Origin: an uncultured Bacteroidales bacterium
GTDB taxonomy: Bacteria; Bacteroidota; Bacteroidia; Bacteroidales; JAAYJT01
Length of the DNA stretch: 64,000 nucleotides
Assembly: GCA_964349765.1 (NCBI GenBank)
Contig: CAYGGZ010000002.1
Coordinates: forward strand, 99,151 to 163,150
Direction of reading: 5' to 3'
A program made the translations under genes and the position numbers. Of this stretch, positions 1-64,000 are shown piece by piece (position 1 is the stretch's first letter; every line of letters starts with the position of its first letter). The notes under the pieces were generated by a model. The model worked only from the letters and a program-made list of their open reading frames with translations. It made no database searches and had not been told where the DNA came from.

Positions 1-472
1 TCTTTGTTTGTCCCAAAACCTTTGTCAGCTATGACAACCATCAAACTTCCGTCATCAACCTTGATCCCGATGGTGATCTCTGGCTGACCTGGCGAATATT
101 TGACTGCATTATCAATCAGATTGCCAAAAACTATTTCCAATTGTTCAGCATCGCCCATGGTTATTGCTTTTGCTGCATCGAAACGCCTGATTACTTTCGC
201 TTTTCGCTTCAGTAGCAAAAGCGGTAATTTTTTAAACAGCCTTTCAGCACGTTATGAATATCAACCGGATTCGAATTGAACTGCAGGATCTTTTCTTTAA
301 ACGCCGAAAGATATAGAACCTGGTCGACTCTTTGTTTGAGGCGATTGTTTTCCTCACAAATTATTTTTGAATACTGCCGAACCTGGCTAAGATTGCTTTG
401 TACTTCCGGTTGGAATAACTGCCGAAACACAAAAATAACCAATAATCCTCTTGCCCGATTCTTTCCCGGCAA
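1..472 (-). pseudogene. Sensor histidine kinase fragment (DHp-like helix + HATPase_c), apparently frameshifted; runs off the left edge
   Basis: Minus-strand translation of 1-251 gives ...LLLLKRKAKVIRRFDAAKAITMGDAEQLEIVFGNLIDNAVKYSPGQPEITIGIKVDDGSLMVVIADKGFG, a typical HATPase_c N-box (NLIDNAVKYS). The 87-aa ORF at 209-472 supplies the preceding helix and ...NPVDIHNVLKGC but stops at 209-211. The two frames overlap at 212-251, around a T6A3 run at 228-236. Confidence 0.5.
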
Positions 473-533
473 TTGGAACAGATTTCATTACTTTTACGCG
501 GTGGAAACTGATACTTTCAAAAACACAATTCCT

Positions 534-959
534 ATGGAAACAATAACCGCAACCTATTCCGGACACCTGCGAACAGTAGCAGTGCATCAAACGAGCGGGG
601 CTCAGGTGGTAACAGATGCGCCTGTAGATAATCAGGGTAAGGGGGAGTCTTTTTCGCCTACCGACCTTGTTGCTGTCGCTTTGGGAAATTGCATTTTGAC
701 AATTATGGGGATTGCCGGTCGAAGCCATGATTTCGATATAGAAGGCACAAAACTCCGTATCACCAAAATCATGGAATCCAATCCGCGACGTATTGGAGAG
801 ATTGTGATTGATGTTGATTTCCCGCCGCTCAACTATACCGAAAAGCAGAAGCAGATTTTACGGCAATGCGTCAATAGTTGCCCGGTTGCATTTAGCCTGC
901 ATCCCGATGTGAAACAAAATGTACGTTTAAACTTTTACCAGGAGAAAAATGGACCATAA
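534..959 (+). CDS. OsmC family peroxiredoxin/redox protein
   Basis: From ATG 534 the translation reads METITATYSGHLRTVAVHQTSGAQVVTDAPVDNQGKGESFSPTDLVAVALGNCILT...CPVAFSLH, an OsmC/Ohr-like fold signature. The upstream part of the 276-959 ORF has no protein-like character and overlaps the divergent HK fragment. Confidence 0.8.
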   Translation: METITATYSGHLRTVAVHQTSGAQVVTDAPVDNQGKGESFSPTDLVAVALGNCILTIMGIAGRSHDFDIEGTKLRITKIMESNPRRIGEIVIDVDFPPLNYTEKQKQILRQCVNSCPVAFSLHPDVKQNVRLNFYQEKNGP

Positions 960-1335
960 AATTGAAGTTGGAGCAAAAGGCTACCACGAGATTATTGTGA
1001 GTTATGAAGCCACCGCCGCCCGTTATGGCTCAGGTCTGGTGGAGGTTTTTGCAACCCCTGCCATGATCGCCCTAATGGAATATACATGCCAGTGCAGCAT
1101 TCAGGAAAAGTTACATGAGGGTTATATAACAGTTGGAACAGAAGTAAACGTCAAACACCTTAAAGCAACGCCGATAGGCATGAAAGTTTGGTGCGAATCG
1201 GAGCTATTGGCGGTTGAGGGTCGACAACTTATTTTCAGGGTTGATGCTCACGACGAAAAGGGTAAAATAGGAACAGGCACCCACAAACGGATGATCGTAA
1301 ATTCCAAAAACTTTATGAACCGTATAGGCTCATAA
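949..1335 (+). CDS. Hotdog-fold thioesterase family protein
   Basis: The 128-aa product has ...FATPAMIALMEYTC...GTEVNVKHLKATPIGMKV...GTGTHKRMIV, typical of small hotdog thioesterases. It overlaps the OsmC gene by 11 nt. Confidence 0.7.
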   Translation: MDHKIEVGAKGYHEIIVSYEATAARYGSGLVEVFATPAMIALMEYTCQCSIQEKLHEGYITVGTEVNVKHLKATPIGMKVWCESELLAVEGRQLIFRVDAHDEKGKIGTGTHKRMIVNSKNFMNRIGS

Positions 1336-1349
1336 CATATTATCCCGTA

Positions 1350-3824
1350 ATGCAACCCCAATACGCACAGATTTTGTTGCCTCTGCAACTGCCCACAATG
1401 TATACCTACAGTGTGCCGGAAAGTTTATTTAGTGAGATTCGGGCCGGGCAGCGTGCTGTAGTACAATTTGGTTCTAAAAGGCTTTATGCCGGATTGGTGA
1501 TGCAACTAACAAGCACAGCACCTCCAGGCAACATAAAACAAATCCTCTATCTACTTGATAAAGAATCCGTTGTTAACGATTTCCAGATGCAATTCTGGCA
1601 ATGGATGGCCTCCTACTATCTTTGTACGCCCGGCGAAGTGATGGGTGCCGCCCTTCCTTCAGGCTTAAGGCTTTCGAGCGAAAGCATGGTATCGGTTAAT
1701 CCCGGCTATGATATTTCCGGTGCTATCCTTACCGAACCAGAGCTGAGATTACTGCAATACATTAAAGATAAAGGATCAATCACCATAGCCGAAACTTCAC
1801 GAATACCCGGTATTGAGCGTGCAATCGCCATGGTGCAGTCGTTGTTTACAAGAGGCGCAGTGGAGCTTTCAGAAGAGTTGGCAGAGCGATACAGGCCTAA
1901 AACCTCAAAAATGATCACACTTTCCCAAACCTACCATCAAAACGAACCTGCCCTGAACGCAATTATGGACTACTTAGATAAAAGAGCGCCAAAACAATCT
2001 GAATTATTACAGGTTTTGTTGAATCAATCAATCAGCAACAATCCGCCTGCCATGTCGCGTTCATCCCTCCTAAAAACCACACCCGGAACTGAGGGTGCGT
2101 TGCGTTCGCTAATAAGCAAAGGAATTGTTGATGAGATTGAGGTTATTGTTTCGCGCATTCCTGAAGCAACAGAAAAGTCGCACCCAGATGCTATTGTGCT
2201 AACCCAGGCGCAAGATCAGGCTTACAGTCAGATATTGCAGTGCATGGCAGAACTGAAACCGGTTTTGTTGTTCGGTATCACTTCGAGCGGAAAAACAGAA
2301 ATCTACATCAAACTCATTGCCGAAACCATCCGGCAGGGCAAACAGGTACTCTACCTATTGCCGGAGATTGCCCTTACAAGTCAGATCATCCGCAGGCTTC
2401 AGAATTTTTTCGGCAATCGTGTAGGAGTGTATCATTCCCGTTATGGCGAACCCGAAAGGGTAGAAGTTTGGCAAAAGGTTCTGAATCAGACTTTGGCATC
2501 AGAAACATGCAGCATCATTTTAGGAGCACGTAGCGCTGTTTTTCTTCCTTTTTCCAGTCTTGGGCTCGTCATCGTTGACGAAGAGCACGATAGTAGTTTC
2601 AAACAGCATGACCCCCAACCCCGCTACAATGCCCGTGATGCAGCCGTTTATCTGGCCGCCCAGCACAAAGCTGCTGTTGTGCTTGGATCGGCAACTCCAG
2701 CGCTTGAAAGCTACTTCAATACAGCAACGGGTAAATACAGGCTTGTGGAATTAAAGGAGCGTTACGGCAATGTTCTGCTGCCTGTAGTTGAAACCGCAGA
2801 TTTGAAAGAGGCAACACGTCGAAAAACCATGAAAAGTCACTTCACTCCTGAGCTGATTGCCGCGCTTGAAGAGGCTATTCAAAACAATGAGCAGGCTATA
2901 CTTTTTCAAAACCGGCGTGGATTTTCTCTCCGCATCGAATGCTCCGGCTGTCAATGGATTCCCCATTGTCGTCATTGCGATGTAACCCTAATTTATCACA
3001 AAAGTTCGAACCAATTACGCTGCCATTACTGTGGATATCACGAACCGACTCCTGAAGCCTGTCCTGAGTGCGGAAACACAGCTTTAATTATGATAGGTTT
3101 TGGAACCGAAAGAGTTGAAGAAGATTTGGCGTTACTTTATCCTGATCTTCGGATCGAAAGGTTGGATCTTGACTCCACACGCAGCAAACACTCCTATCAA
3201 CGTATTATCGGCGGTTTTGAGGAACATTCGATTGATGTTCTTACAGGCACCCAAATGGTTACTAAAGGTTTGAACTTTGAACATGTGAGTCTGGTGGGTA
3301 TTTTGAATGCTGATAACATGATTCATTTCCCTGATTTTCGTGCGTTTGAGCGTAGTTTTCAGTTGATGGCCCAGGTAAGTGGCCGCGCTGGGCGCAAGCA
3401 TCGCCGGGGTAAGGTTATTCTGCAGACCCGTAATCCTGAAAATAAGGTGATAAAATGGGTTATAAACACCGACTACGAAGCAATGTATAATTCGCAGATG
3501 GAAGAGCGGCGTCAGTTTGGATATCCTCCTTTCACAAGGCTTGTTCGTATCTCGCTACGCCATAAAGAACAACAACCGCTCGAAGCGGCTTCGGTTGTGC
3601 TTGCCCGTGAATTACGCAGGCTTTTTCCCGGAAAAATCCTTGGCCCCGAATACCCTCTCATCTCACGCATTAAGAACTTGTATATCAAGGACATTTTGAT
3701 AAAGCTTCCCAGGACTGCAGAGTTAATGGAATCGAAACACAAAATCAAAGATATGCTTGATAGATTTGCGGCAAGTCCGGTTTCGAACCGTGTAAAAATT
3801 GCCGTTGATGTTGACCCTGTTTAG
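1350..3824 (+). CDS. priA: Primosomal protein N' (replication restart helicase PriA)
   Basis: The 824-aa product has Walker A GITSSGKTEIY, DEEH, a Cys-rich Zn-finger region (CSGCQWIPHCRHCDVTLIYHKSSNQLRCHYCGYHEPTPEACPECG), and helicase C motifs (TQMVTKGLNF...QVSGRAGR). Confidence 0.95.
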   Translation: MQPQYAQILLPLQLPTMYTYSVPESLFSEIRAGQRAVVQFGSKRLYAGLVMQLTSTAPPGNIKQILYLLDKESVVNDFQMQFWQWMASYYLCTPGEVMGAALPSGLRLSSESMVSVNPGYDISGAILTEPELRLLQYIKDKGSITIAETSRIPGIERAIAMVQSLFTRGAVELSEELAERYRPKTSKMITLSQTYHQNEPALNAIMDYLDKRAPKQSELLQVLLNQSISNNPPAMSRSSLLKTTPGTEGALRSLISKGIVDEIEVIVSRIPEATEKSHPDAIVLTQAQDQAYSQILQCMAELKPVLLFGITSSGKTEIYIKLIAETIRQGKQVLYLLPEIALTSQIIRRLQNFFGNRVGVYHSRYGEPERVEVWQKVLNQTLASETCSIILGARSAVFLPFSSLGLVIVDEEHDSSFKQHDPQPRYNARDAAVYLAAQHKAAVVLGSATPALESYFNTATGKYRLVELKERYGNVLLPVVETADLKEATRRKTMKSHFTPELIAALEEAIQNNEQAILFQNRRGFSLRIECSGCQWIPHCRHCDVTLIYHKSSNQLRCHYCGYHEPTPEACPECGNTALIMIGFGTERVEEDLALLYPDLRIERLDLDSTRSKHSYQRIIGGFEEHSIDVLTGTQMVTKGLNFEHVSLVGILNADNMIHFPDFRAFERSFQLMAQVSGRAGRKHRRGKVILQTRNPENKVIKWVINTDYEAMYNSQMEERRQFGYPPFTRLVRISLRHKEQQPLEAASVVLARELRRLFPGKILGPEYPLISRIKNLYIKDILIKLPRTAELMESKHKIKDMLDRFAASPVSNRVKIAVDVDPV

Positions 3825-3845
3825 GATAATCGCCGTTCGTGAAGG

Positions 3846-5048
3846 TTATACTTTTTCCAATGCAACAGCAATACCTTGACCAACACCGATGCACATTGTA
3901 CACAAGGCTTTGCTAAGGCCTAATTGTTGAAGCTGGTTGATTGCAGTGGTAACGAGCCGTGCTCCGCTCATCCCGAGTGGATGCCCAAGGGCAATAGCAC
4001 CACCCCAACGGTTTACTCTCGGATCGTTGTCGGCAAGGCCAAACTCACGGATACAGGCCAGCGCCTGAGCAGAGAATGCTTCGTTGATCTCTATGACATC
4101 CAGATTATCCAGTGTAAGCTTCAGGCGGTCCAGCAGCTTGTATGTTGCAGGAACCGGCCCCATACCCATGATGCGGGGTTGAACACCTGCAACCGCCATC
4201 CCAAGAAAGCGGGCGGAAGGTGTTAGGTTGTATTTTTTTAGAGCAGCTTCTGAGGCAAGTATCATCGCCGAAGCGCCGTCGTTAACTCCAGAGGCATTGC
4301 CTGCTGTAACTGTGCCATTGTTTCCAACAATCGGTTTCAGTGCGGCGAGCTGCGGAAGCGAGGTGCGGCGAGGGTGTTCATCGGTGTTCACAAATAATGG
4401 TTCGCCCTTTCGTTGTGGAATCTCAACCGAAACAATCTCATTATTAAAATAATTTAACTGTTGCGCTGCAAAGGCTTTTTCCTGACTATGAAACGCAAAG
4501 CTGTCCTGATCCTCACGGTTGATGCCGAAATCGGCTGCAATGTTTTCGGCGGTTTCAATCATTGACTCAGCTCCATATTGCCGTTCGAGGAGCTTATTCA
4601 CAAACCTCCAGCCCATCGTGGTGTCGTACATTTTAATGTTGCGAGAGAATGCTTGTTCGCTTTTATCCAGAACAAACGGAGCCCTCGACATACTTTCTAT
4701 TCCCCCGGCGATAATCAGACCGGCTTCCGCCGATCGAATCGCACGCGCGGCAGTTCCAACGGCATCCATGCCCGAACCACATAGCCTGTTTATTGTAGAG
4801 CCAGGGACAGTTTCAGGTAAACCCGCAAGGAGCAAAGCCATCCGGGCAACATTGCGATTGTCTTCTCCCGCCTGATTAGCGCAGCCCATCAATACATCAT
4901 CTACCATCGTCCAATCAATGCCGGGATTACGTTCTACGAGCGCCCGAAGAACGATTGCAGCTAAATCATCGGTTCGCACCGAAGAAAGCGAGCCTCCATA
5001 CTTTCCAATTGGAGTTCGTACAGCATCGCAGATAAACACTTCATTCAT
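3846..5048 (-). CDS. Acetyl-CoA C-acyltransferase (3-ketoacyl-CoA thiolase)
   Basis: The 400-aa product has the thiolase motifs [11 protein letters not shown] (active-site Cys), [21 protein letters not shown] and CIGVGQGIA. It is the last gene of the minus-strand cluster. Confidence 0.92.
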
Positions 5049-5060
5049 TGCACGAAAATA

Positions 5061-6407
5061 TTAGTTGAACTTATCGAGCATTGGTTTTACATGACGAAAT
5101 CCGCTGAGCATAGCATCGGACAGCATGTCTACCTCTTTTTGTGTTACCATTGTTGAAAACACGCAGGAGCACGAATTTACGATCATCACTCCATTTTCGT
5201 AAAGGTGGTCGATAAAGGCATTAACGATTTTTTTTGTCTGCTCATCTTCATATCCATCGCGATACGACAGCGGAGGCGTTTGGCGGAAATGCACCTTAAA
5301 CAATGACCCCCCTCCGGTGAGGCAAACCGGAACATCGGCTGTTTTAACTGCTTCTTCAATCTGTTTACGAGCCTTTGCAGTTGTTTCGTTGATCTTCAGC
5401 ACTGCCTTGCGATCGAAAAGTTCGAGGGCAACCTTTCCTGCAGCCATTGAAACGGGATTTGCGGAGAAGGTTCCTGAAAGAGGAAACCGGAATTTGGAGC
5501 TTCTCGGATCAAGAACTTCCATCACATCGTTTCGTCCGGCAAAAGCCCCGATAGGAAACCCGCCACCAATTAATTTGCCCATGGAGGTAAGATCAGGTTT
5601 TTGAGGGTAATCCTGCTGTGCGCCTTCGTAGTTTACCCGAAAGCAAATAACCTCGTCGAAGCACAGTAGAACATTGTTTTGGCGGGTCCAATCGAAAACT
5701 GCACTTATAAATTCCTGTGAAGCAGGAATCAAACCAATTCTGTGAGGAACCGGATCGATTAATACACATGCCAGTTCAGATGCATGCCTGTTGAGAATAT
5801 TAATGGTTCGTTCAACATCGTTGAAAGGGAAAATCACTACATCGTTTAAAACGCCCTGCGGTGTGCCATGAACAAGTGGAACGCTTTGGGGCTGGTTTAG
5901 ATCGCCCCAGTTTACGGGAGTAGAAGATTGGCTCACCTCCGCAACATCATAGCTGCCGTGGTATGCTCCTTCGGCCTTAGCTATCTTGGGTTTGCCTGTA
6001 AAAGCACGGGCAGTCTTGATCATAGCCATTACGGCTTCGGTACCGGAATTCACAAAACGTATTTTATCGAATCCTGGAACGCGGTTGCAAAGCAATTTGG
6101 CAAGGTCAATTTCTATTTCCGATGCAAGAGTAAATGCAGTGCCTCTGGAAATTTGTTCGCATGCGGCCGAAACAATTGCCGGGTGAGCGTGTCCGTGAAT
6201 GAGCGATGCGATATTGTTTGCAAAGTCAACACGCTTTACTCCATGAATGTCAGTAACATAACAGCCTTCAGCATGAGAAACGTAATGCGGATGCGGCTTC
6301 CGGAAATGAACGTTGCGGCTGATTCCGCCAGAGAGCACTTTGCATGCTTCGCTGTAAATACTCTCGTCGGTTTTTAGATCGGTTTGTGTTTTATAGTTTG
6401 TTTGCAT
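5061..6407 (-). CDS. Class III (GSAM-like) PLP aminotransferase; candidate beta-amino-acid aminotransferase
   Basis: The 448-aa product has GTEAVMAMIKTAR, AYHGS, FDEVICFRV and the PLP-lysine context MGKLIGGGFPIGAF, as in the glutamate-1-semialdehyde aminomutase-like branch. Only the gene context suggests a beta-amino-acid role. Confidence 0.8.
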   Translation of the reverse strand: MQTNYKTQTDLKTDESIYSEACKVLSGGISRNVHFRKPHPHYVSHAEGCYVTDIHGVKRVDFANNIASLIHGHAHPAIVSAACEQISRGTAFTLASEIEIDLAKLLCNRVPGFDKIRFVNSGTEAVMAMIKTARAFTGKPKIAKAEGAYHGSYDVAEVSQSSTPVNWGDLNQPQSVPLVHGTPQGVLNDVVIFPFNDVERTINILNRHASELACVLIDPVPHRIGLIPASQEFISAVFDWTRQNNVLLCFDEVICFRVNYEGAQQDYPQKPDLTSMGKLIGGGFPIGAFAGRNDVMEVLDPRSSKFRFPLSGTFSANPVSMAAGKVALELFDRKAVLKINETTAKARKQIEEAVKTADVPVCLTGGGSLFKVHFRQTPPLSYRDGYEDEQTKKIVNAFIDHLYENGVMIVNSCSCVFSTMVTQKEVDMLSDAMLSGFRHVKPMLDKFN

Positions 6408-6432
6408 GCTTTTCAGAATTTCATTGAACTAA

Positions 6433-7083
6433 CTAATACTGATTTAGTTTCACGGCAGTGCGTTGTTGCAGGAGTTCAAAATTAACACCCGGGGCCAGTT
6501 CACGAACGAAAAGTCCTTTTGATGTAACATCTATTATGGCGTAGTCGGTGTAGATGCGGTCAACTACTTGTTTGCCTGTGAGCGGATAAGTGCATTGCTC
6601 CACTATTTTTGAGTCGCCATTTTTTGTTGTGTGTTGTGTGATCACAAAAATAGTTTTTACTCCTTCAACCAGGTCCATTGCACCTCCCACAGCAGGGATA
6701 GCGCCTGGTTCTCCGGTACTCCAGTTTGCGAGGTCGCCTTTTCCGGAAACCTGAAACGCCCCCAAAACACAAATGTCGATATGTCCGCCGCGAACCATTG
6801 CAAAACTGTCGGCATGATGAAAGAAGCAAGCTCCCTCAATTGCGGTTACGGGTTTTTTACCGGCATTTATCAGTTCGTCGTCTTCCATTCCTGGTTGGGG
6901 CGAAGGACCAACCCCAAGGAGTCCGTTTTCGGTGTGAAAAATTACTTCCCTTCCTTGAGGAATATAATTTGCTACGAGCTCAGGCATTCCAATACCGAGG
7001 TTCACATAGGCGCCGTTGGGAATATCTTCGGCTATTTTCTGAGCCATTTGTTCGCGGGTCCATCCAATATCTTCGGCTTTCAT
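6433..7083 (-). CDS. 3-oxoacid CoA-transferase subunit B
   Basis: The 216-aa product has the ...VIFHTENGLLGVGP... ((S)ENG catalytic Glu motif). It overlaps subunit A by 4 nt. Confidence 0.9.
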   Translation of the reverse strand: MKAEDIGWTREQMAQKIAEDIPNGAYVNLGIGMPELVANYIPQGREVIFHTENGLLGVGPSPQPGMEDDELINAGKKPVTAIEGACFFHHADSFAMVRGGHIDICVLGAFQVSGKGDLANWSTGEPGAIPAVGGAMDLVEGVKTIFVITQHTTKNGDSKIVEQCTYPLTGKQVVDRIYTDYAIIDVTSKGLFVRELAPGVNFELLQQRTAVKLNQY

Positions 7084-7790
7084 GGATACCTCCTCTGCTC
7101 TTTGATTAAAACGTTTTCACTCACCGGATTAGGTACGTGAATAACTTTCTTCACAAAAATTCCCGGAGTAACTACAATCTCAGGATCAATCGTACCGATT
7201 TCAACGATTTCGGAGGCCTGCACAATAGCATTTCTGGCAGCCATGCACATTACAGGGCCAAAGTTTCGGGCAGTTTTGTTGTACAAAAGATTGCCATAGC
7301 GGTCGGCCGTCCTGCATTTTACCAGAGCAAAATCGGAGCGGATTCCATATTCCATTACATTAATCCGGCCGTTAAATTCCCGTGTTTCTTTTCCTTCTGC
7401 AATAGGAGTATTTACCGAGGTAGGAGTGTAAAACGCTGGTATTCCGGCTCCACCCGCACGGATTCTTTCTGCGAGTGTTCCCTGCGGAACTAATTCCAAC
7501 TCAATTTCGCCACGCTTGTAGAGCTCAGGAAACACCACCGAATGTGCAGTGCGTGGAAAAGAACAGATCATCTTCTTAACCTGACGGTTTTCGATCAGCG
7601 CTGCAAGCCCAATATGGCCGTTGCCTGTGTTGTTGCTTACAACTGTCAGATTTTTTGCACCGTGGTCAATCAAGGCATGAATGAGTTCAATCGGGCTGCC
7701 TGCTTCCCCAAACCCGCTGATCATCACTGTAGCGCCGTCGAAAATACCCGCTACGGCTTCAGAAAGGGATGTAACAATTTTATTGATCAT
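7080..7790 (-). CDS. 3-oxoacid CoA-transferase subunit A
   Basis: The 236-aa product has ...ISGFGEAGSPIELIHALIDHGAKNLTVVSNN...VPQGTLAERIRAGGAGIPAFYTPT..., typical of ScoA/AtoD-type subunit A. Confidence 0.9.
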   Translation of the reverse strand: MINKIVTSLSEAVAGIFDGATVMISGFGEAGSPIELIHALIDHGAKNLTVVSNNTGNGHIGLAALIENRQVKKMICSFPRTAHSVVFPELYKRGEIELELVPQGTLAERIRAGGAGIPAFYTPTSVNTPIAEGKETREFNGRINVMEYGIRSDFALVKCRTADRYGNLLYNKTARNFGPVMCMAARNAIVQASEIVEIGTIDPEIVVTPGIFVKKVIHVPNPVSENVLIKEQRRYP

Positions 7791-7809
7791 TTCAGGGCTG
7801 ATTAACCAT

Positions 7810-9387
7810 TTACTTCCTGCGTCCGGTTTCTATTGATTGATGCAGATTGTGTTCTATTTCAGCGAGTTCATCTTCGAAGAAATGTTTATCTGCGCCATAA
7901 GGTTTCAGATTGGTGATAGTATTTTCGTACTCATCATATTTGGCAAGATATACTTTATCCATCCATTCGATATTTCTGCCCTGATTGAATTTGAGCGCAA
8001 AGAGCTTCTCCCCGTTTAGCTCAACCTCGCCAAGCAATGAAATTTTTCCGGCTGAGGAGGTTTGTGTAATATATCTCGATGGACGGTTGATACTCGGGAG
8101 CGAACGGTATATCTTCGAGAAAATCTTGTTGATTGCTGTTACCGGTTGGTTAAAGTAGTGGAACTCTCCGGTAGGCCGAGCCAGATACATTGAATGAAAA
8201 CCAACTCCCAGCATTGCAAAAACATTGGCAAGATCGATCCAGTTCTGTGCTGAGCGGTCAATGTCCACCTCGCCATTTTCCTTCTGGAAAAGACTGATAT
8301 GGTTCATTATGGGGCTTTGACTCTTTATTGTTGCGCCGTGAGCTCTCAGCCGTCTGATGGCAGCAATGGTACTAATGTTCAGCACCTCTCTTGGGGTCGA
8401 AAAATGCGACATGAATACAAGCTGAATCCCGTTGTCGTAAAGTCTCTGAAAATGGCCAAGCATCTCGTTATACTCGGGTGTGATGATCATTTCCGGATTG
8501 TATGTAAGAATCCTTGTTCCAAGGCGGATGGTTTTGATGTGATTAAGCTCAGGGTCTTCGATGATTGGTGTGATATATTCATTAAAGCGCCCTGCACTCA
8601 GATAGCCTGCATCGCCTCCTGTGATAAGCACATCGGTAACCTCCTTATGCTGTTTAAGATACACATGTATCTGGTGAACATCTTTTTGGATAAACATATC
8701 ATCGTCGCCACGAACCTGTGCGTGACGGAAACAGTAGTTGCAAAAGGCAAAACAATTCTGCGTTTCAAAATCAAAAATCAGTTTGCATTGCGGATATTTA
8801 TGCTGGCTGCCTTCAATAACCTCAATTGCACCGTCTTCATTAACAAAGGTAGGCTTGTTTAATTGCTGTTTGCCATCATGTGGATTGGTTTCGCGGATAT
8901 AATCTTTCACAATTTTTTCACGTTCATGATCGCTGCCAGCAAGCAGATAGGCTTTTTCCACATCGGCTCTTATCATGCCGGGCTGTGGAAAAACGAGTTG
9001 AAACACAGAGTCCTTCTCAAAGTTAGCCCAGTTTATAGTATCTAACACATGCTTTGTAGCCATAAAGCGATACACCTTGATAAAAAGCTCCCGCTCTTCG
9101 ATATGTCCGATGTTTATTCCATGATCGGCCAATACCTTAACAATCTCTCTAAAGCCTTTCATTCCGGAATAGTGTTTCTTGTCGACAAACAGAAATTCGG
9201 CATCCTCCCTGATTCCTGAATGCTGCGGATAAGCTGCATCAAGCCGGCTTAAAACTCCTTCAGGAAGCAGATTTTCGCTGCGGATGATAGCTTTTGTGCC
9301 TTCAGAATAGTGAAACCGGTGCATCATTTCATCTACAGCAACTTTGTTAATAAGCACATTGCTTCCGGTAGTCAATTTGTGGTTCAT
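7810..9387 (-). CDS. KamA-family radical SAM protein (amino acid 2,3-aminomutase-like), atypically long
   Basis: The 525-aa product has SQHKYPQCKLIFDFETQNCFAFCNYCFRHAQ (CxxxCxxC at 8731-8754), DVLITGGDAG, and a C-terminal ...TSSAGKISL Lys where KamA has its PLP-lysine (GGGGK). Extensions of about 190 aa (N-terminal) and 60 aa (C-terminal) have no family I can assign. Confidence 0.8.
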   Translation of the reverse strand: MNHKLTTGSNVLINKVAVDEMMHRFHYSEGTKAIIRSENLLPEGVLSRLDAAYPQHSGIREDAEFLFVDKKHYSGMKGFREIVKVLADHGINIGHIEERELFIKVYRFMATKHVLDTINWANFEKDSVFQLVFPQPGMIRADVEKAYLLAGSDHEREKIVKDYIRETNPHDGKQQLNKPTFVNEDGAIEVIEGSQHKYPQCKLIFDFETQNCFAFCNYCFRHAQVRGDDDMFIQKDVHQIHVYLKQHKEVTDVLITGGDAGYLSAGRFNEYITPIIEDPELNHIKTIRLGTRILTYNPEMIITPEYNEMLGHFQRLYDNGIQLVFMSHFSTPREVLNISTIAAIRRLRAHGATIKSQSPIMNHISLFQKENGEVDIDRSAQNWIDLANVFAMLGVGFHSMYLARPTGEFHYFNQPVTAINKIFSKIYRSLPSINRPSRYITQTSSAGKISLLGEVELNGEKLFALKFNQGRNIEWMDKVYLAKYDEYENTITNLKPYGADKHFFEDELAEIEHNLHQSIETGRRK

Positions 9388-9478
9388 TGAAATTTATTTT
9401 TGTTTTTTGATTATTATTTGTAGCGTTAAGCGCCTGTTATTCATCCGTTTACCAGCATTAAACCCACTGCTATTCCTG

Positions 9479-9486
9479 CAAAGTTA
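9479..9486 (-). promoter_or_regulatory. Candidate internal -7 motif (TAacTTTG on the minus strand) upstream of the KamA-like gene
   Basis: The plus strand reads CAAAgtTA inside the 177-nt gap between the hydrolase and the KamA-like gene. A second match (CAAAatTA) lies at 9535-9542. Confidence 0.3.
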
Positions 9487-9564
9487 GCAATAGTGTGGAG
9501 TGCGATTTAAATAATCCGGCTCTAAATAATATTGCAAAATTATGTATAAAAGTCCGTACTATTG

Positions 9565-10344
9565 TCAGAATTTTATCTCAAAATCATCGGCATCCCTCCA
9601 AACCGGGAATTTTTCGCGGAAGGCAAAAAGTGCATCTGTATCCAGTTCGGCAGTGATTATTTCCTCGTTTTCATTTTCTGCGGCACGCATTATTTCGCCT
9701 TTCATATCGCAAACCATAGTATCGCCGGTGTATGTTATACCATTTTCGTCCGACCCGATTCGGTTCACGGCACAAACATAACACTGATTCTCAATGGCTC
9801 GGGCCATGAGAAGTTTAATCCAAACCTGTCTTCGTGCCGACGGCCAATTGGCAACAATGAAAATTGCATCATAATCGTTGCGGTTGCGCAGCCACACAGG
9901 AAATCGAAGGTCGTAGCAGATTGCAAGCAAAATGCGCAACCCTTTGTATTCCACCACAACACGTCGCTTTCCAGAAGCATAAGCTCCGCTGTCGCGTTCA
10001 AGAAAAAAAAGGTGACGTTTGTCGTAGTACGACAACTTGCCTTCGGGTGTAGCCCAGACAAAACGATTAAAGGTTCCAGCCAGATCCTTGATTATCAAAC
10101 TCCCCCCTAATGCCATTCCTGTTTCGGCAGAAATGCGTTTCATCCAATCCACCGAAGTCCCATCCATAGTTTGAGCCCATTGAGATGAGTTCATAGTGAA
10201 ACCCGTAGAGAACATCTCAGGCAGAAGAACAGCATCGCTCCGACCGTTAAGGCCTTTGATCTTTTTTTCAATGTAATCAAGGTTGGCAACAGGGTTTTCC
10301 CACACCAGGCCTACCTGTAGAAGTGATATCCTAAAAACACTCAT
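9565..10344 (-). CDS. Carbon-nitrogen hydrolase family amidohydrolase (YafV/omega-amidase-like)
   Basis: The 259-aa product has ...AVLLPEMFSTGF... (catalytic Glu), ...YDKRHLF... (Lys) and ...ILLAICYDLRFP... (Cys), the nitrilase-superfamily E-K-C triad contexts. Confidence 0.85.
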   Translation of the reverse strand: MSVFRISLLQVGLVWENPVANLDYIEKKIKGLNGRSDAVLLPEMFSTGFTMNSSQWAQTMDGTSVDWMKRISAETGMALGGSLIIKDLAGTFNRFVWATPEGKLSYYDKRHLFFLERDSGAYASGKRRVVVEYKGLRILLAICYDLRFPVWLRNRNDYDAIFIVANWPSARRQVWIKLLMARAIENQCYVCAVNRIGSDENGITYTGDTMVCDMKGEIMRAAENENEEIITAELDTDALFAFREKFPVWRDADDFEIKF

Positions 10345-11774
10345 GATTTTTGATTTACTGATTTAAATTTACTCCAGTAGTTTCCAACTATTATTGAAAT
10401 AATAGCCACGATAACACCTGCAAAGGTTTTGTCAATATCGTACCAGCCCTTCTCTGCGGCCAGAATGCTCAACCCAATTGCCACGGTACCAGCAGTGAAC
10501 GACAGTGAAACAGCCTCTTTTGAAATCCAATTACGATAGTATAACCCCATCAAAATCACTATTGCACCAATCGCCCTGATCGAATAGGAAACGTAGGCGG
10601 CATCGAGTATTGCGCCGTGTAAAAACACTGCAAGCGGCACAGTGATCAAGTTAACGATAACAACGAATCTGCGTGCAGTGATAACCAATTCCTTATCAGT
10701 CGCCCCTTTTCGCAACACTCCATTATAAATATCTTTTGTAATGATTGTAACAACAGCAAAGTTTACCGGCCCTACGGTTGATAGAATGGCAGCAAGGATG
10801 CCAGCCAGCGCAATGCCCCCAAGTATTGGATGGATAAACAATGGCTCTGTCATCAACGTAGGTAACACCATCTTAGGGTTTACGGTAATCGGATCAATAA
10901 ATAATCCCGTTTTAGCGATCAGCCCCAGGAGGGCAACCATCACACCGAATGGAGCGATTATAAAAGCCGACAATATTGCTGCTTTACGAGCCGTGGCGGC
11001 GTTGCGTGCAGCAAATATCGGTTGGATACTTGCTTGTCCAGCCATTCCACCAAGAACTCCCCCTAATATCAAGCTTGCAGCGTTGCTAATTCCTGCGCTA
11101 AACGGATTATACAGATTCTCCGGCGAACCATTTGCAATAAGAATAGCTGCAAGATTTCCAAATCCATTAACTTTTTCGATCCCCACAAATAGTGCTGTTC
11201 CCAATCCCAAAAACATAACAGCCAGATGAATAATTCCTGTAATAGCAAGAGCATGCATCCCACCTATGTAAGTGTAAGCCGTAATAATCAGTGAAGCCAG
11301 AATGACCGCGGTGATCCAGTCAACACCAAAGAGCGGAACCATAACAGCAGCAAAGGTTTGTAATTGCACATAACCAAGTGTGATATAGGCAATTGTAAAG
11401 GCAACTGCCGACCAGAACTTTGCTTTACTACCAAACATAGAATCAAGCATCTCACTTACGGTGTAAACGTTCCGTTCGCGGTATTGTCGGGCAACAGTAA
11501 AGCCAATGATTACCATACCGATTGCAGTTGAAATATTGTAGAGAACAGGTTGCAAGGTGCCTGTGGTAAAAGCAGTTTCACTCACACCAATTGTGCTCAG
11601 CCCTCCTAACCATTCGGCTGCCACTACTATTGCACATACAACAAGACCAAGATTTCTTCCAGCAACCAGATAATCGGCTGCAGAGCGTGTGGCCAGCCTG
11701 CGGATTAGAAATGACACTGCAGCCACAAGAATGAAATAGGCAATAACAACAATCAGGTAAATACTCATAATCAA
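10341..11774 (-). CDS. Sodium:solute symporter (SSS) family transporter
   Basis: The 477-aa polytopic membrane protein starts ...YLVAGRNLGLVVCAIVVAAEWLGG..., typical of SSS N-termini. Its stop overlaps the hydrolase start by 4 nt. Confidence 0.85.
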   Translation of the reverse strand: MIMSIYLIVVIAYFILVAAVSFLIRRLATRSAADYLVAGRNLGLVVCAIVVAAEWLGGLSTIGVSETAFTTGTLQPVLYNISTAIGMVIIGFTVARQYRERNVYTVSEMLDSMFGSKAKFWSAVAFTIAYITLGYVQLQTFAAVMVPLFGVDWITAVILASLIITAYTYIGGMHALAITGIIHLAVMFLGLGTALFVGIEKVNGFGNLAAILIANGSPENLYNPFSAGISNAASLILGGVLGGMAGQASIQPIFAARNAATARKAAILSAFIIAPFGVMVALLGLIAKTGLFIDPITVNPKMVLPTLMTEPLFIHPILGGIALAGILAAILSTVGPVNFAVVTIITKDIYNGVLRKGATDKELVITARRFVVIVNLITVPLAVFLHGAILDAAYVSYSIRAIGAIVILMGLYYRNWISKEAVSLSFTAGTVAIGLSILAAEKGWYDIDKTFAGVIVAIISIIVGNYWSKFKSVNQKS

Positions 11775-11869
11775 GTCATCAGTGTCACTTCACACTAAAT
11801 TTCATAAATCGTGTCCCATTGCCAGGAAATTAGAACGGTAAAGACCACGTTTCATCGCCTACCAGCCTG

Positions 11870-11877
11870 CAAAGATA
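11870..11877 (-). promoter_or_regulatory. Candidate Bacteroidota -7 promoter motif (TAtcTTTG on the minus strand) for the SSS-led operon
   Basis: The plus strand reads CAAAgaTA, about 96 nt upstream of the ATG at 11774. Confidence 0.35.
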
Positions 11878-12008
11878 AAGTTGTGGGAGATTAGTACGAA
11901 AACAAAGCTACAACCCCATACAGGGGTTCAGTATTAAAAATCTTTTTTGTTGGCAATATAAAAAGACTGCTTTAGTTCATTGTTTTGTTTTCCTGAACCA
12001 CTTTGATA

Positions 12009-12016
12009 TATCTTTG
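12009..12016 (+). promoter_or_regulatory. Candidate -7 promoter motif TAtcTTTG upstream of trkA
   Basis: This matches the TAnnTTTG consensus 25 nt upstream of ATG 12041. A TTTG at 11984-11987 sits at -33-like spacing. Confidence 0.45.
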
Positions 12017-12040
12017 CGCCCATTTATTGGAACATCGGCA

Positions 12041-13381
12041 ATGAAAATTATTATAGCAGGCGACGGAGAGGTTGGCTTTCACCTTGCAAAGTTACTTTCG
12101 AACGACCGGCACAGTATTACAGTGGTTGATCCCTGCCATGAGTTGATAAAGATGATTGAGTCTAATACTGACCTGTTTGCTATAACAGGCGATTCAACTT
12201 CTATTTCGGTTCTTAACCAGGCAGGTGTTGCGAATACCGACTTATTGATGGCAGTTGTTCACAATGAGCAGGTAAACATAGTTACATGTGCCTTAGGCAA
12301 GAAGCTCGGCGCAAAGCGCACCATAGCCAGAATTAGCAATCCCGAATATCTGACTCATAAAAATTCAGAAGTTTTAAGAACTCTCGGAATAGATATTCTG
12401 GTTTGTGCTGAAAAAATTGCATCTGAAGAAATCGTAAGACTCCTGCAACAGCCGGGTGCTACAGAAATCTTCGATTTTTCCGACGGCAAGCTGATGCTAT
12501 TTATGGTAAAACTCGACAACAAATCGCTGGTTATTGGCAAATCTCTCCATGATATTTCCAAGGAGAACCCAAATCTCGAATTCAGGGCAGTTGCTATGCA
12601 CCGCGATGGAAAAACAATCATCCCCAGAGGCGACGACCGCTTCAAAGAAGGAGATATGGCATACGTGGTTACACGCCCCTCAGGTATTAACGAACTCCTG
12701 CGCTATAGTGGTAAACAAAAATACGATATCGTCAATGTAATGGTTATCGGGGGCGGAGATATTGGAAAAGAAACCGCTCTGCGGTTAGAAAACACCTACA
12801 ATGTCAAGATTATAGAACCTGACAAGGAGCGCTGTATAGCCCTTTCCGATATTCTGCACAACACACTTATAATCAACGGCGACACTCGCAATATTGAACT
12901 CCTTGAGTACGAAGGCCTGCGGCAAATGGACGCCTTCATCGCTGTTACTGACGACACCGAAGATAACATATTCAGTTGCCTGCTGGCAAAAAGACAAGGA
13001 GTAAAGAAAGTTATTGCACTCGTTGAAAACATTGATTTTATTGACATTGCTCAAAGTATTGGTATCGAGTGCATTATCAATAAAAAACTGGTAACTGCAA
13101 GCTACATTGTGAAACACACAATGCAAACACCGGTAAATGCAATTAAACTCCTCAGCGGTATTGATGCTGATGTTGTGGAATTTGTTACTCAAAAAGGATC
13201 TCGTATTACCAAAGGGCCTATCAAGAAAGTGAAAACCCCACAGGGCAGCGTCATTGGTGGAATTATTCGCGGAAACGAAGGGATAATAGCTACTGGCGAT
13301 GTGCAAATCATGGAAGGCGATAAGGTGGTAGTTTTCTCAATGCCCGAGGCCTTGGAAAAAGTTTCGGAGTATTTTCGTTAA
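12041..13381 (+). CDS. trkA: Trk potassium uptake system NAD-binding protein TrkA
   Basis: MKIIIAGDGEVGFHLAKLL... and a second Rossmann fold (VMVIGGGDIGKETA) give two RCK/TrkA-N + TrkA-C repeats. I prefer ATG 12041 over the TTG at 12014 used in the ORF track. Confidence 0.9.
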   Translation: MKIIIAGDGEVGFHLAKLLSNDRHSITVVDPCHELIKMIESNTDLFAITGDSTSISVLNQAGVANTDLLMAVVHNEQVNIVTCALGKKLGAKRTIARISNPEYLTHKNSEVLRTLGIDILVCAEKIASEEIVRLLQQPGATEIFDFSDGKLMLFMVKLDNKSLVIGKSLHDISKENPNLEFRAVAMHRDGKTIIPRGDDRFKEGDMAYVVTRPSGINELLRYSGKQKYDIVNVMVIGGGDIGKETALRLENTYNVKIIEPDKERCIALSDILHNTLIINGDTRNIELLEYEGLRQMDAFIAVTDDTEDNIFSCLLAKRQGVKKVIALVENIDFIDIAQSIGIECIINKKLVTASYIVKHTMQTPVNAIKLLSGIDADVVEFVTQKGSRITKGPIKKVKTPQGSVIGGIIRGNEGIIATGDVQIMEGDKVVVFSMPEALEKVSEYFR

Positions 13382-13420
13382 AAAGTACCTTAGCATACCA
13401 CTACTCCAGTATATGTTATA

Positions 13421-14884
13421 ATGCCATCTACTTCAAAAATACACCTCAGGCTTATAATTAAAATTCTTGGGATCTTTCTCATGATTTTAGGTGTGTTGAT
13501 GCTGACATCTCTTATATTCGCCTATCTGTATGATGATGGTAACGCGGCAAGCATCCTTCTCTCTGGTAGCATCACAATTTCGTGCGGCTTGCTGTTGTTT
13601 ATTTTCACTAAAAACGCCGACCTTCAGGAAGTTAGTAAACGCGACGGTTTTGTGATCGTTAGCGCTACATGGATTGTAATTTCTCTGTTCGGAACGCTTC
13701 CATTTATCCTATCCGGAGCAGTTGATAACTTTACTGATGCATTCTTCGAAACGATGTCGGGTTTTACTACGACCGGTGCTACAATCCTACCCGATATTGA
13801 AGCGGTTGATAAAAGTATCCTCTATTGGCGTAGCCTTACACAATGGATCGGAGGCATGGGAATAATAGTGTTATCATTGGCCATTTTACCGATATTAGGC
13901 ATTGGAGGCATGCAGCTTTTTATTGCAGAGGTTCCAGGCCCAACAAAGGAAAAACTCCATCCGCGCGTAACCGAAACAGCTAAATTTCTTTGGGGAATTT
14001 ATGTTTTACTTACGGCAATACAAACATTACTCCTCGTGGCTGGCGGAATGAGTTTTTTTGAAGCACTGTGCCATGCATTCACTACGATGTCAACCGGAGG
14101 TTTCTCGACTCAGAACGAAAGCATTGCCGCATTTTCTCCTTATATTCAATATGTTACTATTTTCTTCATGTTCCTTGCAGGAACCAGCTTTGTTGTGCTT
14201 TACTATATTATGCACCTGAGGATAAAAAAAGTATTCGGCAGCGAAGAGTTTCGGACATATTTCCTCATAATCGTAGCAGCAGCGCTTTTCATCACTGTTT
14301 CATTGGTTCTGACCTCTGATTTAAAGTTCGGCCGGGCTTTTCGTGATGCATTGTTTCAAACCGTTTCAATTATTACTACTACAGGCTTTATTACAGCCGA
14401 TTATTTGCAATGGAGCCCGTTTTTATGGTTTCTCGTTTTTCTGCTTATGTTTACGGGAGGCTGCGCCGGGTCAACTGGTGGCGGTATTAAGATTGTTCGC
14501 CAGCTACTACTTTTTAAAAACAGCCGTCTCGAAATGCGCCGGATCATTCATCCCCAGGCAATTGTCCCTGTCCGACTGAATGGAAAAGCCATCCCTGAAA
14601 CAATCATTTATAATGTGCTTGCATTTTTCATCATCTATATACTCATCTTTGTTTTTGCCTCCCTGTTCATGTCGTTTCTGGGATTGGATTTTGAAACTGC
14701 AGTAGGCTCCGTGGCAGCCTCAATCGGAAATATCGGCCCTGGGATCGGCAAAGTTGGGCCTATTCACAACTACGACTTTATTCCTGATGCCGGAAAATGG
14801 ATGTTAGGCCTTGTAATGTTATTGGGAAGACTTGAATTGTTTACCGTACTCGTTTTGTTTTCATTCAACTTTTGGAAAAAGTAA
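13421..14884 (+). CDS. trkH: TrkH-family potassium transporter (copy 1)
   Basis: The 487-aa polytopic protein has FFETMSGFTTTGATIL, WIGGMGIIV, STGGFST and GGCAGSTGGGIK selectivity-filter-like repeats. Confidence 0.9.
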   Translation: MPSTSKIHLRLIIKILGIFLMILGVLMLTSLIFAYLYDDGNAASILLSGSITISCGLLLFIFTKNADLQEVSKRDGFVIVSATWIVISLFGTLPFILSGAVDNFTDAFFETMSGFTTTGATILPDIEAVDKSILYWRSLTQWIGGMGIIVLSLAILPILGIGGMQLFIAEVPGPTKEKLHPRVTETAKFLWGIYVLLTAIQTLLLVAGGMSFFEALCHAFTTMSTGGFSTQNESIAAFSPYIQYVTIFFMFLAGTSFVVLYYIMHLRIKKVFGSEEFRTYFLIIVAAALFITVSLVLTSDLKFGRAFRDALFQTVSIITTTGFITADYLQWSPFLWFLVFLLMFTGGCAGSTGGGIKIVRQLLLFKNSRLEMRRIIHPQAIVPVRLNGKAIPETIIYNVLAFFIIYILIFVFASLFMSFLGLDFETAVGSVAASIGNIGPGIGKVGPIHNYDFIPDAGKWMLGLVMLLGRLELFTVLVLFSFNFWKK

Positions 14885-16344
14885 GAGTGCATTCTGTGAT
14901 CAATTACCAGATCGTCCTGAAAGTAACAAGCTTACTTATCGTTATTATTGCATTGTTTATTTTCGCATGCCTGCCAGTATCATTACTCACAGGCGGTGAC
15001 GATTTTATTTCCCTTGCCATCTCAGCATTCATAACAGCAGCCATCGGAGGAACAATATGGATGCTAACCGGCAAATTCAATTCCAATGCTATTGGCAAAA
15101 AAGAGGCGTATCTGATTGTGGTCGTTACCTGGCTGAGCATGGTTTTTTTTGGCAGTTTACCATACTTAATCAGCGGTACGATACCAAATCTTACCGACGC
15201 ATTCTTTGAATCCATGTCGGGATTTACTACAACCGGCGCCTCAATATTAACCGACATCGAAGCCGTGTCTGAGGGAATTTTATTCTGGAGAAGCCTCACT
15301 CACTGGATCGGAGGAATGGGAATCATTGTTTTTTCAGTGGCCATATTGTCGCTTTTCGGCATCGGAGGAATACAGCTTTTTCTGGCCGAAGTGCCCGGTC
15401 CGTCAAAAGAAAAGCTTCACCCTCGAATCAAACAAACAGCCCTTCGACTATGGGGCATATATGTACTTTTAACCCTGATGCAAACACTACTGCTTGTTGC
15501 GGGCAATATGACACTCTACGATGCTGTTACTCATTCATTTTCTACAATTTCTACAGGAGGGTTCTCAACCCGCAACGCAAGTATGGGGGCGTTTTCTGCC
15601 TATGCCCAATATGTTACAATCGTTTTCATGATTTTATCAGGCACAAACTTTACTCTTCATTACTTGCTGTTGAACCGGCGTTGGAAGCAGGTAATCGCCG
15701 ACGAGGAGCTAAGGATGTACCTTGGAATAATCATAATCTCTACATTGGTAATCGCTCTCTTTCTCGTTCATAATGGATATGGAACAACCGAAAAATCATT
15801 CCGTGATGCACTGTTCCAGGTAACTACAATCATGACATGTACCGGATTCGCAACCGCCGATTTCATGCAATGGCCAGTATTCTGCTGGTTTTTACTTTTT
15901 TTGTTAATGCTGGTTGGAGGTTGTGCCGGAAGCACCGCTGGAGGAATTAAGGTGATACGGCATCTGTTGCTTCTGAAAGGCCTCAGGAACGAATTCAGGG
16001 GGCTGATGCACCCTTCCGCATACCTGCCGCTACAGTACAATGGTCATACGGTTGGAGAAAACATACACAGAAACATTCTGGCAATTTTCATACTTTATTT
16101 GCTCACTTTTACCATCGGTTCATTTCTTTTGACACTCAGCGGCCTCGACCATATTACAGCCATGGGTTCAGTGGCTCAGGCAATGGGAAATATCGGGGTT
16201 GGGCTGGCAGCAACAGGCCCTGCTTCTAACTTTGCGGAGATAAGTGTGGCAGCGAAATGGACCCTGTCATGTCTGATGTTGATCGGAAGATTAGAAATAT
16301 TAACCGTTTTTGTGCTCTTTAGTAAAGCCTTTTATAAAAAATAA
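14872..16344 (+). CDS. trkH: TrkH-family potassium transporter (copy 2, tandem paralog)
   Basis: The 490-aa product carries the same motif set (FFESMSGFTTTGASIL, WIGGMGIIV, STGGFST, GGCAGSTAGGIK). The start is uncertain: TTG 14872 overlaps the copy-1 stop, and GTG 14887 is an alternative. Confidence 0.88.
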   Translation: MEKVRVHSVINYQIVLKVTSLLIVIIALFIFACLPVSLLTGGDDFISLAISAFITAAIGGTIWMLTGKFNSNAIGKKEAYLIVVVTWLSMVFFGSLPYLISGTIPNLTDAFFESMSGFTTTGASILTDIEAVSEGILFWRSLTHWIGGMGIIVFSVAILSLFGIGGIQLFLAEVPGPSKEKLHPRIKQTALRLWGIYVLLTLMQTLLLVAGNMTLYDAVTHSFSTISTGGFSTRNASMGAFSAYAQYVTIVFMILSGTNFTLHYLLLNRRWKQVIADEELRMYLGIIIISTLVIALFLVHNGYGTTEKSFRDALFQVTTIMTCTGFATADFMQWPVFCWFLLFLLMLVGGCAGSTAGGIKVIRHLLLLKGLRNEFRGLMHPSAYLPLQYNGHTVGENIHRNILAIFILYLLTFTIGSFLLTLSGLDHITAMGSVAQAMGNIGVGLAATGPASNFAEISVAAKWTLSCLMLIGRLEILTVFVLFSKAFYKK

Positions 16345-16345
16345 A

Positions 16346-16437
16346 CCCGAATTTAATCAAGAGAAAATCCGTTAGGACCGAACTATTGGTTCTATGAGTG
16401 CATACCCGATCATGCATTGTCAAATGCTTAATCGGGG
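16346..16437 (+). repeat. Intergenic structured repeat, copy C (diverged, short 3' hairpin)
   Basis: The sequence is cccgaatttaatcaagagaaaatccgttaggaccgaactattggttctatgagtgcatacccgatcatgcattgtcaaatgcttaatcgggg. It is colinear with the 123-bp element at 23543 and 25728. It fills the gap between the convergent trkH-2 and T9SS-cargo stops. Confidence 0.7.
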
Positions 16438-16442
16438 TTAAA

Positions 16443-17372
16443 TTATCGTACTACTACCACCCTTGCCGTTAGCTTTTGCTTCCCCAGTAGTACTTCGAGA
16501 ATAAAAATACCCGGCGGAAGCGAAATTACATCCAATTCAAATCTTTCCACACCACCAGGAACATTTTTACTGATCAACTCCCTACCCGTTAGCGAAAGTA
16601 ATCTTAATAAAGCGCTTTCCTGTGTAACTGAAGGAAAAACGACGGTTAGCCCCGAGCTGGCCGGGTTCGGAAAGATTGTCAGCAAACCTTTATCGTTTTC
16701 ACCAATGCTGGTCACTCCATAATAATAACAATCAGGAAACTGCGGGCTGTGGTAAATTAATGCCGATTGATGGCTGAAGCAAGATAGTGTTAATGCATCC
16801 GGAAACTCCTGATTAAATAGTTTGGCCGTTATTGGAAACAATGGTCCATGAACGCTGCCAATGCCTTCAATCCAGGTTTCTTTCATACTCGTGTTGTAAT
16901 AAACCACAGGCGAAAAATTAAACCGACGGCGGTACTGCCCGTCTATCACCACACTGTCAATTGATTGAAGAAAAAGATCGTAGTGTGCTCCACAACAAAA
17001 CTGATAAAACTTCACCGTGTCGCCCGGTTGTATATTGAAATCATACATCACCGTTGGGTGAATCTGGCCATCGCTCATGAAATAAACAACTCCATTAGCT
17101 GCGTACACATGCCCCCTGAAGATGTTCGACGGATCGCCAGGTACAAACACCGAAGTATTGTTCTCATAAATTCTGCTCCACAACTGATTATCAATCAATG
17201 TATCGCCATCGTATGAATAGGTCCAGGTTACCAGACCAGAACCAGGGGGATTGCCCGGCAGCGGGTACTCCTGCACAACCATCCAATTAGCATCCGACAC
17301 AGGAAAAGCTATCCCCTGAGCTACAGAAGCCACACCATGAAGCGTAAATAAGAATGAAAATATGATTCTCAT
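16443..17372 (-). CDS. Secreted protein with T9SS (Por) C-terminal sorting domain
   Basis: There is an N-terminal signal peptide (MRIIFSFLFTLHGVASVAQG). The C-terminus ...LTIFPNPASSGLTVVF...LLSLTGRELIS...LPPGIFILEVLL...VVVVR matches the type A T9SS CTD pattern. Confidence 0.8.
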   Translation of the reverse strand: MRIIFSFLFTLHGVASVAQGIAFPVSDANWMVVQEYPLPGNPPGSGLVTWTYSYDGDTLIDNQLWSRIYENNTSVFVPGDPSNIFRGHVYAANGVVYFMSDGQIHPTVMYDFNIQPGDTVKFYQFCCGAHYDLFLQSIDSVVIDGQYRRRFNFSPVVYYNTSMKETWIEGIGSVHGPLFPITAKLFNQEFPDALTLSCFSHQSALIYHSPQFPDCYYYGVTSIGENDKGLLTIFPNPASSGLTVVFPSVTQESALLRLLSLTGRELISKNVPGGVERFELDVISLPPGIFILEVLLGKQKLTARVVVVR

Positions 17373-17511
17373 ACCGTTTTTGTTTTAATTTGCTGTTTGA
17401 TTTTGCAAATATATGAAATGATGTAACAATTGAGATGATTAAATGATTTCTCACATGACACTTAACCAGCATATTTTAAAGTTTTTCAGGAAATGAACTT
17501 ATCACACCGTA

Positions 17512-18834
17512 ATGCCATCTAATCGCTACATCTGGGGAATTGCTTATCCGATAATTCTAAGCCTTCTGGCTCAGAATATGATTAATGTTGCCGACACAGC
17601 GTTCCTTGGGCGTGTGGGAGAAGTAGAGCTTGGCGCTGCCGCTATTGCAGGAATTTTTTATATCGTGCTTTACATGGTCGGGTTTGGCTTCAGCATGGGA
17701 GCACAAATTCTGATGGGGCGCCGTAATGGTGAGGGAAACCTGAAACAAGTAGGCAATATAATGGACCACAGCCTATATTTTTTATTGATTATAGGAATTG
17801 TGATGTTCGTTGCCATCTACTTTTTCGCCGGCCAAATGCTCCGTCCATTTATAACTTCCGATGCTGTATATGAAGCCTCAGTGGTGTATCTTCAATACCG
17901 CGTTTACGGTGTGTTCTTTGCTTTTTTCAATGTAATGTCGCGTGCATTTTTTATATCTATTCAGCGAACTCGACTGCTTACAGTAAGCGCCGCTTTGATG
18001 GCAACCGTAAATGTGATCCTCAACTATTTGCTTATTTTCGGGCATTGGGGATTCCCGGCCATGGGTATTGCGGGTGCGGCTATCGCTTCTGCAATTGCTG
18101 AAGGATGCTCGGCTCTGTTTTTTATGATCTATTTCCGGTTTTTTTCCAACCGCAAGCAGTATGCCCTGTTCCGCTTTCCAAAAGTAAGCTTTGTTGTAAT
18201 CAGGCAAACCCTTGATGTTTCAGTTTTTGTGATGATCCAATATCTGCTTTCACTCGGCGCATGGTTTCTTTTCTTTGTTATTATCGAAAAGATGGGCGAA
18301 CGATCGCTGGCCGTTTCTAATATTGTGCGAAGCCTATACATGATATTGATGATCCCCGTGTGGGCTTTCAGCAGTACGGCAAATACGCTTGTAACCAACG
18401 CTATTGGTCAGAAAAAAACAAATCTGGTTCTGCCTGTGCTCCTTAAAGTAACAAAGCTGTCGTTCTTATCGTCGGTAGCCATGGTTCTGCCAATGCTGAT
18501 GATTCCGCGGTTGCTTATTAGCATTTACACTAACGATGCTTCGCTGGTTGACGACTCTATAGGGTCGATTTACATGATTTTTGGCGCAACCTTAATGTTT
18601 TCCATCTCACAGGTGTTTTTCAGTGGCGTTTCAGGAACCGGAAACACCCGCGATGCTCTGATCATTGAGTCTTTTGCACTGGCCATTTATCTGATCATAA
18701 TATATATGATTGTCATTCAATGGAGTTTGCCAATAACAGTAGCGTGGTTATGCGAACATGTATATTTTTTGATCTTAGGGAGCGCTTCCTGGATTTATCT
18801 ACGTTCAGGCAGGTGGCAAGGGAAAAAGATATGA
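17512..18834 (+). CDS. MATE family efflux transporter
   Basis: The 440-aa, 12-TM-like protein begins ...GIAYPIILSLLAQNMINVADTAFLGRVGEVELGAAAIAG..., typical of MATE/NorM. Confidence 0.85.
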   Translation: MPSNRYIWGIAYPIILSLLAQNMINVADTAFLGRVGEVELGAAAIAGIFYIVLYMVGFGFSMGAQILMGRRNGEGNLKQVGNIMDHSLYFLLIIGIVMFVAIYFFAGQMLRPFITSDAVYEASVVYLQYRVYGVFFAFFNVMSRAFFISIQRTRLLTVSAALMATVNVILNYLLIFGHWGFPAMGIAGAAIASAIAEGCSALFFMIYFRFFSNRKQYALFRFPKVSFVVIRQTLDVSVFVMIQYLLSLGAWFLFFVIIEKMGERSLAVSNIVRSLYMILMIPVWAFSSTANTLVTNAIGQKKTNLVLPVLLKVTKLSFLSSVAMVLPMLMIPRLLISIYTNDASLVDDSIGSIYMIFGATLMFSISQVFFSGVSGTGNTRDALIIESFALAIYLIIIYMIVIQWSLPITVAWLCEHVYFLILGSASWIYLRSGRWQGKKI

Positions 18835-18853
18835 GTTACCGAACCAAATTGGT

Positions 18854-18861
18854 TATTTTTG
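18854..18861 (+). promoter_or_regulatory. Candidate -7 promoter motif TAttTTTG
   Basis: TAnnTTTG match 20 nt upstream of ATG 18881. Confidence 0.4.
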
Positions 18862-18880
18862 CCCGTTAAAACCGTTAACA

Positions 18881-19651
18881 ATGGTTCCACTGTCGGTGGT
18901 CATCATCTCAGGTAATGAAGAACGCAACATTGCACGCTGTCTCGATTCTGTTATAGCCATTGCTGATGAGATCGTGGTGATAGACTCATTTTCAACCGAT
19001 CGAACACAAGAGATATGCCGATCCTATGGAGTGCGTATCGTCCAAAATCCCTGGCCAGGGTATATTGAGCAGAAAAATCTTGCACTCAGCCATGCCAGAA
19101 ACCAATGGGTGCTATCACTTGATGCCGATGAAGCTCTTAGCCACGAGTTGAAGCAATCAATATCATCGGTTATTGAAAATCCTGAGGCTGACGGCTATTC
19201 TATGAATCGTCTTACAAACTACTGCGGTAAATGGATTAAGCATGGTGGGTGGTATCCTGACCGAAAAGTACGCTTATTTAAACGCCATAATGTACGCTGG
19301 GGAGGCACAAATCCTCACGATCGAATCATCCTGGCACAAGGAGCAAAAGTGGTTCATCTTAAAGGCGACATATTGCATTATTCCTTCTACTCCCTGTCGG
19401 ATCATATACGCCAGATTAATCATTTTTCGGAAGTGGCTGCACAAGCATTGTATGAAAAAGGAGTACGAAGCAATCAGCTGAAGCTGATAATCAAACCCTA
19501 TGTCAGGTTCATAAAAAGTTATCTCCTGCAAAGAGGATTCCTCGATGGATATTACGGCTACCTCATAGCGCGTAATTCGGCTTTTGCTTCTTTTGCCCGC
19601 TACGCCAAGCTAAGAGAGTTGCAACGCCTTAATAGCGGAGGCAATAGATGA
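18881..19651 (+). CDS. Glycosyltransferase family 2
   Basis: LSVVIISGNEERNIARCLDS...IVVIDSFSTDRT...LSLDADE (DxD) gives a GT-A fold N-terminus. Confidence 0.85.
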   Translation: MVPLSVVIISGNEERNIARCLDSVIAIADEIVVIDSFSTDRTQEICRSYGVRIVQNPWPGYIEQKNLALSHARNQWVLSLDADEALSHELKQSISSVIENPEADGYSMNRLTNYCGKWIKHGGWYPDRKVRLFKRHNVRWGGTNPHDRIILAQGAKVVHLKGDILHYSFYSLSDHIRQINHFSEVAAQALYEKGVRSNQLKLIIKPYVRFIKSYLLQRGFLDGYYGYLIARNSAFASFARYAKLRELQRLNSGGNR

Positions 19652-20784
19652 AAGTTATCCATGTTTCAACTGCAAAAAGCTGGCGTGGCGGCGAACAACA
19701 ACTTGCATACCTGCTCGGAGCATTTCTTTCGGATACTGAAATTCAGTCGCATGTTTTGTGTCGCCGCAAGGGAGCTATAGCAAAATATTGCGAACAGAAA
19801 GGAATTGCTTATTCTACATTTGATGGTAGAGGCTCCTTTAATCTTTCGGCCGCCTTGAAACTCCTCCGTATTTGTAACAAATCAGGCAAATGCCTTATTC
19901 ACACCCACGACAGCCATGCCCATTCAATAGCCTTTATCGCAGCAACCCTCTTTGGGAACCTATCGCCAGTGATTGTTCATCGGCGTGTTGATTTTCGTGC
20001 AGGAGCCGGGTTCATTTCGAGAAAAAAATACAACCATAGATGCATTGCCCGATATATATGTGTTTCAAATGCGATTCGAGATATTCTTTTACCTTCCCTT
20101 TCGCACCCCGAAAAAGCTATTGTGATTCCCAGCGGTATTGATCCGGAGCGGTTCGCACAAACTAAAAATTCATCAGAGCTAAGATCTAAGTTTGGCATTT
20201 CGCCGTGTGCTCCATTGATTGGAAATATTGCAGCGCTTGCACCCCATAAGGATCATTTCACTTTTCTTCGAACTGCCTCCATCCTACACCAAAGGAATCC
20301 GGAAATGCGTTTTGTTATTGTTGGGCACGGGGCAATGCGCAAACAATTATTAAAGGCAATCGAAGAAATGATGCTTCAGAACATTTTGTTTCTTGCTGGG
20401 TTCAAGGAAAATATCCCTGCTATAATTAAAGAATTTGATCTATTTTTGATGACTTCAAAAACCGAAGGGCTTGGAACTACTCTTCTCGACGCCTTTGCAG
20501 CAGGAATACCAGTAGTATCAACCAATGCCGGTGGCATAGGCGAGATTGTAGAACATGGCCATACTGGTTTGCTCGCTCCCGTAGGGAATGCAGAATCCCT
20601 TGCCCGGCTGGTTGAAGAGGTAATGAATAATCCCGACTTGAAAGATAGAATCATACATCAGGCAAAGCTTCGTGCCGACGAGAATCACTTCCGGATTACA
20701 GCCGGGAAAATAAAAAATGAATACCTCCTAGTGGCCAAACAAGCGTTTTGTACAGACCAAACAGCGGCATATGGCAAAGAGTAA
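19648..20784 (+). CDS. Glycosyltransferase family 4 (GT-B, group 1)
   Basis: MKVIHVSTAKSWRGGEQQ... together with the C-terminal ...SKTEGLGTTLLDAFAAGIPVVSTNAGGIGEIVEHGHTGLL (EX7E region). It overlaps the upstream GT2 by 4 nt. Confidence 0.85.
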   Translation: MKVIHVSTAKSWRGGEQQLAYLLGAFLSDTEIQSHVLCRRKGAIAKYCEQKGIAYSTFDGRGSFNLSAALKLLRICNKSGKCLIHTHDSHAHSIAFIAATLFGNLSPVIVHRRVDFRAGAGFISRKKYNHRCIARYICVSNAIRDILLPSLSHPEKAIVIPSGIDPERFAQTKNSSELRSKFGISPCAPLIGNIAALAPHKDHFTFLRTASILHQRNPEMRFVIVGHGAMRKQLLKAIEEMMLQNILFLAGFKENIPAIIKEFDLFLMTSKTEGLGTTLLDAFAAGIPVVSTNAGGIGEIVEHGHTGLLAPVGNAESLARLVEEVMNNPDLKDRIIHQAKLRADENHFRITAGKIKNEYLLVAKQAFCTDQTAAYGKE

Positions 20785-21763
20785 ATTGGATAGTGAGTGG
20801 TTCGTAATTGTGAATCCAAACGCAGGTGCTCGAAAAGGCGAAAGGGATTGGCCAAATATTGCCAAAATGCTTGACAAGGCCGGTGTACCATTCAACCATA
20901 TCCTTACTCAGCACCGCCTTCACGCTCTCAGATTAACACGCAAATTCATCGAAATGGGTTACCGGAACCTCATTGTTGTTGGCGGCGACGGTACCCTGAA
21001 TGAAGTTGTTAACGGAATTTTCACTCAAAACAAATACCCTCCCGAAACTGTTACAATTGGAGTTATTCCCGTAGGAACCGGTAATGACTGGTGCAAAATG
21101 TTTGGAATACCCCACGATTATGAATCGGCAATCAGGTTGATTATCGAAGGGAAAACTTACTTGCAGGATGTTGGCTGGGTGAAATTTTCCCAGGCTGGGA
21201 TCGAAAAAAACCGTTACTTCGCTAACATGACCGGAATGGGCTACGATGCACTAGTAGCCGAAAAAACAAATAAACAGAAAGACCGCGGAAAAGGCGGTCC
21301 TTTGTCATACTTCTACAATATTTTTATCAGCCTTTTCTCCTTCAAAGAGTCGCAGACCGAAATCATTGTTGATGATGTCGAATCGCTCAAAGCGCCTGTT
21401 TTTACAATGAATGTAGGCATTTGCAAATATAATGGCGGCGGTATGATGCAACTCCCCTTCGCTGTAGCCGACGACGGCAAGCTTGATATGACCGTGATCA
21501 CAAAACTAAGCCGTTTTACAGTAGTAAGAAGCATTAGAAAACTTTTCGATGGAACTTTTATCAGGCTCCCGCAGGTTCACACGTTTCAAGGAAAAATTTT
21601 TGAAGTGAAAGCCGATCCGCCGCTTTTTATCGAGGTTGACGGGGAATCGCTCGGGCACTCACCTTTCAGGTTCGGCCTTGTACCCAAAAGCTTGCGAATT
21701 GTGGTTGGAAAAGATATGGAGGCTGCTTCTGTTAACGTGAAGACTGTTCCTCGATCAGCGTGA
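20771..21763 (+). CDS. Diacylglycerol kinase family lipid kinase (YegS-like)
   Basis: WFVIVNPNAGARKG...LIVVGGDGTLNEVVNG...IPVGTGNDW are DAGK catalytic-domain motifs. Confidence 0.85.
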   Translation: MAKSKLDSEWFVIVNPNAGARKGERDWPNIAKMLDKAGVPFNHILTQHRLHALRLTRKFIEMGYRNLIVVGGDGTLNEVVNGIFTQNKYPPETVTIGVIPVGTGNDWCKMFGIPHDYESAIRLIIEGKTYLQDVGWVKFSQAGIEKNRYFANMTGMGYDALVAEKTNKQKDRGKGGPLSYFYNIFISLFSFKESQTEIIVDDVESLKAPVFTMNVGICKYNGGGMMQLPFAVADDGKLDMTVITKLSRFTVVRSIRKLFDGTFIRLPQVHTFQGKIFEVKADPPLFIEVDGESLGHSPFRFGLVPKSLRIVVGKDMEAASVNVKTVPRSA

Positions 21764-23489
21764 TGAGCGCATTGATTGCCTCATTCTCAGGAATATTGCT
21801 CCTAACCAGCCTTTTACCTGCATACAAACTTACCTTCCCTCTGCCCTGCCCGATATAACCATAATCTGCATCAGCCATTTCGCCCGGACCATTAACAATA
21901 CACCCCATAACTGCAATCTTTATCCCCTTGAGGTGTGCAGTAGCACTTTTTACTCTTTCGAGCGTTCCTTCGAGATCATAGCGGGTACGACCGCAGCCCG
22001 GACAGGCAATGTATTCGTTTTGCGTAGTCCGCAAACGGCAAGCCTGTAATATAGCAAAGGCAACCCGCGTGATAGTGTCTTGATTTAACTCAGGATTAAT
22101 TAGATACAGTCCATCGCCTTGTCCGTTGTTGAGTAGTGGAGCAGTGCCAAGCGCAGAAACGATTGCAAAGTCAGCAGCATCAGTATATGTATTGCTGTGC
22201 GATACGATTACAGGCAAACGACAGCTTAAACTATCAAGTTCCGAAATCAGTTTTCTGGCAGCGCTAACTTCTGAAGCCGTATCTGCCCTCATAATCAGCA
22301 CTTCACTGCTCCGGCCTTGATGAACATGGTTAAAAACCAGATTTTTTTTGTCGCTCAGTGTGTCCACCATCAAGTAGTTGATTCCTTCGGTAGAGCTGTT
22401 TCTTTTATAGAATTTTTCAGTGTCAGTCAACATTCCATGATTGCCTTCGTTGTTTCCGTTTTCATCCACGCTCCATAACTCCATGTTCCCGCGTAGGACT
22501 ACAGGAACATTGTTGTTTCCAATTGTACCAGTAATACGGGAGAGCCGTCGTTCGGGCATCACAACCGGATTACCCTTTTCATCAGCCGGCCAACAAATTT
22601 CCGTTTTGAGTGGTTTTGGGTAGAACCTTGTAATAGTTTTTGCGACATGAATCTCATTTTCAGGTGGTTCGGTAAGTGATACTCTTATTGTGTCGCCAAT
22701 TCCTTCGGATAGCAATGTTCCAATTCCAGCAGCCGATTTGATACGCCCTTCGATTCCGTTGCCCGCCTCGGTAACGCCCAGATGAAGCGGATACATCAAA
22801 CTCTCCTGCACCATTTTATTAACCAGCAACCTTGTTGAGGCTATCTTCACCCTAACATTACTCGATTTCATTGAAAGTATTAGCTGATGAAACCCAAACG
22901 CAGCACAAATCCTTACAAACTCCATGGCTGATTCGGCCATACCTTCAATAGTATCGCCATAGCGATGCATGATCCGTCCCGACAGTGAACCATGGTTGGT
23001 TCCGATACGGATAGCTGTTCCATGCTCTTGGCAAACTTTTAGTAAAGGATAAAGACGTTCGGCAACCCTCTCAAGTTCCTCAGAATATTGTTTGTTCGTG
23101 AACGACCTTACAGAGGTTTCTCTTTTATCGGCATAATTTCCGGGGTTAATGCGAACCTGTTCTACTATCCGTGCGGCTTCAATGGCAGCGTCGGGGTTAA
23201 AGTGAATATCGGCGCTGAGTGGTAAGGAGTAACCGGCGTTATGCAACTCCTTCCTGATGGCTTGTAGTTGCTTAGCCTCACGAACACCTTGTGCCGTGAT
23301 GCGAACCAACTCGCAACCGGCATTTGCCAGCCTGATACATTGCGAAACAGTGGAAACCGTGTTCATAGTATCGGTGTTGGTCATGCTTTCGATCCTAATA
23401 GGAAAGCCGTTCCCGAGCAATAACTCTCCAACCCGTACCACACGGGGTTTCCACAAAAACGAAATATTAGCTGAGGATTGCGGGTGCAT
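21732..23489 (-). CDS. ispG: 4-hydroxy-3-methylbut-2-en-1-yl diphosphate synthase (long form with insert domain)
   Basis: The 585-aa product has ...FPIRIESMTNTDT..., ...GVTEAGNG... and C-terminal ...YIACPGCGRT...GCIVNGPGE. A large central insert is as in Bacteroidota/plant-type IspG. Confidence 0.93.
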   Translation of the reverse strand: MHPQSSANISFLWKPRVVRVGELLLGNGFPIRIESMTNTDTMNTVSTVSQCIRLANAGCELVRITAQGVREAKQLQAIRKELHNAGYSLPLSADIHFNPDAAIEAARIVEQVRINPGNYADKRETSVRSFTNKQYSEELERVAERLYPLLKVCQEHGTAIRIGTNHGSLSGRIMHRYGDTIEGMAESAMEFVRICAAFGFHQLILSMKSSNVRVKIASTRLLVNKMVQESLMYPLHLGVTEAGNGIEGRIKSAAGIGTLLSEGIGDTIRVSLTEPPENEIHVAKTITRFYPKPLKTEICWPADEKGNPVVMPERRLSRITGTIGNNNVPVVLRGNMELWSVDENGNNEGNHGMLTDTEKFYKRNSSTEGINYLMVDTLSDKKNLVFNHVHQGRSSEVLIMRADTASEVSAARKLISELDSLSCRLPVIVSHSNTYTDAADFAIVSALGTAPLLNNGQGDGLYLINPELNQDTITRVAFAILQACRLRTTQNEYIACPGCGRTRYDLEGTLERVKSATAHLKGIKIAVMGCIVNGPGEMADADYGYIGQGRGKVSLYAGKRLVRSNIPENEAINALITLIEEQSSR

Positions 23490-23542
23490 AGCGTTGTATT
23501 ATCTCAATCCTGCAAAAATAATGATCTTTGAGATCATAAAAT

Positions 23543-23665
23543 TTTATCCCGAATTAATCAATAGAAAGTCCGTTAGGGCTGAACTATTGATTCCATGAGG
23601 GTAATCCCGATTTAGTGTTTGTTTAGTGCAATTTTTATTGTGCTAATTACAAACACTTAATCGGG
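23543..23665 (+). repeat. Intergenic structured repeat, copy A (123 bp, identical to copy B); left boundary of the island
   Basis: I compared it base by base with 25728-25850 and found 123/123 identical. It contains a 5' hairpin (aatcaatag 23556-23564 / ctattgatt 23584-23592). It also has a long 3' hairpin (cccgatttagtgtttgt 23606-23622 / acaaacacttaatcggg 23649-23665) with a nested hairpin in its loop. Confidence 0.9.
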
Positions 23666-23994
23666 ATTAAAAGGCAGTTTACTAATTCATAGCCCAAAAT
23701 CTGGTTCTCATTTCTGCCTTCCGGTACTATGCTCACACGCCACAGACACGAATTTGAACGGCTTGCCGGCTACCTGTTCCGGAAACTCAGAAAAGCTTTC
23801 GGTAACCATCAGGATGGCCGTAATAATGTTACGGAACAAGGGTTTTTCCGCTTCATTGCGCCTCCATTTCAAGAGTGTGTGTTAGCAGAATTCCAGTAAG
23901 ATTCGGCAAAATGTTGAAAAAACTTCAAAAATTCCACTTAATTGTTCAACATTGGAAATTATATTTATATATTTGGTTCAGATTTCAACCGCCT

Positions 23995-24465
23995 ATGTTT
24001 AGCGTTCAAAAAATATGGCACTGCGAGGCTTACCTTACCGGTATCTTTTTGGGTTTTGATGAAGGTTTGAAGCAAATCGTAAAGAAAACCAGTGCCCTAT
24101 GGAGCCGCACTCACTGGAGTTGGTATTTGGACTATAATGCAGAAAGTTGCAGTAAAATCAAAGAAGTATTTCCTGATCATCGGGTTGTTAAAAATTCGAA
24201 AGACAAGACTCCAGTGCCTGCTGTGATGCAAAACCTGCTTGAAGCATGGGACGGCCTCAGATTCATACAAGCTTTACCCGGACACAGCAGTATCAAGACC
24301 ACTACCATCTATGCCCATCTCACAAAAAAAAAGTTTACAGAAAGGATAATCAGCTCGTTAGGTCGGCTAATGGAAGAACTGAACACTTCAAAAAACACTG
24401 AAAAGTGTCTGGTTCGTAAAGATATTTACTATATACCACTAATGCTGTCGGACAGCGCAATTTGA
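23995..24465 (+). pseudogene. Tyrosine recombinase/integrase remnant with internal deletion
   Basis: The N-terminal segment ...FLGFDEGLKQIVKKTSALWSRTHWSWYLDYNAESCSKIKEVF resembles the N-terminal domain of Bacteroidota integrases. It joins directly to the extreme C-terminal motif ...LRFIQALPGHSSIKTTTIYAHLTKKKF (the LGHssikTTeiYtH Tyr motif). The roughly 250-aa catalytic core between them is missing. Confidence 0.6.
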
Positions 24466-24513
24466 TACAGACGAACATTTAATGAATTAATCGAAACTAA
24501 AAAAATAAAGACG

Positions 24514-25623
24514 ATGGACTTTAAAGACTACATTAAGCAAATTGGTGAAAGAGTTGTAAAACTAAAGGACCAAATCCAGACAGAGGAAGCAACAAAGAAT
24601 GCGTTTATCATGCCGTTTTTACAAGCTTTGGGTTACGACGTTTTCAATCCACTCGAAGTTGTTCCCGAATACACAACTGACATTGGTACAAAAAAAGGAG
24701 AGAAAATCGACTATGCAATTTTTAAAGACGGTATCCCTACAATACTGGTCGAGTGCAAACATTGGGCTCAAAACCTAAATTTGCACGACGGACAGCTTTT
24801 ACGCTACTTCCATGTTTCTAAAGCAAAATTTGGACTTTTGACAAATGGCATAAATTACCGCTTTTACTCCGACTTGGTTGAACGAAACAAAATGGATGAA
24901 AAACCTTTCTTGGAGTTTAACATCTACGAGATAAAAGACAACCAAATTGAAGAACTCAAAAAGTTTCACAAAACAATATTTGATGCCGAAAGCATCGTAA
25001 ATACAGCAAGCGAATTAAAATACATAAATGAACTTAAACAGCTTTTCCAACAGGAATTGACAAATCCTTCGCCAGAGTTTGCAAAACATTTTGCACGTCA
25101 GGTTTATCCAACTTCAGTAACAGCAAAAGTATTAGAGCAATTTACGACGTTGACAAAGAGGTCAATGCAACAATATATCAGCGATTTAATCACTGAACGC
25201 CTAAAAACGGCATTGACAAAGGAAGACGAAGCAACCAAGGAGCAAGAAGTTAATCGAGCAGAGCAAGCAAAAGTTGAAGAGAGCAAAATTGTTACGACCC
25301 AAGACGAAATGGAAGGTTTTATGATTGTTAAAGCAATTCTGCGCCAAAAGATAAGCGTAACCAGAATTGCATTCAGGGACTCACAATCATATTTTTCAAT
25401 TCTGCTTGACGACAACAAACGCAAGACAATCTGCAGGCTTTATCTATACGGCAGCAAAAAATATTTGGCGACTCTTGACGATCAAAAGAAGGAAATCAAA
25501 AACGAGATTTCAAATCTGGACGACATTTTCAAATTCTCTGCAACACTTTTAAAAGTTGTTGAGAACTACGACCGTTCTATACTAGAGCCTAACGGACAAA
25601 AGAGCACTACTGTCAAGAAATAG
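24514..25623 (+). CDS. HsdR_N-type (type I restriction enzyme R N-terminal, PD-(D/E)xK) nuclease-domain protein
   Basis: The N-terminus is ...EEATKNAFIMPFLQALGYDVFNPLEVVPEY...GEKIDYAIFKDGIPTILVECKHW...QLLRYF...KFGLLTNGINYRFY, the D...(E)xK core typical of HsdR_N domain proteins. A charged coiled linker and a C-terminal domain I cannot assign follow. The gene looks AT-rich by eye. Confidence 0.7.
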   Translation: MDFKDYIKQIGERVVKLKDQIQTEEATKNAFIMPFLQALGYDVFNPLEVVPEYTTDIGTKKGEKIDYAIFKDGIPTILVECKHWAQNLNLHDGQLLRYFHVSKAKFGLLTNGINYRFYSDLVERNKMDEKPFLEFNIYEIKDNQIEELKKFHKTIFDAESIVNTASELKYINELKQLFQQELTNPSPEFAKHFARQVYPTSVTAKVLEQFTTLTKRSMQQYISDLITERLKTALTKEDEATKEQEVNRAEQAKVEESKIVTTQDEMEGFMIVKAILRQKISVTRIAFRDSQSYFSILLDDNKRKTICRLYLYGSKKYLATLDDQKKEIKNEISNLDDIFKFSATLLKVVENYDRSILEPNGQKSTTVKK

Positions 25624-25702
25624 GACTCTAAGCGGTCAGAGCAACCATGCGATAAATAGGTGTTGAACTACACCCACCAGGTTACTGGCTATTTGCTATC
25701 GG

Positions 25703-25727
25703 GCTGATTACAAACACTTATTCGGGG
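25703..25727 (+). repeat. Partial repeat unit (3' end only) abutting copy B head-to-tail
   Basis: ctgattacaaacacttattcgggg matches the last ~24 nt of the unit (ctaattacaaacacttaatcgggg) with 2 mismatches. It is followed directly by the start of copy B. Confidence 0.6.
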
Positions 25728-25850
25728 TTTATCCCGAATTAATCAATAGAAAGTCCGTTAGGGCTGAACTATTGATTCCATGAGGGTAATCCCGATTTAG
25801 TGTTTGTTTAGTGCAATTTTTATTGTGCTAATTACAAACACTTAATCGGG
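25728..25850 (+). repeat. Intergenic structured repeat, copy B (123 bp, identical to copy A); right boundary of the island
   Basis: It is identical to 23543-23665. The following gtttatc (25851-25857) resembles the first bases of another unit. Confidence 0.9.
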
Positions 25851-25899
25851 GTTTATCTAATCTGTAAAAATTTTTCTTGACTTGCACATCAAACTATAT

Positions 25900-25907
25900 T
25901 AATTTTG
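25900..25907 (+). promoter_or_regulatory. Candidate -7 promoter motif TAatTTTG
   Basis: TAnnTTTG match 34 nt upstream of ATG 25941. Confidence 0.4.
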
Positions 25908-25940
25908 CATTAATCTGTATTTCCCTTAAACCTAAAAAAA

Positions 25941-27008
25941 ATGGTCATGAAAAACAAAATCATTTATTTGGTAATCACAATAATAGCAGTTTCTATGCTA
26001 GTGATTGCCTGCAAGAAGGATGAAATTCAGGAATTCACTGCTGAGGAGGCAAAAGTTGAGATTCGCTCAGCGAATCAACAAATCCAGAATGACATGGATG
26101 AAATGATGGCCACCGAAGCAGCCACATCCTTAAATTCTCTGATGAACCTGCTAAACGCCCCCGATGACTGGAAGTCTTCGCTGAAATCTCCTCAATCACC
26201 GCTAAAACAGTTGAATGTTGCTGGAATCAGCAGGTTCCTGCGAAACAACTTCCCGGCGGACTTAACAACCAAAAACTCACAGGAAGGCGGCTTGCTTGTG
26301 TATGATTTTGATTCTGCGTATTTTATTCTTGTTGAACCCAGGGAGGATTTGGTATTCCTTTATCCTGCCGACGATAATGCATACGCCAACAGACAAAACA
26401 ACGCAGAATTGACTATAGCTGATCTTCAAATTATTGAAATCGAATATACTGATGAATATGGCACCTATTATGAGCCGGTTCCTGTAAACGCTGTGGTAAC
26501 GCTAAAGGTTGACAATCAAACAGTAATGACTTTAAATTACACTGCAACATTCAACAACGAAGGTCTGCCACTTACAATGACCATTGACATGAATATGGCT
26601 CCATACCGGTTTACACTTAACTTTTCAGGCAGCGGAGCAACGTACACCTCAGTAATGAGCTTCACCAAAGGAAATGAGAAACTGATGGGCTATGACCTCA
26701 CCATCACATACAGTGCAAATATGGAGCTTATCAATAAAGCAACTGGAACAATTGACTTAGTTCCATTGCGGCTAAAGGGCGATGTTAAACCTGAATTACT
26801 GGAAAACTGCCCCGAAAACGATATAATTTGCATGAATAACAACATTAATCTTCAGCTTATTCACACAGGCGAAAATAAAATTATCGGCGATATTGAGTTC
26901 AGAATCTATTATGATGATGAATGGGACGAAGAATATCCTGAACCAGTAATCGTGTATTCCGACGGAACATGGGAATATTTCTTCAATATTTTCGATGCGC
27001 CAGTGTAA
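25941..27008 (+). CDS. Hypothetical lipoprotein (paralog 1)
   Basis: It has a signal peptide with a lipobox (...VSMLVIAC KKDE). I recognise no family, and it shows weak colinear similarity to the product of 28024-29016. Confidence 0.6.
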   Translation: MVMKNKIIYLVITIIAVSMLVIACKKDEIQEFTAEEAKVEIRSANQQIQNDMDEMMATEAATSLNSLMNLLNAPDDWKSSLKSPQSPLKQLNVAGISRFLRNNFPADLTTKNSQEGGLLVYDFDSAYFILVEPREDLVFLYPADDNAYANRQNNAELTIADLQIIEIEYTDEYGTYYEPVPVNAVVTLKVDNQTVMTLNYTATFNNEGLPLTMTIDMNMAPYRFTLNFSGSGATYTSVMSFTKGNEKLMGYDLTITYSANMELINKATGTIDLVPLRLKGDVKPELLENCPENDIICMNNNINLQLIHTGENKIIGDIEFRIYYDDEWDEEYPEPVIVYSDGTWEYFFNIFDAPV

Positions 27009-27054
27009 TGAATTTGAAACTTGTCAATTGATGTTAACCTGCTCAAGGGCTAAG

Positions 27055-27074
27055 GCTGGCCATAAAGCCAGCCG
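27055..27074 (+). terminator. Possible stem-loop terminator after the lipoprotein gene
   Basis: ggctggc cataaa gccagcc forms a 7-bp GC-rich stem. No clear U-tract follows. Confidence 0.3.
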
Positions 27075-27230
27075 TGGATTTCATAGTAAATAACTGATCT
27101 TAAACTGTTCGTTCGAATTGAGTTTTGGGGTCTAACAATAGCTTTCACTTCTGCCGTCTGTAGTACATTAATTTTCATTGCACTTTAAGTTGCGTGTAAT
27201 CCTGACCCTATTGCTATTAATGTTTTAAGT

Positions 27231-28019
27231 ATGATGCATAAACATGGAAGTGGTTTTTTAGATTTTCCTAAATATCCTCTAACAACTGCTGCATTTTTTC
27301 TGCTGCTGGTTTGCATATCCTGTGTGGATCAAACTGCCACTTTGCCTGAAACAGGTTCGCGCGAGAAAACGCTGCATAACAAAGACGCTACATGGGTATA
27401 TGAAGGAATAAACGAGTTGAGAAAGGGCGACATCATCGTAAAACCCAACTTAAATTTATTACCCGGAAGCGCTCCACTTCCAGACGGTTGGTTTTTTGGC
27501 CATGCCGCAATTGTTACAACCGGAGCTATTCATCATAATCCCGATAGCCTGTTAGCCACAGTAATGATATTTGAATCCCATGCTTTGGATATTCCTGTAT
27601 CCTATCAACTCAGGGAAGTTCCCGGATTTATCATCAGCGAGAATAGGTCTCGTAATAATATTGGTTTTTCATCGGAATATAAAGGGAACCGCTATAGACT
27701 CCGACTTAATATTCCTGAATATCAGATTGATTCGATAATTGCTTTTGTCCGGTCTCAAAAAGGCGATTCCTCTAATTGGAATGCGATGAAGCAATTTCCC
27801 GACACGCCAAACATCAAACAAAGAGTTGCCGACGGAGAAAGAGAGAATTGGGCTGACAACACACACTGGTACTGTTCGTTGCTGGTGTGGCAGGCTGTTT
27901 TGTACGTTACTGGACTGGATTTGGACCCAAACGGCGGATTTTATGTTTACCCAAACGATCTTATTGTTAGCCCACACTTTGACAACAGTAGAGATTTTAG
28001 AGCCCGTGCCCGATTCTGA
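27231..28019 (+). CDS. YiiX/DUF830-like permuted papain-fold (NlpC/P60 superfamily) lipoprotein
   Basis: It has a lipobox (...LLLVCISC VDQ). The motif order is GDIIVK...FGHAAIV...IFESH...THWYCSLLVWQAV...VYPNDLIVSPHF (His before the YCS Cys), as in permuted YiiX-type enzymes. Confidence 0.55.
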   Translation: MMHKHGSGFLDFPKYPLTTAAFFLLLVCISCVDQTATLPETGSREKTLHNKDATWVYEGINELRKGDIIVKPNLNLLPGSAPLPDGWFFGHAAIVTTGAIHHNPDSLLATVMIFESHALDIPVSYQLREVPGFIISENRSRNNIGFSSEYKGNRYRLRLNIPEYQIDSIIAFVRSQKGDSSNWNAMKQFPDTPNIKQRVADGERENWADNTHWYCSLLVWQAVLYVTGLDLDPNGGFYVYPNDLIVSPHFDNSRDFRARARF

Positions 28020-28023
28020 ACCG

Positions 28024-29016
28024 TTATTTCTTTATATTCATAATTTCCCTGACCGTTAAAAGCTCATCTTCAAGAAACACATAACTTCCGTCTGCACTAT
28101 AAAATGCATAATCTAGCTTATCGCTCCGGGTTCTTTGCTTAAGTCTTATCTCGCCAAGTTTTCTATTATCATTTAACCGGAATGCTTCTATTCGGCTATG
28201 ATTGTTGAACTCACTCACAAAATCGGCAGTATGTGCATCAACAGCATCGTTATTCACTTTGGCTAAGAGAAGAGCCGGAAATGCCGACAGGCTTGCACGC
28301 AACGTGTGAAAGCGCATAGCGCCGTTGCCGTTAAAGCCAAGTTTTGATTGTATTCTCCCGTTTATTTTATTCTCCCCCTCTCTGTCGACCCGAAATTTCA
28401 ATAGGGCATTCGAAAGTTTTCGTCTTAGGCGGCTGGTAAGTACAATTCTTAACTCAAAACTTTCCACTCTTGCGTAAAGGTCCACTGCAACAGGCAATTG
28501 ATGTTCTACGGTTGCGCTATGCACAATTTCTACCACCTTTCTGCCATCAACAGAAAGAAATCCCTTAAAAATAGTTGGTATCATCATATTACCGCTGCTT
28601 TTCTCCTCCCCGAAATCGCTGATCACCAGCTTAGCAAGTTTTGAATTGCTCAGCCGGATCGGATAATGCAAGATGATGGAATCACTTTGATGAGTTAAAA
28701 CAAACCTGTTTATCAGAGTGTCGTAGAAATAGGAGCCACGATAGCGTGCAAAATTGAAGGTTTTAACTTCACCGGGATTTTCTGAGGCGTGAGCATAAAA
28801 CGGTAATGGAATGTTTTTAACTTGTTGAATCTCATGAAATATCTCAAAAGACTTTGTTTGGCGAATAGCGTTGAGCAATACAATTAGCTCATTATCCATC
28901 GCCCTGATATGATCAAAAGCATCTGTAGCAGGAAGTGGCCGCCGGCAGGAGTAAGAGAGCAGAACTATTGCTACGATAGTGAGCGCTGCTAAATAAAATC
29001 GCTTTAATTTTTGCAT
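28024..29016 (-). CDS. Hypothetical lipoprotein (paralog 2)
   Basis: It has a signal peptide with a lipobox (...IVLLSYSC RRP). It is weakly colinear with the 25941-27008 product (for example G.y.YD....F.L......l.YP....A.L.I.D, and C-terminal ..YS.DG...F). Confidence 0.6.
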   Translation of the reverse strand: MQKLKRFYLAALTIVAIVLLSYSCRRPLPATDAFDHIRAMDNELIVLLNAIRQTKSFEIFHEIQQVKNIPLPFYAHASENPGEVKTFNFARYRGSYFYDTLINRFVLTHQSDSIILHYPIRLSNSKLAKLVISDFGEEKSSGNMMIPTIFKGFLSVDGRKVVEIVHSATVEHQLPVAVDLYARVESFELRIVLTSRLRRKLSNALLKFRVDREGENKINGRIQSKLGFNGNGAMRFHTLRASLSAFPALLLAKVNNDAVDAHTADFVSEFNNHSRIEAFRLNDNRKLGEIRLKQRTRSDKLDYAFYSADGSYVFLEDELLTVREIMNIKK

Positions 29017-29229
29017 CTACCTTGATTTAAGGTTCTGACGTTTGACCCCAGCAATTGGCAGTGTATCAAGAATTATCAATCCATTCCCTGATACGGCTCG
29101 TCATCGCCAACATTTTCAAAAACAGGTGCTGTGCGATCTATCTTCATGCAGGCTTTAATCCCAGATTAACAACCGTTTGCCTGCAATTAGCAAAAGTAGC
29201 TAAAAGGGGTGTTACGTTTTATTAATTTT

Positions 29230-29237
29230 TACATTTG
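29230..29237 (+). promoter_or_regulatory. Candidate -7 promoter motif TAcaTTTG upstream of hisS
   Basis: TAnnTTTG match 42 nt upstream of ATG 29279. Confidence 0.45.
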
Positions 29238-29278
29238 CAGCAAGCAGGCTTATTCCTTGTTAAATATGTGGTCTAATT

Positions 29279-30640
29279 ATGTCGCAAAAAACATCAATCC
29301 CTAAGGGAACACGTGATTTTCTCCCTGGCGAGGCCGTTCGCCGAAACTATATTTTCGATACTATCAGGAGTGTTTTCAGACTTTATGGCTACCAACCCAT
29401 CGAAACGCCAGCCATGGAAAACCTCTCTACCCTACTGGGGAAATATGGCGAAGAGGGCGATAAGCTACTTTTCCGTATCCTGAACTCCGGCGATTTCTTG
29501 TCTAATCTTGAGCCTGAAATTTTGAGCACAACCGATTCCGGTAAAGTGTCGTCGTTAATCTGTGAAAAAGGGCTGCGTTACGATCTTACTGTTCCTTTTG
29601 CCCGTTTTGTTGTTCAACATCGTAATGAGATCACATTTCCCTTTAAGCGTTACCAAATACAACCTGTGTGGCGAGCCGACCGCCCCCAGAAAGGGCGTTA
29701 CCGGGAGTTTTACCAGTGCGATGTTGATGTTATCGGCAGCGACTCGCTCCTGAACGAAGCAGAACTTATCCAGATTATTGATGATATTTTCAACCGCCTT
29801 GAAATTAAAGTCAATGTGCTCATCAACAACAGAAAAATCCTTGCCGGAATTGCCGATGTGTTAGGAATTGGTCATATGCTGATTCCCTTTACAGTTGCAA
29901 TTGACAAGATAGACAATATCGGGACAGAAGGGGTTTTGGGAGAATTGGAGAAAATTGGTTTGGGAGTGGATGCCATTGCTAAATTGAAACCGCTGCTTGA
30001 GCTCCACGCAGATAACAATGGCGTAATCAATACGCTGGAGCATATTGCTGGATCGTCGTCAGTGGGTCGAAAAGGTGTTGAAGAGTTGAGAATCCTGTTT
30101 TCTTATCTGCAAGAGTTAGATTTAATCTCCGAAATTAAAGTAACACCGTCGCTTGCCCGTGGACTTAATTATTACACGGGAGCAATTATTGAAGTTAAAT
30201 CAGTTGATGTTCCAATTGGAAGTATCTGCGGAGGCGGTCGCTACGACGATCTCACCGGAGTTTTTGGAATGCCGGGCGTTTCAGGAGTTGGCGTATCGTT
30301 TGGGGCAGAGCGTATTTATGATGTGCTAACAGAACTGAACGGCTTTCCCGAAAACCTTTCCCATACAATCGTGGTGATGTTTGTAAATTTCGGAGGCGAA
30401 AGCCTGACTAAAAGCCTGAAGATTTTAAGGCAACTGCAAAAAAACGGGATTAGCGCTATCATCTTTCCCGACGAAGCCAAACTCAGAAAGCAATTCTCTT
30501 ACGCCGACTCCCTGAAAATACCGTTTGTAGTGCTAATTGGCCAGGAGGAACTAAACAACGGAATGCTGACTCTTAAAAACATGAAAAGTGGTGAGCAAAG
30601 AATGTTGCACATTGAGGATTTTCTAAAACTGACATGGTAA
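29279..30640 (+). CDS. hisS: Histidine--tRNA ligase
   Basis: The 453-aa product has ...PKGTRDFLP..., ...FKRYQIQPVWRADRPQKGRYREFYQCDVD... (motif 2), ...GGGRYD..., ...GVGVSFGAERI... (motif 3), and a C-terminal anticodon-binding domain. Confidence 0.95.
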   Translation: MSQKTSIPKGTRDFLPGEAVRRNYIFDTIRSVFRLYGYQPIETPAMENLSTLLGKYGEEGDKLLFRILNSGDFLSNLEPEILSTTDSGKVSSLICEKGLRYDLTVPFARFVVQHRNEITFPFKRYQIQPVWRADRPQKGRYREFYQCDVDVIGSDSLLNEAELIQIIDDIFNRLEIKVNVLINNRKILAGIADVLGIGHMLIPFTVAIDKIDNIGTEGVLGELEKIGLGVDAIAKLKPLLELHADNNGVINTLEHIAGSSSVGRKGVEELRILFSYLQELDLISEIKVTPSLARGLNYYTGAIIEVKSVDVPIGSICGGGRYDDLTGVFGMPGVSGVGVSFGAERIYDVLTELNGFPENLSHTIVVMFVNFGGESLTKSLKILRQLQKNGISAIIFPDEAKLRKQFSYADSLKIPFVVLIGQEELNNGMLTLKNMKSGEQRMLHIEDFLKLTW

Positions 30641-30649
30641 ATAAACCGT

Positions 30650-32176
30650 ATGACGCAAATTCACTACATTAACAACGAATTTCTCGATTTCGAGAGGATT
30701 GAAGAGATTATGGAGAACGGCTACTCTCTTGCTCTCGATCCTGCTGCTATTCAGCGTATTGAACGTTGTCGCAACTATCTTGACCTGAAAATGGATGCGA
30801 CTTCAGAACCAATTTACGGCGTTAATACCGGATTTGGTTCTCTTTGCGAGATTAGAATCTCAAACGAAGATCTTAACCGACTGCAGGAAAATTTGGTGAT
30901 GTCGCATGCCTGCGGAACAGGGCGTCCGATTGCCCCCGATTTAGTTAAACTGATGCTGTTGCTCAAGATACAATCGCTCGCTTATGGCCATTCCGGCGTT
31001 CAGGTAGCTACTGTGCAGCGACTTGTTGACTTTTTCAACCACAACGTGCTTCCGGTAGTATATGAATATGGCTCGCTTGGAGCTTCAGGCGACCTTGCGC
31101 CATTGGCACATATCTCGTTGCCCTTGATAGGTTTGGGAGAGGTTTGGGTTCAAAACAAAATTGTCCCTGCTTCCAGAGTTTGCATCGAAAAAAACTGGAA
31201 ACCAATCAGTTTGCAATCTAAAGAGGGGCTTGCCCTGCTCAACGGCACTCAATTCATGAGTGCAATTGGAGTTTTCAGTTGTTTGAAAGCATTCAGGCTA
31301 TCAAGACTTGCTGATATAATTGCTGCTATCTCGCTCGATGGTTTCGACGGCAGGTTAGATCCATTTCATGAGCATATTCAGCTTATCCGGCCTCATAAGG
31401 GTCAGATAAAAACAGCGAGCCGCATCCAGAAACTACTTCAGGGCAGTGAAATTGCCATAAGGCCAAAACCTCATGTGCAAGATCCGTATTCATTCCGCTG
31501 TATTCCACAGGTACACGGGGCAACTAAAGATTCATTAAACTATGTGGCTAATGTTTTTCGTGTAGAAATCAATTCTGTAACCGACAATCCGACCATCTTC
31601 CCTGATGAAAATCTGATCCTTTCGGCAGGCAATTTCCACGGGCAACCCCTCGCCCTTGCCTTCGATAATCTCTGTATTGCTATGGCAGAGCTGGGAAGCA
31701 TTTCAGAGCGCCGAACAACACAACTGCTTGCTGGTAAGCGCGGATTACCTAACTTTCTTGTAGCCAACTCAGGTCTGAACTCTGGTTTTATGATCACGCA
31801 ATACACTGCCGCCTCACTTGTGAGCCGGAATAAACAACTTTGCACCCCTTCATCGGTTGATAGCATCGAGTCGTCGCAGGGGCAGGAAGACCACGTTAGC
31901 ATGGGCGCTAATGCAGCTACAAAAACATTACAGGTGCTCGACAATTTGCGGCGGATTCTTGCTATCGAACTTTTTAATGCTGCGCAGGCAATTGATTTTC
32001 GGCGGCCTTTAAGAACTTCACCGGTGTTGGAGGATTTTCTCGCACATTACCGGAAGCAGGTAAGCTTTGTTCATCACGATAGGATAATGTATGAAGACAT
32101 CGAAACTACTATACGGTTTTTAGAAGATGTTCCCTTTGAGCTTCCTGATGAAGATGTGAGGAAATATTCGTTGTAA
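30650..32176 (+). CDS. hutH: Histidine ammonia-lyase (MIO-dependent aromatic amino acid lyase family)
   Basis: The 508-aa product has YGVNTGFG and GSLGASGDLAPLAH (the Ala-Ser-Gly MIO precursor at 31082-31090). The substrate-selectivity position reads Ser-His (MSHACG, 30902-30907), as in histidine ammonia-lyases. Confidence 0.85.
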   Translation: MTQIHYINNEFLDFERIEEIMENGYSLALDPAAIQRIERCRNYLDLKMDATSEPIYGVNTGFGSLCEIRISNEDLNRLQENLVMSHACGTGRPIAPDLVKLMLLLKIQSLAYGHSGVQVATVQRLVDFFNHNVLPVVYEYGSLGASGDLAPLAHISLPLIGLGEVWVQNKIVPASRVCIEKNWKPISLQSKEGLALLNGTQFMSAIGVFSCLKAFRLSRLADIIAAISLDGFDGRLDPFHEHIQLIRPHKGQIKTASRIQKLLQGSEIAIRPKPHVQDPYSFRCIPQVHGATKDSLNYVANVFRVEINSVTDNPTIFPDENLILSAGNFHGQPLALAFDNLCIAMAELGSISERRTTQLLAGKRGLPNFLVANSGLNSGFMITQYTAASLVSRNKQLCTPSSVDSIESSQGQEDHVSMGANAATKTLQVLDNLRRILAIELFNAAQAIDFRRPLRTSPVLEDFLAHYRKQVSFVHHDRIMYEDIETTIRFLEDVPFELPDEDVRKYSL

Positions 32177-32232
32177 AAACAGATTTATGTAGTTGGGTTT
32201 AAGTGTTCGCAATCACTTAATGTTATAGACAT

Positions 32233-35145
32233 ATGACCCGGAATCGTATTTTTCTCTTAATCATCCTTTTATTTGCAGCGCACTCTGCAATAGCACAATT
32301 CTATTCCTTTGGCGAAGACCCCGCTTCGCTCAGATGGCGCCAGATCCGAACACCAAATTTCCGTTTGATTTATCCTCAGGAGTGGGAGAAACTGGCCCCG
32401 GAAGTGGCCGGATTTCTGGAAACAATTCGTCAGCCAGTGGCTTCATCGCTCCAAAGCCGCACCAGACCTATTCCCGTAATCCTGAGAAACCAAACTATGC
32501 TCAGCAATGGTTTTGTTACATGGGCCCCGAAGCGGATCGAACTTTTCACAACAACTCCATCCGACAACCAAGCAACCAACTGGATGCGCTATCTGAGTAT
32601 TCATGAGTTTCGCCATGTTGCTCAGATTGAAGCCATAAACCGCTCTACGACCCGTTTTTTTTCATTCATTTTCGGACAATATATTACCGGAGCTGTGGCA
32701 GGATTACACCTGCCGCTCTGGTTTCTTGAAGGAGATGCCGTGCTCATTGAAACCGCGATGACACAATCCGGACGAGGCCGCCTGCCCTCTTTCCACAACC
32801 TGCTTCGCTCGCAAGTGCTCGAAAGAGGAATATTCTCATTCGATAAGGCTATCCACGGCTCATATCGCAACAGAGTTCCCAATCACTATGTACTGGGCTA
32901 CCATCTTGTAGGAGCAACAAGGGACCAGTTTGATATGGAGCCATTCAACAAGGCGTTAAGGAATGTGGCTGCCACCCCTTTCCTTCCGGGCTCGTTTTCA
33001 CGGGGAGTGCGCAGAGCAACAGGTATGAACCTCCGTCAACTCTATCGCCATAATATGACCCAGCTTCTGGAGAAATGGCAAAATCAGCAAGCTGGTATAG
33101 TTAATCATGAATTCTCAGTGATTGAGCCGCACAACAATCTTGATTACGTTAACTATATCAATCCGCAGCACATTGATAATGACAACATTATTGCCATCCG
33201 CACTGCTATGGCCGATATCCCAAGGGTGGTGAAAATTAATCGCAGCGGATCAGAAAAGATTCTGTATTCACCCTCTGCAGGAGAGTATTCTACCCTGAGC
33301 TACGCCAATGGGTTGGCTGCATGGGTGGAATACACTTTTGACCCAAGATGGGCTTACCGCGTTTGGAGCGATATCCGTGTTTTTGATCTGACAACTCAAG
33401 CAAGTTGGAAAATTACACGCAGAGGCAGGTTTCAAGCATCAAGGCTGTCGCCCGACGGGTCGAAAATTGCCGCCATCGAACAGGACATACTCAGCCAGTG
33501 GAGGCTTGTTATCATGGATTCCCGCACCGGCGAACAGTTGCAGGTGATCGCAGACACTACTATTAATTTCCTTACACAACCTGTATGGTCATCCTGTGCA
33601 ACTGTAATCGCAGCTATTGCAACTAACTACGGCACAGGAAAATCTATTGTCAGATTTAATCTCGACGACTTAAAAACAGAGCATCTATTTGCTTCAGGAC
33701 TTTATGAGATCAATGCACCGGCTATTCATTCTCACTTGGTTTATTTTACAGGTACATGGAGTGGCAGCGATGAGATATATGCATGGGATTCTGAAAGGAG
33801 CCGGCTTTACCATGTGCTTCGCTCACCTTACGGCGCAGGCAGCGTCAACATTTCGCAAAATGGAAACAGAATGTTATTTTCCGATTTTCAATATGGAGGA
33901 CAACGCATTGGAGAGGTTACAAGCATAACTCACACACCTGTTAATATTGACACAATCATAAACTTATCGCTTAGATTGTATGAAAAAACTGCAGTTGCAG
34001 AGTCCTTCGTAGCCGATACCGTTCAAACGGCCACTGTCGGAAAAATTTCTGAGCGTTACTCCCGCACACACAATACACTACACGTACACAGTTGGGCGCC
34101 GGTGGCGCTTGATATTGACGGAATTACCGCCCAGCCCGGTTTTACGCTGCTTTCACAAGACCTGCTGGGAACAACATCTATCCTGGCAGGCTTTGAATAC
34201 GACCCTACGCATTTTGACAGTCTAGTAGCGTTTGCCGATCTTACCATACGTTCGCAATATCCTGTTTTTCAACTGCGTGGCGAGGCAGGAGTGCAAAACC
34301 GCTACTACCGCCATCTTGGTTTTGACTACCTTCTTTTTGAAACAGCTTTCGGGAAGATAACCGCCAGTATGTTCGTGCCTCTGTCGTTTCGCCATCAGCA
34401 ATGGTTCTGGGGTCTGATACCACGCTTGTCAACTTCTCACGAATGGGGTTCAAAGAATATTTTCGGCGAGATACGTGATTTTCAAATCCATACCGTGTCG
34501 TATAGCGGTGTAGTATATGCATTACAACGTATGGCATTCCGTGATCTATACCCTCGCTGGGGATTTGTTGGATCGTTTTATGCTGCTCATTCTCCGTTCA
34601 AAAGCTCAGAAAAAAGAAGTTACGATTCCGGACATTTGTTGGCAGGCCAGGCTGTATTTTATCTGCCAGGGCTGTTGCCTCACCACAGCCTGCGTGTGTA
34701 TGCAGGGTTTCAGAACCGAATAGCCAGGCTATTAATGTTTTCCGATGTTATTAGGTTTGCAAGGGGATATCAAAATGTTCCATCGCAAAGATTACAAACC
34801 TTTTCGGCCGAGTATTCATTCCCTTTGTTTTACCCCGATTTCTCAATAGGATCCTTGGCATACATTAAACGGATAAAATCCAACCTGTTTGCCGATTATT
34901 CAATCATATCACCTTCTTTTTACAATACAAACCAATTCAGCAATGTTGGTATTGATCTGGTTGCCGATCTGCACATGTTTCGTATGCCCATGCCGCTCGA
35001 AGCTGGCATAAGGCTGTTACACACATTCAATTTCTATGATGGCGGTTTCTCTGCCTCAATGATACTTGGAGTTAATTTTGCCACACTCGGGCACATTGCT
35101 GCATTGGCTGGACGCGGTTTACCACTTCTCAGAGCAGAATATTGA
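32233..35145 (+). CDS. Large secreted protein: N-terminal HExxH region, central TolB/WD40-like repeats, C-terminal beta-rich region
   Basis: It has a signal peptide (LLIILLFAAHSAIAQ) and HEFRH at 32602-32616. The central segments (...SPDGSKIAAIEQD...WRLVIMDSRTGEQ..., ...SQNGNRMLFSDFQYGGQRI...) resemble PD40/beta-propeller blades. The C-terminal 300 aa alternate hydrophobic and polar residues. Function is unknown. Confidence 0.55.
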   Translation: MTRNRIFLLIILLFAAHSAIAQFYSFGEDPASLRWRQIRTPNFRLIYPQEWEKLAPEVAGFLETIRQPVASSLQSRTRPIPVILRNQTMLSNGFVTWAPKRIELFTTTPSDNQATNWMRYLSIHEFRHVAQIEAINRSTTRFFSFIFGQYITGAVAGLHLPLWFLEGDAVLIETAMTQSGRGRLPSFHNLLRSQVLERGIFSFDKAIHGSYRNRVPNHYVLGYHLVGATRDQFDMEPFNKALRNVAATPFLPGSFSRGVRRATGMNLRQLYRHNMTQLLEKWQNQQAGIVNHEFSVIEPHNNLDYVNYINPQHIDNDNIIAIRTAMADIPRVVKINRSGSEKILYSPSAGEYSTLSYANGLAAWVEYTFDPRWAYRVWSDIRVFDLTTQASWKITRRGRFQASRLSPDGSKIAAIEQDILSQWRLVIMDSRTGEQLQVIADTTINFLTQPVWSSCATVIAAIATNYGTGKSIVRFNLDDLKTEHLFASGLYEINAPAIHSHLVYFTGTWSGSDEIYAWDSERSRLYHVLRSPYGAGSVNISQNGNRMLFSDFQYGGQRIGEVTSITHTPVNIDTIINLSLRLYEKTAVAESFVADTVQTATVGKISERYSRTHNTLHVHSWAPVALDIDGITAQPGFTLLSQDLLGTTSILAGFEYDPTHFDSLVAFADLTIRSQYPVFQLRGEAGVQNRYYRHLGFDYLLFETAFGKITASMFVPLSFRHQQWFWGLIPRLSTSHEWGSKNIFGEIRDFQIHTVSYSGVVYALQRMAFRDLYPRWGFVGSFYAAHSPFKSSEKRSYDSGHLLAGQAVFYLPGLLPHHSLRVYAGFQNRIARLLMFSDVIRFARGYQNVPSQRLQTFSAEYSFPLFYPDFSIGSLAYIKRIKSNLFADYSIISPSFYNTNQFSNVGIDLVADLHMFRMPMPLEAGIRLLHTFNFYDGGFSASMILGVNFATLGHIAALAGRGLPLLRAEY

Positions 35146-35226
35146 ACTGAGAAAAACGGTTCGTGACCGCATAACTGTTACACAGCTCACTTTTAACGTG
35201 AGCATGGCTGATGGATTGCCTTTTAG

Positions 35227-36924
35227 TTATGCGGCATGGTCTCGTGAATTTACTGCAGGTAGCGTAAAGCTGAATGTCGAACCAACGTTTATCTCCGACT
35301 CAACCCATATTTTGCCGCCCATTAATTCAACCAGGCCTTTTGAAATAGGCAGGCCAAGGCCAGTGCCTTCAACCATTTGAATCTGATCGTTATCTAACTG
35401 CACAAAGCGGTCGAAAATTCTTCCAATATCATCATGCGATATGCCCACCCCTGTATCTTTAACATAAAACAAGATGTTTCGCTCATCATACATCCTGCAC
35501 CCAAGCTCTACGCTTCCTTCCAGTGTGTATTTCGATGCATTGATCATCAGATTATTGAGTATTTGTTTGAGCCGTGGCTGATCGGCAGTGATTGTATATT
35601 TTGCGCTAAATTCATTATTAAGCAATAGTTTAAGGTGCCGCTCCTTCACATGGCGGTTTTCTTTAAATAAGAGGATTATATCATCGAGCAATGTGGTCAG
35701 ATAAAATTCTTCCACGTTGAGCTTCATCTGTCCGGCTTCCATCTTTGATTGATCAACTATATCGTTAATAATATTCAGTAATGAGTATCCACTTTTCTGA
35801 ACAATAGTAAGGTATGAACGTCTGGTTTCTTCATCTGTTTCATCTTCGAGGAGCAGTTCAGTAAACCCTAGAATTCCATTCAGGGGAGTTCTAATCTCAT
35901 GGCTCATATTGGCTAGAAAAGCGGACTTTAGCCGTACGGACTCCTGGGCGCGTTGCTTTTCGATAACCAATTCCTTTTTTTGGCGGATGAAATCTTCAAT
36001 TAAGCTCGCAATCCGATTGAAATCGCTGCTGCATTTTTTTAATTGCATAATGTCGGAGGTGTTCCCGCTAAGGATAATATCTCCTACTTTCCTAAGCGGC
36101 CTGGTTACCCAACAGTTCAACAGTATTGCCTGCAAAAGCACTACCAGAATTATTCCTATCACTAGTATATTCAACAATTTACGTGATGATGCAGTGTAGA
36201 GTTGCAGAAAGTTTAATTCTCGGGCGAAAGTAACATAACCGGATACCTGCTTGTTAGCGTCTAAAAGTGGAACGGAAACATTAATCGTATAATCATGTGC
36301 CTGATTGTCTGAGACATGTTGCTGGTTCGATGTAGTAACTATACTTCCTGACAAAGCCATTGCCTTTTGGTTCAAATTATCATCCCAAAGTTTTGCAACT
36401 AAAAAATAACCTGAGGGATTGGAGTGGCGTTCCGGATCGTCGGTGGGATGTATTGTGGCTCCGTGTATGAGCAGTAGGCCCGCATCTGTATATTCTGCAT
36501 AACTGATAAGCCGGTCATTATAAAGCTTTTCGAGTAAATCGTTGCTGAACCGAATGTGCGAAAGTGAACTGTGGTCATAATTATAAGCGTTATAAATTAG
36601 CTCCTTGTCGTTATTCACAATCCAGACGGCGTGGAAGTTGAATGAGCCGAGAATTGTTCTTATATTTTCTTCAGCCCATTCAATATCAGGTTCATTCATG
36701 AAAGCAACAAATTCATCCCAGTAAGTGTAATCAGAAACGGTTCTTGAAATAGAAGAGTTCTCTAAATCTATGATTGCGTTGGCATTTTGTTGTAACTTGG
36801 CAAAATAGGAGTCAATGAGGTTTTGTTTCTTTCTATCGTACATCACAATGAGCGTTGCAATGCTTATTGATGCTATAAAAATACTGACAATCAGCATTGT
36901 AATAATTTTCTGTTGCGTACTCAT
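35227..36924 (-). CDS. Membrane sensor histidine kinase
   Basis: There is an N-terminal TM segment, a periplasmic-like region and a second TM segment. The H-box is FLANMSHEIRTPLNGILGFTELL. HATPase_c motifs are NLMINASKYT, VKDTGVGIS and GTGLGLPISKGLVELMGG. No response regulator gene is adjacent. Confidence 0.9.
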   Translation of the reverse strand: MSTQQKIITMLIVSIFIASISIATLIVMYDRKKQNLIDSYFAKLQQNANAIIDLENSSISRTVSDYTYWDEFVAFMNEPDIEWAEENIRTILGSFNFHAVWIVNNDKELIYNAYNYDHSSLSHIRFSNDLLEKLYNDRLISYAEYTDAGLLLIHGATIHPTDDPERHSNPSGYFLVAKLWDDNLNQKAMALSGSIVTTSNQQHVSDNQAHDYTINVSVPLLDANKQVSGYVTFARELNFLQLYTASSRKLLNILVIGIILVVLLQAILLNCWVTRPLRKVGDIILSGNTSDIMQLKKCSSDFNRIASLIEDFIRQKKELVIEKQRAQESVRLKSAFLANMSHEIRTPLNGILGFTELLLEDETDEETRRSYLTIVQKSGYSLLNIINDIVDQSKMEAGQMKLNVEEFYLTTLLDDIILLFKENRHVKERHLKLLLNNEFSAKYTITADQPRLKQILNNLMINASKYTLEGSVELGCRMYDERNILFYVKDTGVGISHDDIGRIFDRFVQLDNDQIQMVEGTGLGLPISKGLVELMGGKIWVESEINVGSTFSFTLPAVNSRDHAA

Positions 36925-37164
36925 GGCATAAACGATTTAGCAAAATGAAATCTGTGAACCGTGCAGAGGATTGATCTTCATTGTATACAACGAAGTCATT
37001 TTCAGAGAGAATACCACAATTCCACCAATACAGCGAATAAAAATGCAAAAGTAGATAAAAACACAATTTATATACTGAACCCTATTTATGAAATTCGATA
37101 CCATTGATGTGAAATAATCGTCCATTAATTATGATATTTGCATAGTCTCTAATACAACTCAAGT

Positions 37165-37521
37165 ATGCCCTTTCTGTTAAAAGTTCTGATTACTGCAGTT
37201 TCGGCTGTGATTGCGGCCTATATACTACCCGGAGTAGAGCTTACCGGGTTTTTTGCTGCGCTTATCTTTGCGTTTATCCTCGCGCTTCTCAACGCAATCC
37301 TTAAGCCGATACTCGTGTTGCTCACCATACCGGTTACTGTATTAACATTAGGTTTGTTTCTTCTGGTAATCAACGCATTGATGATCCTGATTGCCGGGTG
37401 GTTTGTTGCCGGATTTTATGTAGAAGGATTTTGGTTTGCATTGTTGTTCAGCATTGTGTTGTCAATCATATCTGCGATTTTGGGGATTGGGTTCGACCAC
37501 AGGCGTGGCAAAAATTACTGA
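37165..37521 (+). CDS. Phage holin family IV / DUF360 small membrane protein
   Basis: The 118-aa, 4-TM protein has ...LLNAILKPILVLLTIPVTVLTLGLFLLVINALMILIA..., characteristic of the YvlD/DUF360 family. Confidence 0.7.
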   Translation: MPFLLKVLITAVSAVIAAYILPGVELTGFFAALIFAFILALLNAILKPILVLLTIPVTVLTLGLFLLVINALMILIAGWFVAGFYVEGFWFALLFSIVLSIISAILGIGFDHRRGKNY

Positions 37522-37543
37522 TTCGTAGCATAAATCCAAAATT

Positions 37544-38008
37544 ATGAAAAGCCGCGAAATTACTCTGAGTTCCGCAATGGAAGATATCCTCGCCAGATGC
37601 CAGTTTTGTTCGATGGCTATGGTGGATGGCCAAAACGAGCCTTATGTTTTACACATGAATTTCGGCTATGCCGATGGTGTTGTGTATCTTCACTCGGCTC
37701 CGGAAGGAAAAAAGATTGATATTATCAGACAAAACAGCCGGGTTTGCCTTGCTTTTAGCACGGATCACCATCTACGATGGCAAAGCGAAGAGATGGCTTG
37801 CTCCTATAGCATGAAATACCGTAGTATTCTGATTTATGGATCAGTAGAATTTATTGACGACCCCAGCCAAAAGTGTAGTGCGCTTAATATTATCATGAAA
37901 CAGTACACGAATCGTAATGATTTCAACTATGGCGATCCTGCCATCAGAAATGTAATGGTTTATAAAGTGGTCGCAGACAAAATGGAAGGAAGGGCTTACG
38001 GATATTGA
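37544..38008 (+). CDS. Pyridoxamine 5'-phosphate oxidase-like FMN-binding split-barrel protein
   Basis: The 154-aa product has ...CQFCSMAMVDGQNEPYVLHMNFGYADGVVYLHSAPEGKK...YRSILIYGSVEFIDD..., a pattern like NimA/PNPOx family 2. Confidence 0.7.
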   Translation: MKSREITLSSAMEDILARCQFCSMAMVDGQNEPYVLHMNFGYADGVVYLHSAPEGKKIDIIRQNSRVCLAFSTDHHLRWQSEEMACSYSMKYRSILIYGSVEFIDDPSQKCSALNIIMKQYTNRNDFNYGDPAIRNVMVYKVVADKMEGRAYGY

Positions 38009-38051
38009 TTTGCTGTTTTTCGCCGAAGCTTCATGACACGGCTTGTGTTTA

Positions 38052-38639
38052 TCAAGCCTGTTTTTCTTTCCCGACTTTAAACCATGTTTTCGCCCAAAGC
38101 CACAGGCGAAATATCAGAAATGCCTCAATTGCGCCTACGATCCCACCTGCAATTATATCGCCCGGATAATGCACCCCGAGATATACCCTGCTATATGAAA
38201 CCAGGCTCGACCAAACCAGCATAAAGATAGCCATGAACCTGAATTTGTTCCAAAACAGCAGCGCCATAAATGCAGCCAACGAGAATGTATTGCTGGCATG
38301 GGAAGATATAAAACCATACTTTCCGCCGCAGCGGCCGTGAGGTAGATACACCAATCCTTCCAGCGTTGGCTCATGACAGGGTCGCAGGCGTTGAAATACA
38401 TCTTTAAATGCAACTACAGAAACCCGATCGCTGATAGCAAATAGCAGAAGCGCCAAAATTACCAGCAGGATTGCCATCTTTCCATAATACCTGTAGAGCA
38501 GATATACTAAGAACAGGTACAACGGTATCCATATTTCGCGATGGCTTAGCCAGTACATTATAAAATCAGCAACCGGCGAACTGATTCCGTTCAGGAATAA
38601 AAAAAGCTGTGTATCAATGTGCATTAACCACTCAATCAT
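38052..38639 (-). CDS. PAP2 family phosphatase
   Basis: It carries KDVFQRLRP ... SSHASN ... [12 protein letters not shown], the three acid-phosphatase motifs, in a polytopic membrane protein. Confidence 0.88.
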
Positions 38640-39642
38640 GATTGCCTGTTTTGAACTTATTTAACATCTGCCATAACATCTCTTTTAGTTTTGTTAATCC
38701 CAACCGGCTATGGGATGAAATAAAAACATGCGGAACCAAAGGTAGTTCCTTTTCCATTTCTTTGATCAGTTCATAGTCAATAAGGTCGGATTTTGTAATA
38801 GCCAAAAGCCGGTCTTTATCCAATAACTCGGGATTATATGTTTGCAACTCTTTAAGAAGAATGTTGTACTCGTCGGCAATATTTTTAGTGTCAACAGGTA
38901 TCATGAAGAGCAGTAGAGAGTTACGTTCTATATGACGTAAAAATCGTAGTCCGAGACCTCTTCCTTCGCTTGCTCCTTCGATAATTCCTGGGATATCGGC
39001 CATAATAAATGATTTCCGATCGTGGTAAGCAACAATTCCAAGGTTTGGGGTGAGTGTGGTGAACGGATAATCAGCAATTTCTGGTTTGGCGGCTGAGAGT
39101 TTGGAGAGTAATGTGCTTTTTCCTGCATTTGGAAAACCTACCAGGCCAACATCGGCAAGAATTTTCAACTCGACGGTTAACCACATTTCTTTGCCAGGCT
39201 CGCCGGGTTGAGAGAATTTTGGGGCTTGCATGGTAGCGCTTTTGAAAAAGTCGTTTCCTTTTCCACCTCTACCACCTTCCAGAATTACAAGGGTTTGATC
39301 ATGGTTAGTAACCTCGCCTAATACATTTCCTGTATCTGATTGGCAAACAATTGTTCCCAGCGGAACTTCGATAATTACGTCTCTGCCTGCTGCTCCGGTC
39401 ATCAATTGGCGGCCTCCGGATTCTCCATCACCAGCAAACAGGTGTTTAGTGTATCTAAGGTGTAGCAACGTCCAAAGTTGGCTGTTACCTTTGAGAATCA
39501 CATGCCCTCCACGGCCGCCATCGCCGCCGTCGGGACCGCCCCATGCCGTTTGTTTGGTTCGGATGAAATGCACCGATCCTGCCCCTCCCTTTCCTGAACG
39601 GCCAAATATTTTTACTAAATCAATAAAATTCTGATTTGTCAT
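38632..39642 (-). CDS. obg: GTPase Obg/CgtA
   Basis: [26 protein letters not shown]...[12 protein letters not shown] is the Obg fold. It is followed by the G domain [21 protein letters not shown] and TKSD. Confidence 0.95.
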
Positions 39643-39645
39643 GTG

Positions 39646-40815
39646 TTAGCGTATGCTTTTATAAGCATATTCAACTGCAGCAAAAAGCCGTTCAAAAACC
39701 TCCTTTTCAGCACCGCGGCCATCAACAGCGGTGTATTTACCTTGTTTGCGGTAATATTCGGAAACCGGTAATGTTTTGGTTTCATGTTCTTCGAGCCGGT
39801 GAATTATCATATCGGTGGTCATATCGTAGCTTCTTCGTTTTTCGGTTTTACTACGCGCCGAAAGACGCTTAATCAGCTCAAGCGTAGGAACCTGAAGGTC
39901 AATGGCATACGAAACCGTAGAGTTCATGCGACGCAGCAAGCCGTCGAGTATATAGGCCTGAACGATGCTACGCGGAAATCCCTTAAAAATGAACCCACTT
40001 ACGTTAGGATGATCTTTTATTTCCCTTTCGATCAGCGGGATAGCAATATCGTCGGGAACAATCTCACCACGGTCAAGAAAAGGCCTTGCCAGTTGTCCGA
40101 TAGGGGTTTTTTTGTCTATCTCTTTTCTTAGCATCGATCCGGTAGAGATGTAAAACAGGTTGAACCGGTCGGCAAGGTATTTGGCCTGCGTTCCTTTACC
40201 TGCTCCCGGCGGGCCGGATATCACAAGGTTGAACCACACTTGCTGAAGCGTTTCGTCAATGGCTTGTGTCAATCGTGCGAACACCTCATCAATTGTTCCA
40301 ACGCCATTAATAGGAAAGTATTTGCCTTTTTCTTTGTAGAACTCGGCTACCGGAATAGTTTTAATATCGTATTCCTTGAACCTGTTTGCGATTATCTCTT
40401 TTTTATCGTCGTTGCGACCCTCAATTTCATACCTTTCAAGTACACGCTTGAGCAGTAATTCCCTGGGAGCATCAAGGCTGAGCATACATGTAAGAGAGCT
40501 TCCCAATTTTAGAAGCAAACCTTCTAAAATGTATGCCTGAACTACAGTTCTTGGAAACCCATCGAATAAAATACCATTTGTATCGAGTTCCTTATGGATT
40601 TTATTCTCAATAATTTGCACAATGATCTCATCGGAGGCCAAGCCTCCTTTTTCTATCTGCGCCTTTGCCTGCATTCCGAGTGCTGACTTGTTTGCTATCT
40701 CCTGCCGCAGGATATCTCCCGTTGAGATGTATGTCAGATTGTATTTTTCGACGAGTTTTTTTGATTGTGTTCCTTTTCCGGCGCCTGGGGGGCCAAAAAG
40801 AGCGATGTTCAACAT
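39646..40815 (-). CDS. adk: Tandem (two-domain) adenylate kinase fusion
   Basis: The 389-aa product has two complete Adk-like halves. The first spans aa 1-193 (40237-40815): FGPPGAGKGTQ, STGDILR, DGFPRT, GRNDD. The second spans aa 194-389 (39649-40236): SGPPGAGKGTQ, STGSMLR, KGFPRS, with the LID reading KRRSYD. By eye the halves are roughly 40% identical. Confidence 0.85.
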   Translation of the reverse strand: MLNIALFGPPGAGKGTQSKKLVEKYNLTYISTGDILRQEIANKSALGMQAKAQIEKGGLASDEIIVQIIENKIHKELDTNGILFDGFPRTVVQAYILEGLLLKLGSSLTCMLSLDAPRELLLKRVLERYEIEGRNDDKKEIIANRFKEYDIKTIPVAEFYKEKGKYFPINGVGTIDEVFARLTQAIDETLQQVWFNLVISGPPGAGKGTQAKYLADRFNLFYISTGSMLRKEIDKKTPIGQLARPFLDRGEIVPDDIAIPLIEREIKDHPNVSGFIFKGFPRSIVQAYILDGLLRRMNSTVSYAIDLQVPTLELIKRLSARSKTEKRRSYDMTTDMIIHRLEEHETKTLPVSEYYRKQGKYTAVDGRGAEKEVFERLFAAVEYAYKSIR

Positions 40816-40818
40816 ACT

Positions 40819-41367
40819 TTAATGTTTGATTTGTGGTACTATTTTGTAAATATCTCTCAGATTTCGTCCATAGCCGTCGTAATCAAGGCCATACCCAACT
40901 ATAAAATCGTTGGGTATCTCAATACCAATATAATCAATCGTGAGATCCTTCCGGAGAGCCGCAGGCTTTAGCAGGCATGTAGCAATTTTCACCTCGGTGG
41001 CATTAAGTGCCTTAATTTTGCGAACCAATTCATCCATGGTGTGACCTGTATCAATTATATCCTCAACAACAACAACGGTCCTATTTGCTATTTCCTCATT
41101 TAAACCAATCAGTTCCCTTACTACCTGCGTTGAATGAATACCGTCGTACGACGAAAGCCTGACAAACGAAACATGGCAATCAACATTAATCCGGCGAATT
41201 AAATCAGCAGCAAATATAAAAGCGCCGTTAAGTATTACAAGAAACAACGGCAACTTTCCTTCCATGTCGGAATTTATACGCCCGGCCATTCTTTCAACTG
41301 CTGCTTCAATCTCAGATGCAGGTATGAATGGTTCAAAGTACTTGTCTTTCAGCCGAATAGTTTTCAT
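40819..41367 (-). CDS. hpt: Hypoxanthine phosphoribosyltransferase
   Basis: The 182-aa product has ...VVVVEDIIDTGHTM... (PRPP-binding motif) and ...IPNDFIVGYGLDY... Confidence 0.92.
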   Translation of the reverse strand: MKTIRLKDKYFEPFIPASEIEAAVERMAGRINSDMEGKLPLFLVILNGAFIFAADLIRRINVDCHVSFVRLSSYDGIHSTQVVRELIGLNEEIANRTVVVVEDIIDTGHTMDELVRKIKALNATEVKIATCLLKPAALRKDLTIDYIGIEIPNDFIVGYGLDYDGYGRNLRDIYKIVPQIKH

Positions 41368-41503
41368 TTATCCTCGTTATTTTATCTGAACAGCCTCAGT
41401 TTTAATCCCTTGTTTATATTAAAAATCTTTTGAGCGGTTTAATTGCAAACCTACAAAAAAATGGTTCGTAATAATTTTTACTGCAAAAATGCAGAAATAG
41501 ATT

Positions 41504-41562
41504 AACCCAGACGTACTTAATAGTTCTGCACTAACGGTCTTTTAATTGATTAATCCGGGTTT
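41504..41562 (-). repeat. Intergenic structured repeat, copy E (5' module only, diverged, minus orientation)
   Basis: The reverse complement aaacccggattaatcaattaaaagaccgttagtgcagaactattaagtacgtctgggtt aligns colinearly with the first ~60 nt of the 123-bp unit. It lies 35 nt downstream of the minus-strand O-methyltransferase stop. Confidence 0.5.
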
Positions 41563-41597
41563 AACTGTCAGTGGTAACCGGGTGCAAAGCAAAATTG

Positions 41598-42239
41598 TCA
41601 TTTTTTTCTGATAAGCATTATTCCGTCGCGTAACGGAAGAATCAGGTTTTCGCACCTGGAATCTTTCCTGACATGGTTATTAAACTTGCGAATGCAAAGG
41701 GTATCTTTATCGTCGTCGAATGCGGGGTCTGTAACTTTGCCGTGCCACAACACATTGTCGGCAATGATAAAGCCTCCGGGGCGCAACAAAGGAATTATCA
41801 ATTCATAAAGCTCCACATACAACTCTTTGGCAGCATCAAGATAAACCAGGTCGAACAATTGTGTGAATTTTGGAAGGAGTTGCAATGCATCGCCGCAGTG
41901 CCATACAATTTGGTTGCTCAAACCGGCGAGCCTGAAATATCGTTTAGAAATTTCCTCAAGTTCGGGGTTGATGTCGATTGTGTGCAGTTTTCCGTCGGGT
42001 TTTAAGCCAGAAGCAAGGCAAATGGCAGAGTATCCGGTGAAGGTCCCGATCTCAAGAATCATGTCAGGGTTTAACATCTTGCTGATCATTCGCAGAAGAC
42101 TTCCCTGAATGTGGCCAGCTAACATTTGCGGGGATACGGTTGTGAGCCATGTTTCACGGCTTAATTTGCTGAGTACCTCTGGCTCAGGCGAAGAGTGTTC
42201 GAAAATGTATTTAATGGCGCTATTCTCTGCTTCTTGCAT
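41598..42239 (-). CDS. Class I SAM-dependent O-methyltransferase (caffeoyl-CoA OMT-like)
   Basis: ...ILEIGTFTGYSAICLA...VYLDAAKELY...GGFIIADNVLWHGKV... matches the Methyltransf_3 pattern. Confidence 0.85.
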   Translation of the reverse strand: MQEAENSAIKYIFEHSSPEPEVLSKLSRETWLTTVSPQMLAGHIQGSLLRMISKMLNPDMILEIGTFTGYSAICLASGLKPDGKLHTIDINPELEEISKRYFRLAGLSNQIVWHCGDALQLLPKFTQLFDLVYLDAAKELYVELYELIIPLLRPGGFIIADNVLWHGKVTDPAFDDDKDTLCIRKFNNHVRKDSRCENLILPLRDGIMLIRKK

Positions 42240-42522
42240 AATTAATTATAGATTTTGGTTTTCCTGGGTACTGGCAAAATACTATCGGTGAGTATATGCG
42301 GATTAACCTGGAACTAAAAATTCTCAACGATGTATATAGAAGATTTGCAAACACATTAAATCGCATTCTATCAATTTTATTATCTGTCAATGCCAATTTA
42401 GCGTGGTAGATTCTTTCCAAAATTTAATTGAAGTAGCTCTTCCAGCCCTGTTCTTTCAATTTGTTCCCAAAGCAATATTTTCCGGTGCAGTAAAGCATAA
42501 TGACTGTTTATTGAATTAAGGA

Positions 42523-43008
42523 TTATGCGGGTTTAATCTCAAGGCGGTTTAGTAGCTGTTCGAGCCAGATCGTAGAAGCGTATATATCAGTTTCAGGAGG
42601 AGCCCACGGAGCGAAGTTTTTGTCATCTATGGGGTCATACGGGCCATCCTTAACTTCATAAGCCACCGAACCACTTTCAATTGAAACAAGGCTATGCCAT
42701 GTGCGGGGAGGCAAATCAATACCAAAACATCCTTTATCGCGGTTCAATACATGGCAATCAATCACATCGCCCTGTTCATTAAAAAGAACAACTGCGATTG
42801 TACCTCTGATAATCCAGAATGCTTCCCGTTTGTCGGGGTTCTCATGTTTGTGGGGACGAATGTATGTTCCTGGCTCCATGGCGTTAAGCAAGCGTTGGAG
42901 AGTGTCGGAATAGTCCTTATGGAAATTGTAATTTTTTCGCTTGCGGTTCGACGCTCTGGCTTCGGCTGTTATTTGATCGAGGAGTTGATTATCAACAAGT
43001 TGAATCAT
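42523..43008 (-). CDS. WbuC-family cupin-fold protein
   Basis: ...ARASNRKRKNYNFHKDYSDTLQRLLNAMEPGTYIRPHKH...REAFWIIRG... is the typical WbuC cupin signature. Confidence 0.75.
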   Translation of the reverse strand: MIQLVDNQLLDQITAEARASNRKRKNYNFHKDYSDTLQRLLNAMEPGTYIRPHKHENPDKREAFWIIRGTIAVVLFNEQGDVIDCHVLNRDKGCFGIDLPPRTWHSLVSIESGSVAYEVKDGPYDPIDDKNFAPWAPPETDIYASTIWLEQLLNRLEIKPA

Positions 43009-43107
43009 GACAGGTGACTTAAGATGGTAAGCTGGCGTTTCAGAAAACAGATAATTTTGAGATTGAAATATCCTAATAATTAGTGAACCTTTATATATGA
43101 GGCGTTG

Positions 43108-44784
43108 TCATCTCACTAATTTCTTGTATCTGATACGTTTTGGATTGATTTCGCCCGTTCGTTTCCGACGATTTTCTTCATACTCGGAATAGCCTCCCTC
43201 GAAGAAATACACTTGCGAGTTGCCTTCGAATGCAAGCATATGGGTTGCTACTCTGTCGAGAAACCAGCGGTCGTGTGAGATAACAACCGCACAACCGGCA
43301 AAATTTTCCAGCCCTTCTTCAAGGGCTCGCAGGGTATTTACATCAATGTCGTTCGAGGGTTCGTCAAGAAGCAACAGATTAGCTTCGGAGCGCAGAGTGA
43401 GTGCCAGATGCAGGCGGTTGCGTTCACCTCCCGACAGCACTTTTGTTTTCTTTTCCTGGTCGGCACCAGTGAAGTTGAATCTCGCAACATAGGCGCGTGA
43501 ATTGATAAGTTTGCCGCCTAACTGAATTTGTTCATTACCTTCCGAAATCACCTCCCAAACAGTTTTTTCGGGATCTATAGCAGTATGCGCCTGATCGATG
43601 TATCCGACACTTACTGTTTCGCCAATTGAAAAATTACCTTTGTCAGGGGTTTCCATCCCCATTATCAGCCTGAAGAGAGTGGTTTTTCCGGCACCGTTTG
43701 GACCGATCACTCCTACTATACCGGCAGGCGGAAGCGAGAAGCTAAGGTTTTCGAAAAGGAGCTTATCGCCGTATTCTTTAGCTATATTATGTGCTTCAAT
43801 CACTTTATTACCTAACCGTGGTCCGTTGGGGATGAAAATTTCAAGTCGTTCTTCTTTTTGTTTCACATCCTCATTGAGCAATCGTTCGTAGGCTGAGAGC
43901 CGTGCTTTTGCTTTAGCATGGCGGGCTTTGGGCGCCATGCGCACCCATTCAAGTTCCCGTTCGAGTGTTTTGCGGCGGCGCGATTCGGTTTTTTCTTCCA
44001 TAGCCAACCGGTTCGATTTCTGTTCAAGCCACGAACTATAGTTTCCTTTCCAGGGAATTCCTTCGCCACGGTCGAGTTCAAGGATCCATCCGGCCACATT
44101 ATCAAGAAAATATCGGTCGTGGGTAACGGCTATAACGGTTCCCTTGTATTTCTGCAAGTGTTGCTCAAGCCATTCGATCGACTCGGCATCGAGATGATTG
44201 GTAGGTTCGTCGAGCAAAAGGATATCTGGTTCGGACAGGAGCAACCTGCACAGCGCTACGCGTCGGCGTTCGCCACCAGAGAGGGTTTTAACTATAGCAT
44301 CAGGTTCCGGACAGCGCAGCGCATCCATTGCTCTATCCAATTTTGTGTCCAACTCCCATGCGCCGTGCTGCTCGATAAGCTCGGTGAGCTCGCCCTGCCG
44401 CACAATTAAACGTTCCATCTGATCGTCGGTGAGAGGTTCACTAAAGCGGTTGTTAATCTCTTCGTATTCTTTCAGCAGTTCAACAACCTGCTGCACACCT
44501 TCTTCAATAATTTCGCGCACTGTTTTATTATCATCCAGAAGTGGTTCCTGTTCAAGAAGTCCAACACTATAACCCGGTGAAAAAACCACTTCGCCCTGAT
44601 ATGATTTATCAATGCCAGCTATTATTCTGAGCAGTGTTGATTTTCCCGACCCGTTAAGACCGATTATCCCGATTTTAGCGCCGTAAAAAAAACTCAGATA
44701 GATATCTTTGAGAATTTGCCGGTTAGGAGGTACTAATTTACCCACACCAACCATTGAGAAGATGATTTTTTTGTTGTCGGTCAT
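43108..44784 (-). CDS. ettA: Energy-dependent translational throttle ABC-F ATPase EttA
   Basis: The 558-aa product has two ABC cassettes (GLNGSGKSTLL/LSGGERRRVAL/LLLDEPTNHLD and GPNGAGKTTLF/LSGGERNRLHL/LLLDEPSNDID) and the EttA-type N-terminus (IFSMVGVGKLVPPNRQILKDI). Confidence 0.93.
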   Translation of the reverse strand: MTDNKKIIFSMVGVGKLVPPNRQILKDIYLSFFYGAKIGIIGLNGSGKSTLLRIIAGIDKSYQGEVVFSPGYSVGLLEQEPLLDDNKTVREIIEEGVQQVVELLKEYEEINNRFSEPLTDDQMERLIVRQGELTELIEQHGAWELDTKLDRAMDALRCPEPDAIVKTLSGGERRRVALCRLLLSEPDILLLDEPTNHLDAESIEWLEQHLQKYKGTVIAVTHDRYFLDNVAGWILELDRGEGIPWKGNYSSWLEQKSNRLAMEEKTESRRRKTLERELEWVRMAPKARHAKAKARLSAYERLLNEDVKQKEERLEIFIPNGPRLGNKVIEAHNIAKEYGDKLLFENLSFSLPPAGIVGVIGPNGAGKTTLFRLIMGMETPDKGNFSIGETVSVGYIDQAHTAIDPEKTVWEVISEGNEQIQLGGKLINSRAYVARFNFTGADQEKKTKVLSGGERNRLHLALTLRSEANLLLLDEPSNDIDVNTLRALEEGLENFAGCAVVISHDRWFLDRVATHMLAFEGNSQVYFFEGGYSEYEENRRKRTGEINPKRIRYKKLVR

Positions 44785-44895
44785 GATTTGTTGTTATCTG
44801 CTACCAATTTTGCAAAAGTATCAAAATCGCTATTAGTTCCTATTCATTTTCTTCACTTAAACCCACAAGATTTTGATGGTTGTGTGCCTTTTTAT

Positions 44896-44903
44896 TATGT
44901 TTG
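44896..44903 (+). promoter_or_regulatory. Candidate -7 promoter motif TAtgTTTG
   Basis: TAnnTTTG match 35 nt upstream of ATG 44938. It supports the shorter start for the GT4 gene. Confidence 0.4.
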
Positions 44904-44937
44904 CAGGCTACAATCTCTGTTACTTATTATCTGTTTC

Positions 44938-46137
44938 ATGGAGTTTCTGATTCTTGCCAACAAGCTTCCTTATCCTCCTAACGACGGTGGTGCGATAGCA
45001 ACTTTAAGCATGGCAAAATCTCTGGCCGAGTTGGGTCATCGTGTGTCCCTGTTATCAATGAATACTTCCAAGCACTTTTGCAATCCTACCACAATCCCGC
45101 CAACACTTAAGCAATTAATTGAATTCATTGCAGTTGACATCAACACCGATATTTCGGTTCGCAGCGCATTCAGAAATTATTTTAACACTTCCATTCCATA
45201 CAATGCAGAGCGATTTATCACGTCTGAGTATAACAGTAAATTAACCGAACTACTTCTTTCCCGCCATTTCGATGTGATTCAGATGGAGGGTCTTTATCTC
45301 GGGCCTTACATACGCACTATCCGTAAACTCAGCAGATCGCTTATAAGTATGCGTGCACACAATGTTGAACACGAAATTTGGCAACGCACCGCTGCTGTAG
45401 CCGGAGGAATTAAAGGGTTGTATCTGGCAAACCTTGCCAAACGAATCAAACGTTTCGAAACTTCCATGATCAACAACTACGACACTTTGATTCCAATCAC
45501 CGGTCGTGATGCCGGGGTTTTCCGGAAACTGGGCTGCAATATACCAATACATGTAGCTCCTACAGGAGTGAACACACATAATCTTGAACCTGATCCCGAC
45601 CAGGCAGAATTTCCTTCTCTTTTCCATATCGGCGCCCTTGATTGGGCTCCTAACCAGGAAGGATTAAGATGGTTTTTTAACAAGGTATGGCATAAGGTTC
45701 ACAAAATGTGCCCCAATCTTAAATTTTATCTCGCCGGTCGTAATGCGCCACGGTGGTTTCGTGAAATAAACGAACCAAATGTTGTGTTTATGGGCGAGGT
45801 GCCCGATGCGCATGTTTTTATACGCTCGAAAGCCATTATGATTGTTCCACTGTTTTCTGGAAGTGGTTTAAGAATAAAAATAATTGAAGGGATGGCCTTG
45901 GGCAAGGCAATTGTAACCACCACAATCGGTACTGAAGGTATTAGCAGTACATACGGCGAAAATATCATGATTGCCGACGATCCTGAGCGTTTCGCACAAG
46001 CCATCTTCCAACTTGTTGAATCAGAACAGCTAACAAGAAAACTTGGCAGTAATGCGGCACGGTTTGTAAGGCAGTATTACGACAACAGCGCTATCACACG
46101 ATCGCTTGTTGATTTTTATTCAGCAAACCTTTTCTGA
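44938..46137 (+). CDS. Glycosyltransferase family 4
   Basis: From ATG 44938 the translation reads MEFLILANKLPYPPNDGGAIATLSMAKSLAELGH.... The C-terminus ...SGSGLRIKIIEGMALGKAIVTTTIGTEGI... is GT-B like. The upstream 50 codons of the track ORF are not protein-like. Confidence 0.8.
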   Translation: MEFLILANKLPYPPNDGGAIATLSMAKSLAELGHRVSLLSMNTSKHFCNPTTIPPTLKQLIEFIAVDINTDISVRSAFRNYFNTSIPYNAERFITSEYNSKLTELLLSRHFDVIQMEGLYLGPYIRTIRKLSRSLISMRAHNVEHEIWQRTAAVAGGIKGLYLANLAKRIKRFETSMINNYDTLIPITGRDAGVFRKLGCNIPIHVAPTGVNTHNLEPDPDQAEFPSLFHIGALDWAPNQEGLRWFFNKVWHKVHKMCPNLKFYLAGRNAPRWFREINEPNVVFMGEVPDAHVFIRSKAIMIVPLFSGSGLRIKIIEGMALGKAIVTTTIGTEGISSTYGENIMIADDPERFAQAIFQLVESEQLTRKLGSNAARFVRQYYDNSAITRSLVDFYSANLF

Positions 46138-46138
46138 A

Positions 46139-47308
46139 ATGGAGATTTTGTTCTGGGTTTCGATATCGCTGATTTTCTATAGTTACCTGCTTTATCCGTT
46201 TCTACTCAGGATTTTGGCATTGGGTCGCAAAAGTAACGAAATCAGGTATGAATTTGCTGAACTGCCGGATGTTTCGGTTCTTGTTGCCGCTTGCAACGAA
46301 GAAGCAGTCATTGTTGAAAAACTCAAAAGTGTCGCACAGAGCAATTATCCTTCAGGCCGAATCGAAATACTTGTTGGCTCCGATGCCTCAACCGACAATA
46401 CGGTATCTTTAACAAGAGCGCTTGAACAGGAAATCAGCAGATTGCATTGCTTCGATTTTACTTCTCGTCGCGGCAAACCGTCGGTTATAAATAATCTTGC
46501 TGAAATAGCTCAGGGCGAAATCATTGTTCTTACTGACGCCAATGTGATTTTCACACCTCAAACTTTGCAAAATATTGTGAGGCATTTTCGCAATCCCGAT
46601 ATTGGTTTGGTTGATAGCAATATGAGAAACAGAGGACTAAACTCCGGAGGCATCTCTTGTCAGGAAACGGCTTATATCTCGCGTGAGGTTTGGATCAAAA
46701 ACCTCGAAAGCCGCGTATGGGGCGCCATGATGGGGCCATTTGGCGGGTGCTATGCACTACGAAAAAGTGAGTACCCCATAGTGCCTCCGCATTCGTTGGT
46801 TGATGACTTCTATATCAACATGAAGATTCTTGAGATGGGAAAGAGAGCCATCAACGATTTGGATTCAATTGTTTACGAGGACGTTTCAAACAGCCTGAGT
46901 GCAGAATTTAGAAGAAAAGTACGGATTGCAACCGGAAACTTTCAAAATCTCCGGCGTTTTAAACACCTTTTATGGCCGCCAACAACCGGAATTGCCATCG
47001 CTTTCCTCTCCCATAAAGTTATCAGGTGGTTTGGCCCTCTGCTGATAATTGCAGGGTTTATTTCCAATGCCTTTCTGGCAGTGAACGGAGGATTATATTT
47101 GCTTCTTTTTGCGGGGCAGCTTTCTGCTTTTTTCGCGATCCCCTTAATAGATTTTCTCCTAAAAAAAGTTGGCATTCATGTTAAACTTTTCAGGTTTGCT
47201 GTGCACTTCATCAGCATGAATTGTGCTCTCTTAGCCGGAATGATTCGAAATTTAAAGGGAGTCAAATCGGGAGTGTGGAAACCGACCCCCCGCTATCAAG
47301 GAAGATAG
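46139..47308 (+). CDS. Membrane-anchored glycosyltransferase family 2 (processive-type architecture)
   Basis: The order is an N-terminal TM segment, a GT-A domain (VSVLVAACNEE..., GSDASTDNT, LTDANV), then HKVIRW (a QxxRW-like motif) and C-terminal TM helices. The start ATG 46139 lies 1 nt after the GT4 stop. Confidence 0.75.
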   Translation: MEILFWVSISLIFYSYLLYPFLLRILALGRKSNEIRYEFAELPDVSVLVAACNEEAVIVEKLKSVAQSNYPSGRIEILVGSDASTDNTVSLTRALEQEISRLHCFDFTSRRGKPSVINNLAEIAQGEIIVLTDANVIFTPQTLQNIVRHFRNPDIGLVDSNMRNRGLNSGGISCQETAYISREVWIKNLESRVWGAMMGPFGGCYALRKSEYPIVPPHSLVDDFYINMKILEMGKRAINDLDSIVYEDVSNSLSAEFRRKVRIATGNFQNLRRFKHLLWPPTTGIAIAFLSHKVIRWFGPLLIIAGFISNAFLAVNGGLYLLLFAGQLSAFFAIPLIDFLLKKVGIHVKLFRFAVHFISMNCALLAGMIRNLKGVKSGVWKPTPRYQGR

Positions 47309-47314
47309 ACCGAA

Positions 47315-48781
47315 TCAGCGGGTTGCAGTATCAATCTGATCATGCTGGGAGTTCTTCTTAAAAGGAATAATCCGCTTTCTCAGTATTGCAAGTTTACCCC
47401 ATGCATCTGCATCCATCAAAGGCGAATCTGTTACGGCTTTGTAGGTTAACCATATTCCCAATGGCAAAAACACAGCCGACGATAGCCACATACCAACCCA
47501 GGGGTCGAGAACACCACTCCGGACATATCTATCGCCGGTAGTTGATATGATATGGAACATGATGAAGAGAAATGTTGACACCACCAGTGGCATCCCCAAC
47601 CCACCTTTACGTATTATAGCACCCAGAGGTGCTCCCACGAAAAAGAGAATAAAACATGCAACAGATAACGTGTACTTCCGGTGCAGCTCAATATCATGCC
47701 TTCTTATCTGACGTTGTTGTCCGTTAAAACTGGAACTGGTAAATTCAAGGTTGGTTTTTACGCTCCTTGTCGCATTCAGGGCTGCCTGAAGCACTTCATC
47801 ACGTGTGGGGGCATTAAGCCCACCCAACATTTCGCCTCCGAGCCGGAGCGTGGTGTCAGGAATCACAACTCGTGCTGTATCGTAATGTGTAAAGAAATAA
47901 AAATTAATACTCATCGCAGTTCTGAAGTTTTCACGTCTGGCATCTAAGAGATTTGTAAGCGAGTCGCGCGAATGCACCAATTGGCGAATATTGTACATCT
48001 GAAAGTGATTTCGGAAAAAGTCTTCATCAGTTCTGGTCAACTCAAAGCCCGACAGATCGAATCGCCTTACTTCCCGATCGAACTTAATTCGGGAAAAGGG
48101 CACTGAGTTAGGGTTGCGGCGGTCGGGGGTGTCGTCGTAGCTATAACCGTTATACAACGTGAAAACAAGAAACCTGCCGTCGGGTGATTGTTCGATTTCG
48201 CCTCGTTCGGCCAGCGTTACCGTTGTTATTCCTTCTCCGCTGGTGTGATCGTAAATTAACACATCGCGAACGATTCGCCCATCGTCTTCTATCTTGCCAA
48301 TCCGGAAAACATAACCTTCAAGACCATCGAAATAAATACCCTCTTTGAGGTTGAAGGCAAGCTTTTGTTGCCTGACATCAAAAAGTATTGACCTGAATTG
48401 CAGGTTGGTTATCGGAAGCACAATATTGGAAAAGTGAAACGCCCCAAAACTAATCAGAACCGACAGTATAATAAGAGGTTGCATCACGCGGCGAAGTGAT
48501 ATACCTGAGCTTTTCATAGATACAAGCGCATTGTGCTCGCCAAGATTACCAAAAGTCATCAGCGACGAAAGCAATATGGCCAAAGGCAAAGCCATTGGAA
48601 CAAATGTTGTGGATGCGTAGAACAAAAGCTCTGCAATCACGCCCCATTGCAGACCTTTGCCAACCAATTCGTCAATATATTTCCACACAAACTGCATCAA
48701 CAGTACAAAAATGGCAATCAGGAAAGTGAGTACCAGAGGGCCTACATAGGTGCGGAAAATATACCAGTCGAGTTTTTTCAT
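47315..48781 (-). CDS. LptF/LptG (YjgP/YjgQ) family permease
   Basis: It begins MKKLDWYIFRTYVGPLVLTFLIAIFVLLMQFVWKYIDELVGKGL... and has 6 predicted TM segments with a large periplasmic beta-jellyroll-like insert. Confidence 0.85.
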   Translation of the reverse strand: MKKLDWYIFRTYVGPLVLTFLIAIFVLLMQFVWKYIDELVGKGLQWGVIAELLFYASTTFVPMALPLAILLSSLMTFGNLGEHNALVSMKSSGISLRRVMQPLIILSVLISFGAFHFSNIVLPITNLQFRSILFDVRQQKLAFNLKEGIYFDGLEGYVFRIGKIEDDGRIVRDVLIYDHTSGEGITTVTLAERGEIEQSPDGRFLVFTLYNGYSYDDTPDRRNPNSVPFSRIKFDREVRRFDLSGFELTRTDEDFFRNHFQMYNIRQLVHSRDSLTNLLDARRENFRTAMSINFYFFTHYDTARVVIPDTTLRLGGEMLGGLNAPTRDEVLQAALNATRSVKTNLEFTSSSFNGQQRQIRRHDIELHRKYTLSVACFILFFVGAPLGAIIRKGGLGMPLVVSTFLFIMFHIISTTGDRYVRSGVLDPWVGMWLSSAVFLPLGIWLTYKAVTDSPLMDADAWGKLAILRKRIIPFKKNSQHDQIDTATR

Positions 48782-48967
48782 CCTGATTAATCTACGGTAA
48801 TGCTTAAGTTCCTTTTATTGTGCACCAATATAAAGAATGCAAATTTATTGATTTTATGGCGAACCATTAACGATTGCTACCATTGGCAGCAATAATGACA
48901 AGAAACGTTATCCATCAATACGATTATCTGTTTTAGTAAAAACGCTGGCTGTGTTAATCAATTATTA

Positions 48968-48975
48968 TACATTTG
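48968..48975 (+). promoter_or_regulatory. Candidate -7 promoter motif TAcaTTTG
   Basis: TAnnTTTG match 51 nt upstream of ATG 49026. Confidence 0.4.
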
Positions 48976-49025
48976 CCTCGCTTCTCGCAAAAGCGAAATG
49001 GTGAATTCACAAATCTGAACCCTGC

Positions 49026-50216
49026 ATGCAAATAATTCAAGTAAAAACCAGAAGCAATGCGCGGCGGTTTCACGACACACTAAGAAAACTCTACAAAGAC
49101 GACCCGCACTTTGTGTGCCCACTTGATGATGAGATCGAAGGCATATTCAATCCCAGGAATAACGTCTATTTCCGCGACGGCGATGCAGCCCGATGGATTC
49201 TTATAGACGATAAAAATAGCCTGATCGGACGAGTTGCTGCTTTCTACAATTGGAAAAAAGCCAACAAATACGATCAACCCACAGGAGGTATGGGTTTTTT
49301 TGAATGTATTAACAATAAGGAAGCGGCGTTCCTACTGTTCGACACCTGTCGTAAATGGCTCGAAAAGGCAGGCCTTGAAGCTATGGATGGCCCGGTCAAT
49401 TTTGGCGAAAACGACAACTACTGGGGACTTCACGTTGAGGGGTTCGACAACCCAAGCTACGGTATGTATTACCATAAACCATACTACAGAGAACTATTCG
49501 AATCATATGGGTTTCAGGAATATTTCGAACAGGTTACAAATAAAATCGAACTTTCACGGGCTTTTCCCGAAAGATTCTGGAAAATTGCCGACTGGGTTCG
49601 CCAAAAACCTGGCTTCAGTTTTAAACATTTTTCCAAAGCGCAGGCAGATAAATTTATAACCGACCTCAAAGACATATACGATCAGGCATGGGTGTATCAT
49701 GAACATTTTACGCCAATCAATCCCGAGGTTGTAAAAAAAGCTTTTCAGCGAGCTAAGCATATTCTCGACGAAGAATTTATATGGTTTGCATACCACGATG
49801 ATAAACCTATCGCTTTTTTGGTGATGCTACCCGATGCCAACCAGTTACTTCGTTATTTCAATGGACGATTAACCATTTTTGATAAATTAAGGTTTCTTTG
49901 TTTAAAACGGAAAAAGCTCTTTACAAGGGCCCGAATTACTGTTATGGGTGTGATTCCGCGGTTTCAAAGGTATGGAATCGAATCGGCCATTTTCTGGCAT
50001 ATGGACAAGGTGATGAAAAACAAACCAAATTACAAGGAAATAGAACTTGCATGGGTTGGTGATTTTAACCCCAGAATGCAACGGCTACATTCTGCAGTGG
50101 AAAGCAGCTTCTCAAAGAAACATATTACGTACAGGTTTTTGTTTAAGGGTGGAATTATTAAAAAGGCTGCCGTTATTTCTCCTGATTTACGTTCGGGTCA
50201 TAATACGGAATTATAG
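49026..50216 (+). CDS. Conserved Bacteroidota protein, GNAT-like N-acyltransferase fold (putative)
   Basis: The 396-aa product has ...GRVAAFYNWKKANKYDQPTGGMGFFECINNKEAAFLLFD...MDGPVNFGENDNYWGL... and C-terminal ...RFQRYGIESAIFWH... (a GNAT-like Q/RxxGxG/A-type segment). The assignment is by pattern memory only. Confidence 0.5.
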   Translation: MQIIQVKTRSNARRFHDTLRKLYKDDPHFVCPLDDEIEGIFNPRNNVYFRDGDAARWILIDDKNSLIGRVAAFYNWKKANKYDQPTGGMGFFECINNKEAAFLLFDTCRKWLEKAGLEAMDGPVNFGENDNYWGLHVEGFDNPSYGMYYHKPYYRELFESYGFQEYFEQVTNKIELSRAFPERFWKIADWVRQKPGFSFKHFSKAQADKFITDLKDIYDQAWVYHEHFTPINPEVVKKAFQRAKHILDEEFIWFAYHDDKPIAFLVMLPDANQLLRYFNGRLTIFDKLRFLCLKRKKLFTRARITVMGVIPRFQRYGIESAIFWHMDKVMKNKPNYKEIELAWVGDFNPRMQRLHSAVESSFSKKHITYRFLFKGGIIKKAAVISPDLRSGHNTEL

Positions 50217-50844
50217 ACCCTCTCCTTCACAAATTATTGCGCTATCGGTTGTTTTTCTGTATAAAATCCTGTGCATGTGGCTTTTAAGCAATAAGTCAAG
50301 ATTAACTGTTAATAGATATCACTAAAACTTGCAGGCAAAGCTCCCCATATTACTTACATCGGTATTGTTGATTTAATTTTGACCTTCAACACTCTATGTG
50401 AGTTTTGTCCTGAAACCCAATAGCCTCAACAATTATTGAAGCTGGAACCCGGAAACGTGGCTATACAATGGGAAGCTTTACAATAACTTAACCCTCTGTG
50501 CAGTAAAAATAACGGTCATATTGTGGTCAGAAATCGAAAAAATTTCACAGCATCGAATGAAATCATGATTATACATTTATACTATTTCAATATTACAACC
50601 TATATCTCTCTGATTTACAATATAAATGTCGTCTTGTTAAAAAATCCCACAATAAATTAACAATTATTAACATTTTTTTGCAACTTTTGATTTTTGTATT
50701 ATATTAGCGCCCTTATTATCGAAAATAAAGAAAGAAATGAAACAAGCTTACGGAAAACTATGTTCAACGAAAATATAATCAATGATCGAAGGAGTCTTTA
50801 TGTTTAACTAAAGTTTAATTATTTCTAACAAAAACCATTTAATT

Positions 50845-53800
50845 ATGAGAAACATTACCATTTTGCTTGTATGCATGCTATTTGCATTCCAGGCAGCGCT
50901 AGCACAAAGAACGATCACAGGCACCGTGATCAGTTCTGAGGATGGCAGTGGGATACCAGGCGCGACCGTTGTTGTGCAAGGAACAACGATGGGTACTACC
51001 ACTGATATGGCCGGTAAATACCAGCTTACTGTGCCAGATAACGCACGTGTTCTGGAATTTTCATTTATCGGCATGAAAAGGGTCGAAGTAATGATTGGAA
51101 ATCAGGTAGTGATCAACGTTACTCTTGAACCCGATGTTGTTGATATTGAGGGAGTTGTTGTAACAGCCCTTGGTATAGAACGCGAACAGCGATCAATCGG
51201 CTTTTCTTTGCAAGAGATTGGTGGCGATGTTATTGGCCAAACAGGAAACCCAAACCTCGTAACATCGCTTCAGGGGAAGGTTGCAGGCATGGAGGTGCGT
51301 CAGTCGTCAGGGATGCCAGGCGCAGCAGCAACAATCCTGATTCGTGGCGCCCGTTCGTTTAGTGGCAACAACCAACCACTTGTTGTTGTTGATGGAATGC
51401 CTATCCGCTCCACGCCCGATATATTTGCAAACGTTATCGGGACACAGTATACACAGCGCCTTGTGGACATTAACCCCAACGACATCGAAAATATTACCGT
51501 TCTAAAAGGTCAGGCCGCAGCAGCCTTGTATGGTATGGAGGCTTTTAACGGGGTTCTTGTAATCACAACCAAAAGTGGCCGTGGGCTTGCAGTAGGTCGG
51601 CCTGTAGTGAGTGTTACTACCAACTATTCACAAGATCGCATCTCGCGTTGGCCTGATTTGCAGCAAACATTCGCTCAGGGCACAGCCGATTTTGTTTCAG
51701 GTAAGTTTGCTTTCAGACCAGTGCATTCCCTTTCATGGGGGCCAAGACTTGATTCGTTACCCAACGACCCTGTGTATGGCGGTAACAACTTCCCTGTTAT
51801 CGTAGATGGCGATACTACCTTCCCATATCAGGGAATGTTTTATCACCCACAAAAAGCAGCATGGGTATTGCCTCAGGCATTCAACTCTACAAAAGATTTC
51901 TTCGAAACTGGCCACACAGTAAATACCAATATCAATGTGAGCCAGAACACCCATCTTGGCGATTACACACTTGGCTTCGGAACAACTACCCAGGAAGGTA
52001 TTATTCCCAGCTCTGCAATGACCCGGCATAATGCAAGGATCGGCGCTAACCTTGACATGAACAACAGGTGGAAAGCAGGATTCCAGGCCAACTACGCCGA
52101 CTTGTCGGTTAATAAGATCCCTTCAGGCAATACCGGTATTCTGTTTACCGTGTACGGCTCGCCGCCATCATATGATCTGGCAGGCACTCCTTATCATATG
52201 CCTGGAAATCCCTTCGACCAGGTATCGTATCGCCGTGGCGCTGTTGGGGAAAACCCAATCTGGGCTACAAAAAACAATATATTCGAGGAAAACACACGCC
52301 GTTTCTTCGGTCACACCTACCTTCAGTTCATGCCAACAACATGGGCAAATTTCAGATACCAAATTGGCGTTGACTATTATGGCACTGATATGGAAGAGAT
52401 ACTCCAGATGGGAAGCGCACAGGCAGGTCATATCCTCCGTACTGCTGCCGGTTATGGTACACCTCTCGCTCCTACTCCCTTACCTGTTGTTCCTGCCGGC
52501 GGACAATTAGTAAACCAGGGTATTATTCACCGCAATGTTAACTCATTGTTGCTGGGTACATTCAACCACAACTTCAGCGAAGACCTGAGTGCCACACTGA
52601 TCCTCGGAAACGAAATTGTTGACCAATATCGTCGTACATGGTGGATGCAGGGAACCACATTTACACAAGCTGGTTGGAATAATATGGCCAATACATCAAC
52701 TCAAACTGCTTCAGAAGCCAAAAGCCTCTACCGTTCGTTTGGAGTGTTCGGCAACCTTGAGTTGGAATACAGAAGAATGCTGTACCTGAATCTTACCGGA
52801 CGCAACGACATTGTTTCGAGTATGCCCCGTGGCAGCCGCTCGTTCTTCTATCCCTCCGTTTCGTTGGGTTTTGTGTTCACAGAACTCGAAGCGCTTCGCG
52901 ATAACAATCTGCTGCCTTTCGGTAAATTGCGTGTATCATACGCACAGGTTGGCCAGGCTGGCTCCTTCTTTAACCCATTTTTCCTGAGATCCGATGCCGG
53001 AACCAGCGGTTTTCAAACCTGGGGAGTTCTATTCCCGATTGGAGGAGCTACAGGATATCAACCTTCGTCATCGCTGTGGGATTCAAACCTGAAACCTGAA
53101 AACACCAGTTCAATTGAAGTTGGCGCAGATCTTCGTTTCTTGAATAACAGGATTGGTCTGGACTACACTTATATATATAACGTGGCCGATGGTCAGATTT
53201 TCCCTGTTCCAATGGCAGGTTCAACCGGATTTGTCGATAAATACAGAAACGCAGGCAAGATGCTAACTACCGGGCATGAATTAATGCTAACAACAACGCC
53301 GTTGATAGCGGGAGATTTCCGTTGGGATGTTAATGTAAACTTTACCAGGCTTGTAAATACGGTTGAAGAACTCGCCGAAGGTGTTGAAAATATTTTCCTT
53401 GGCGGTTATGTAGATCCAAACATTCGCGCTGCAGCCGGCGATACTTACCCTGCCATTTACGGAACGAGGTTCTTGAGAGACGACCAAGGCCGCATCCTCG
53501 TAGATGAAAATCCAGAAAGTGATTATTATGGTTTCCCGCTCGCAGGGGATTTTGGAAAAATTGGCGATGTTTCACCCGATTTCCTGATGGGTATAAACAC
53601 GATGATCCGGTATAAGTATGTTACGCTCAGCGCCTTCTTCGATTGGAAACAGGGCGGTCAGATTTATTCAGGAACAAACCGTCTTATTGACTTTTACGGA
53701 ACATCAGCTCTGACCGAAAATCGCGAGGAGCGTGGTGTACTGTACCCAGACGGGTATCTTTCCAATGGACAGCCCAACAACATTGAGCGTGGTGGACCTG

Positions 53801-54114
53801 ACGATCCCTTTGCCCATTATTTCCTGCACGCCGACATCCTTACGAATATTTCTGAAGCCCATATTTTTGATGCTTCGTTTTTCAGACTACGCGATGTTAG
53901 CCTTGGAATAGAAGTTCCCAAGTCCCTGACTTCTCCGTTGCGTCTGCAAACAGCTACAATTACCCTCTCGGCAAGAAATATACTGCTTTGGGCTCCAATG
54001 CTTAATTTCGATCCTGAAACTTCGCAGGCGAGCGGTAATGCACAAGGTGGTTTCGACTATATGTCGTTACCGCAAACCTCATCGTTTGGACTCGGTGTAA
54101 ACTTCACTTTCTAA
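50845..54114 (+). CDS. SusC/RagA-family TonB-linked outer membrane protein
   Basis: It has a signal peptide, a CarboxypepD_reg-like domain (ITGTVISSEDGSGIPGATVVVQGT), a plug (...NDIENITVLKGQAAAALYG...), a long barrel, and a C-terminal ...GLGVNFTF. Confidence 0.93.
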   Translation: MRNITILLVCMLFAFQAALAQRTITGTVISSEDGSGIPGATVVVQGTTMGTTTDMAGKYQLTVPDNARVLEFSFIGMKRVEVMIGNQVVINVTLEPDVVDIEGVVVTALGIEREQRSIGFSLQEIGGDVIGQTGNPNLVTSLQGKVAGMEVRQSSGMPGAAATILIRGARSFSGNNQPLVVVDGMPIRSTPDIFANVIGTQYTQRLVDINPNDIENITVLKGQAAAALYGMEAFNGVLVITTKSGRGLAVGRPVVSVTTNYSQDRISRWPDLQQTFAQGTADFVSGKFAFRPVHSLSWGPRLDSLPNDPVYGGNNFPVIVDGDTTFPYQGMFYHPQKAAWVLPQAFNSTKDFFETGHTVNTNINVSQNTHLGDYTLGFGTTTQEGIIPSSAMTRHNARIGANLDMNNRWKAGFQANYADLSVNKIPSGNTGILFTVYGSPPSYDLAGTPYHMPGNPFDQVSYRRGAVGENPIWATKNNIFEENTRRFFGHTYLQFMPTTWANFRYQIGVDYYGTDMEEILQMGSAQAGHILRTAAGYGTPLAPTPLPVVPAGGQLVNQGIIHRNVNSLLLGTFNHNFSEDLSATLILGNEIVDQYRRTWWMQGTTFTQAGWNNMANTSTQTASEAKSLYRSFGVFGNLELEYRRMLYLNLTGRNDIVSSMPRGSRSFFYPSVSLGFVFTELEALRDNNLLPFGKLRVSYAQVGQAGSFFNPFFLRSDAGTSGFQTWGVLFPIGGATGYQPSSSLWDSNLKPENTSSIEVGADLRFLNNRIGLDYTYIYNVADGQIFPVPMAGSTGFVDKYRNAGKMLTTGHELMLTTTPLIAGDFRWDVNVNFTRLVNTVEELAEGVENIFLGGYVDPNIRAAAGDTYPAIYGTRFLRDDQGRILVDENPESDYYGFPLAGDFGKIGDVSPDFLMGINTMIRYKYVTLSAFFDWKQGGQIYSGTNRLIDFYGTSALTENREERGVLYPDGYLSNGQPNNIERGGPDDPFAHYFLHADILTNISEAHIFDASFFRLRDVSLGIEVPKSLTSPLRLQTATITLSARNILLWAPMLNFDPETSQASGNAQGGFDYMSLPQTSSFGLGVNFTF

Positions 54115-54144
54115 TACATGTTGAATTAAATAAATAGATAAACT

Positions 54145-55569
54145 ATGAAAAAAATATTAGCATTATTACTGATAGCGGTTTTCTTCGCCGGTTGTAGTGA
54201 AGATATCATGGATGATATTAACCGTGACCGCAACAACGCATCCCATCTTGAAGCGAGATTCATGCTGCCTACTGTCATTTTGAAAACTGCTGTTGAAACC
54301 TATGCACACGACATTGCCTGGTACGCTTCGGTATTTGTTGAACATAACGCCGGCACATGGGGTCAGCACTTTACCGCCGATCGCCGTACTAACGTAAACG
54401 AGGCATCGTTGATGAATAACGCATGGAACAGGTTATACACAGTGCAGATGATTTTGAAAGACATTCGCACTAAAACTGCCCCCGATGGCCCGGAAGCAGC
54501 CAATAATGTCCTTCTGGGAATTGCACAGGTTCTAACCGCTACCAATCTGGCAATGACCACTGATATGTGGAACAAGGCTCCGTGGACAGAAGCGCTCCAA
54601 GGTTCCGCCAATTATCAGCCAGTGTACGACGAGCCCCAAGATATCTATGCCGATGTATTTGAGTTGCTCGAAAATGGCATCACAAATCTAAGCACTCCTA
54701 TCTCGGCTCCGCTATTTACCGCTATGCGGCCTCTTGACCTGCTTTACGGTCATATTACTGACCAAACTGCATACCGCAATGCATGGATCAGGTTGGCAAA
54801 TAGCTTCAAAGCTCGTTACAGCATGCGCCTGCTAAACGTTGATAATGAAGCATTAGCTAAAGTTGCAGCAGCCATCCCAAATGGCTTTGCCGCTGCAGCA
54901 GATCAAGCGTTGTTTACAAAGTATGAAGCCGTAGCCACAAGGTACAACCCGTGGGCAGAGTTTGAGGCTGGTCGTATGCACTTCTCAACCAGTTCTACGC
55001 TCTACAACCTGATGAACCAGCGCAACGACCCAAGAATGAGTTTCTACTTTTCTACCGTGGGCGGTGTTATTGTTCCAGCTCCGATTGGTAATGCTGACCA
55101 AACCCAAGGCGGTATTTACTCAAGGTCGCTGTTCTCTGCATGGACCGCAGCCAATCAACGACGTCCAACTCCTATCATGACTTTTCATGAGTTGCTCTTC
55201 ATCGAAGCCGAAATGCTTCAGCGCACTGGTGGCGACTGGCAAACTGTTCTGCAGGAAGCTATCACTGCTAATTTTACTTATCATGGAATAACCGCAGATC
55301 CTGTTGCATACTTCAACAGTCTCAACCTTGCCAGCCCATTGGAAGAAATAATGACTCAGAAGTACATTGCCATGTATGAGTTCGAAGCTATTGAAGCTTA
55401 TAACGACTATCGCCGCACGGGAATTCCAACTATGCATAATCCTCAGAATGCCATTTATGGATTTGTGCATCGTTTCCCATACCCCGAAAGCGAAGTTTCA
55501 AACAACTCAGCCAACGTACCCGTCGTAAATGCTTTTCACGACAGGGTATGGTGGGCTAAGCAGGATTAA
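54145..55569 (+). CDS. SusD/RagB-family nutrient-binding lipoprotein
   Basis: It has a lipobox (LLIAVFFAGC SED) and TPR-like helical content. The C-terminal ...EAYNDYRRTGIP... motif is typical of SusD-like proteins. It lies immediately downstream of the SusC-like gene. Confidence 0.88.
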   Translation: MKKILALLLIAVFFAGCSEDIMDDINRDRNNASHLEARFMLPTVILKTAVETYAHDIAWYASVFVEHNAGTWGQHFTADRRTNVNEASLMNNAWNRLYTVQMILKDIRTKTAPDGPEAANNVLLGIAQVLTATNLAMTTDMWNKAPWTEALQGSANYQPVYDEPQDIYADVFELLENGITNLSTPISAPLFTAMRPLDLLYGHITDQTAYRNAWIRLANSFKARYSMRLLNVDNEALAKVAAAIPNGFAAAADQALFTKYEAVATRYNPWAEFEAGRMHFSTSSTLYNLMNQRNDPRMSFYFSTVGGVIVPAPIGNADQTQGGIYSRSLFSAWTAANQRRPTPIMTFHELLFIEAEMLQRTGGDWQTVLQEAITANFTYHGITADPVAYFNSLNLASPLEEIMTQKYIAMYEFEAIEAYNDYRRTGIPTMHNPQNAIYGFVHRFPYPESEVSNNSANVPVVNAFHDRVWWAKQD

Positions 55570-55585
55570 GTTAAACATACTTGAC

Positions 55586-55623
55586 AAAAAGAGGCTGCCC
55601 AAAAAGGCAGCCTCTTTTATTTT
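55586..55623. terminator. Bidirectional rho-independent terminator
   Basis: aaaaa gaggctgcc caaaaa ggcagcctc ttttatttt has a 9-bp GC-rich stem (55591-55599 / 55606-55614) flanked by A- and T-runs. It sits between the convergent SusD-like and M23 genes. Confidence 0.8.
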
Positions 55624-55673
55624 GGCATTATGACCCGGTGGGGCTTAGTTCGGTGCTAAAGCACACATGTTTA

Positions 55674-56930
55674 TCATGACTGGTTATCGTTCAAAACTTT
55701 AAGCATCTCAACAACATGTTGATCATATTCCAAACGGTATTCCTGCTTTACCGGTTCGGCAGGTGGCGATTCGACCCTAAGTGGGTTTACCGGCCTTCCA
55801 TTCTGATAAAACCTGAAGCAAAGATGCGGTCCTGTTGAGGATCCTGTACTTCCAACATAACCAATTACCTGACCTTGTTTCACACGTACTCCCGCCCGTA
55901 TTCCTTTCCCAAACCTGGAGAGATGCAAATATTGTGTTTTATAAACGCTGTTGTGAACAATTTCAACCATATTGCCCGAAGCGCCGCGATACCGGGCAAC
56001 CGTAACCTTTCCATCGCCGATGGCCATTACAGGTGTTCCTGTGGGTGCAGCGTAGTCGACACCGTGATGCGGCCTGTAAACGCGATGAATAGGATGCAAT
56101 CGCCGATGCGAGAAATGGGAGGAAATTCGTGAAAATTTGAGTGGTGCCTTCAGAAAAGTTTTTCGCAAGCTGTTGCCGTTCTCATCAAAATAATCGCCTT
56201 TGTCGCCTTGTACAAAATAGAAAGCATAAAAGTCTTCGCCTCCATGCCGGAACACAGCCGATAAAATTCTGCCAATCCCAATGGGTTTGCCTTCAACTAT
56301 AAGATTTTCGTACTGTACCCGAAAAGAGTCTCCCTTCTGAATTGCAAAAAAATCAATACTCCATGCATAAATTTCTGATAATTCAAGTGCAAGCTGAGGA
56401 TTAGCCCCCTGGGCGGTGATGCTGTTCCAAAGTGATGATTCTATTAGGCCGGAAACCATTTCTGTGCGGCGTTCAACCTGCTTTTCGCCTGTGTATACCT
56501 TTACAGCATCGCGCAAATCGAAAACAACATATTGGATTGGCGAATACTGGTAAATGAAGTATTGAATAACTTCGAGCGAATCGGCGGTTGAAAGTACGGT
56601 ATACTTGTTTCCTGCCTTAAGCTGTCGTAGATCGAAAACTCCTCTTGATGCCCTTACAACCTGATCGATCCTTTGCGCACTCACTCCAAATTGATCGAGA
56701 ATCACCGATAGGCTTTCACGTGGTCTGACGAAATTTTCATGTAATATCAGTGAGTCGATCTGAATGCCATAGCGGAACTGAGGTTCGGCTTTTGCGTCAA
56801 CTATAACGTCAATAGCAGATTTGTCGCGTCGGGGAATAAAAAATACCATTATTAGAGCTAAGACTACAACCACAATTAACGTAACTAAAAAGAGCGACCG
56901 CCGTTGAAAAAGTAATTTTATTTTCTTCAT
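55674..56930 (-). CDS. M23 family metallopeptidase
   Basis: It has an N-terminal TM anchor. The C-terminus reads ...HHGVDYAAPTGTPVMAIGDGKV...YLHLSRF...GYVGSTGSSTGPHLCF (HxxxD and HxH motifs). Confidence 0.9.
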   Translation of the reverse strand: MKKIKLLFQRRSLFLVTLIVVVVLALIMVFFIPRRDKSAIDVIVDAKAEPQFRYGIQIDSLILHENFVRPRESLSVILDQFGVSAQRIDQVVRASRGVFDLRQLKAGNKYTVLSTADSLEVIQYFIYQYSPIQYVVFDLRDAVKVYTGEKQVERRTEMVSGLIESSLWNSITAQGANPQLALELSEIYAWSIDFFAIQKGDSFRVQYENLIVEGKPIGIGRILSAVFRHGGEDFYAFYFVQGDKGDYFDENGNSLRKTFLKAPLKFSRISSHFSHRRLHPIHRVYRPHHGVDYAAPTGTPVMAIGDGKVTVARYRGASGNMVEIVHNSVYKTQYLHLSRFGKGIRAGVRVKQGQVIGYVGSTGSSTGPHLCFRFYQNGRPVNPLRVESPPAEPVKQEYRLEYDQHVVEMLKVLNDNQS

Positions 56931-57078
56931 TTTGCAGTAGTTACTTGCTTTACAATTAAAATTTTAGTGCTCGCCAGGTTTGAACCATATAACACACGTT
57001 GACCCTTCAAGCCACTTTAACAATGTTTAAATGAGTGATTTATTGCCCTACTCTATGAAAATTCTGTGTTGCTAACGC

Positions 57079-57666
57079 CTATTTGCCTTTATGTTCCATA
57101 GAAAAGTTTACTCCTGCCCGGAAGCAACGCAGGTTTATTTCGACAATATCGTCGCCTTTCCGACCAAACATTTTACGGATAGCTTTCTCTAACAATTCCT
57201 CCGGAATTCCAAGATGCGGAGAGGCCGCCCCCAGGATCACGATGTTGGCAGATCGGGATGAGCCGAGCTCTCTGGCAATCAGATCAGCATCAATGGCCAC
57301 ATGGTGAGGGAGTTTTGCTATTTCTTCCAGAATTTTTTCAATCTGTGGATAGTTGCTAATGTTGACAAACGGCGTAGTGTTTGTAATCAGCCATCCGCCG
57401 CTTGCAAGCATAGGCAAATAGCGCAACGATTCCATTGGTTCAACCGAGATAATCATATCTGCCTTGCCCTTGGGAATCAGATCACTGGCGATTTCTTTAT
57501 CTGAGATCCGCAGATTCGACTGCACATCGCCGCCGCGTTGGCTCATACCATGCACTTCGGATTGTTTCAGGTGCAGCCCCATACCCAGAGCAGCCATACC
57601 TATTGTAGCCGCGATTGATAAGATGCCTTGCCCTCCGACACCTGCTAATATTATATCCTTTTTCAT
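57079..57666 (-). CDS. iorB: Indolepyruvate ferredoxin oxidoreductase subunit beta
   Basis: The 195-aa product reads ...ILAGVGGQGILSIA...SEVHGMSQRGG.... It lies directly downstream of iorA. Confidence 0.88.
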   Translation of the reverse strand: MKKDIILAGVGGQGILSIAATIGMAALGMGLHLKQSEVHGMSQRGGDVQSNLRISDKEIASDLIPKGKADMIISVEPMESLRYLPMLASGGWLITNTTPFVNISNYPQIEKILEEIAKLPHHVAIDADLIARELGSSRSANIVILGAASPHLGIPEELLEKAIRKMFGRKGDDIVEINLRCFRAGVNFSMEHKGK

Positions 57667-57687
57667 GCTAAACGGAATTGTGGTTAA

Positions 57688-59292
57688 TTAATCAGATTTG
57701 CGCTTTTCTTTTAATTTCTTTTTTGCCGTTACGATACACTCACGACGGGGAATTATCACAGAAACACCCGTGTAAGCAATCTCTTTCTTCATTATTTTGA
57801 GGTTTTCTTCATGATTCTTTGGAATAGGATTGATAACATGGATATGTTCTTTCTCAACCCCAATTGCCTGACAAACATCCTCAATCCTTCCCAGTGCCGC
57901 AGAAGGTTGCCCTCCCGTCATTGCTGTTGTGGCGTTATCAAGAATAAATACTGTTATGTTTGCCTTATCAACAACTGCATCGAGGAGCCCGGTTATTCCT
58001 GAATGGGCGAATGTTGAATCGCCTATAACAGCTACGGCTGGGGTCAAACCAGCATCTGCCGCACCTTTTGCCATGGTTATGGAGGCACCCATATCAACAC
58101 ATGAGTTAATTGCATCAAATGGAGCTAAAGCTCCAAGCGTATAGCAGCCGATGTCGGAAAACACACGACCCTTGCCATAATCCTCAAGCGCTTGATTAAT
58201 GGCATTGTAGGAATAAATGTGAGGGCAACCCTTACATAGCGATGGCGGCCGGGGAGCTACAATAGTGGGGACCGGATTACCCCATTCATCTTTCATGCCA
58301 AGCGCTACAGCAACAATATTGGGATTGAGTTCCCCATCGCGGGGAACAGTTCCATCAAGTCTGCCTTTGATCTTTTTACCATGGTTCAAAATTCCGCGTA
58401 TAAGTTCTTCAAGCAGCGGGTATCCATCTTCGAGTACAAGGATTGAATCACAGTCGTCGTACATTCTTCGAATCATAGCTGATGGGGCAGGATATTGACC
58501 GATTTTAAGTACCGGATAAGGACTTACACGATCGGGAAAGTTCTCAAACAAATAATTATATGCTAATCCGCAAGCTATGATGCCCATACTTTTGTCGGTT
58601 CCATCAATGTAAACGTTGAATGGCGATTGTTCTGAACCGGCTTCGAAGAGCGCCTGTTGCTGAAGCAATCTCTTGTATTGCTGGCGTGCAATTGAAGGCA
58701 GCAACACAAACTGTTTCGGGTTGGCAGGAATACGAACCGTATTTTGTTCACGCTTTGGTTTTAAAGTTACGCCGGCTCTTGAATGGGCAAGTCTGGTTGT
58801 AATACGAATCAACACCGGTATTCCATGTTTTTCAGATATGTCGAATCCATGAAATACCATGTCGTAAGCTTCCTGCTGCCCGGCAGGCTCAAGGATCGGA
58901 ATCATGGCAAACTTTCCATAAAATCGTGAATCCTGTTCATTTTGCGATGAGTGCATTGAGGGATCATCGGCTGCCACAATTACCAATCCGCCGTTGGCTC
59001 CTGTAATAGCAGAATTTATGAAGGCATCGGCGGCTACATTTAACCCTACATGTTTCATGCAAGTCATAGTGCGCTTTCCTGCATACGACATTCCCAGCGC
59101 CCCTTCCATTGCAGTTTTTTCATTGGCCGTCCAAAAAGCCCTGACATTCTTTTCTTTTGCTTCCTTTGAGGCAGCAACATATTCGGTTATCTCAGTTGAA
59201 GGAGTACCCGGATAAGCATAGATGCCTGAAATTCCGGCATCTATTGCTGCCTGAGCTATTGCTTCGTCACCCAATAATAGTATCTTATTCAT
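57688..59292 (-). CDS. iorA: Indolepyruvate ferredoxin oxidoreductase subunit alpha
   Basis: The 534-aa product has ...LLGDEAIAQAAIDAGISGIYAYPGTPSTEI..., a TPP-binding ...GDSTFAHSGITGL..., and a Cys motif CKGCPH. Confidence 0.9.
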   Translation of the reverse strand: MNKILLLGDEAIAQAAIDAGISGIYAYPGTPSTEITEYVAASKEAKEKNVRAFWTANEKTAMEGALGMSYAGKRTMTCMKHVGLNVAADAFINSAITGANGGLVIVAADDPSMHSSQNEQDSRFYGKFAMIPILEPAGQQEAYDMVFHGFDISEKHGIPVLIRITTRLAHSRAGVTLKPKREQNTVRIPANPKQFVLLPSIARQQYKRLLQQQALFEAGSEQSPFNVYIDGTDKSMGIIACGLAYNYLFENFPDRVSPYPVLKIGQYPAPSAMIRRMYDDCDSILVLEDGYPLLEELIRGILNHGKKIKGRLDGTVPRDGELNPNIVAVALGMKDEWGNPVPTIVAPRPPSLCKGCPHIYSYNAINQALEDYGKGRVFSDIGCYTLGALAPFDAINSCVDMGASITMAKGAADAGLTPAVAVIGDSTFAHSGITGLLDAVVDKANITVFILDNATTAMTGGQPSAALGRIEDVCQAIGVEKEHIHVINPIPKNHEENLKIMKKEIAYTGVSVIIPRRECIVTAKKKLKEKRKSD

Positions 59293-59558
59293 AATCAGCA
59301 GGCTGTTATTTAATTATTAATACTGTTAAGCTAATTTAATTTATCATCTGCATAACATCATCATACTATGAACCCGAAAAACGGTTCAAAAACTCCCGTG
59401 CACAAAACTATGAAAAAAGGTAACCCGCCTATAGGACGGGTGTTTTTATTAATTAAATTACCGCAATCATAAACAATTCTTCAGATTGCAAGTCAGTATT
59501 ACTGTAAAACCAGACGGGAGAATTGTAATTTAGCCTGATCAATCAGTAAAAAACCGTC

Positions 59559-60203
59559 ATGAACTTCCTTGCTCATGCCTATTTGTCGGGAAACAATAGT
59601 GAGATACTCATTGGCAACTTTATTGCCGATCATGTCAAGGGAAAAATGTTCGAACGTTATTCAAGTGAAATCCAAAAGGGAGTTATACTCCACCGCCGAA
59701 TTGATTCTTTTTCCGATAGCCATCCAGTATTTCGGCAAAGCGTGGCACGGCTCAGGTGGGAATTCGGAAAATATTCAGGAGTTTTAGTTGATATGTTCTA
59801 CGACCACTTTTTAGCCCGAAACTGGAAAGATTATTCTGAAATTCCTCTCAAAACTTTTACATCAGCGGTTTACAATACCCTGATGCGACGTTTTCTGATA
59901 TTGCCTGCGAAAACCAAACGAATGTTACCATTCATGCTGGCCGACGATTGGTTAGCAGGATATGCCTACCTCGAAGGGTTGAATCTTGCCCTTTCTGGTA
60001 TGGCGCGCCGAACCAATTTTTATTCAGGAATGGAATACGGCGTGGAATCGCTTAAGCAAAATTATAATCAGTTCGAAGAAGAATTCACTCTGTTTTTTCA
60101 TGACCTCCGTAACGATGTTCTTGTGTTTAACAAAACATTAAGCGAACCTGAATACAACTTACCAAGCCTGGCAATCAATTACGACCCAAGCCAATCCCTG
60201 TAA
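59559..60203 (+). CDS. acpH: Acyl carrier protein phosphodiesterase
   Basis: MNFLAHAYLSGNNSEILIGNFIADHVKG...ILHRRIDSFSDSH... is the AcpH family N-terminal signature. Confidence 0.85.
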   Translation: MNFLAHAYLSGNNSEILIGNFIADHVKGKMFERYSSEIQKGVILHRRIDSFSDSHPVFRQSVARLRWEFGKYSGVLVDMFYDHFLARNWKDYSEIPLKTFTSAVYNTLMRRFLILPAKTKRMLPFMLADDWLAGYAYLEGLNLALSGMARRTNFYSGMEYGVESLKQNYNQFEEEFTLFFHDLRNDVLVFNKTLSEPEYNLPSLAINYDPSQSL

Positions 60204-60497
60204 CATATGCCTTTCTATCTGCCATCTGAATGCTTGATTCATGCAAATAAATACTCTTAAAATGCGAGTTTTGAATCTACCATTCCGGAAAGGAAACGTT
60301 TAAGTTTTTCCAACAGGCGATGCTTAAAGATGTTTGGTCATGTTTTGCTCCTGTGGGGGTGTGTTATACAATTTTGTTGAATGGAAGCGTTATTAAATTC
60401 CAGGTGCCAGTAAGCAGGCAAAATGCTTTTTACTGTAAAACTGTATAAAACTGTTCAAAGTAATACTATTCACGAGCACTGGTATATCATATATCGT

Positions 60498-60505
60498 TAC
60501 TTTTG
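60498..60505 (+). promoter_or_regulatory. Candidate -7 promoter motif TActTTTG
   Basis: TAnnTTTG match 27 nt upstream of ATG 60532. Confidence 0.45.
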
Positions 60506-60531
60506 CGCGCTACAATAATTTAACGTTTCCA

Positions 60532-62859
60532 ATGTCTGGTTTTTACTTGTTCGCTTTCAGAAAACTTTTCATTGCCATAGTTTTCATGCTTCTCACACTG
60601 CAGGTGTATGCTCAAACCAGCACTCTTCGTGGATTTGTTTATGAAAAAGAAACCGGCGAGCCTATCATTTTTACAAATGTTTTCTTTTATAGAACCACCA
60701 TTGGTGCAGCTACGGATGTAAACGGTTATTTCGTCATATCTCGTATTCCTCCAGGTGATTACACTCTGATGGTATCCTTTATGGGATTCGACACATTGCG
60801 CATGCCCGTTACCCTTAAAGGGGGCGAAGTGTTAACAAAAAACCTCTATCTCACAAAAAGTGCTCTCGTTATTGAAGGAGTACATATCACTGCAGAGAGG
60901 GAGGAAGCACGATATGAAACCCGCACATCGGTAATAAATATCACACCACGGCAGATCAGACAATTGCCTGCATTCGGCGGCCAGGCCGACCTTGCCCAAT
61001 ACCTTCAGGTATTGCCCGGGGTAATCTTCACAGGCGATCAGGGCGGGCAACTCTATATACGAGGCGGCCCACCTATACAAAATAAAGTTTTGCTCGACGG
61101 AATGATTATCTACAATCCCTTTCATTCCATTGGGATGTTCTCGGTTTTCGACACTGATATTATCCGCAATGTGGAAGTACACACCGGGGGATTCAATGCA
61201 GAATATGGCGGGCGGATCTCATCGGTGATGAGCATTACTACACGCGACGGAAACCGAAACCGCTTCGCTGGCAAGGCTGATATATCAACAATTGGATCTA
61301 AATTGCTGCTCGAAGGACCCATTGTACGACTCGATGAAACAAATGATCGCAATTTTTCATCATCCTTCATACTCTCGGCTAAAAACTCCTTTCTGGACAG
61401 AAGTTCGAAGTTGTTCTACAATTATATCGACACGCTTGGCCTGCCCTATAGCTTCAGAGACCTGTATGCCAAAGTCTCATTGAATACAGGTAATGGTAGT
61501 AAAATTGACTTTCACGGCTTTAATTTCACCGATAACGTAAATTACCGCGCTGTGAGTGAAATCGGTTGGGACACTTACGGAGCTGGTATGAATTTTCTTG
61601 TGATCCCAGGTCAAACTCCCGCGCTGCTTGAAGGAAGCATTGCGTATTCAACCTACAAAATCACTATGCAAGAGGCTAATCAGCAGCCTCGTACAAGTGA
61701 GGTGAACGGATTTAATTTTGGACTGGGTTTTACATACTTTCTGGGTCGAAACCAAATAAAATATGGTATTGAGACCCGCGGGTTTTTTACGGATTTCAAT
61801 TTCTTTAATGCTGCAGGAGCGTTTATACGCCAAAATCAAAACACTACCGAACTGGCAGCCTATGTAAGATATAAGCATAGTATCGGGAAATGGCTTTTCG
61901 AACCCGGATTCAGGTTGCAGTGGTATGCTGCACTCAGTGAAGTATCGCCTGAGCCTCGGTTCGCAATGAAATTCAATGCAACGAACCATTTCAGATTAAA
62001 AATGGCCGCCGGATTATATTCCCAAAACCTGTTGAGCGCAACCTCCGACCGTGATGTTGTAAATCTCTTCTATGGCTTTTTATCCGGATCCGATAATTTG
62101 CCCCGCCAGTTCGACGGGCGAGATGTTACAAGCAAACTCCAGAGATCAGCTCATTTAATCGTTGGTTTGGAATATGATCTCACCGATCACCTATCAATGA
62201 ACCTTGAAGCCTATACAAAGGAATTTCCACAGCTCACTAACCTCAATCGCGACAAGATGTTTGAAGATACACCCGAATATGCCGACAAACCTGATCGACT
62301 GAAAAAGGACTTTATTGTTGAACGGGGTTCTGCCCGCGGTGTGGATCTAACGTTAAGCTACGACCATAGTGACCTGTATCTGTGGGCGGTGTACTCTCTG
62401 ACCTTCGTAAACCGGTATGATGACATCATCAATTATGTCCCCCATTTCGACCGTCGTCACAGCATAAACCTCGTAGCTACTTACCAGTTCGGACGCACCG
62501 ACAACTGGGAAGTAAGTACACGGTGGAATTTTGGAAGCGGCTTCCCATTCACACAATCGCAAGGGTATTTCGAGCAGCTTGTTTTCCCACAAGGTATCTT
62601 TACCGACTATACACGGTTAAACGGTATTCTCGGCATCATTTATGCCGACCTCAACAAGGGCAGGTTGAGCGACTATCACCGCCTCGACTTTAGCCTCCGA
62701 AACCGGCTTGACCTCGGCAAACACACCAAACTCGAATCAACCCTGAGCGTAACAAATGTCTATAACCGAAACAACATCTTTTACCTCGACCGTGTTACAG
62801 GAAACCGAATTGATCAATTACCCATAATGCCCAGCGTTGGATTAAGCTTGAGCTTCTGA
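60532..62859 (+). CDS. TonB-dependent receptor with N-terminal carboxypeptidase-regulatory-like domain
   Basis: It has a signal peptide, LRGFVYEKETGEPIIFTNV...GDYTLMVSFMGF (CarboxypepD_reg), a plug (...VLPGV...LYIRGG...NKVLLDGMIIYNPFH), a barrel, and a C-terminal ...GLSLSF. Confidence 0.88.
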   Translation: MSGFYLFAFRKLFIAIVFMLLTLQVYAQTSTLRGFVYEKETGEPIIFTNVFFYRTTIGAATDVNGYFVISRIPPGDYTLMVSFMGFDTLRMPVTLKGGEVLTKNLYLTKSALVIEGVHITAEREEARYETRTSVINITPRQIRQLPAFGGQADLAQYLQVLPGVIFTGDQGGQLYIRGGPPIQNKVLLDGMIIYNPFHSIGMFSVFDTDIIRNVEVHTGGFNAEYGGRISSVMSITTRDGNRNRFAGKADISTIGSKLLLEGPIVRLDETNDRNFSSSFILSAKNSFLDRSSKLFYNYIDTLGLPYSFRDLYAKVSLNTGNGSKIDFHGFNFTDNVNYRAVSEIGWDTYGAGMNFLVIPGQTPALLEGSIAYSTYKITMQEANQQPRTSEVNGFNFGLGFTYFLGRNQIKYGIETRGFFTDFNFFNAAGAFIRQNQNTTELAAYVRYKHSIGKWLFEPGFRLQWYAALSEVSPEPRFAMKFNATNHFRLKMAAGLYSQNLLSATSDRDVVNLFYGFLSGSDNLPRQFDGRDVTSKLQRSAHLIVGLEYDLTDHLSMNLEAYTKEFPQLTNLNRDKMFEDTPEYADKPDRLKKDFIVERGSARGVDLTLSYDHSDLYLWAVYSLTFVNRYDDIINYVPHFDRRHSINLVATYQFGRTDNWEVSTRWNFGSGFPFTQSQGYFEQLVFPQGIFTDYTRLNGILGIIYADLNKGRLSDYHRLDFSLRNRLDLGKHTKLESTLSVTNVYNRNNIFYLDRVTGNRIDQLPIMPSVGLSLSF

Positions 62860-62897
62860 AAAACTTTCCCGATAATACATCATTACATATCTGAAAA

Positions 62898-62995
62898 GCT
62901 GAACTATTGATTCCATGAGGGTAACACCGATTTGGTGTTTGTTTGGCGCAATTCCTAATGTGCTGATTACAAACACTTAATCGCGGATTAAGTGT
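62898..62995 (+). repeat. Intergenic structured repeat, copy D (3' module plus part of the 5' module)
   Basis: gctgaactattgattccatgagggtaacaccgatttggtgtttgtttggcgcaattcctaatgtgctgattacaaacacttaatcgcgg aligns with unit positions ~36-123, with about 10 substitutions. An extra perfect hairpin follows (acacttaat cgcgg attaagtgt, 62973-62995). It lies between the convergent TonB-receptor and dtd stops. Confidence 0.75.
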
Positions 62996-63017
62996 TGCAA
63001 ATGCTAATGTGGCCAAA

Positions 63018-63470
63018 CTATTCCCGAAGCTTCGAATCAATAATGATGGTTACTGGTCCGTTGTTTATCAGTTCAACTTGCATCAAAGCTCCGAAGCGAC
63101 CTGAGCTAATTTCTTTTCCAAGCTCTTGTTTCAAGTGATCGATAAAAAGATTATAAAGTGGAATTGCTGTTTCGGGTTTGGCTGCCCTGATATAACTCGG
63201 ACGGTTTCCTTTACGTGTACTGGCATGGAGGGTAAATTGGCTTACTACGAGGAGTTCTCCGTTTTTCTCACCAACAGAAAGATTCATTATGCCTTCAGAG
63301 TCGTCAAACACCCTAAGTTTCAAAACTTTGCCTGCAATCCATGCTACATCTTCGGGCATATCCGACTCCTCAAAGCCCGCCAATATCAGTAACCCATGAC
63401 CAATGCTACCGCAAACCTCTCCTTCAACGGAAACTGATGCCTTCCTAACTCTCTGTATCACTACTCTCAT
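63018..63470 (-). CDS. dtd: D-aminoacyl-tRNA deacylase
   Basis: The 150-aa product reads MRVVIQRVRKASVSVEGE...GLLILAGF...SQFTLHAST.KGNRPSY...GRFGALMQVELINNGPVTIIIDS. Confidence 0.93.
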   Translation of the reverse strand: MRVVIQRVRKASVSVEGEVCGSIGHGLLILAGFEESDMPEDVAWIAGKVLKLRVFDDSEGIMNLSVGEKNGELLVVSQFTLHASTRKGNRPSYIRAAKPETAIPLYNLFIDHLKQELGKEISSGRFGALMQVELINNGPVTIIIDSKLRE

Positions 63471-63598
63471 CTTATCAAAACTTCAATTTTGTCAAATATG
63501 GCCAATCAATCATTCTCCATTTTTCAGCGAATGTAGACGCTGAATTTCAGGTTTCCTTAATCTGCTCGTTTTAGCCATCCGATGCCTATGACCCTAAA

Positions 63599-64000
63599 TC
63601 ACTCCCATTCTTTTTCATCAAGTTCTGCGTCGTTCATTATGCTAAGGTAGCTTTCATATCGTTCAGGACTAATGCGGCCGTCGTGCAGGGCAATTTTTAC
63701 GGCACATCCCGGTTCTAAAATATGTGTGCAATTATTAAAACGACACCCGTTGCTAACAGCCCGCATTTCAGGAAAGCGTTCCCAAACCTCTTTGCGATCG
63801 AAATTGGTGAGGCTGAACTCTCCAATTCCAGGAGTGTCGATTATCATTCCGCCGTTTTTAAGTTCAAACAGTTCTGAAAAGGTGGTTGTGTGCTTGCCTC
63901 TTTCGTGGTAGAGCGAAAGCTCACTTGTTTTCAGATTAAGGGAAGGATCAAGCGCATTTAGTAACTGTGATTTCCCAACGCCACTATGGCCGCTGATCAC
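63599..64000 (-). CDS. rsgA: Ribosome small subunit-dependent GTPase A (C-terminal part; gene continues past the right edge)
   Basis: ...ISGHSGVGKSQLLNAL... is the P-loop, ...DTPGI... follows, and the C-terminal Zn-finger is CRFNNCTHILEPGCAV. Confidence 0.88.
   Translation of the reverse strand: MISGHSGVGKSQLLNALDPSLNLKTSELSLYHERGKHTTTFSELFELKNGGMIIDTPGIGEFSLTNFDRKEVWERFPEMRAVSNGCRFNNCTHILEPGCAVKIALHDGRISPERYESYLSIMNDAELDEKEWE

Follow-up and report, generated by a model that had tools for sequence, protein, structure and literature searches.

Organization of the locus

The window, meaning the whole 64,000-nucleotide stretch of an uncultured Bacteroidales bacterium that was analysed, contains seven minus-strand ORFs at 3846-11774. 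They are given here in transcription order, together with two promoter-like elements.

11866..11877, minus strand: promoter-like element TATCTTTGCAGG, upstream of the SSS gene; matches the extended TAnnTTTG
10341..11774, minus strand: SSS-family sodium:solute symporter; accessory (PF00474, TIGR00813)
9565..10344, minus strand: C-N hydrolase, YafV / omega-amidase type; accessory (PF00795, NF007757)
9475..9486, minus strand: promoter-like element TAACTTTGCAGG, within the 177-nt gap, ahead of the mutase gene
7810..9387, minus strand: KamA-like radical-SAM/PLP protein, 525 aa; proposed 2-aminoadipate 2,3-aminomutase
7080..7790, minus strand: 3-oxoacid CoA-transferase subunit A (PcaI/ScoA; TIGR02429)
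6433..7083, minus strand: 3-oxoacid CoA-transferase subunit B (PcaJ/ScoB; TIGR02428)
5061..6407, minus strand: class III aminotransferase, GSAM-like branch; proposed 3-aminoadipate transaminase (PF00202)
3846..5048, minus strand: thiolase, PcaF/PaaJ type (3-oxoadipyl-CoA; TIGR02430, NF006551)

An earlier note had described seven co-directional, closely spaced genes at these coordinates. All of its ORFs, gaps and overlaps were reproduced exactly, and its family assignments for all seven genes were confirmed with Pfam and NCBIfam. The SSS and C-N hydrolase genes overlap by 4 nt and are followed by a gap of 177 nt to the KamA-like gene. A further 19 nt lead to CoA-transferase A, which overlaps subunit B by 4 nt, and gaps of 25 and 12 nt precede the aminotransferase and the thiolase, respectively. 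Strand switches delimit the block on both sides: PriA converges on its downstream edge, 21 nt away, and TrkA diverges from its upstream edge, 239 nt away.

The promoter-like 12-mer pattern TAnnTTTGCAGG occurs 4 times in the 64-kb window versus 0.18 expected, and two of these four occurrences fall in the block's two intergenic gaps. TAnnTTTG is the Bacteroides -7 consensus (Bacteroidota -7 type). With one motif upstream of the SSS gene and another inside the 177-nt gap, the block may constitute two transcription units, or a single unit with an internal promoter.

Conservation of a five-gene core

A scan of one genome per species returned 480 matching stretches, and the best 80 species-level loci were compared. 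In 64 of these 80, the genes for the mutase, CoA-transferase A, CoA-transferase B, aminotransferase and thiolase lie in this order on a single strand; of the others, contig ends truncate 14, and 2 have no adjacent thiolase. Put another way, contig ends leave 66 species loci uninterrupted, and 64 of these have the five-gene order, an arrangement far beyond chance. The core is found in hundreds of uncultured anaerobic bacteria, and its loci span at least seven phylum-level groups (Bacteroidales, Ignavibacteriota, Balneolales, Saprospirales, Ca. Edwardsbacteria, Cloacimonadota and 'Deltaproteobacteria'). Conservation of the neighbourhood in relatives, on which the earlier note had staked its proposal beforehand, thus holds for the core. 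The seven-gene operon of that note stands as far as these five genes are concerned; the SSS transporter and the C-N hydrolase are accessory. A putative promoter ahead of the mutase gene is consistent with a core that stands alone in most genomes.

The KamA-like radical-SAM/PLP protein

The mutase-like protein carries the CxxxCxxC radical-SAM motif (C212-x3-C216-x2-C219), and lysine 2,3-aminomutase (LAM, 2a5h) is the PDB entry closest to it in both sequence and fold. Profile alignment to LAM gives a probability of 99.8% (E 6e-29), and Foldseek places the predicted model (pLDDT 80.8) on 2a5h with an E value of 1.4e-11 and a target-normalised TM of 0.62. Besides the fold and the CxxxCxxC cluster, the protein keeps the PLP lysine of LAM (K448=K337) and its alpha-carboxylate arginine (R221=R134), as judged from the LAM profile alignment and a bridging alignment, A2. 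In LAM, the aspartates D293 and D330 hold the epsilon-ammonium group of lysine; the same alignments put R404, which is invariant, and T441 (Thr/Ser) at these two positions, as expected for a substrate with a distal carboxylate. However, Arg at the D293 position is also common in the wider uncharacterised KamA-like superfamily and thus may not be a specificity determinant. Furthermore, glutamate 2,3-aminomutase has a long basic residue (Lys) at this position, so a C5 and a C6 dicarboxylate cannot be told apart by the identity of the residue.

The protein fails every curated equivalog cut-off, whether of the Lys, Glu, Arg or EpmB models. The best KamA model scores 75 bits versus a cut-off of 199, TIGR03820 scores 67.6 bits versus 525, and TIGR04368 (Eam) scores 67 bits versus 650. 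Clustering with EpmB, which the earlier note had named beforehand as fatal to its reading, is rejected, as EpmB is the weakest match (48.5 bits versus a cut-off of 369). Because the protein lies so far under every curated KamA-family cut-off, we infer even the aminomutase activity itself, and it is on this footing that the protein is proposed to be a 2-aminoadipate 2,3-aminomutase. Its homologues number more than 1,300 and are as much as 82% identical to the window protein (65-82% among the 120 listed); they are annotated 'hypothetical' at NCBI and labelled 'lysine 2,3-aminomutase' by JGI.

The CoA-transferase, aminotransferase and thiolase

The two CoA-transferase subunits belong to the PcaIJ/ScoAB family, judging by their profile matches: subunit A scores 346.7 bits with TIGR02429 (cut-off 128.5) and subunit B 302.2 bits with TIGR02428 (cut-off 243.55). 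The top PDB matches of subunit A are the succinyl-CoA:3-ketoacid CoA-transferases 3cdk and 3rrl.

The aminotransferase (PF00202, 192 bits) always travels with the operon, and its identity as HemL, another outcome that the earlier note had considered damaging, is rejected by a TIGR00713 score of 337 bits versus a cut-off of 527. Its PDB matches are 6k8h (354 bits), ForI 6ssd (315) and GSAMs (~220), followed by the beta-transaminases 2yku (190) and 4ao9 (180). The last two scores agree with the earlier placement of the Mesorhizobium and Variovorax beta-transaminases in the same branch. The enzyme is proposed to be a transaminase of the beta-amino acid 3-aminoadipate.

The thiolase passes the pcaF equivalog TIGR02430 (656.8 bits versus 597) as well as NF006551 (680 versus 605), and its top PDB match is the beta-ketoadipyl-CoA thiolase 6pca at 569 bits; named acetoacetyl-CoA thiolases in the PDB score about 330 bits or less. 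The PcaF cut-off is also passed by the thiolase of the most distant lineage (690 bits versus 597). Identity to the Cloacimonas (Kat-linked) acetoacetyl-CoA thiolase is 42%.

Neighbouring genes in other lineages

Three independent neighbourhoods favour 2-aminoadipate as the metabolite with which the core is associated. Cloacimonadota carry two genes immediately upstream of the core, on its strand and with gaps of 76 and 17 nt, whose products are homologous to the two halves of aminoadipate-semialdehyde synthase: an LKR-like protein (275 bits to 8dda) and a Lys9-like saccharopine dehydrogenase (317 bits to 2axq). Aminoadipate-semialdehyde dehydrogenase is absent from the Cloacimonadota operon. 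A lineage with a 59%-identical mutase has a LysDH-like gene and an L-piperidine-6-carboxylate dehydrogenase gene (P6CDH; NF050084, 798 bits versus 730), a divergent LysR regulator and then the core. Finally, one Bacteroidales clade has HGLS (PF07063, 115 bits) and an FAD-linked oxidase downstream of the core in the same orientation. HglS is an O2-dependent 2-oxoadipate dioxygenase/decarboxylase. Since it needs O2 and acts on 2-oxoadipate rather than 2-aminoadipate, this link is indirect. Most Bacteroidales loci, the window included, have no 2-aminoadipate-forming gene near the core.

Local regulators vary (LysR, XRE-cupin, HxlR/ArsR-like), and together with the NAD-dependent aldehyde dehydrogenase and the transporters they fit a substrate-induced catabolic operon. 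Downstream of the core, Ca. Edwardsbacteria have Iso_dh, HMGL-like and aconitase genes.

A predicted route from 2-aminoadipate to acetyl-CoA and succinyl-CoA

Three lines of evidence, the PcaF-type thiolase, the Arg in place of LAM Asp293 and the three neighbourhoods, argue that the core is a catabolic route for L-2-aminoadipate, a lysine-derived C6 dicarboxylic amino acid (probability about 0.6). The radical-SAM/PLP protein would act as a 2,3-aminomutase, using a 5'-deoxyadenosyl radical and a PLP aldimine as in lysine 2,3-aminomutase, and would convert 2-aminoadipate to 3-aminoadipate. The GSAM-like aminotransferase would then pass the beta-amino group to a 2-oxo acid, yielding 3-oxoadipate. 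With succinyl-CoA as the donor, the PcaIJ/ScoAB-type CoA-transferase, whose family is assigned and whose substrate is predicted, would form 3-oxoadipyl-CoA. Cleavage of this by the PcaF-type thiolase, assigned at equivalog level, would give acetyl-CoA and succinyl-CoA and so regenerate the CoA donor. The net products would be succinate, acetyl-CoA and one transferred amino group. Such a route would bypass 2-oxoadipate dehydrogenase and glutaryl-CoA dehydrogenase, and needing neither would suit fermenting anaerobes. In place of the SSS transporter and the amidase, other lineages have genes for lysine-to-2-aminoadipate enzymes beside the core.

The rigidity of the gene set across phyla supports the earlier proposal of an undescribed path from an aminomutase through a beta-amino acid, a 3-oxoacid and a CoA ester to thiolysis. 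The same note had held that the substrate could not be read. It proves partly readable, in that sequence and context favour 2-aminoadipate, which the note did not list; the suggested analogy to the conversion of beta-leucine to beta-ketoisocaproate finds no support. No description of the five-gene route was found in the searched literature, nor was 3-aminoadipate found there as an established bacterial metabolite. Most likely, the route is undescribed and is opened by a new radical-SAM enzyme that shifts an amino group.

Alternative readings

Glutamate, which is more plentiful for protein fermenters than any other amino acid, is an unlikely alternative substrate. The mutase would be a second, non-orthologous glutamate 2,3-aminomutase making beta-glutamate. 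Transamination would turn this into 3-oxoglutarate, which would either decarboxylate to acetoacetate and end, via acetoacetyl-CoA, as two acetyl-CoA, or be activated and cleaved to acetyl-CoA and malonyl-CoA. Arg404 is compatible with any acidic side chain, ForI, whose substrate resembles the 3-oxoglutarate skeleton, is among the relatives of the aminotransferase, and YafV-type amidases work on glutaramate-type amides. In addition, a beta-carbonic anhydrase gene, which the 2-aminoadipate scheme does not explain, lies directly downstream of the core in 9 loci and could reflect a CO2-releasing step. Yet the thiolase is of the PcaF type rather than an acetoacetyl-CoA thiolase, the TIGR04368 score is just a fraction of its cut-off, no operon has a malonyl-CoA decarboxylase or acetoacetate decarboxylase, and the three informative neighbourhoods all concern lysine, 2-aminoadipate or 2-oxoadipate. 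Lysine itself as the substrate is very unlikely, although the JGI label names it and the adjoining lysine-catabolic genes could equally mark a co-regulated second lysine route. A divergent lysine 2,3-aminomutase would make beta-lysine, and transamination at C3 would give 6-amino-3-oxohexanoate, to be activated and then split into acetyl-CoA and 4-aminobutyryl-CoA, a free-amine version of the acetyl-beta-lysine pathway of Pseudomonas B4. Against this stand the replacement of both lysine-binding aspartates, one of them by a cationic arginine, the low TIGR03820 score, the PcaF type of the thiolase and the lack of any enzyme for 4-aminobutyryl-CoA.

Two further readings keep the carbon skeleton of 2-aminoadipate. 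All four core reactions are reversible in principle, so that acetyl-CoA and succinyl-CoA could be joined to 3-oxoadipyl-CoA and led through 3-oxoadipate, 3-aminoadipate and 2-aminoadipate to lysine via saccharopine. LKR and saccharopine dehydrogenase also run biosynthetically in fungi, the YafV-type omega-amidase within the window's operon would pull a glutamine-dependent transamination, and the downstream genes in Ca. Edwardsbacteria would fit as well. This biosynthetic direction is nevertheless highly improbable: the neighbouring piperideine-6-carboxylate dehydrogenase works in the oxidative direction only, HglS is degradative, aminoadipate reductase is absent, and catabolic loci are where uptake transporters and local regulators of the LysR or XRE type are typically seen. 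The steps might instead come in another order, with 3-aminoadipate (or another beta-amino acid) activated with CoA, then transaminated, then thiolysed. Gene order would then equal reaction order, and a HemL-like acyl-CoA beta-transaminase, Kat, acting on 3-aminobutyryl-CoA in a lysine fermentation variant, is already proven (PMC3149608). This order seems quite unlikely, as the window aminotransferase shares only 27% identity with Kat and is nearer to the free-amino-acid transaminases 6k8h, 2yku and 4ao9, and the CoA-transferase is of the 3-oxoacid family.

Comparison with known systems

The window mutase and KamA of Clostridium subterminale (2A5H) have in common the CxxxCxxC motif, a GGD segment and the equivalents of K337 and R134. 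They differ in that identity over the structural alignment is 17-18% and the window protein is 109 residues longer, with an N-terminal extension of ~100 residues that is absent from wider KamA-like relatives. The C-terminal cysteine stretch of LAM, which forms its zinc site, has no counterpart (a gap in A2). The Arg and Thr in place of D293 and D330 also set the protein apart from LAM, as do its scores, which fall well short of the TIGR03820 and TIGR00238 cut-offs. In Eam, the glutamate 2,3-aminomutase reportedly described by Ruzicka and Frey in 2007, basic and neutral residues likewise replace the lysine-binding aspartates and admit an acidic amino acid, much as Arg404 and Thr441 might. Eam is not orthologous, however, and its genomic context differs; to our knowledge, it has no described catabolic partner enzymes.

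The final two steps predicted for the core, those of succinyl-CoA:3-oxoadipate CoA-transferase and 3-oxoadipyl-CoA thiolase, are identical to the lower beta-ketoadipate pathway (PcaIJ and PcaF), with the thiolase matched at equivalog level. In that pathway 3-oxoadipate arises from aerobic aromatic ring cleavage, whereas here it would derive from an amino acid via a beta-amino intermediate, in anaerobes. Lysine fermentation and its Kat variant share with the proposed route the opening by a radical-SAM 2,3-aminomutase, the beta-amino and 3-oxo intermediates, a HemL-like beta-transaminase and a CoA-transferase and thiolase at the end (PMC3149608). The Kat locus is a different operon, and the window lacks kamDE, kdd, kce and kal, in line with the earlier statement that this is not the known lysine fermentation cluster.

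The known fates of 2-aminoadipate start from the entry metabolite proposed here, and in some lineages the core has as neighbours HglS or genes for 2-aminoadipate formation (LKR/SDH, LysDH/P6CDH). The first steps of these known routes are an alpha-transamination and a decarboxylation that is oxidative or O2-dependent, leading through 2-oxoadipate to glutaryl-CoA or, by HglS, to D-2-hydroxyglutarate. In contrast, the proposed route would keep all six carbons and yield succinyl-CoA and acetyl-CoA without O2 or a lipoamide complex. The nearest solved relatives of the aminotransferase, including 6K8H and ForI 6SSD, are non-HemL transaminases at moderate scores (180-354 bits). The beta-transaminases 2YKU and 4AO9 are of the same fold-type I class III branch; these relatives in the GSAM-like branch mostly use aromatic or aliphatic beta-amino acids as substrates, and we only infer specificity for a dicarboxylic one.

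Accessory genes

In the Bacteroidales genome of the window, the likely role of the SSS transporter and the YafV-type amidase is to provide the substrate or a precursor of it, the transporter presumably by uptake. The amidase itself is not explained by the 2-aminoadipate scheme. Both genes occur beside the core in some Bacteroidales only. The C-N hydrolase (PF00795, 115 bits; NF007757, 284 bits versus a cut-off of 249) is present in ~7 of all loci examined and adjoins the core in L017, L019, L026, L034 and L072. The SSS protein (PF00474, 128.7 bits; TIGR00813, 139 bits, under the cut-off) matches no equivalog. Its gene occurs in about 9 of all loci examined; it immediately precedes the core in L010, L014-L017, L019 and L022, with 58-69% identity, and most other loci lack it. 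The SSS ORF in the window begins with TTG; gene callers elsewhere choose an ATG at 11768, giving a protein of 475 aa.

Layout of the operon

The earlier note had claimed seven co-directional genes at 3846-11774; all seven ORFs are present on the minus strand with identical coordinates, and the family assignment of every one is upheld by Pfam and NCBIfam. Its spacings are also exact: the SSS transporter and C-N hydrolase genes overlap by 4 nt, a 177-nt gap precedes the KamA-like mutase gene, a 19-nt gap precedes CoA-transferase A, A and B overlap by 4 nt, and 25 nt and 12 nt lead to the class III aminotransferase and the thiolase, respectively. Strand switches delimit the block, with PriA converging 21 nt downstream of the thiolase gene and TrkA diverging 239 nt upstream of the SSS gene. 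Metagenomic contigs carry an identical copy of the locus.

Neither a σ70 promoter scan (21 hits, 13.8 expected) nor a terminator scan (7 hits, 8.7 expected) is informative in a Bacteroidota genome, and a TAnnTTTG-type motif was used in their place. The 12-mer TAnnTTTGCAGG, present in four copies in the window versus 0.18 expected, resembles an extended Bacteroidota -7 element of this type and is probably such a promoter element of this organism. The copies are:

9475-9486, minus strand: inside the 177-nt gap, just upstream of the mutase gene start
11866-11877, minus strand: just upstream of the SSS gene start
23509-23520, minus strand: directly upstream of the GcpE gene
44896-44907, plus strand: fourth copy in the window

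Since copies lie both upstream of the SSS gene and in the 177-nt gap, and since the SSS/C-N hydrolase pair is patchy among genomes, the seven genes are better described as two parts, a core that has a promoter-like site of its own and an accessory module of two genes. Thus, the idea of a seven-gene operon stands for the five-gene core, which is conserved, but not for the SSS and C-N hydrolase genes, which accompany the core in some Bacteroidales only, singly or as a pair. An Rfam search of positions 3500-12500 (E<=1) gave no riboswitch or other match.

Conservation of the core

The collection scanned, with one genome per species, contained 480 matching stretches, the best 80 of which were examined by tblastn with the seven window proteins. 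These best 80 loci, all from MAGs, belong to Bacteroidales (Lentimicrobiaceae, Rikenellaceae, Salinivirgaceae), Ignavibacteriota, Balneolales, Saprospirales, Ca. Edwardsbacteria, Cloacimonadota, Elusimicrobia, and a 'Deltaproteobacteria' bin. Over the whole set of matches, the carriers are for the most part uncultured Bacteroidales, Ignavibacteriota, and Cloacimonadota living in sediments and digesters. The order mutase, CoA-transferase A, CoA-transferase B, aminotransferase, thiolase on one strand is kept in 64 of the best 80 loci, which bears out the expectation that the neighbourhood would be conserved in relatives. Contig ends cut another 14 loci, which agree with this order as far as the sequence reaches, and two (L030 and L087) lack the adjacent thiolase. 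Relative to the window proteins, the median identity is 67% for the mutase, 78% and 74% for CoA-transferases A and B, 61% for the aminotransferase, and 68% for the thiolase. Outside the core, the neighbours are mostly lineage-specific housekeeping genes.

The KamA-like protein

The KamA-like protein has 525 residues, and its NCBI copy is labelled 'hypothetical protein [Bacteroidales bacterium]'. It has more than 1,300 homologues, the best 120 being 65-82% identical; at 50% clustering the family falls into essentially two clusters, behind which lies a wider superfamily at 25-40% identity. A Pfam search at 1e-5 gave no match to the protein, and its scores against the KamA-type models lie far below their cut-offs.

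Scores of the KamA-like protein against KamA-type models
TIGR00238, KamA family: 75.1 bits, below the cut-off of 199.2
TIGR03820, lysine 2,3-aminomutase: 67.6 bits, below the cut-off of 525.4
TIGR04368, glutamate 2,3-aminomutase: 67.1 bits, below the cut-off of 650
Arginine 2,3-aminomutase: 64 bits, below the cut-off of 600
EpmB (EF-P beta-lysylation): 48.5 bits, below the cut-off of 369.3

EpmB gives the weakest of six KamA-type matches, and the gene context is metabolic rather than epmA/efp; the protein is therefore not taken to be an EpmB-type enzyme, a possibility that the earlier note had wished to see checked. Intermediate members of the wider superfamily link it to the KamA models, which they match over near full length with 110-146 bits, and on these alignments it is classed as a distant sister family to KamA. 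The radical-SAM motif C212-F-A-F-C216-N-Y-C219, for the [4Fe-4S] cluster, is invariant in the family and aligns with C125/C129/C132 of the lysine 2,3-aminomutase of Clostridium subterminale (LAM, PDB 2A5H), the sole sequence relative in the PDB. An AlphaFold (AF2) model built from 24 homologues has a mean pLDDT of 80.8, and Foldseek places 2a5h at the top by far (E 1.4e-11, target-normalised TM 0.62), with the next matches at E 2e-4 or worse. The model thus predicts that the protein shares the overall LAM fold.

Active-site positions were mapped with a bridging alignment (A2; 19 sequences, including LAM) and with a profile of 42 sequences, whose alignment to LAM covers LAM residues 30-325 (probability 99.8%, E 6e-29). 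The broader profile was needed for the D293 region because a narrow-family profile, aligned to LAM directly, ended at LAM residue 263. Both alignments give a constant offset of 111 residues across the C-terminal half. The aligned positions are:

K448, LAM K337 (PLP lysine): invariant in 19/19 A2 sequences, the 111-residue offset matching hhalign
R221, LAM R134 (alpha-carboxylate binder): by alignment
R404, LAM D293: invariant arginine, by alignment
T441, LAM D330: Thr/Ser, by alignment

In LAM, D293 and D330 bind the epsilon-ammonium group of lysine, as established by the 2A5H structure. Their replacement by an invariant Arg and by Thr/Ser argues for a substrate with an anionic distal group, and lysine itself conflicts with the loss of both aspartates. 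The wider superfamily, too, often has arginine at the D293 position, and the identity of this residue does not separate C5 from C6 dicarboxylates.

The wider superfamily (P0126-P0270) comprises 1,441 representatives of 50%-identity clusters at E<=1e-3. These proteins, of about 400-470 aa and without the N-terminal extension, often have an 'RDTG' motif at the LAM D293 position; they fall below all KamA equivalog cut-offs and are mostly encoded by stand-alone genes. The genes for three distant relatives (P0124, P0129, and P0132) also stand alone, with no functional hint in their contexts.

Thiolase, CoA-transferase, aminotransferase, and amidase

The window thiolase scores above the PcaF equivalog cut-offs (TIGR02430, 656.8 versus 597 bits; NF006551, 680.4 versus 605). 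Its nearest solved relative is the beta-ketoadipyl-CoA thiolase 6pca (569 bits), while named acetoacetyl-CoA thiolases reach about 330 bits or less. By these measures it is a predicted 3-oxoadipyl-CoA thiolase of the PcaF/PaaJ type. The CoA-transferase subunits are above the PcaIJ/ScoAB cut-offs of TIGR02429 (346.7 versus 128.5 bits) and TIGR02428 (302.2 versus 243.55 bits), models that do not tell 3-oxoadipate from acetoacetate specificity; the best PDB matches are succinyl-CoA:3-ketoacid transferases. The C-N hydrolase is above the cut-off for YafV-type omega-amidases (NF007757, 284.2 versus 249 bits).

The question of whether the aminotransferase is a hemL product is answered in the negative, since it scores below both HemL cut-offs (TIGR00713, 337.4 versus 527.3 bits; NF000818, 332.6 versus 398). 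Among solved structures, the closest to it are 6k8h and ForI, transaminases other than HemL. GSAMs come next, along with the beta-transaminases of Mesorhizobium and Variovorax, which is consistent with the earlier note's placing of the latter two in this branch.

A HemL-like 3-aminobutyryl-CoA transaminase (Kat) adjoins a thiolase in Cloacimonas (Perret et al., PMC3149608). The Kat locus, recovered from metagenomes by means of the published primer sequence, differs from the core in having neither mutase nor CoA-transferase. Kat is only 27% identical to the window aminotransferase over 444 columns, and the two thiolases are 42% identical; with the differing locus, these values rule out orthology of the window aminotransferase with Kat (CLOAM0809). 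The genes kamDE, kdd, kce, and kal (or kat) are absent from the operon and from the rest of the 64-kb window, in agreement with the claim that this is not the known lysine fermentation cluster.

Genes adjoining the core

In three lineages the neighbours bear on the substrate. In Cloacimonadota (L086, L070), two same-strand genes directly precede the core at spacings of 76 and 17 nt. Their products are a saccharopine dehydrogenase of the Lys9 type (2axq, 317 bits; SDH domain of human AASS, 260 bits) and a protein homologous to the lysine-ketoglutarate reductase domain of AASS (8dda, 275 bits). After the core come genes for an amino-acid permease and for a second member of the saccharopine-dehydrogenase family. 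An aminoadipate-semialdehyde dehydrogenase is missing from this operon. In the most divergent lineage (L097-L099), whose mutase is 59% identical to the window protein and whose thiolase is also above the PcaF cut-off (690 bits), two genes and then a divergently transcribed LysR regulator come before the core. These two encode a LysDH-like member of the saccharopine-dehydrogenase family (best PDB match 3abi) and an equivalog-level L-piperidine-6-carboxylate dehydrogenase (798 versus 730 bits). Both neighbourhoods encode the enzymes for converting lysine to 2-aminoadipate or to its semialdehyde. In a Bacteroidales clade (L051, L052, L056, L065, L083), genes downstream of the core and on its strand encode a homologue of lipoate-protein ligase, a member of the HGLS family (2-oxoadipate dioxygenase/decarboxylase; PF07063, 115 bits), and an FAD-linked oxidase of 970 aa that carries Fe-S domains; this context concerns the 2-oxo acid of 2-aminoadipate. 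Among the fetched loci and the window, LKR, SDH, LysDH, P6CDH, and HglS occur only in these three lineages; the window has none of them and no 2-aminoadipate-forming genes near its core.

Other neighbours recur or are unusual. An XRE-type HTH plus cupin protein of 183 aa, likely a local ligand-sensing regulator, is encoded on the same strand upstream of the core in 10 loci, among them L058, L060, L068, L072, L082, L087, and L069 (3141-3692), at 40-101 nt in six. In Ca. Edwardsbacteria (L007-L009), positions 15748-21563 downstream of the core encode Iso_dh, large and small aconitase subunits, and an unusual 744-aa protein that joins an HMGL-like lyase domain to a family III CoA-transferase; the set could form a homocitrate- or citramalate-type module. 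In each of two unrelated lineages, a gene for a B12-binding radical-SAM protein lies just after the core (L097, 13913-15268; L087, 14735-16303); the two proteins are 31% identical, and in L087 the gene takes the place of the missing thiolase. Elusimicrobia L071 carries a second, divergent CoA-transferase A/B pair (43-48% identity) at 5060-6372, immediately upstream of the mutase gene, and retains the conserved pair downstream as well.

Proposed pathway and alternatives

A route from 2-aminoadipate is favoured jointly by the PcaF type of the thiolase, the PcaIJ type of the transferase, the reversed charge in the mutase pocket, and the three contexts. The radical-SAM/PLP 2,3-aminomutase would convert 2-aminoadipate to 3-aminoadipate, which a beta-transaminase would turn into 3-oxoadipate. 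A succinyl-CoA-dependent CoA-transferase would then yield 3-oxoadipyl-CoA, and the thiolase would cleave this to acetyl-CoA and succinyl-CoA, the latter being recycled as CoA donor. The general aminomutase-initiated logic of the core is quite likely correct; to the full route to acetyl-CoA and succinyl-CoA, whose substrates are all predicted from family membership and context, we assign a probability of about 0.6. The direction is probably catabolic, given the oxidative aldehyde dehydrogenase, the uptake transporters, and local regulators that vary with lineage (LysR; XRE-cupin in 10 loci; HxlR/ArsR-like in Edwardsbacteria). Biosynthesis is at odds with HglS and with the piperideine-6-carboxylate dehydrogenase encoded near the core.

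The substrate may instead be glutamate, converted through beta-glutamate to 3-oxoglutarate. The active-site arginine would suit glutamate equally well, and the YafV-type amidase and a carbonic anhydrase might fit it better, but the type of the thiolase speaks against it, as does each of the three informative contexts. The carbonic anhydrase, a beta-class enzyme (Pro_CA, 172 bits), adjoins the core on the same strand in nine Bacteroidales loci: 29-174 nt after the thiolase in eight (L048, L057 at 15649-16308, L061, L064, L066, L074, L075, L078) and about 1.1 kb upstream of the mutase gene in L047 (2468-3157). It is unaccounted for by the 3-oxoadipate scheme and could hint at a CO2-releasing step. 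As a variant, the steps may proceed on CoA esters, in a Kat-like order. A 4,3-amino shift of GABA, leading through 3-aminobutyrate to acetoacetate, was dropped, as the PcaF-type thiolase and the neighbourhoods favour 2-aminoadipate. The distal-group arginine and the PcaF-type thiolase speak against the resemblance to a beta-leucine scheme seen in the earlier note, and a branched-chain substrate finds no support.

Novelty and implications

To our knowledge, the described substrates of radical-SAM/PLP aminomutases are Lys, Glu, and Arg, besides the EF-P-modifying EpmB. In the openly searchable full-text literature, no account of the pathway was found; the only matches were two untargeted metabolomics annotations, one meteorite amino-acid paper, and one title misprint. 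The enzymes belong to known families, and the novelty lies in how they are combined, in the specificity proposed for the aminomutase, and in the intermediate.

If correct, the 2-aminoadipate route would extend the few known radical-SAM/PLP aminomutases by a new class of substrate and a new subfamily, and would bring in a new natural beta-amino acid, 3-aminoadipate. It would also provide an oxygen-independent fate for 2-aminoadipate, giving ATP-yielding acetyl-CoA and succinate, and would join amino-acid fermentation to the lower beta-ketoadipate pathway. The key enzyme is at present annotated 'lysine 2,3-aminomutase' or 'hypothetical', and the transaminase 'HemL', so that reconstructions of metabolism in these protein-fermenting communities would be wrong at this step. 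The enzymes would be of interest for adipate and beta-amino-acid biocatalysis. The odds lie slightly in favour of the joint reading: a widespread, unrecognised anaerobic lysine branch with the first 2-aminoadipate 2,3-aminomutase, 3-aminoadipate as a true bacterial metabolite, a tie to the lower beta-ketoadipate pathway and, by extension, an arginine-bearing wider superfamily of acidic-amino-acid aminomutases.

Other features of the window

Several further features of the window may be noted:

25941-27008, plus strand: 355-aa ORF, no Pfam match at 1e-5
27231-28019, plus strand: 262-aa ORF, no Pfam match at 1e-5
28024-29016, minus strand: 330-aa ORF, no Pfam match at 1e-5
29279-32176, plus strand: histidyl-tRNA synthetase and, after 9 nt, a histidine/aromatic ammonia-lyase
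32233-35145, plus strand: 970-aa ORF, no Pfam match at 1e-5
39646-40815, minus strand: 389-aa protein with tandem adenylate-kinase domains (Pfam ADK matches twice), an unusual fused or duplicated Adk
57079-59292, minus strand: two-gene 2-oxoacid:ferredoxin oxidoreductase, IorAB-like

The ammonia-lyase pair and the IorAB-like genes fit an amino-acid-fermenting lifestyle.

Follow-up and report, generated by a model that had tools for sequence, protein, structure and literature searches.

The window, a stretch of 64,000 nucleotides from an uncultured Bacteroidales bacterium, contains a gene (7810..9387, minus strand) that, as judged from its sequence, belongs to a distinct, large and unnamed radical-SAM/PLP family distantly related to KamA. 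The encoded protein is predicted to be a radical-SAM, PLP-dependent 2,3-aminomutase, most likely acting on L-2-aminoadipate and opening a route via 3-aminoadipate; we consider this reading probable. The analysis shows the fold, the motifs, the family, the conservation of the operon and the identities of its neighbours; the substrate we infer from the genomic context and from two residues of the substrate pocket, and the order and direction of the reactions are likewise predicted. Homologues number more than 1,300 and occur in 441 species genomes, nearly all of them from uncultured anaerobes. In the databases they are named "hypothetical protein" (RefSeq, for example WP_020677008.1) or, for many members, lysine 2,3-aminomutase (JGI).

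Family membership and cofactor residues

The open reading frame starts with ATG and encodes 525 amino acids, which makes the long KamA-like protein described in the first-pass annotation a real one; the identical protein (P0001) is found on at least five public contigs. Its similarity to KamA of Clostridium subterminale (2A5H) is beyond chance (phmmer E=4.6e-12; hhalign probability 98.2%), with the sequence profiles aligning residues ~189-418 only. For the AlphaFold (AF2) model of the full-length protein (pLDDT 87.9, pTM 0.90), the best Foldseek match is 2A5H, chains A and B, at E=4e-13 to 7e-14 over ~425 columns, with a TM-score of 0.65-0.67 normalised to KamA and 17% identity over 426 aligned columns. 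Other radical-SAM structures are far behind (next E at least 3.5e-4). The modelled chain has a KamA-type fold, consisting of a partial TIM barrel with N- and C-terminal domains.

All cofactor residues of KamA are kept. The CxxxCxxC motif (CFAFCNYC, residues 212-219; 8731..8754, minus strand; checked by translation) is the predicted [4Fe-4S]/SAM cluster motif, and its C212, C216 and C219 align with KamA C125, C129 and C132. It is followed by the SAM-binding GGD motif DVLITGGD (residues 252-259; 8611..8634, minus strand), in which T256, G257, G258 and D259 correspond to KamA S169, G170, G171 and D172. The predicted PLP lysine, Lys448, lies in an SSAGK loop (8044..8058, minus strand) that aligns with GGGGK and Lys337 of KamA, and Arg221 (8725..8727, minus strand) is the equivalent of KamA Arg134, which, from structure 2A5H, we take to bind the substrate alpha-carboxylate. 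These positions are invariant in 75 family sequences, as the earlier reading of a radical-SAM core with a PLP lysine had led one to expect; Lys448 is moreover a Lys in 6/6 aligned family members and in 40/41 sequences of a broader clade. KamA Arg198 and His230 are also kept, as Arg288 and His328.

The curated models are reached only from a distance. TIGR00238, the KamA family model, gives 75.1 bits (cutoff 199.2), with a match limited to residues 180-365, and Pfam Radical_SAM gives 16.6 bits against 29.5; the Pfam scan of the protein returned no further KamA-related domain. The scores are 67.6 bits on the lysine 2,3-aminomutase model (TIGR03820, cutoff 525.4) and 67.1 bits on the glutamate 2,3-aminomutase model (TIGR04368, cutoff 650), which argues against both of these assignments: under NCBI's curated models the protein is neither a lysine nor a glutamate aminomutase. 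Since the family is so divergent and falls under every curated cutoff, and its N-terminal domain has no assigned function, it could be imagined that the KamA fold serves a different chemistry here, or else that the substrate is a neutral amino acid or that the pathway runs in reverse. Taken together, these readings appear distinctly unlikely, and a different chemistry is difficult to reconcile with the conservation of the complete set of aminomutase cofactor residues.

Terminal regions and the substrate pocket

The 75 homologues, 504-573 amino acids long and 63-80% identical, can be aligned end to end. Column conservation starts at about residue 24 and is dense from residue 38, so that only the first ~20-35 residues are variable; a mis-called start, with the true one at an internal Met, is thereby ruled out as the source of the N-terminal extension. 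The family-specific part of the 211 residues that precede the Cys cluster is limited to the first ~95, while residues ~95-190 are common to the broader clade, which consists of KamA-like proteins of 400-470 amino acids. Members of this clade (P0129, P0132, P0136) are 27-38% identical over query residues ~95-505, mostly share an Arg at the Asp293 position as well as a C-terminal beta-domain free of zinc cysteines, and are also under all curated cutoffs, but they do not have the N-terminal domain of ~95 residues. The core is ~24 residues longer than that of KamA (236 against 212 from cluster to Lys). Behind Lys448 there are 77 residues, instead of the ~60 counted previously, and KamA has 79 behind Lys337. 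Of the two terminal extensions proposed in the first-pass annotation, therefore, the N-terminal one stands and the C-terminal one does not, even though the C-terminal sequence is unrelated to that of KamA and its zinc cysteines are missing.

The family-specific domain (residues 1-95; 9103..9387, minus strand) is mostly helical in the AF2 model, with a pLDDT of 89-98 within the full-length prediction and variability confined to residues ~1-20. Among the 50%-identity representatives, only P0121 and P0124 span it; other relatives match from about residue 95. P0124, a singleton of 608 amino acids with 40% identity, is the only distant full-length relative. The N-terminus had been noted before as unrecognisable, and so it is: scans with Pfam and NCBIfam profiles gave no domain in this part above cutoff, and residues 1-112 had no fold match in the PDB at E<=10 (Foldseek). 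A copy of the KamA N-terminus was rejected (hhalign probability 0.2%), as was an ACT domain, for which the Pfam match reaches 18.9 bits (cutoff 27) and covers 22 residues only, helical in the model. The inter-subunit zinc site of KamA is absent, with Ser379 at the position of Cys268 and gaps in the columns of Cys375, Cys377 and Cys380 both within the family and across the broader clade; for this reason a role in oligomerisation can be considered, and the helical domain may replace the zinc-mediated subunit contact.

The idea that the N-terminal ~190 residues determine substrate choice finds no backing, since the side-chain-pocket positions that differ from KamA lie in the core: Arg404 (8176..8178, minus strand) takes the place of Asp293 and Thr441 (8065..8067, minus strand) that of Asp330. 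In KamA both aspartates are reported to bind the lysine epsilon-ammonium group. Arg404 was placed by an L-INS-i alignment with 41 intermediate sequences as a bridge, its register is ungapped between the anchors YY..HYF/EHF, and it is invariant in the family; hhalign pairs Asp293 with A403, one residue off the bridged MAFFT alignment. At the aligned position of Thr441, the family members shown have Thr or Ser. The Arg/Thr pair is neither the Asp/Asp of the lysine type nor the Lys/Asn by which glutamate 2,3-aminomutase (Eam) is said to replace both lysine-binding aspartates. Through its reversed charge, Arg404 is predicted to bind a distal carboxylate, and together with Thr441 it would match a negatively rather than a positively charged side chain. 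As Arg is much longer than Asp, an acidic substrate of shorter chain could be accommodated just as well.

The exchange of both epsilon-ammonium aspartates speaks against a variant of lysine 2,3-aminomutase that would first convert lysine into beta-lysine, a reading for which one can point to the JGI label, to KamA as the nearest solved structure and to the lysine-catabolic genes that adjoin the operon in Cloacimonadota and Geopsychrobacter. The beta-lysine would either be stripped of its epsilon-amino group by the neighbouring dehydrogenases, yielding 3-aminoadipate, or be transaminated and thiolysed to 4-aminobutyryl-CoA and acetyl-CoA; most operons, however, have no epsilon-deaminating enzyme nearby, and a thiolase of the PcaF type calls for a succinyl moiety. 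This variant is thus very improbable. A neutral substrate, for example leucine passing through beta-leucine and beta-ketoisocaproate to isobutyryl-CoA and acetyl-CoA, fits neither the invariant Arg404 nor the dicarboxylate-type thiolase and transferase of the operon. Glutamate deserves closer attention, although we hold it to be unlikely. It would be converted into beta-glutamate and further into 3-oxoglutarate, and the reversed charge where KamA has Asp293 is reminiscent of Eam, in which one cationic and one neutral residue are reported to replace the two aspartates. Eam also shares with the predicted enzyme an acidic amino acid as substrate within the KamA family. The two proteins differ in the residues themselves, in length and in N-terminus, and the genomic context favours a C6 substrate here, that of Eam being C5.

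The operon and its neighbourhoods

The KamA-like gene is the first of a five-gene operon, preceded by an intergenic region (9479..9542, minus strand) in which a motif scan found two TAnnTTTG boxes, located 155 and 99 nt before the start codon; we take these to be candidate Bacteroidota-type promoter elements. Subunit A of a 3-oxoacid CoA-transferase (7080..7790, minus strand; succinyl-CoA-dependent PcaI/ScoA type, TIGR02429, 346.7 bits against 128.5) starts 19 nt past the stop of the KamA-like gene and overlaps by 4 nt with subunit B (6433..7083, minus strand; PcaJ/ScoB type, TIGR02428, 302.2 bits against 243.55). Both subunits exceed the cutoffs of a subfamily that merges 3-oxoadipate and acetoacetate enzymes, and the best PDB matches of subunit A are succinyl-CoA:3-ketoacid CoA-transferases (222 bits, against 161 bits for acetate CoA-transferase). 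The next gene (5061..6407, minus strand) encodes a class-III aminotransferase (PF00202) of the HemL-like/beta-transaminase group, a predicted 3-aminoadipate:2-oxoacid transaminase. It is under the hemL cutoff (337 against 527), and its best PDB match, 6K8H (354 bits), is an omega-transaminase for free beta/gamma-amino acids, behind which come ForI, GSA aminomutases and beta-transaminases. The last gene (3846..5048, minus strand) encodes a 3-oxoadipyl-CoA thiolase of the PcaF/PaaJ type (TIGR02430 pcaF, 656.8 bits against 597; NF006551, 680.4 against 605) with beta-ketoadipyl-CoA thiolase 6PCA as its best PDB match (569 bits, against ~310 for acetoacetyl-CoA thiolases); the Geopsychrobacter orthologue reaches 699.8 and 718.8 bits on the 3-oxoadipyl-CoA thiolase models. 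Thiolase and transferase are thus like PcaF and PcaIJ, but the classical source of 3-oxoadipate is aerobic aromatic-ring cleavage, whereas an amino acid is proposed as its source in these anaerobes. No aromatic-pathway genes were found near the operon. KamA, for its part, sits with KamDE, Kdd and Kce.

In 80 species-representative loci, the order KamA-like gene, CoA-transferase A, CoA-transferase B, aminotransferase, thiolase is constant wherever DNA is present. Subunit A is found in 79 of them, subunit B in 78, the aminotransferase in 75 and the thiolase in 63; most missing genes are accounted for by contig ends, and two loci have no adjacent thiolase. The order is kept in loci assigned to Bacteroidota, Ignavibacteriota, Edwardsbacteria, Cloacimonadota, Desulfuromonadales/Deltaproteobacteria, Gammaproteobacteria and Sumerlaeia, and in Elusimicrobia as far as the short contig extends. 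Clustering of 1,126 neighbouring ORFs gave no further neighbour conserved in more than 15/80, only lineage-specific housekeeping synteny. In Edwardsbacteria, the operon is followed by a homoisocitrate-DH-like gene, an HMG-CoA lyase::CoA-transferase fusion and an aconitase of the hacA family, a set that could be attributed to neither homocitrate nor leucine chemistry.

A HemL-like class-III aminotransferase that forms a 3-oxo from a beta-amino compound, next to a thiolase and in uncultured digester bacteria, is also a feature of the Kat route, the 'alternative lysine fermentation' module with AtoAD, Kat and acetoacetyl-CoA thiolase (Perret et al. 2011; PMC3149608). It occurs in Cloacimonadota, which also carry the present operon, and in a digester Bacteroidetes genome. 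If the operon were this module, 3-aminobutyryl-CoA would be the substrate of its aminotransferase, and the KamA-like protein would serve either as the lysine aminomutase of the pathway or in an accessory role. The authentic Kat was recovered via the published primers (L092, 414 aa, both termini matching); the operon aminotransferase is only 27% identical to it, whereas Kat subgroups are ~65% identical to each other. The Kat-adjacent thiolase is 42% identical to the operon thiolase, and the termini of the published AtoA/AtoD primers mismatch those of the operon CoA-transferase in the window and in Cloacimonadota. Moreover, the substrate of Kat is a CoA thioester formed downstream of KamA, KamDE, Kdd and Kce, all of which are absent from the present operon. 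The module is thus refuted at the sequence level and can be given almost no credence.

Some neighbourhoods point to 2-aminoadipate. In two Cloacimonadota loci (L070, L086), a saccharopine dehydrogenase gene and a homologue of lysine-ketoglutarate reductase (271 bits to the LKR domain of human AASS) are immediately 5' of the operon. In Geopsychrobacter electrodiphilus (L097), this place is taken by an L-piperideine-6-carboxylate/aminoadipate-semialdehyde dehydrogenase gene (NF050084, 797 bits against 730; ALDH7A1, 520 bits) and a gene of the saccharopine-dehydrogenase family. Both are kept in a second deltaproteobacterial MAG (L101) in a different arrangement, with the piperideine-6-carboxylate dehydrogenase gene directly 5' of the KamA-like gene and not, as in L097, one gene farther. 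The product of this dehydrogenase is 2-aminoadipate. The supporting neighbourhoods come from two independent lineages only; tblastn searches for lysine-to-aminoadipate genes gave no matches in the window or the Bacteroidales loci, and in the window organism and most Bacteroidales loci there is no 2-aminoadipate-producing gene within 10 kb.

It is at this level that glutamate has to be compared with 2-aminoadipate. The pair of reductase and saccharopine dehydrogenase also releases glutamate, so that its adjacency is compatible with either substrate, and the abundance of glutamate would explain an operon that mostly stands alone, without feeder genes. The 3-oxoglutarate formed would be activated and thiolysed to malonyl-CoA and acetyl-CoA, or be decarboxylated to acetoacetate, from which CoA-transferase and thiolase would produce two acetyl-CoA. 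In agreement with this, the transferase family includes acetoacetate:succinyl-CoA transferases, and ForI, the second-best PDB match of the aminotransferase, presumably acts on the C3 keto group of a skeleton derived from glutarate. On the other hand, the thiolase is over the 3-oxoadipyl-CoA thiolase cutoffs and matches PcaF far better than acetoacetyl-CoA thiolases, we know of no 3-oxoglutaryl-CoA thiolase, and piperideine-6-carboxylate dehydrogenase is encoded upstream in the Desulfuromonadales-type loci.

An omega-amidase gene adjoins the operon in the window and in four further loci. It might be a hint of glutamine-driven amination and thus of the reverse direction, in which the pathway would make 2-aminoadipate or a beta-amino acid; the catabolic neighbours in three loci speak against such a reversal.

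Proposed route and its implications

With L-2-aminoadipate as the preferred substrate, the enzyme most likely works by the radical-SAM/PLP 1,2-amino-shift mechanism of KamA, because the cofactor residues are conserved and KamA is the best structural match. By homology to KamA, the [4Fe-4S] cluster on C212, C216 and C219 would reductively cleave SAM held by G257-G258-D259, and the resulting 5'-deoxyadenosyl radical would take a hydrogen from C3 of the substrate. The latter would be bound as an external aldimine with PLP, whose resting place would be Lys448, its alpha-carboxylate being held by Arg221 and its distal carboxylate by Arg404, with Thr441 in the place of Asp330. The amino group would then move from C2 to C3 via an azacyclopropylcarbinyl radical. 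Subsequently, the beta-transaminase-like enzyme would convert 3-aminoadipate into 3-oxoadipate, the PcaIJ-type transferase would use succinyl-CoA to form 3-oxoadipyl-CoA, and the PcaF-type thiolase would cleave this to succinyl-CoA and acetyl-CoA, regenerating the CoA donor. In sum, 2-aminoadipate, a 2-oxoacid and CoA would give succinate, acetyl-CoA and an amino acid. Such a lower branch of lysine catabolism would be redox-neutral; it would bypass 2-oxoadipate dehydrogenase and glutaryl-CoA dehydrogenase and therefore seems to fit fermenting anaerobes.

Literature searches on 3-aminoadipate and aminoadipate aminomutase found no precedent. We lean, if only slightly, towards regarding the family as the founding L-2-aminoadipate 2,3-aminomutase of an apparently undescribed lysine/2-aminoadipate route via 3-aminoadipate, present in hundreds of uncultured anaerobic species from many phyla. 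Because one member is carried by a cultured bacterium, Geopsychrobacter electrodiphilus, this hypothesis is directly testable. If it is true, 3-aminoadipate would become a real metabolite, and an acidic C6 amino acid would join the small set of substrates of radical-SAM/PLP aminomutases (Lys, Glu, Arg); the compound and the aminomutase would also be of applied interest in bio-based routes to adipate and beta-amino acids. PcaIJ/PcaF-type enzymes would be active outside aromatic catabolism, linking amino-acid fermentation to the lower beta-ketoadipate pathway, and anaerobes would be able to complete lysine degradation with neither of the two bypassed dehydrogenases. A family now hypothetical or mislabelled would gain a function, and metabolic reconstructions would be corrected for Bacteroidales, Cloacimonadota and Ignavibacteria of digesters, sediments and guts.

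Length, fold and active-site residues

The ORF at 7810-9387 on the minus strand encodes 525 residues, and the first-pass annotation of an unusually long KamA-type protein is confirmed. The motifs that it quoted are all recovered on translating this ORF: CFAFCNYC (8731-8754, minus strand, residues 212-219), DVLITGGD (8611-8634, minus strand) and SSAGK, which holds Lys448 (8044-8058, minus strand). Several public contigs carry an identical protein. Furthermore, 75 homologues of 504-573 residues, 63-80% identical to the window protein, align with it from end to end, and variability is restricted to the first ~20-35 residues. Therefore, the long N-terminus is translated and under selection, and a start-codon artefact as the source of its length is ruled out. 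Before the cysteine cluster there are 211 residues (124 in KamA, the lysine 2,3-aminomutase of Clostridium subterminale), between the cluster and the PLP-binding lysine 236 (212 in KamA), and after this lysine 77 (79 in KamA). These lengths indicate an N-terminal addition and a small insertion in the core; the C-terminal extension that had also been proposed is not borne out.

In sequence comparison, the similarity to lysine 2,3-aminomutase is far above chance, yet weak (phmmer against PDB entry 2A5H, E=4.6e-12; hhalign probability 98.2%). The scores on the NCBIfam KamA-type models are all far below cutoff: 75 bits for the KamA family (cutoff 199), and 67 bits each for lysine and glutamate 2,3-aminomutase (cutoffs 525 and 650, respectively). 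In a Pfam scan, Radical_SAM remained below threshold and nothing else was reported for the core. From the alignment of the 75 homologues, AlphaFold2 gave a high-confidence model (pLDDT 87.9, pTM 0.90), with KamA (2A5H) as its top PDB match (E=7e-14, TM 0.65-0.67 normalised to KamA, ~425 aligned columns); the remaining radical-SAM structures match at E>=3.5e-4 only.

For residue comparison, a KamA sequence identical to 2A5H over 416/416 residues was used as reference and its alignment to the family was bridged via 41 intermediate sequences from an exhaustive representative search. KamA C125, C129 and C132 correspond to C212, C216 and C219, R134 to R221, S169-G-G-D172 to T256-G-G-D259, R198 to R288, H230 to H328 and the PLP-binding K337 to K448. 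With the cofactor residues aligned and the fold best matching 2A5H, the KamA-type core was correctly recognized at first reading. D293 and D330 are replaced by R404 and T441, and the zinc ligands C268, C375, C377 and C380 are absent. The matched residues are invariant across the family, except that T441 is either Thr or Ser. Lepore and colleagues are said to have described in 2005 that D293 and D330 of KamA hold the epsilon-ammonium of lysine. Anchor motifs on both sides of R404 enclose a stretch that aligns without gaps (KamA, YYIYQCDLSLGLEHF; intermediates, YYMFVARDTGARHYF; window protein, HSMYLARPTGEFHYF), which supports this register; that of hhalign differs by one residue at this position. 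The predicted charge reversal from Asp293 to Arg404 would fit a distal carboxylate on the substrate. Lysine itself is a very improbable substrate, as both KamA aspartates are lost.

The N-terminus had rightly been left unassigned. Modelled in isolation, residues 1-112 are helical (pLDDT 76); they gave no match at E<=10 in a PDB fold search and have no similarity to the KamA N-terminus. A weak Pfam match to an ACT domain was judged not credible. In the representative search, only the first ~95 residues are family-specific, being found outside the family in a single relative of 608 aa. Residues ~95-505 are matched by a broader, unnamed clade of KamA-like proteins of 400-470 aa, which likewise stay under all curated cutoffs. 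The suggestion that the termini set substrate choice is not supported, since the differing pocket residues, R404 and T441, lie in the core. Fusions occur in the broader clade in the same search (P0150, 882 aa; P0227, 756 aa). The first of these proteins has an N-terminal flavin N-monooxygenase domain resembling histamine N-monooxygenase (259 bits), which hints at a part in natural-product or siderophore chemistry.

The operon and its surroundings

The homologue search yielded more than 1,300 relatives, and 441 species-representative genomes have a homologue. The best 80 of these 441 are all metagenome-assembled and include Bacteroidales (Lentimicrobiaceae, Rikenellaceae, Salinivirgaceae and Prolixibacteraceae) as well as Ignavibacteria/Melioribacteraceae, Edwardsbacteria, Cloacimonadota, Elusimicrobia, Balneolales, Saprospirales and Deltaproteobacteria. 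Databases label the family as hypothetical protein (NCBI) or lysine 2,3-aminomutase (JGI). In the 80 loci, wherever the DNA suffices, four genes come after the KamA-like gene in constant order and orientation, all on its strand: those for CoA-transferase A (79/80), CoA-transferase B (78/80), a class-III aminotransferase (75/80) and a thiolase (63/80). Missing genes mostly reflect contig ends, and in two loci the thiolase is not adjacent; the identical arrangement was seen in additional phyla. The five window genes are closely spaced, with gaps of 19, -4, 25 and 12 nt. When 1,126 neighbouring ORFs were clustered, every other gene was confined to 15 of the 80 loci at most. The five genes are a self-contained unit.

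The thiolase scores above two curated 3-oxoadipyl-CoA thiolase cutoffs. Its match to PcaF of Pseudomonas (6PCA) reaches 569 bits, compared with ~310 for acetoacetyl-CoA thiolases. Each CoA-transferase subunit scores above its subfamily cutoff (PcaI/ScoA and PcaJ/ScoB, respectively); among solved structures, both are nearest to succinyl-CoA:3-ketoacid transferases rather than to acetate transferases. The aminotransferase is HemL-like, under the hemL cutoff, and its nearest solved structure is 6K8H, a Sphaerobacter omega-transaminase that acts on beta- and gamma-amino acids (PMC10589169). The Kat module (Perret et al. 2011, PMC3149608) was considered and rejected: the operon aminotransferase is 27% identical to authentic Kat, and the thiolases 42%. 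Authentic Kat, 3-aminobutyryl-CoA aminotransferase, was recovered via a published primer from a metagenome contig (L092, ERZ1026800 NODE-556, 1170-3985), where it neighbours a thiolase, with CTP synthase next; its 414 aa have both termini as the primers encode, and it serves as the reference for telling Kat from the operon aminotransferase.

Two TAnnTTTG boxes on the minus strand, TAATTTTG (9542-9535) and TAACTTTG (9486-9479), lie within 9479-9542, upstream of the KamA-like gene and at 155 and 99 nt from its start codon. They resemble the Bacteroidota -7 promoter element, which suggests a candidate promoter of the operon's own. Some 10 of the 80 loci (among them L072, L082, L087 and L102) encode, directly upstream of the KamA-like gene on the same strand, a protein of ~184 aa with XRE-type HTH and cupin domains, which may regulate the operon by sensing a small molecule. 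In the window, the operon is directly preceded (9565-11774, minus strand) by two genes that overlap by 4 nt. They encode a sodium:solute symporter and a YafV-like omega-amidase, which scores 284 bits on NF007757 (cutoff 249). By tblastn, the amidase adjoins the operon in four and the symporter in eight of the 80 other loci; the two could serve as importer and as a partner of the transaminase that clears 2-oxoglutaramate, or be unrelated. The genes on either side are unremarkable: upstream there is a potassium-uptake set (TrkA/TrkH/TrkH, 12014-16344, plus strand), and the PriA helicase gene (1350-3824, plus strand) converges on that of the thiolase. A protein with a T9SS tail (16443-17372) fits a Bacteroidota origin, and at 24001-26000 GC dips to 0.374 with an AT skew of +0.16, the window average being about 0.44.

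Predicted pathway, substrate and classification

The simplest chemistry joining a 2,3-aminomutase to these partners would be a four-step route, in which an alpha-amino acid is converted to a beta-amino acid, this to a 3-oxoacid and then to a 3-oxoacyl-CoA, which would undergo thiolysis; succinyl-CoA from the last step would regenerate the CoA donor. That the protein is a KamA-like aminomutase and feeds the transaminase, CoA-transferase and thiolase is considered highly probable. The PcaF/PcaIJ pair points to 3-oxoadipate as the 3-oxoacid and thus to 2-aminoadipate as the amino acid, which we regard as the probable substrate, with less assurance.

Independent support comes from genomic context. 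In two Cloacimonadota loci (L070, L086), a pair of genes immediately precedes the operon. One encodes a saccharopine dehydrogenase (Pfam Sacchrp_dh_NADP and Sacchrp_dh_C), the other a protein homologous to human aminoadipate-semialdehyde synthase in its lysine-ketoglutarate reductase domain (271 bits). The cultured Geopsychrobacter electrodiphilus (L097) has a homologue 59% identical to the window protein (WP_020677008.1) and, just upstream, L-piperideine-6-carboxylate (aminoadipate semialdehyde) dehydrogenase (797 bits on NF050084, for which the cutoff is 730; 520 bits to ALDH7A1) and a 362-aa saccharopine-dehydrogenase-family protein. The top PDB match of the latter is 3ABI, a lysine 6-dehydrogenase. 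The neighbourhood also contains another three saccharopine-dehydrogenase-family genes, together with genes for a LysR regulator, an amino-acid permease and L-2-hydroxyglutarate oxidase. A related metagenome-assembled genome (L101) keeps both the aldehyde dehydrogenase and a saccharopine-dehydrogenase-family gene, the latter after the thiolase. The enzymes in these four loci lead from lysine to 2-aminoadipate. The main alternative, glutamate processed via beta-glutamate, would fit the charge reversal in the pocket and an operon independent of feeder genes; it is unlikely, given the PcaF-type thiolase and the piperideine-6-carboxylate dehydrogenase among the neighbours. Slightly less likely still is that the enzyme performs another chemistry, takes a neutral substrate or acts in the biosynthetic direction.

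In one Bacteroidales lineage (L051, L052, L056, L065, L083), a 270-aa HGLS-family protein (PF07063, 2-oxoadipate dioxygenase/decarboxylase, 102.7 bits) is encoded three to four genes downstream of the operon, a weak further link to C6 dicarboxylate metabolism. In Candidatus Edwardsbacteria (L007-L009, 15748-21563), a further gene set comes after the operon, which may make or consume 2-oxoadipate. It consists of a homoisocitrate/isopropylmalate-dehydrogenase-like gene, a 744-aa fusion of HMG-CoA lyase and family-III CoA-transferase, the transferase part being nearest to succinate-glutarate CoA-transferase, a 229-aa gene without assigned family and hacA-family aconitase subunits.

Full-text searches, largely of non-subscription literature, uncovered neither a 2-aminoadipate aminomutase nor a catabolic route via 3-aminoadipate, and to our knowledge curated pathway collections contain no such entry. 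The pathway led by this family thus appears to be undescribed so far. The protein seems to work like KamA but falls outside its profile cutoffs and lacks its lysine-binding aspartates and zinc site; it is therefore assigned to a new family within the KamA superfamily, for which a novel substrate is predicted.

Follow-up and report, generated by a model that had tools for sequence, protein, structure and literature searches.

A family of hairpin-built intergenic repeats in an uncultured Bacteroidales lineage, and its resemblance to MITEs and REP elements

Several kinds of short, structured repeat have been described from bacterial genomes. The BOX elements of Streptococcus pneumoniae are assembled from modules termed boxA, boxB and boxC, of which the internal ones vary; their RNA is predicted to fold stably, they lie between genes and near gene ends, and, to our knowledge, their mobilisation is likewise not settled. 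Integron attC sites, which measure 57-141 nt, are imperfect hairpins in which structure rather than sequence is conserved. Bacterial MITEs, including Correia/NEMIS of Neisseria, ERIC, RUP and the MITEs of Porphyromonas gingivalis (PMC4596501), are short, non-coding, multicopy and intergenic, while REP sequences are imperfect palindromes of 20-40 nt that carry a terminal GTAG or CGTC tag (PMC3733652).

A repeat family that shares features with each of these systems was analysed in a stretch of 64,000 nucleotides of DNA (the window) from an uncultured Bacteroidales bacterium. The repeat is a new, undescribed family of an ordinary kind of element, and its members are probably short, non-coding, non-autonomous mobile elements built of hairpin modules, either MITE-like or REP/BIME-like. 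We favour that reading because of the existence of empty sites, the decay and truncation of copies, the duplication-like pentamers at their flanks, a patchy taxonomic distribution and a mixed orientation.

Copies, unit architecture and distribution

Members of the family occupy five sites in the window, one of which (copy B) is preceded by a partial unit, B':

16346-16437, plus strand: copy C, domain 1 and a short-variant domain 2 with interior stem gcatt/aatgc
23548-23665, plus strand: copy A, an intact full unit
23548-23601, 23602-23605 and 23606-23665, plus strand: domain 1, TAAT linker and domain 2 of copy A
25697-25727, plus strand: B', an older unit of which the 3' end is left (with the 3' arms of H6 and H5 and the terminal ...TTCGGGG)
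25733-25851, plus strand: copy B, an intact full unit
41506-41559, minus strand: copy E, domain 1 alone (CCCGG...CTGGG), its inner stems decayed
62868-62986, plus strand: copy D, full-length, the 5' half of domain 1 degenerate and domain 2 bearing G-T wobbles

The earlier note on this DNA had proposed these five copies, and all of them were recovered at or near the positions it gave, with matches far above chance: CCGTTAGNNNNGAACTATT occurs four times in the window (0.06 expected), and ACAAACACTTAATCGGG, with up to three mismatches, eight times (0.16 expected). BLAST E-values among the copies range from 1e-69 to 1e-4, and matches found with nhmmer and a covariance model have E-values from 1e-39 to 1e-8. 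Copies A and B, which are 100% identical over 123 nt in the BLAST alignment, contain no open reading frames, with stops in all six frames.

A full unit consists of two hairpin domains, each contained within CCC...GGG and linked through a conserved CCATGAGGGTAAYCCCGATTTAGT junction. Domain 1 (~54 nt) comprises an 8-9 bp stem, H2, around a 5-bp hairpin, H3, and is followed by a TAAY linker; domain 2 is a long hairpin made up of H5 and H6, or else takes a short-variant form, and subfamilies J and K possess an additional hairpin, H7. The unit begins with CCCGAATTAATC and ends with CTTAATCGGG, and domain 2 opens with a third, direct copy of the motif; the 5' CCCGAATTAATC and the reverse complement of the 3' end, CCCGATTAAGTG, form imperfect terminal inverted repeats. 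Units are 54-150 nt long (the composite element of subfamily K measures ~282 nt) and modules 54-100 nt, and modules are found arranged both in tandem (B'-B) and inverted (K).

Two further copies from the same species lie just beyond the window, F (contig L005) and G (contig L012), which brings the density to 7 sites in ~93 kb, or roughly one per 13 kb. Subfamilies J (GC 35-37%, Bacteroidota) and K (GC 32%) were retrieved from lower-GC metagenome contigs with a pattern derived from the junction, so that the conservation of that junction arises partly by construction. The family thus extends to at least two lineages besides that of the window, and at the DNA level the window species and the J and K contigs share only the repeat. 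No copy of the family occurs in the syntenic contigs (~46 kb in all) of the three relatives that are closest among those sampled; among strain-level contigs no presence/absence polymorphism was seen, the copies being identical in all of them. Plasmid and phage collections searched with the repeat yielded nothing similar.

Predicted fold, compensatory change and strand preference

The predicted fold of copy A (-55.6 kcal/mol, z = -9.7) reproduces the hairpin stems that the earlier note had outlined, and copy J2 is predicted to fold at -56.8 kcal/mol. That note had also correctly described the short interior stem of copy C and the changes in copy D, where three A-T pairs have become G-T and one T-G has become C-G, and its broader claim, that substitutions preserve pairing, was much strengthened by the addition of subfamilies J and K, the stems of which diverge in sequence yet remain paired. 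In domain 1, 84% of alignment cells are paired as compared to 75.5% in shuffles (none of 500 as high), with four pairs of stem H2 altered on both sides. In domain 2 the corresponding values are 92.8% and 77.9% (again none of 500 as high), 10 of 23 pairs are altered on both sides (1/500 shuffles), and slid registers are only 35-43% paired.

Pairing differs considerably from copy to copy: A, J1 and J2 are 100% paired, K1 and K2 96% and 94%, and C, D, E, F and G 65-88%. Truncation affects copies E, F and J3, B' is only a fragment, and most of the copies in the window genome are decayed or truncated. The covariation, which draws on three subfamilies only, is located between the subfamily master sequences and not among copies within a genome; it is therefore an argument for a fold that propagation requires, and not for an RNA function in every copy.

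The claim that the plus strand is the one that folds agrees with both fold energies and wobble counts. The plus-strand fold is the more stable in 8 of 11 copies, and on that strand G-U pairs outnumber A-C mismatches by 17 to 7 overall; if only the better-preserved copies (A, G, J1, J2, K1 and K2) are counted, the numbers are 10 and 0. Such a bias would not be expected of a transposase that works on double-stranded DNA, and points to an RNA or single-stranded DNA stage. Taken together, the fold with its compensatory changes in every stem across the three subfamilies, the invariant unpaired junction and the wobbles that favour the plus strand could mark a new class of element acting as a folded single strand (either an RNA- or ssDNA-intermediate mobile element with an enzyme type new to such Bacteroidota repeats, or a widespread multicopy functional RNA), an interpretation that we regard as distinctly unlikely.

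The conservation of the two-domain fold and its unpaired junction across three subfamilies would also suit a multicopy family of small regulatory RNA genes, each with its own promoter. That proposal seems highly improbable, given that the copies display no promoter-like sequence at a fixed position, that their upstream flanks are unrelated except for the pentamer, that no terminator follows them and that many are truncated or decayed. A search of the whole window with the covariance models of Rfam 15 at the gathering threshold gave no matches, and in E-value mode copies A/B, J1 and J2 produced only chance-level matches to generic hairpins; no Rfam relative of the repeat was found, which also speaks against such RNA genes.

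Gene neighbourhoods, empty sites and mode of spread

Most copies are located just past stop codons. Five lie in convergent gaps (C, D, F, K1 and K2) and five between or after genes that run in the same direction (B, E, G, J1 and J2), while copy A alone lies in a divergent gap, on the promoter side. Copy C fills the interval from the trkH stop codon (16342-16344) to that of a Por_Secre_tail gene (16443-16445). Copy D begins 9 nt past the stop codon of a TonB-dependent receptor gene (gene end 62859), in the gap that this gene shares with the convergent dtd gene (which ends at 63018). Copy E is enclosed by an O-methyltransferase gene and hpt, both on the minus strand; copy B has an HSDR_N-domain gene upstream and a gene for a 355-aa protein downstream; and copy A is situated 54 nt from the divergent ispG gene, on the upstream side of that gene. 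The earlier observation that B, C, D and E each follow a gene of the same sense, with C and D in convergent gaps, holds inside the window but not beyond it: G, J1 and J3 run antisense to the gene upstream, with G and J1 each enclosed by a pair of genes on one strand, while B, E and J2 share the sense of their upstream neighbour. The copies follow no fixed rule of orientation towards the genes beside them, and both senses are represented.

The preference for gene ends, together with the great stability of the A and J2 folds and the plus-strand wobbles, might be taken to signify cis-acting RNA structures of 3' untranslated regions, kept for their function as transcript stabilisers or as terminators (including bidirectional ones). 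We consider this very unlikely. In addition to the antisense copies and to copy A in its promoter-side gap, the hairpins are not followed by a U-tract (their tails read ATTAA, TTTAT or TTAAA), and a terminator scan left the main hairpins of A, B and C unflagged, the total number of sites in the scan equalling the shuffle expectation; orthologous gaps in relatives manage without the element, and copies within the genome have broken stems and truncations. Of the options raised in the earlier note, a REP/MITE-like mobile repeat is the one supported, and the canonical intrinsic terminator was not borne out by the scan. RNA effects on neighbouring genes are possible, as a secondary matter.

Comparison with relatives reveals unoccupied counterparts of two of the loci. 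The gap between trkH and the Por_Secre_tail gene is 3 nt in one relative (L097) and 98 nt here, all of it copy C; the gap between ispG and the 355-aa gene is 59 nt in a sister contig (L011) and 2.45 kb here, where it holds copy A, an island and copy B. The reconstructed empty A/B site is colinear with the sister contig, where the junction shows ATAAA only once.

The flanking pentamers (left and then right) are identical for copy B (TTTAT at 25728-25732 and at 25852-25856, the first of these directly adjoining B'), J2 (TTTAT and TTTAT) and G (TTAAA and TTAAA). They differ by one base for copy C (ATAAA at 16341-16345, TTAAA at 16438-16442) and for copy E, read on the minus strand (TTAAA at 41560-41564, TTAAT at 41501-41505). 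Those of copy D do not match, nor do those of copy A taken alone (TTTAT at 23543-23547, ATTAA on the right); the outer flanks of A and B as a pair are both TTTAT. Within the window subfamily the right pentamer varies (ATTAA, TTTAT, TTAAA, TTAAT) and tends to equal the left. TTTAT and TTAAA accordingly look like target duplications, although with few copies in AT-rich DNA they constitute modest evidence.

These flanks also bear on the enzyme that might be involved. A selfish repeat that an HUH tyrosine transposase moves as single-stranded DNA, recognising its plus-strand hairpins (that is, a REP/REPIN with a RAYT, or an IS200/IS605-derived palindrome-associated element) would account for strand-specific folding, with its lower plus-strand energies and excess of G-U pairs, for stems that covary while their sequence is free, for the BIME-like tandem and inverted modules, and for a location in convergent and unidirectional gaps, where REPs are reported to reside (PMC3733652). 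The units, however, contain no GTAG/CTAC, and CGTC appears solely as a private substitution in copy G; their modules are 54-100 nt in length as compared to 20-40 nt; the right pentamer varies with the left within a single subfamily in the manner of a target duplication, whereas HUH elements leave none; and no Y1 transposase was seen in the loci examined. We judge this explanation unlikely. For the IS200/IS605-derived form in particular, insertion 3' of a fixed tetra- or pentanucleotide without target duplication and a constant right end encoded by the element would be expected, and what is found is a right-flank pentamer that changes with the left. Between a single-strand HUH enzyme and a DDE transposase that acts on double-stranded ends, we slightly favour the latter.

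The search for a RAYT/TnpA-REP-type gene that the earlier note had recommended came up empty: neither a RAYT nor a transposase gene is present in the ~106 kb available from the species, nor beside the J and K copies. Because no such gene was found, transposition as the mode of spread, with target-site duplication, is what we infer from the copies themselves. Under the mobile-element reading, a structurally intact master copy would be multiplied by an enzyme whose gene lies at another place in the genome; new copies would insert at AT-rich TTWAW pentanucleotides, apparently duplicated upon insertion, and would survive only in intergenic gaps, mainly at the 3' ends of genes, decaying afterwards. 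The fold, which is best on the plus strand, would be conserved for propagation and not for a functional RNA gene in each copy.

The interval between copies A and B contains the following features:

23666-25696, plus strand: the 2-kb island that separates A from B, with no counterpart in the sister contig
23875-24465, plus strand: open reading frame of an Xer/integron-type tyrosine recombinase remnant, internally deleted, in which only the C-terminal ~36 aa match
24514-25623, plus strand: HSDR_N-domain gene in the island

Identical direct repeats around a 2-kb insert that opens with a recombinase remnant and continues with one gene and then a repeat, with outer flanks that are both TTTAT as if one copy had been split, invite the suggestion that the repeats are attC-like or dif-like sites for a tyrosine recombinase and that the island is a gene cassette. 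Of 13 loci this is the only one so arranged, and elsewhere the copies stand alone beside housekeeping genes; conserved RYYYAAC / GTTRRRY core sites are absent, and the GTTAGGG loop of the window subfamily is lost in J and K. Of the recombinase only a dead fragment is left, the HSDR_N protein in its exact form is confined to this locus, and homologous recombination between two repeat copies explains the arrangement equally well. A cassette origin is thus hardly credible, and the arrangement is likely the product of homologous recombination seeded by the repeats.

Significance and comparison with known systems

Families of this type break metagenome assemblies (three contigs here, L003, L004 and L090, end within copies) and seed homologous recombination, and they place strong stem-loops behind housekeeping genes, at the 3' end. 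A model of the family would aid assembly and annotation in an uncultured Bacteroidales lineage of which the nearest sampled relative displays only 75% IspG identity. The presence of one architecture in carriers that span 32-44% G+C, yet not in the closest relatives, would provide a handle on horizontal spread and, after searches of complete genomes, would help to identify the mobilising enzyme. On present evidence, the repeat family does not open a new category of biology.

Its resemblance to integron attC sites extends to length, to imperfect hairpins conserved in structure rather than sequence, to strand-specific folding, to a position 3' of genes and to the single pair of copies that flanks a gene beside an integron/Xer-like recombinase remnant; unlike attC sites, the repeats lack R''/R' core sites, do not occur in arrays and are scattered among housekeeping genes in either orientation. 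With BOX elements they share a modular make-up, a stable predicted fold and an intergenic position near gene ends, although BOX belongs to another phylum and no sequence relation is claimed.

REP, BIME and REPIN sequences with their RAYTs (PMC3733652) are likewise extragenic imperfect palindromes, mainly in convergent or unidirectional gaps, that occur singly, in tandem or inverted, keep their hairpin shape as sequence drifts and fold better on one strand. The present repeat differs from them in having neither a GTAG nor a CGTC tag, modules two to four times longer, flanking pentamers suggestive of target duplication, and no RAYT in ~106 kb of the species.

From the named MITEs the repeat is set apart by their descriptions, and not by sequence comparison. 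It is a chain of CCC...GGG hairpin modules instead of one pair of ends around a spacer, its stems covary between subfamilies, its wobbles are strand-biased, and a parent insertion sequence with the same ends was not found in ~106 kb of the species. The likenesses to MITEs, beyond the general character described above, include apparent short AT-rich target duplications, a stable fold if transcribed, decayed or truncated copies and breaks in short-read assemblies. At under ~500 nt, without coding capacity, bounded by imperfect terminal inverted repeats, and dispersed in multiple copies with presence/absence differences relative to its relatives, the repeat exhibits several of the features by which MITEs are recognised.

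Copies in the window species and their anatomy

The five related copies that the earlier note had picked out in the window proved to belong to one repeat family, as was borne out by reading the five loci and by nhmmer and covariance models, which recovered exactly those five sites in the window and no others; motif counts in the window stood at 4 against 0.06 and 8 against 0.16 in shuffles. Two further copies (F and G) lie outside the window in the same species, and two related subfamilies (J and K) lie on metagenome contigs.

Members of the repeat family and the island between two of them (window coordinates unless a contig is named)
Copy C: 16346-16437; first half as in A and B, second half shorter
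Copy A: core 23548-23665; identical to B over 123 nt
Island: 23666-25696; 2 kb, absent from the sister contig
B': 25697-25727; 31-nt piece of the unit's 3' end, abutting B
Copy B: 25733-25851; identical to A over 123 nt
Copy E: 41506-41559, minus strand; first half of the unit only
Copy D: 62868-62986; full length, first half of domain 1 degenerate
Copy F: contig L005, 5397-5465; 3.3 kb before the window start
Copy G: contig L012, 10160 to 10066, minus strand; another contig of the same MAG
Subfamily J: three loci, J1 (L016 = L037 = L041), J2 (L030) and J3 (L043 = L017 = L024)
Subfamily K: two loci, K1 (L069) and K2 (L050)

A single plan is common to all subfamilies. Its 5' part, domain 1, follows a TTTAT or TTAAA flank and consists of CCC, 5 nt, a stem H2 (8-9 bp) enclosing a 5-bp hairpin (H3), CCATGA and GGG; a TAAY linker then leads into domain 2, which opens with CCCGATTT and in which a stem H5 (9 bp) encloses a hairpin (H6) and is followed by TWAATCG, an H7 hairpin (confined to J2 and K), GGG, and again TTTAT or TTAAA. 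Each domain is a palindromic unit between CCC and GGG, and the ends of the whole unit are imperfect inverted repeats (repeat families I10/I11). Within the window subfamily, domain 2 takes a long form in A, B and D and a short form in C and G, while E, F and J3 consist of domain 1 alone. The K composite reaches ~282 nt, and its 5' extension opens with an extra, inverted and diverged domain-2-like hairpin (L069 1404-1483, plus strand, and the equivalent part of L050), so that modules are joined in both head-to-head and head-to-tail fashion.

Two additional hairpins were observed beside family members. At L005 5455-5520, domain 1 of copy F is followed by CCCGATTAAG and a different small hairpin (arms ATTGCT and AGCAAT, loop gattccgtt). 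The CCGTTAG motif of window-type H3 loops recurs in the loop of this hairpin, which could be another variant of domain 2 or the product of a rearrangement. Immediately after the truncated J1, at L016 1785-1830 (and likewise in L037 and L041), there is a perfect G+C-rich hairpin (cctgcctgccctgcc attc ggcaggcaggcggcagg) that could be a separate repeat or else a terminator serving the adjacent gene.

The density in the species is ~7 sites per ~93 kb examined. Copy G was reached by concatenating six-frame peptides of the repeat and searching them against a protein collection, which returned one marginal match, to a spurious ORF. Exact-protein look-ups located the window region in several metagenome assemblies, with ~10 kb more on each side. 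Same-species contigs from MEGAHIT and Logan (L003, 1-81; L004, 1-27; L090, at its ends) stop within copies A or B, as is expected of repeats, and the family limits assembly contiguity in this lineage. The flanking proteins fit Bacteroidota (T9SS sorting domain, SusC/SusD, and GldN in relatives). In NCBI the exact IspG protein is assigned to the MAG of an uncultured 'Bacteroidales bacterium'; the next relative of IspG stands at 75% identity and subsequent ones at 57%.

Among other genes of the window, two trkH paralogues lie in tandem at 13421-16344, where 250 nt recur with 73% identity at an offset of 1460 nt (repeat family D2); the tandem pair also occurs in the relative L100, and a single trkH in the relative L097. 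A 389-aa protein with two tandem adenylate-kinase domains (39646-40815, minus strand), conserved in L097, is apparently a fused duplicate.

Related subfamilies, pairing and strand

Scanned with the junction motif CCATGAGGGTNANNCCGATT, the JGI metagenomes yielded 69 stretches, of which nine were genuine members (the J and K loci). Other pattern matches in metagenomes (L022, L038, L053, L079 and others) were found on inspection to be chance occurrences in coding-like DNA. The host contigs have a G+C content of 35-37% for J and 32% for K, against 43% for the window, and have the repeat alone in common with it; the host of J belongs to Bacteroidota (neighbours CHU_C and ribosomal protein Thx). The genes adjoining the J and K copies are housekeeping genes, with no transposase among them. 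A 20-base domain-1 pattern gave one chance coding match (L001) in species-representative genomes and zero in JGI metagenomes, being so specific to the window subfamily that it would miss even F and G. A single chimeric query joining ten flanking proteins had zero matches in the protein collection, two patterns run against virus contigs gave chance matches only, and BLAST of plasmid and phage collections found no similar DNA.

Pairing was assessed on MAFFT alignments made without fitting to structure, in which the covariation signal is carried by three subfamilies only. In domain 1, 84.2% of cells were paired against 75.5% when shuffled (none of 500 shuffles as high), and four H2 pairs had changed on both sides. 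In domain 2 the corresponding values were 92.8% and 77.9% (again 0/500), with 10 of 23 pairs changed on both sides (1/500 shuffles as high), and pairing dropped to 35-43% once the 3' partner was shifted by 1-3 columns. The H3 stem is AGTCC/GGGCT in A, AGTTC/GAACT in F, GTTCA/TGAAC in J and ATTTT/AAAAT in K. The substitutions preserve pairing, as the earlier note had claimed on less evidence than is now available. The family is common to several Bacteroidota lineages, its fold conserved through compensatory change. Conservation of the junction itself is partly by construction, since its motif was what led to J and K.

In eight copies (A, D, E, G, J1, J2, J3 and K2) the plus strand folds more stably than the minus strand, and the strands are tied in C, F and K1. 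Hand-registered stems contain 17 G-U pairs on the plus strand against seven A-C pairs, the form that G-U pairs of the minus strand would take; restricted to the better-preserved copies, the tally is 10 to 0. A mechanism working purely on double-stranded DNA does not account for this strand bias of wobble pairs.

Position, probable insertion and decay

All 13 of 13 loci are intergenic. Convergent gaps are filled by C, D, F, K1 and K2. Three copies (B, E and J2) run in the direction of the gene upstream of them, and J3 runs against it; G and J1 are antisense to both of their neighbours, which share a strand, and A occupies the promoter side of ispG. The same-orientation placement described earlier consequently holds inside the window and fails as a general rule, given the antisense position of G, J1 and J3.

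Comparison with relatives identified empty sites. The genes ispG and its 355-aa neighbour (orthologues at 75% identity) are 59 nt apart in the sister contig L011 and 2.45 kb apart in the window, where the extra DNA consists of A, the 2-kb island, B' and B; a reconstructed empty site (right flank of B joined to left flank of A) aligns colinearly with the sister intergenic region, whose junction has just one ATAAA, which reads TTTAT on the opposite strand. Similarly, the convergent gap between trkH and the Por_Secre_tail gene measures 3 nt in L097 and 98 nt in the window, where it is made up of copy C between the two stop codons. Syntenic contigs of three relatives, ~46 kb in all, contained no family member.

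The 5-mers flanking each copy on left and right are equal in B, J2 and G and one base apart in C and E, and they differ among copies of a single subfamily. Such flanks would be more in keeping with a TTWAW target duplicated over 5 bp than with ends encoded by the element. Terminal CC or GGGG and 5-bp AT-rich duplications would be points in common with Tn3-like or IS1380-like elements, but no such parentage is claimed. Copies in this genome are mostly decayed or truncated: stem positions are 100% paired in A, a share that falls to 65-88% in C, D, E, F and G. The empty sites, the flanks and the decay form the pattern of a selfish element with a fold-dependent master copy, not of many independently selected RNAs.

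A and B are direct repeats at a spacing of 2185 nt (repeat family D1). The island between them carries an internally deleted tyrosine recombinase pseudogene, in which an N-terminal piece runs on in frame into the last ~45 aa, these including the catalytic-Tyr motif ...HSSIKTTTIYAHL; only the last ~36 aa match Xer/integron-type models. It also carries an intact HSDR_N gene (369 aa, PD-(D/E)XK-like), and PADLOC gave no match in the island. A look-up testing for a multicopy island placed the exact HSDR_N protein at a single locus, the A-B island itself. Judged from sequence, the identity of A and B and their matching outer TTTAT flanks would fit the splitting of one original copy, with which a circular DNA bearing a second copy may have recombined, either homologously or via the now-dead recombinase. 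The arrangement is a single case, and is not taken as the mode by which the family spreads.

Comparison with known families

Of the three options offered in the earlier note (a terminator or RNA-stability element, a REP/MITE-like mobile repeat, or a small RNA), the mobile repeat is favoured by the empty sites, the flanks and the decay, and the terminator is rejected because the hairpins are not followed by U-tracts; a terminator scan, moreover, does not single them out. An attC reading was rejected because core sites are absent, and the tested features speak against an IS200/IS605-type element. The comparison with Rfam 15 which that note had proposed gave no match at the gathering threshold and, at E up to 10, generic hairpin noise only.

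The strand-biased wobble pairs and the missing mobilising enzyme are points worth following. The repeat is a real, previously uncatalogued family, structured, modular and non-autonomous, and is MITE-like or REP/BIME-like. In the literature REPs are described as palindromes of 20-40 nt with GTAG or CGTC tags, found mostly between convergent and unidirectional genes (PMC3733652); the present family resembles them in location and differs from that description in tag and size. With MITEs it shares size, non-coding character, inverted ends and dispersion. It is a familiar kind of element, though an uncatalogued family.
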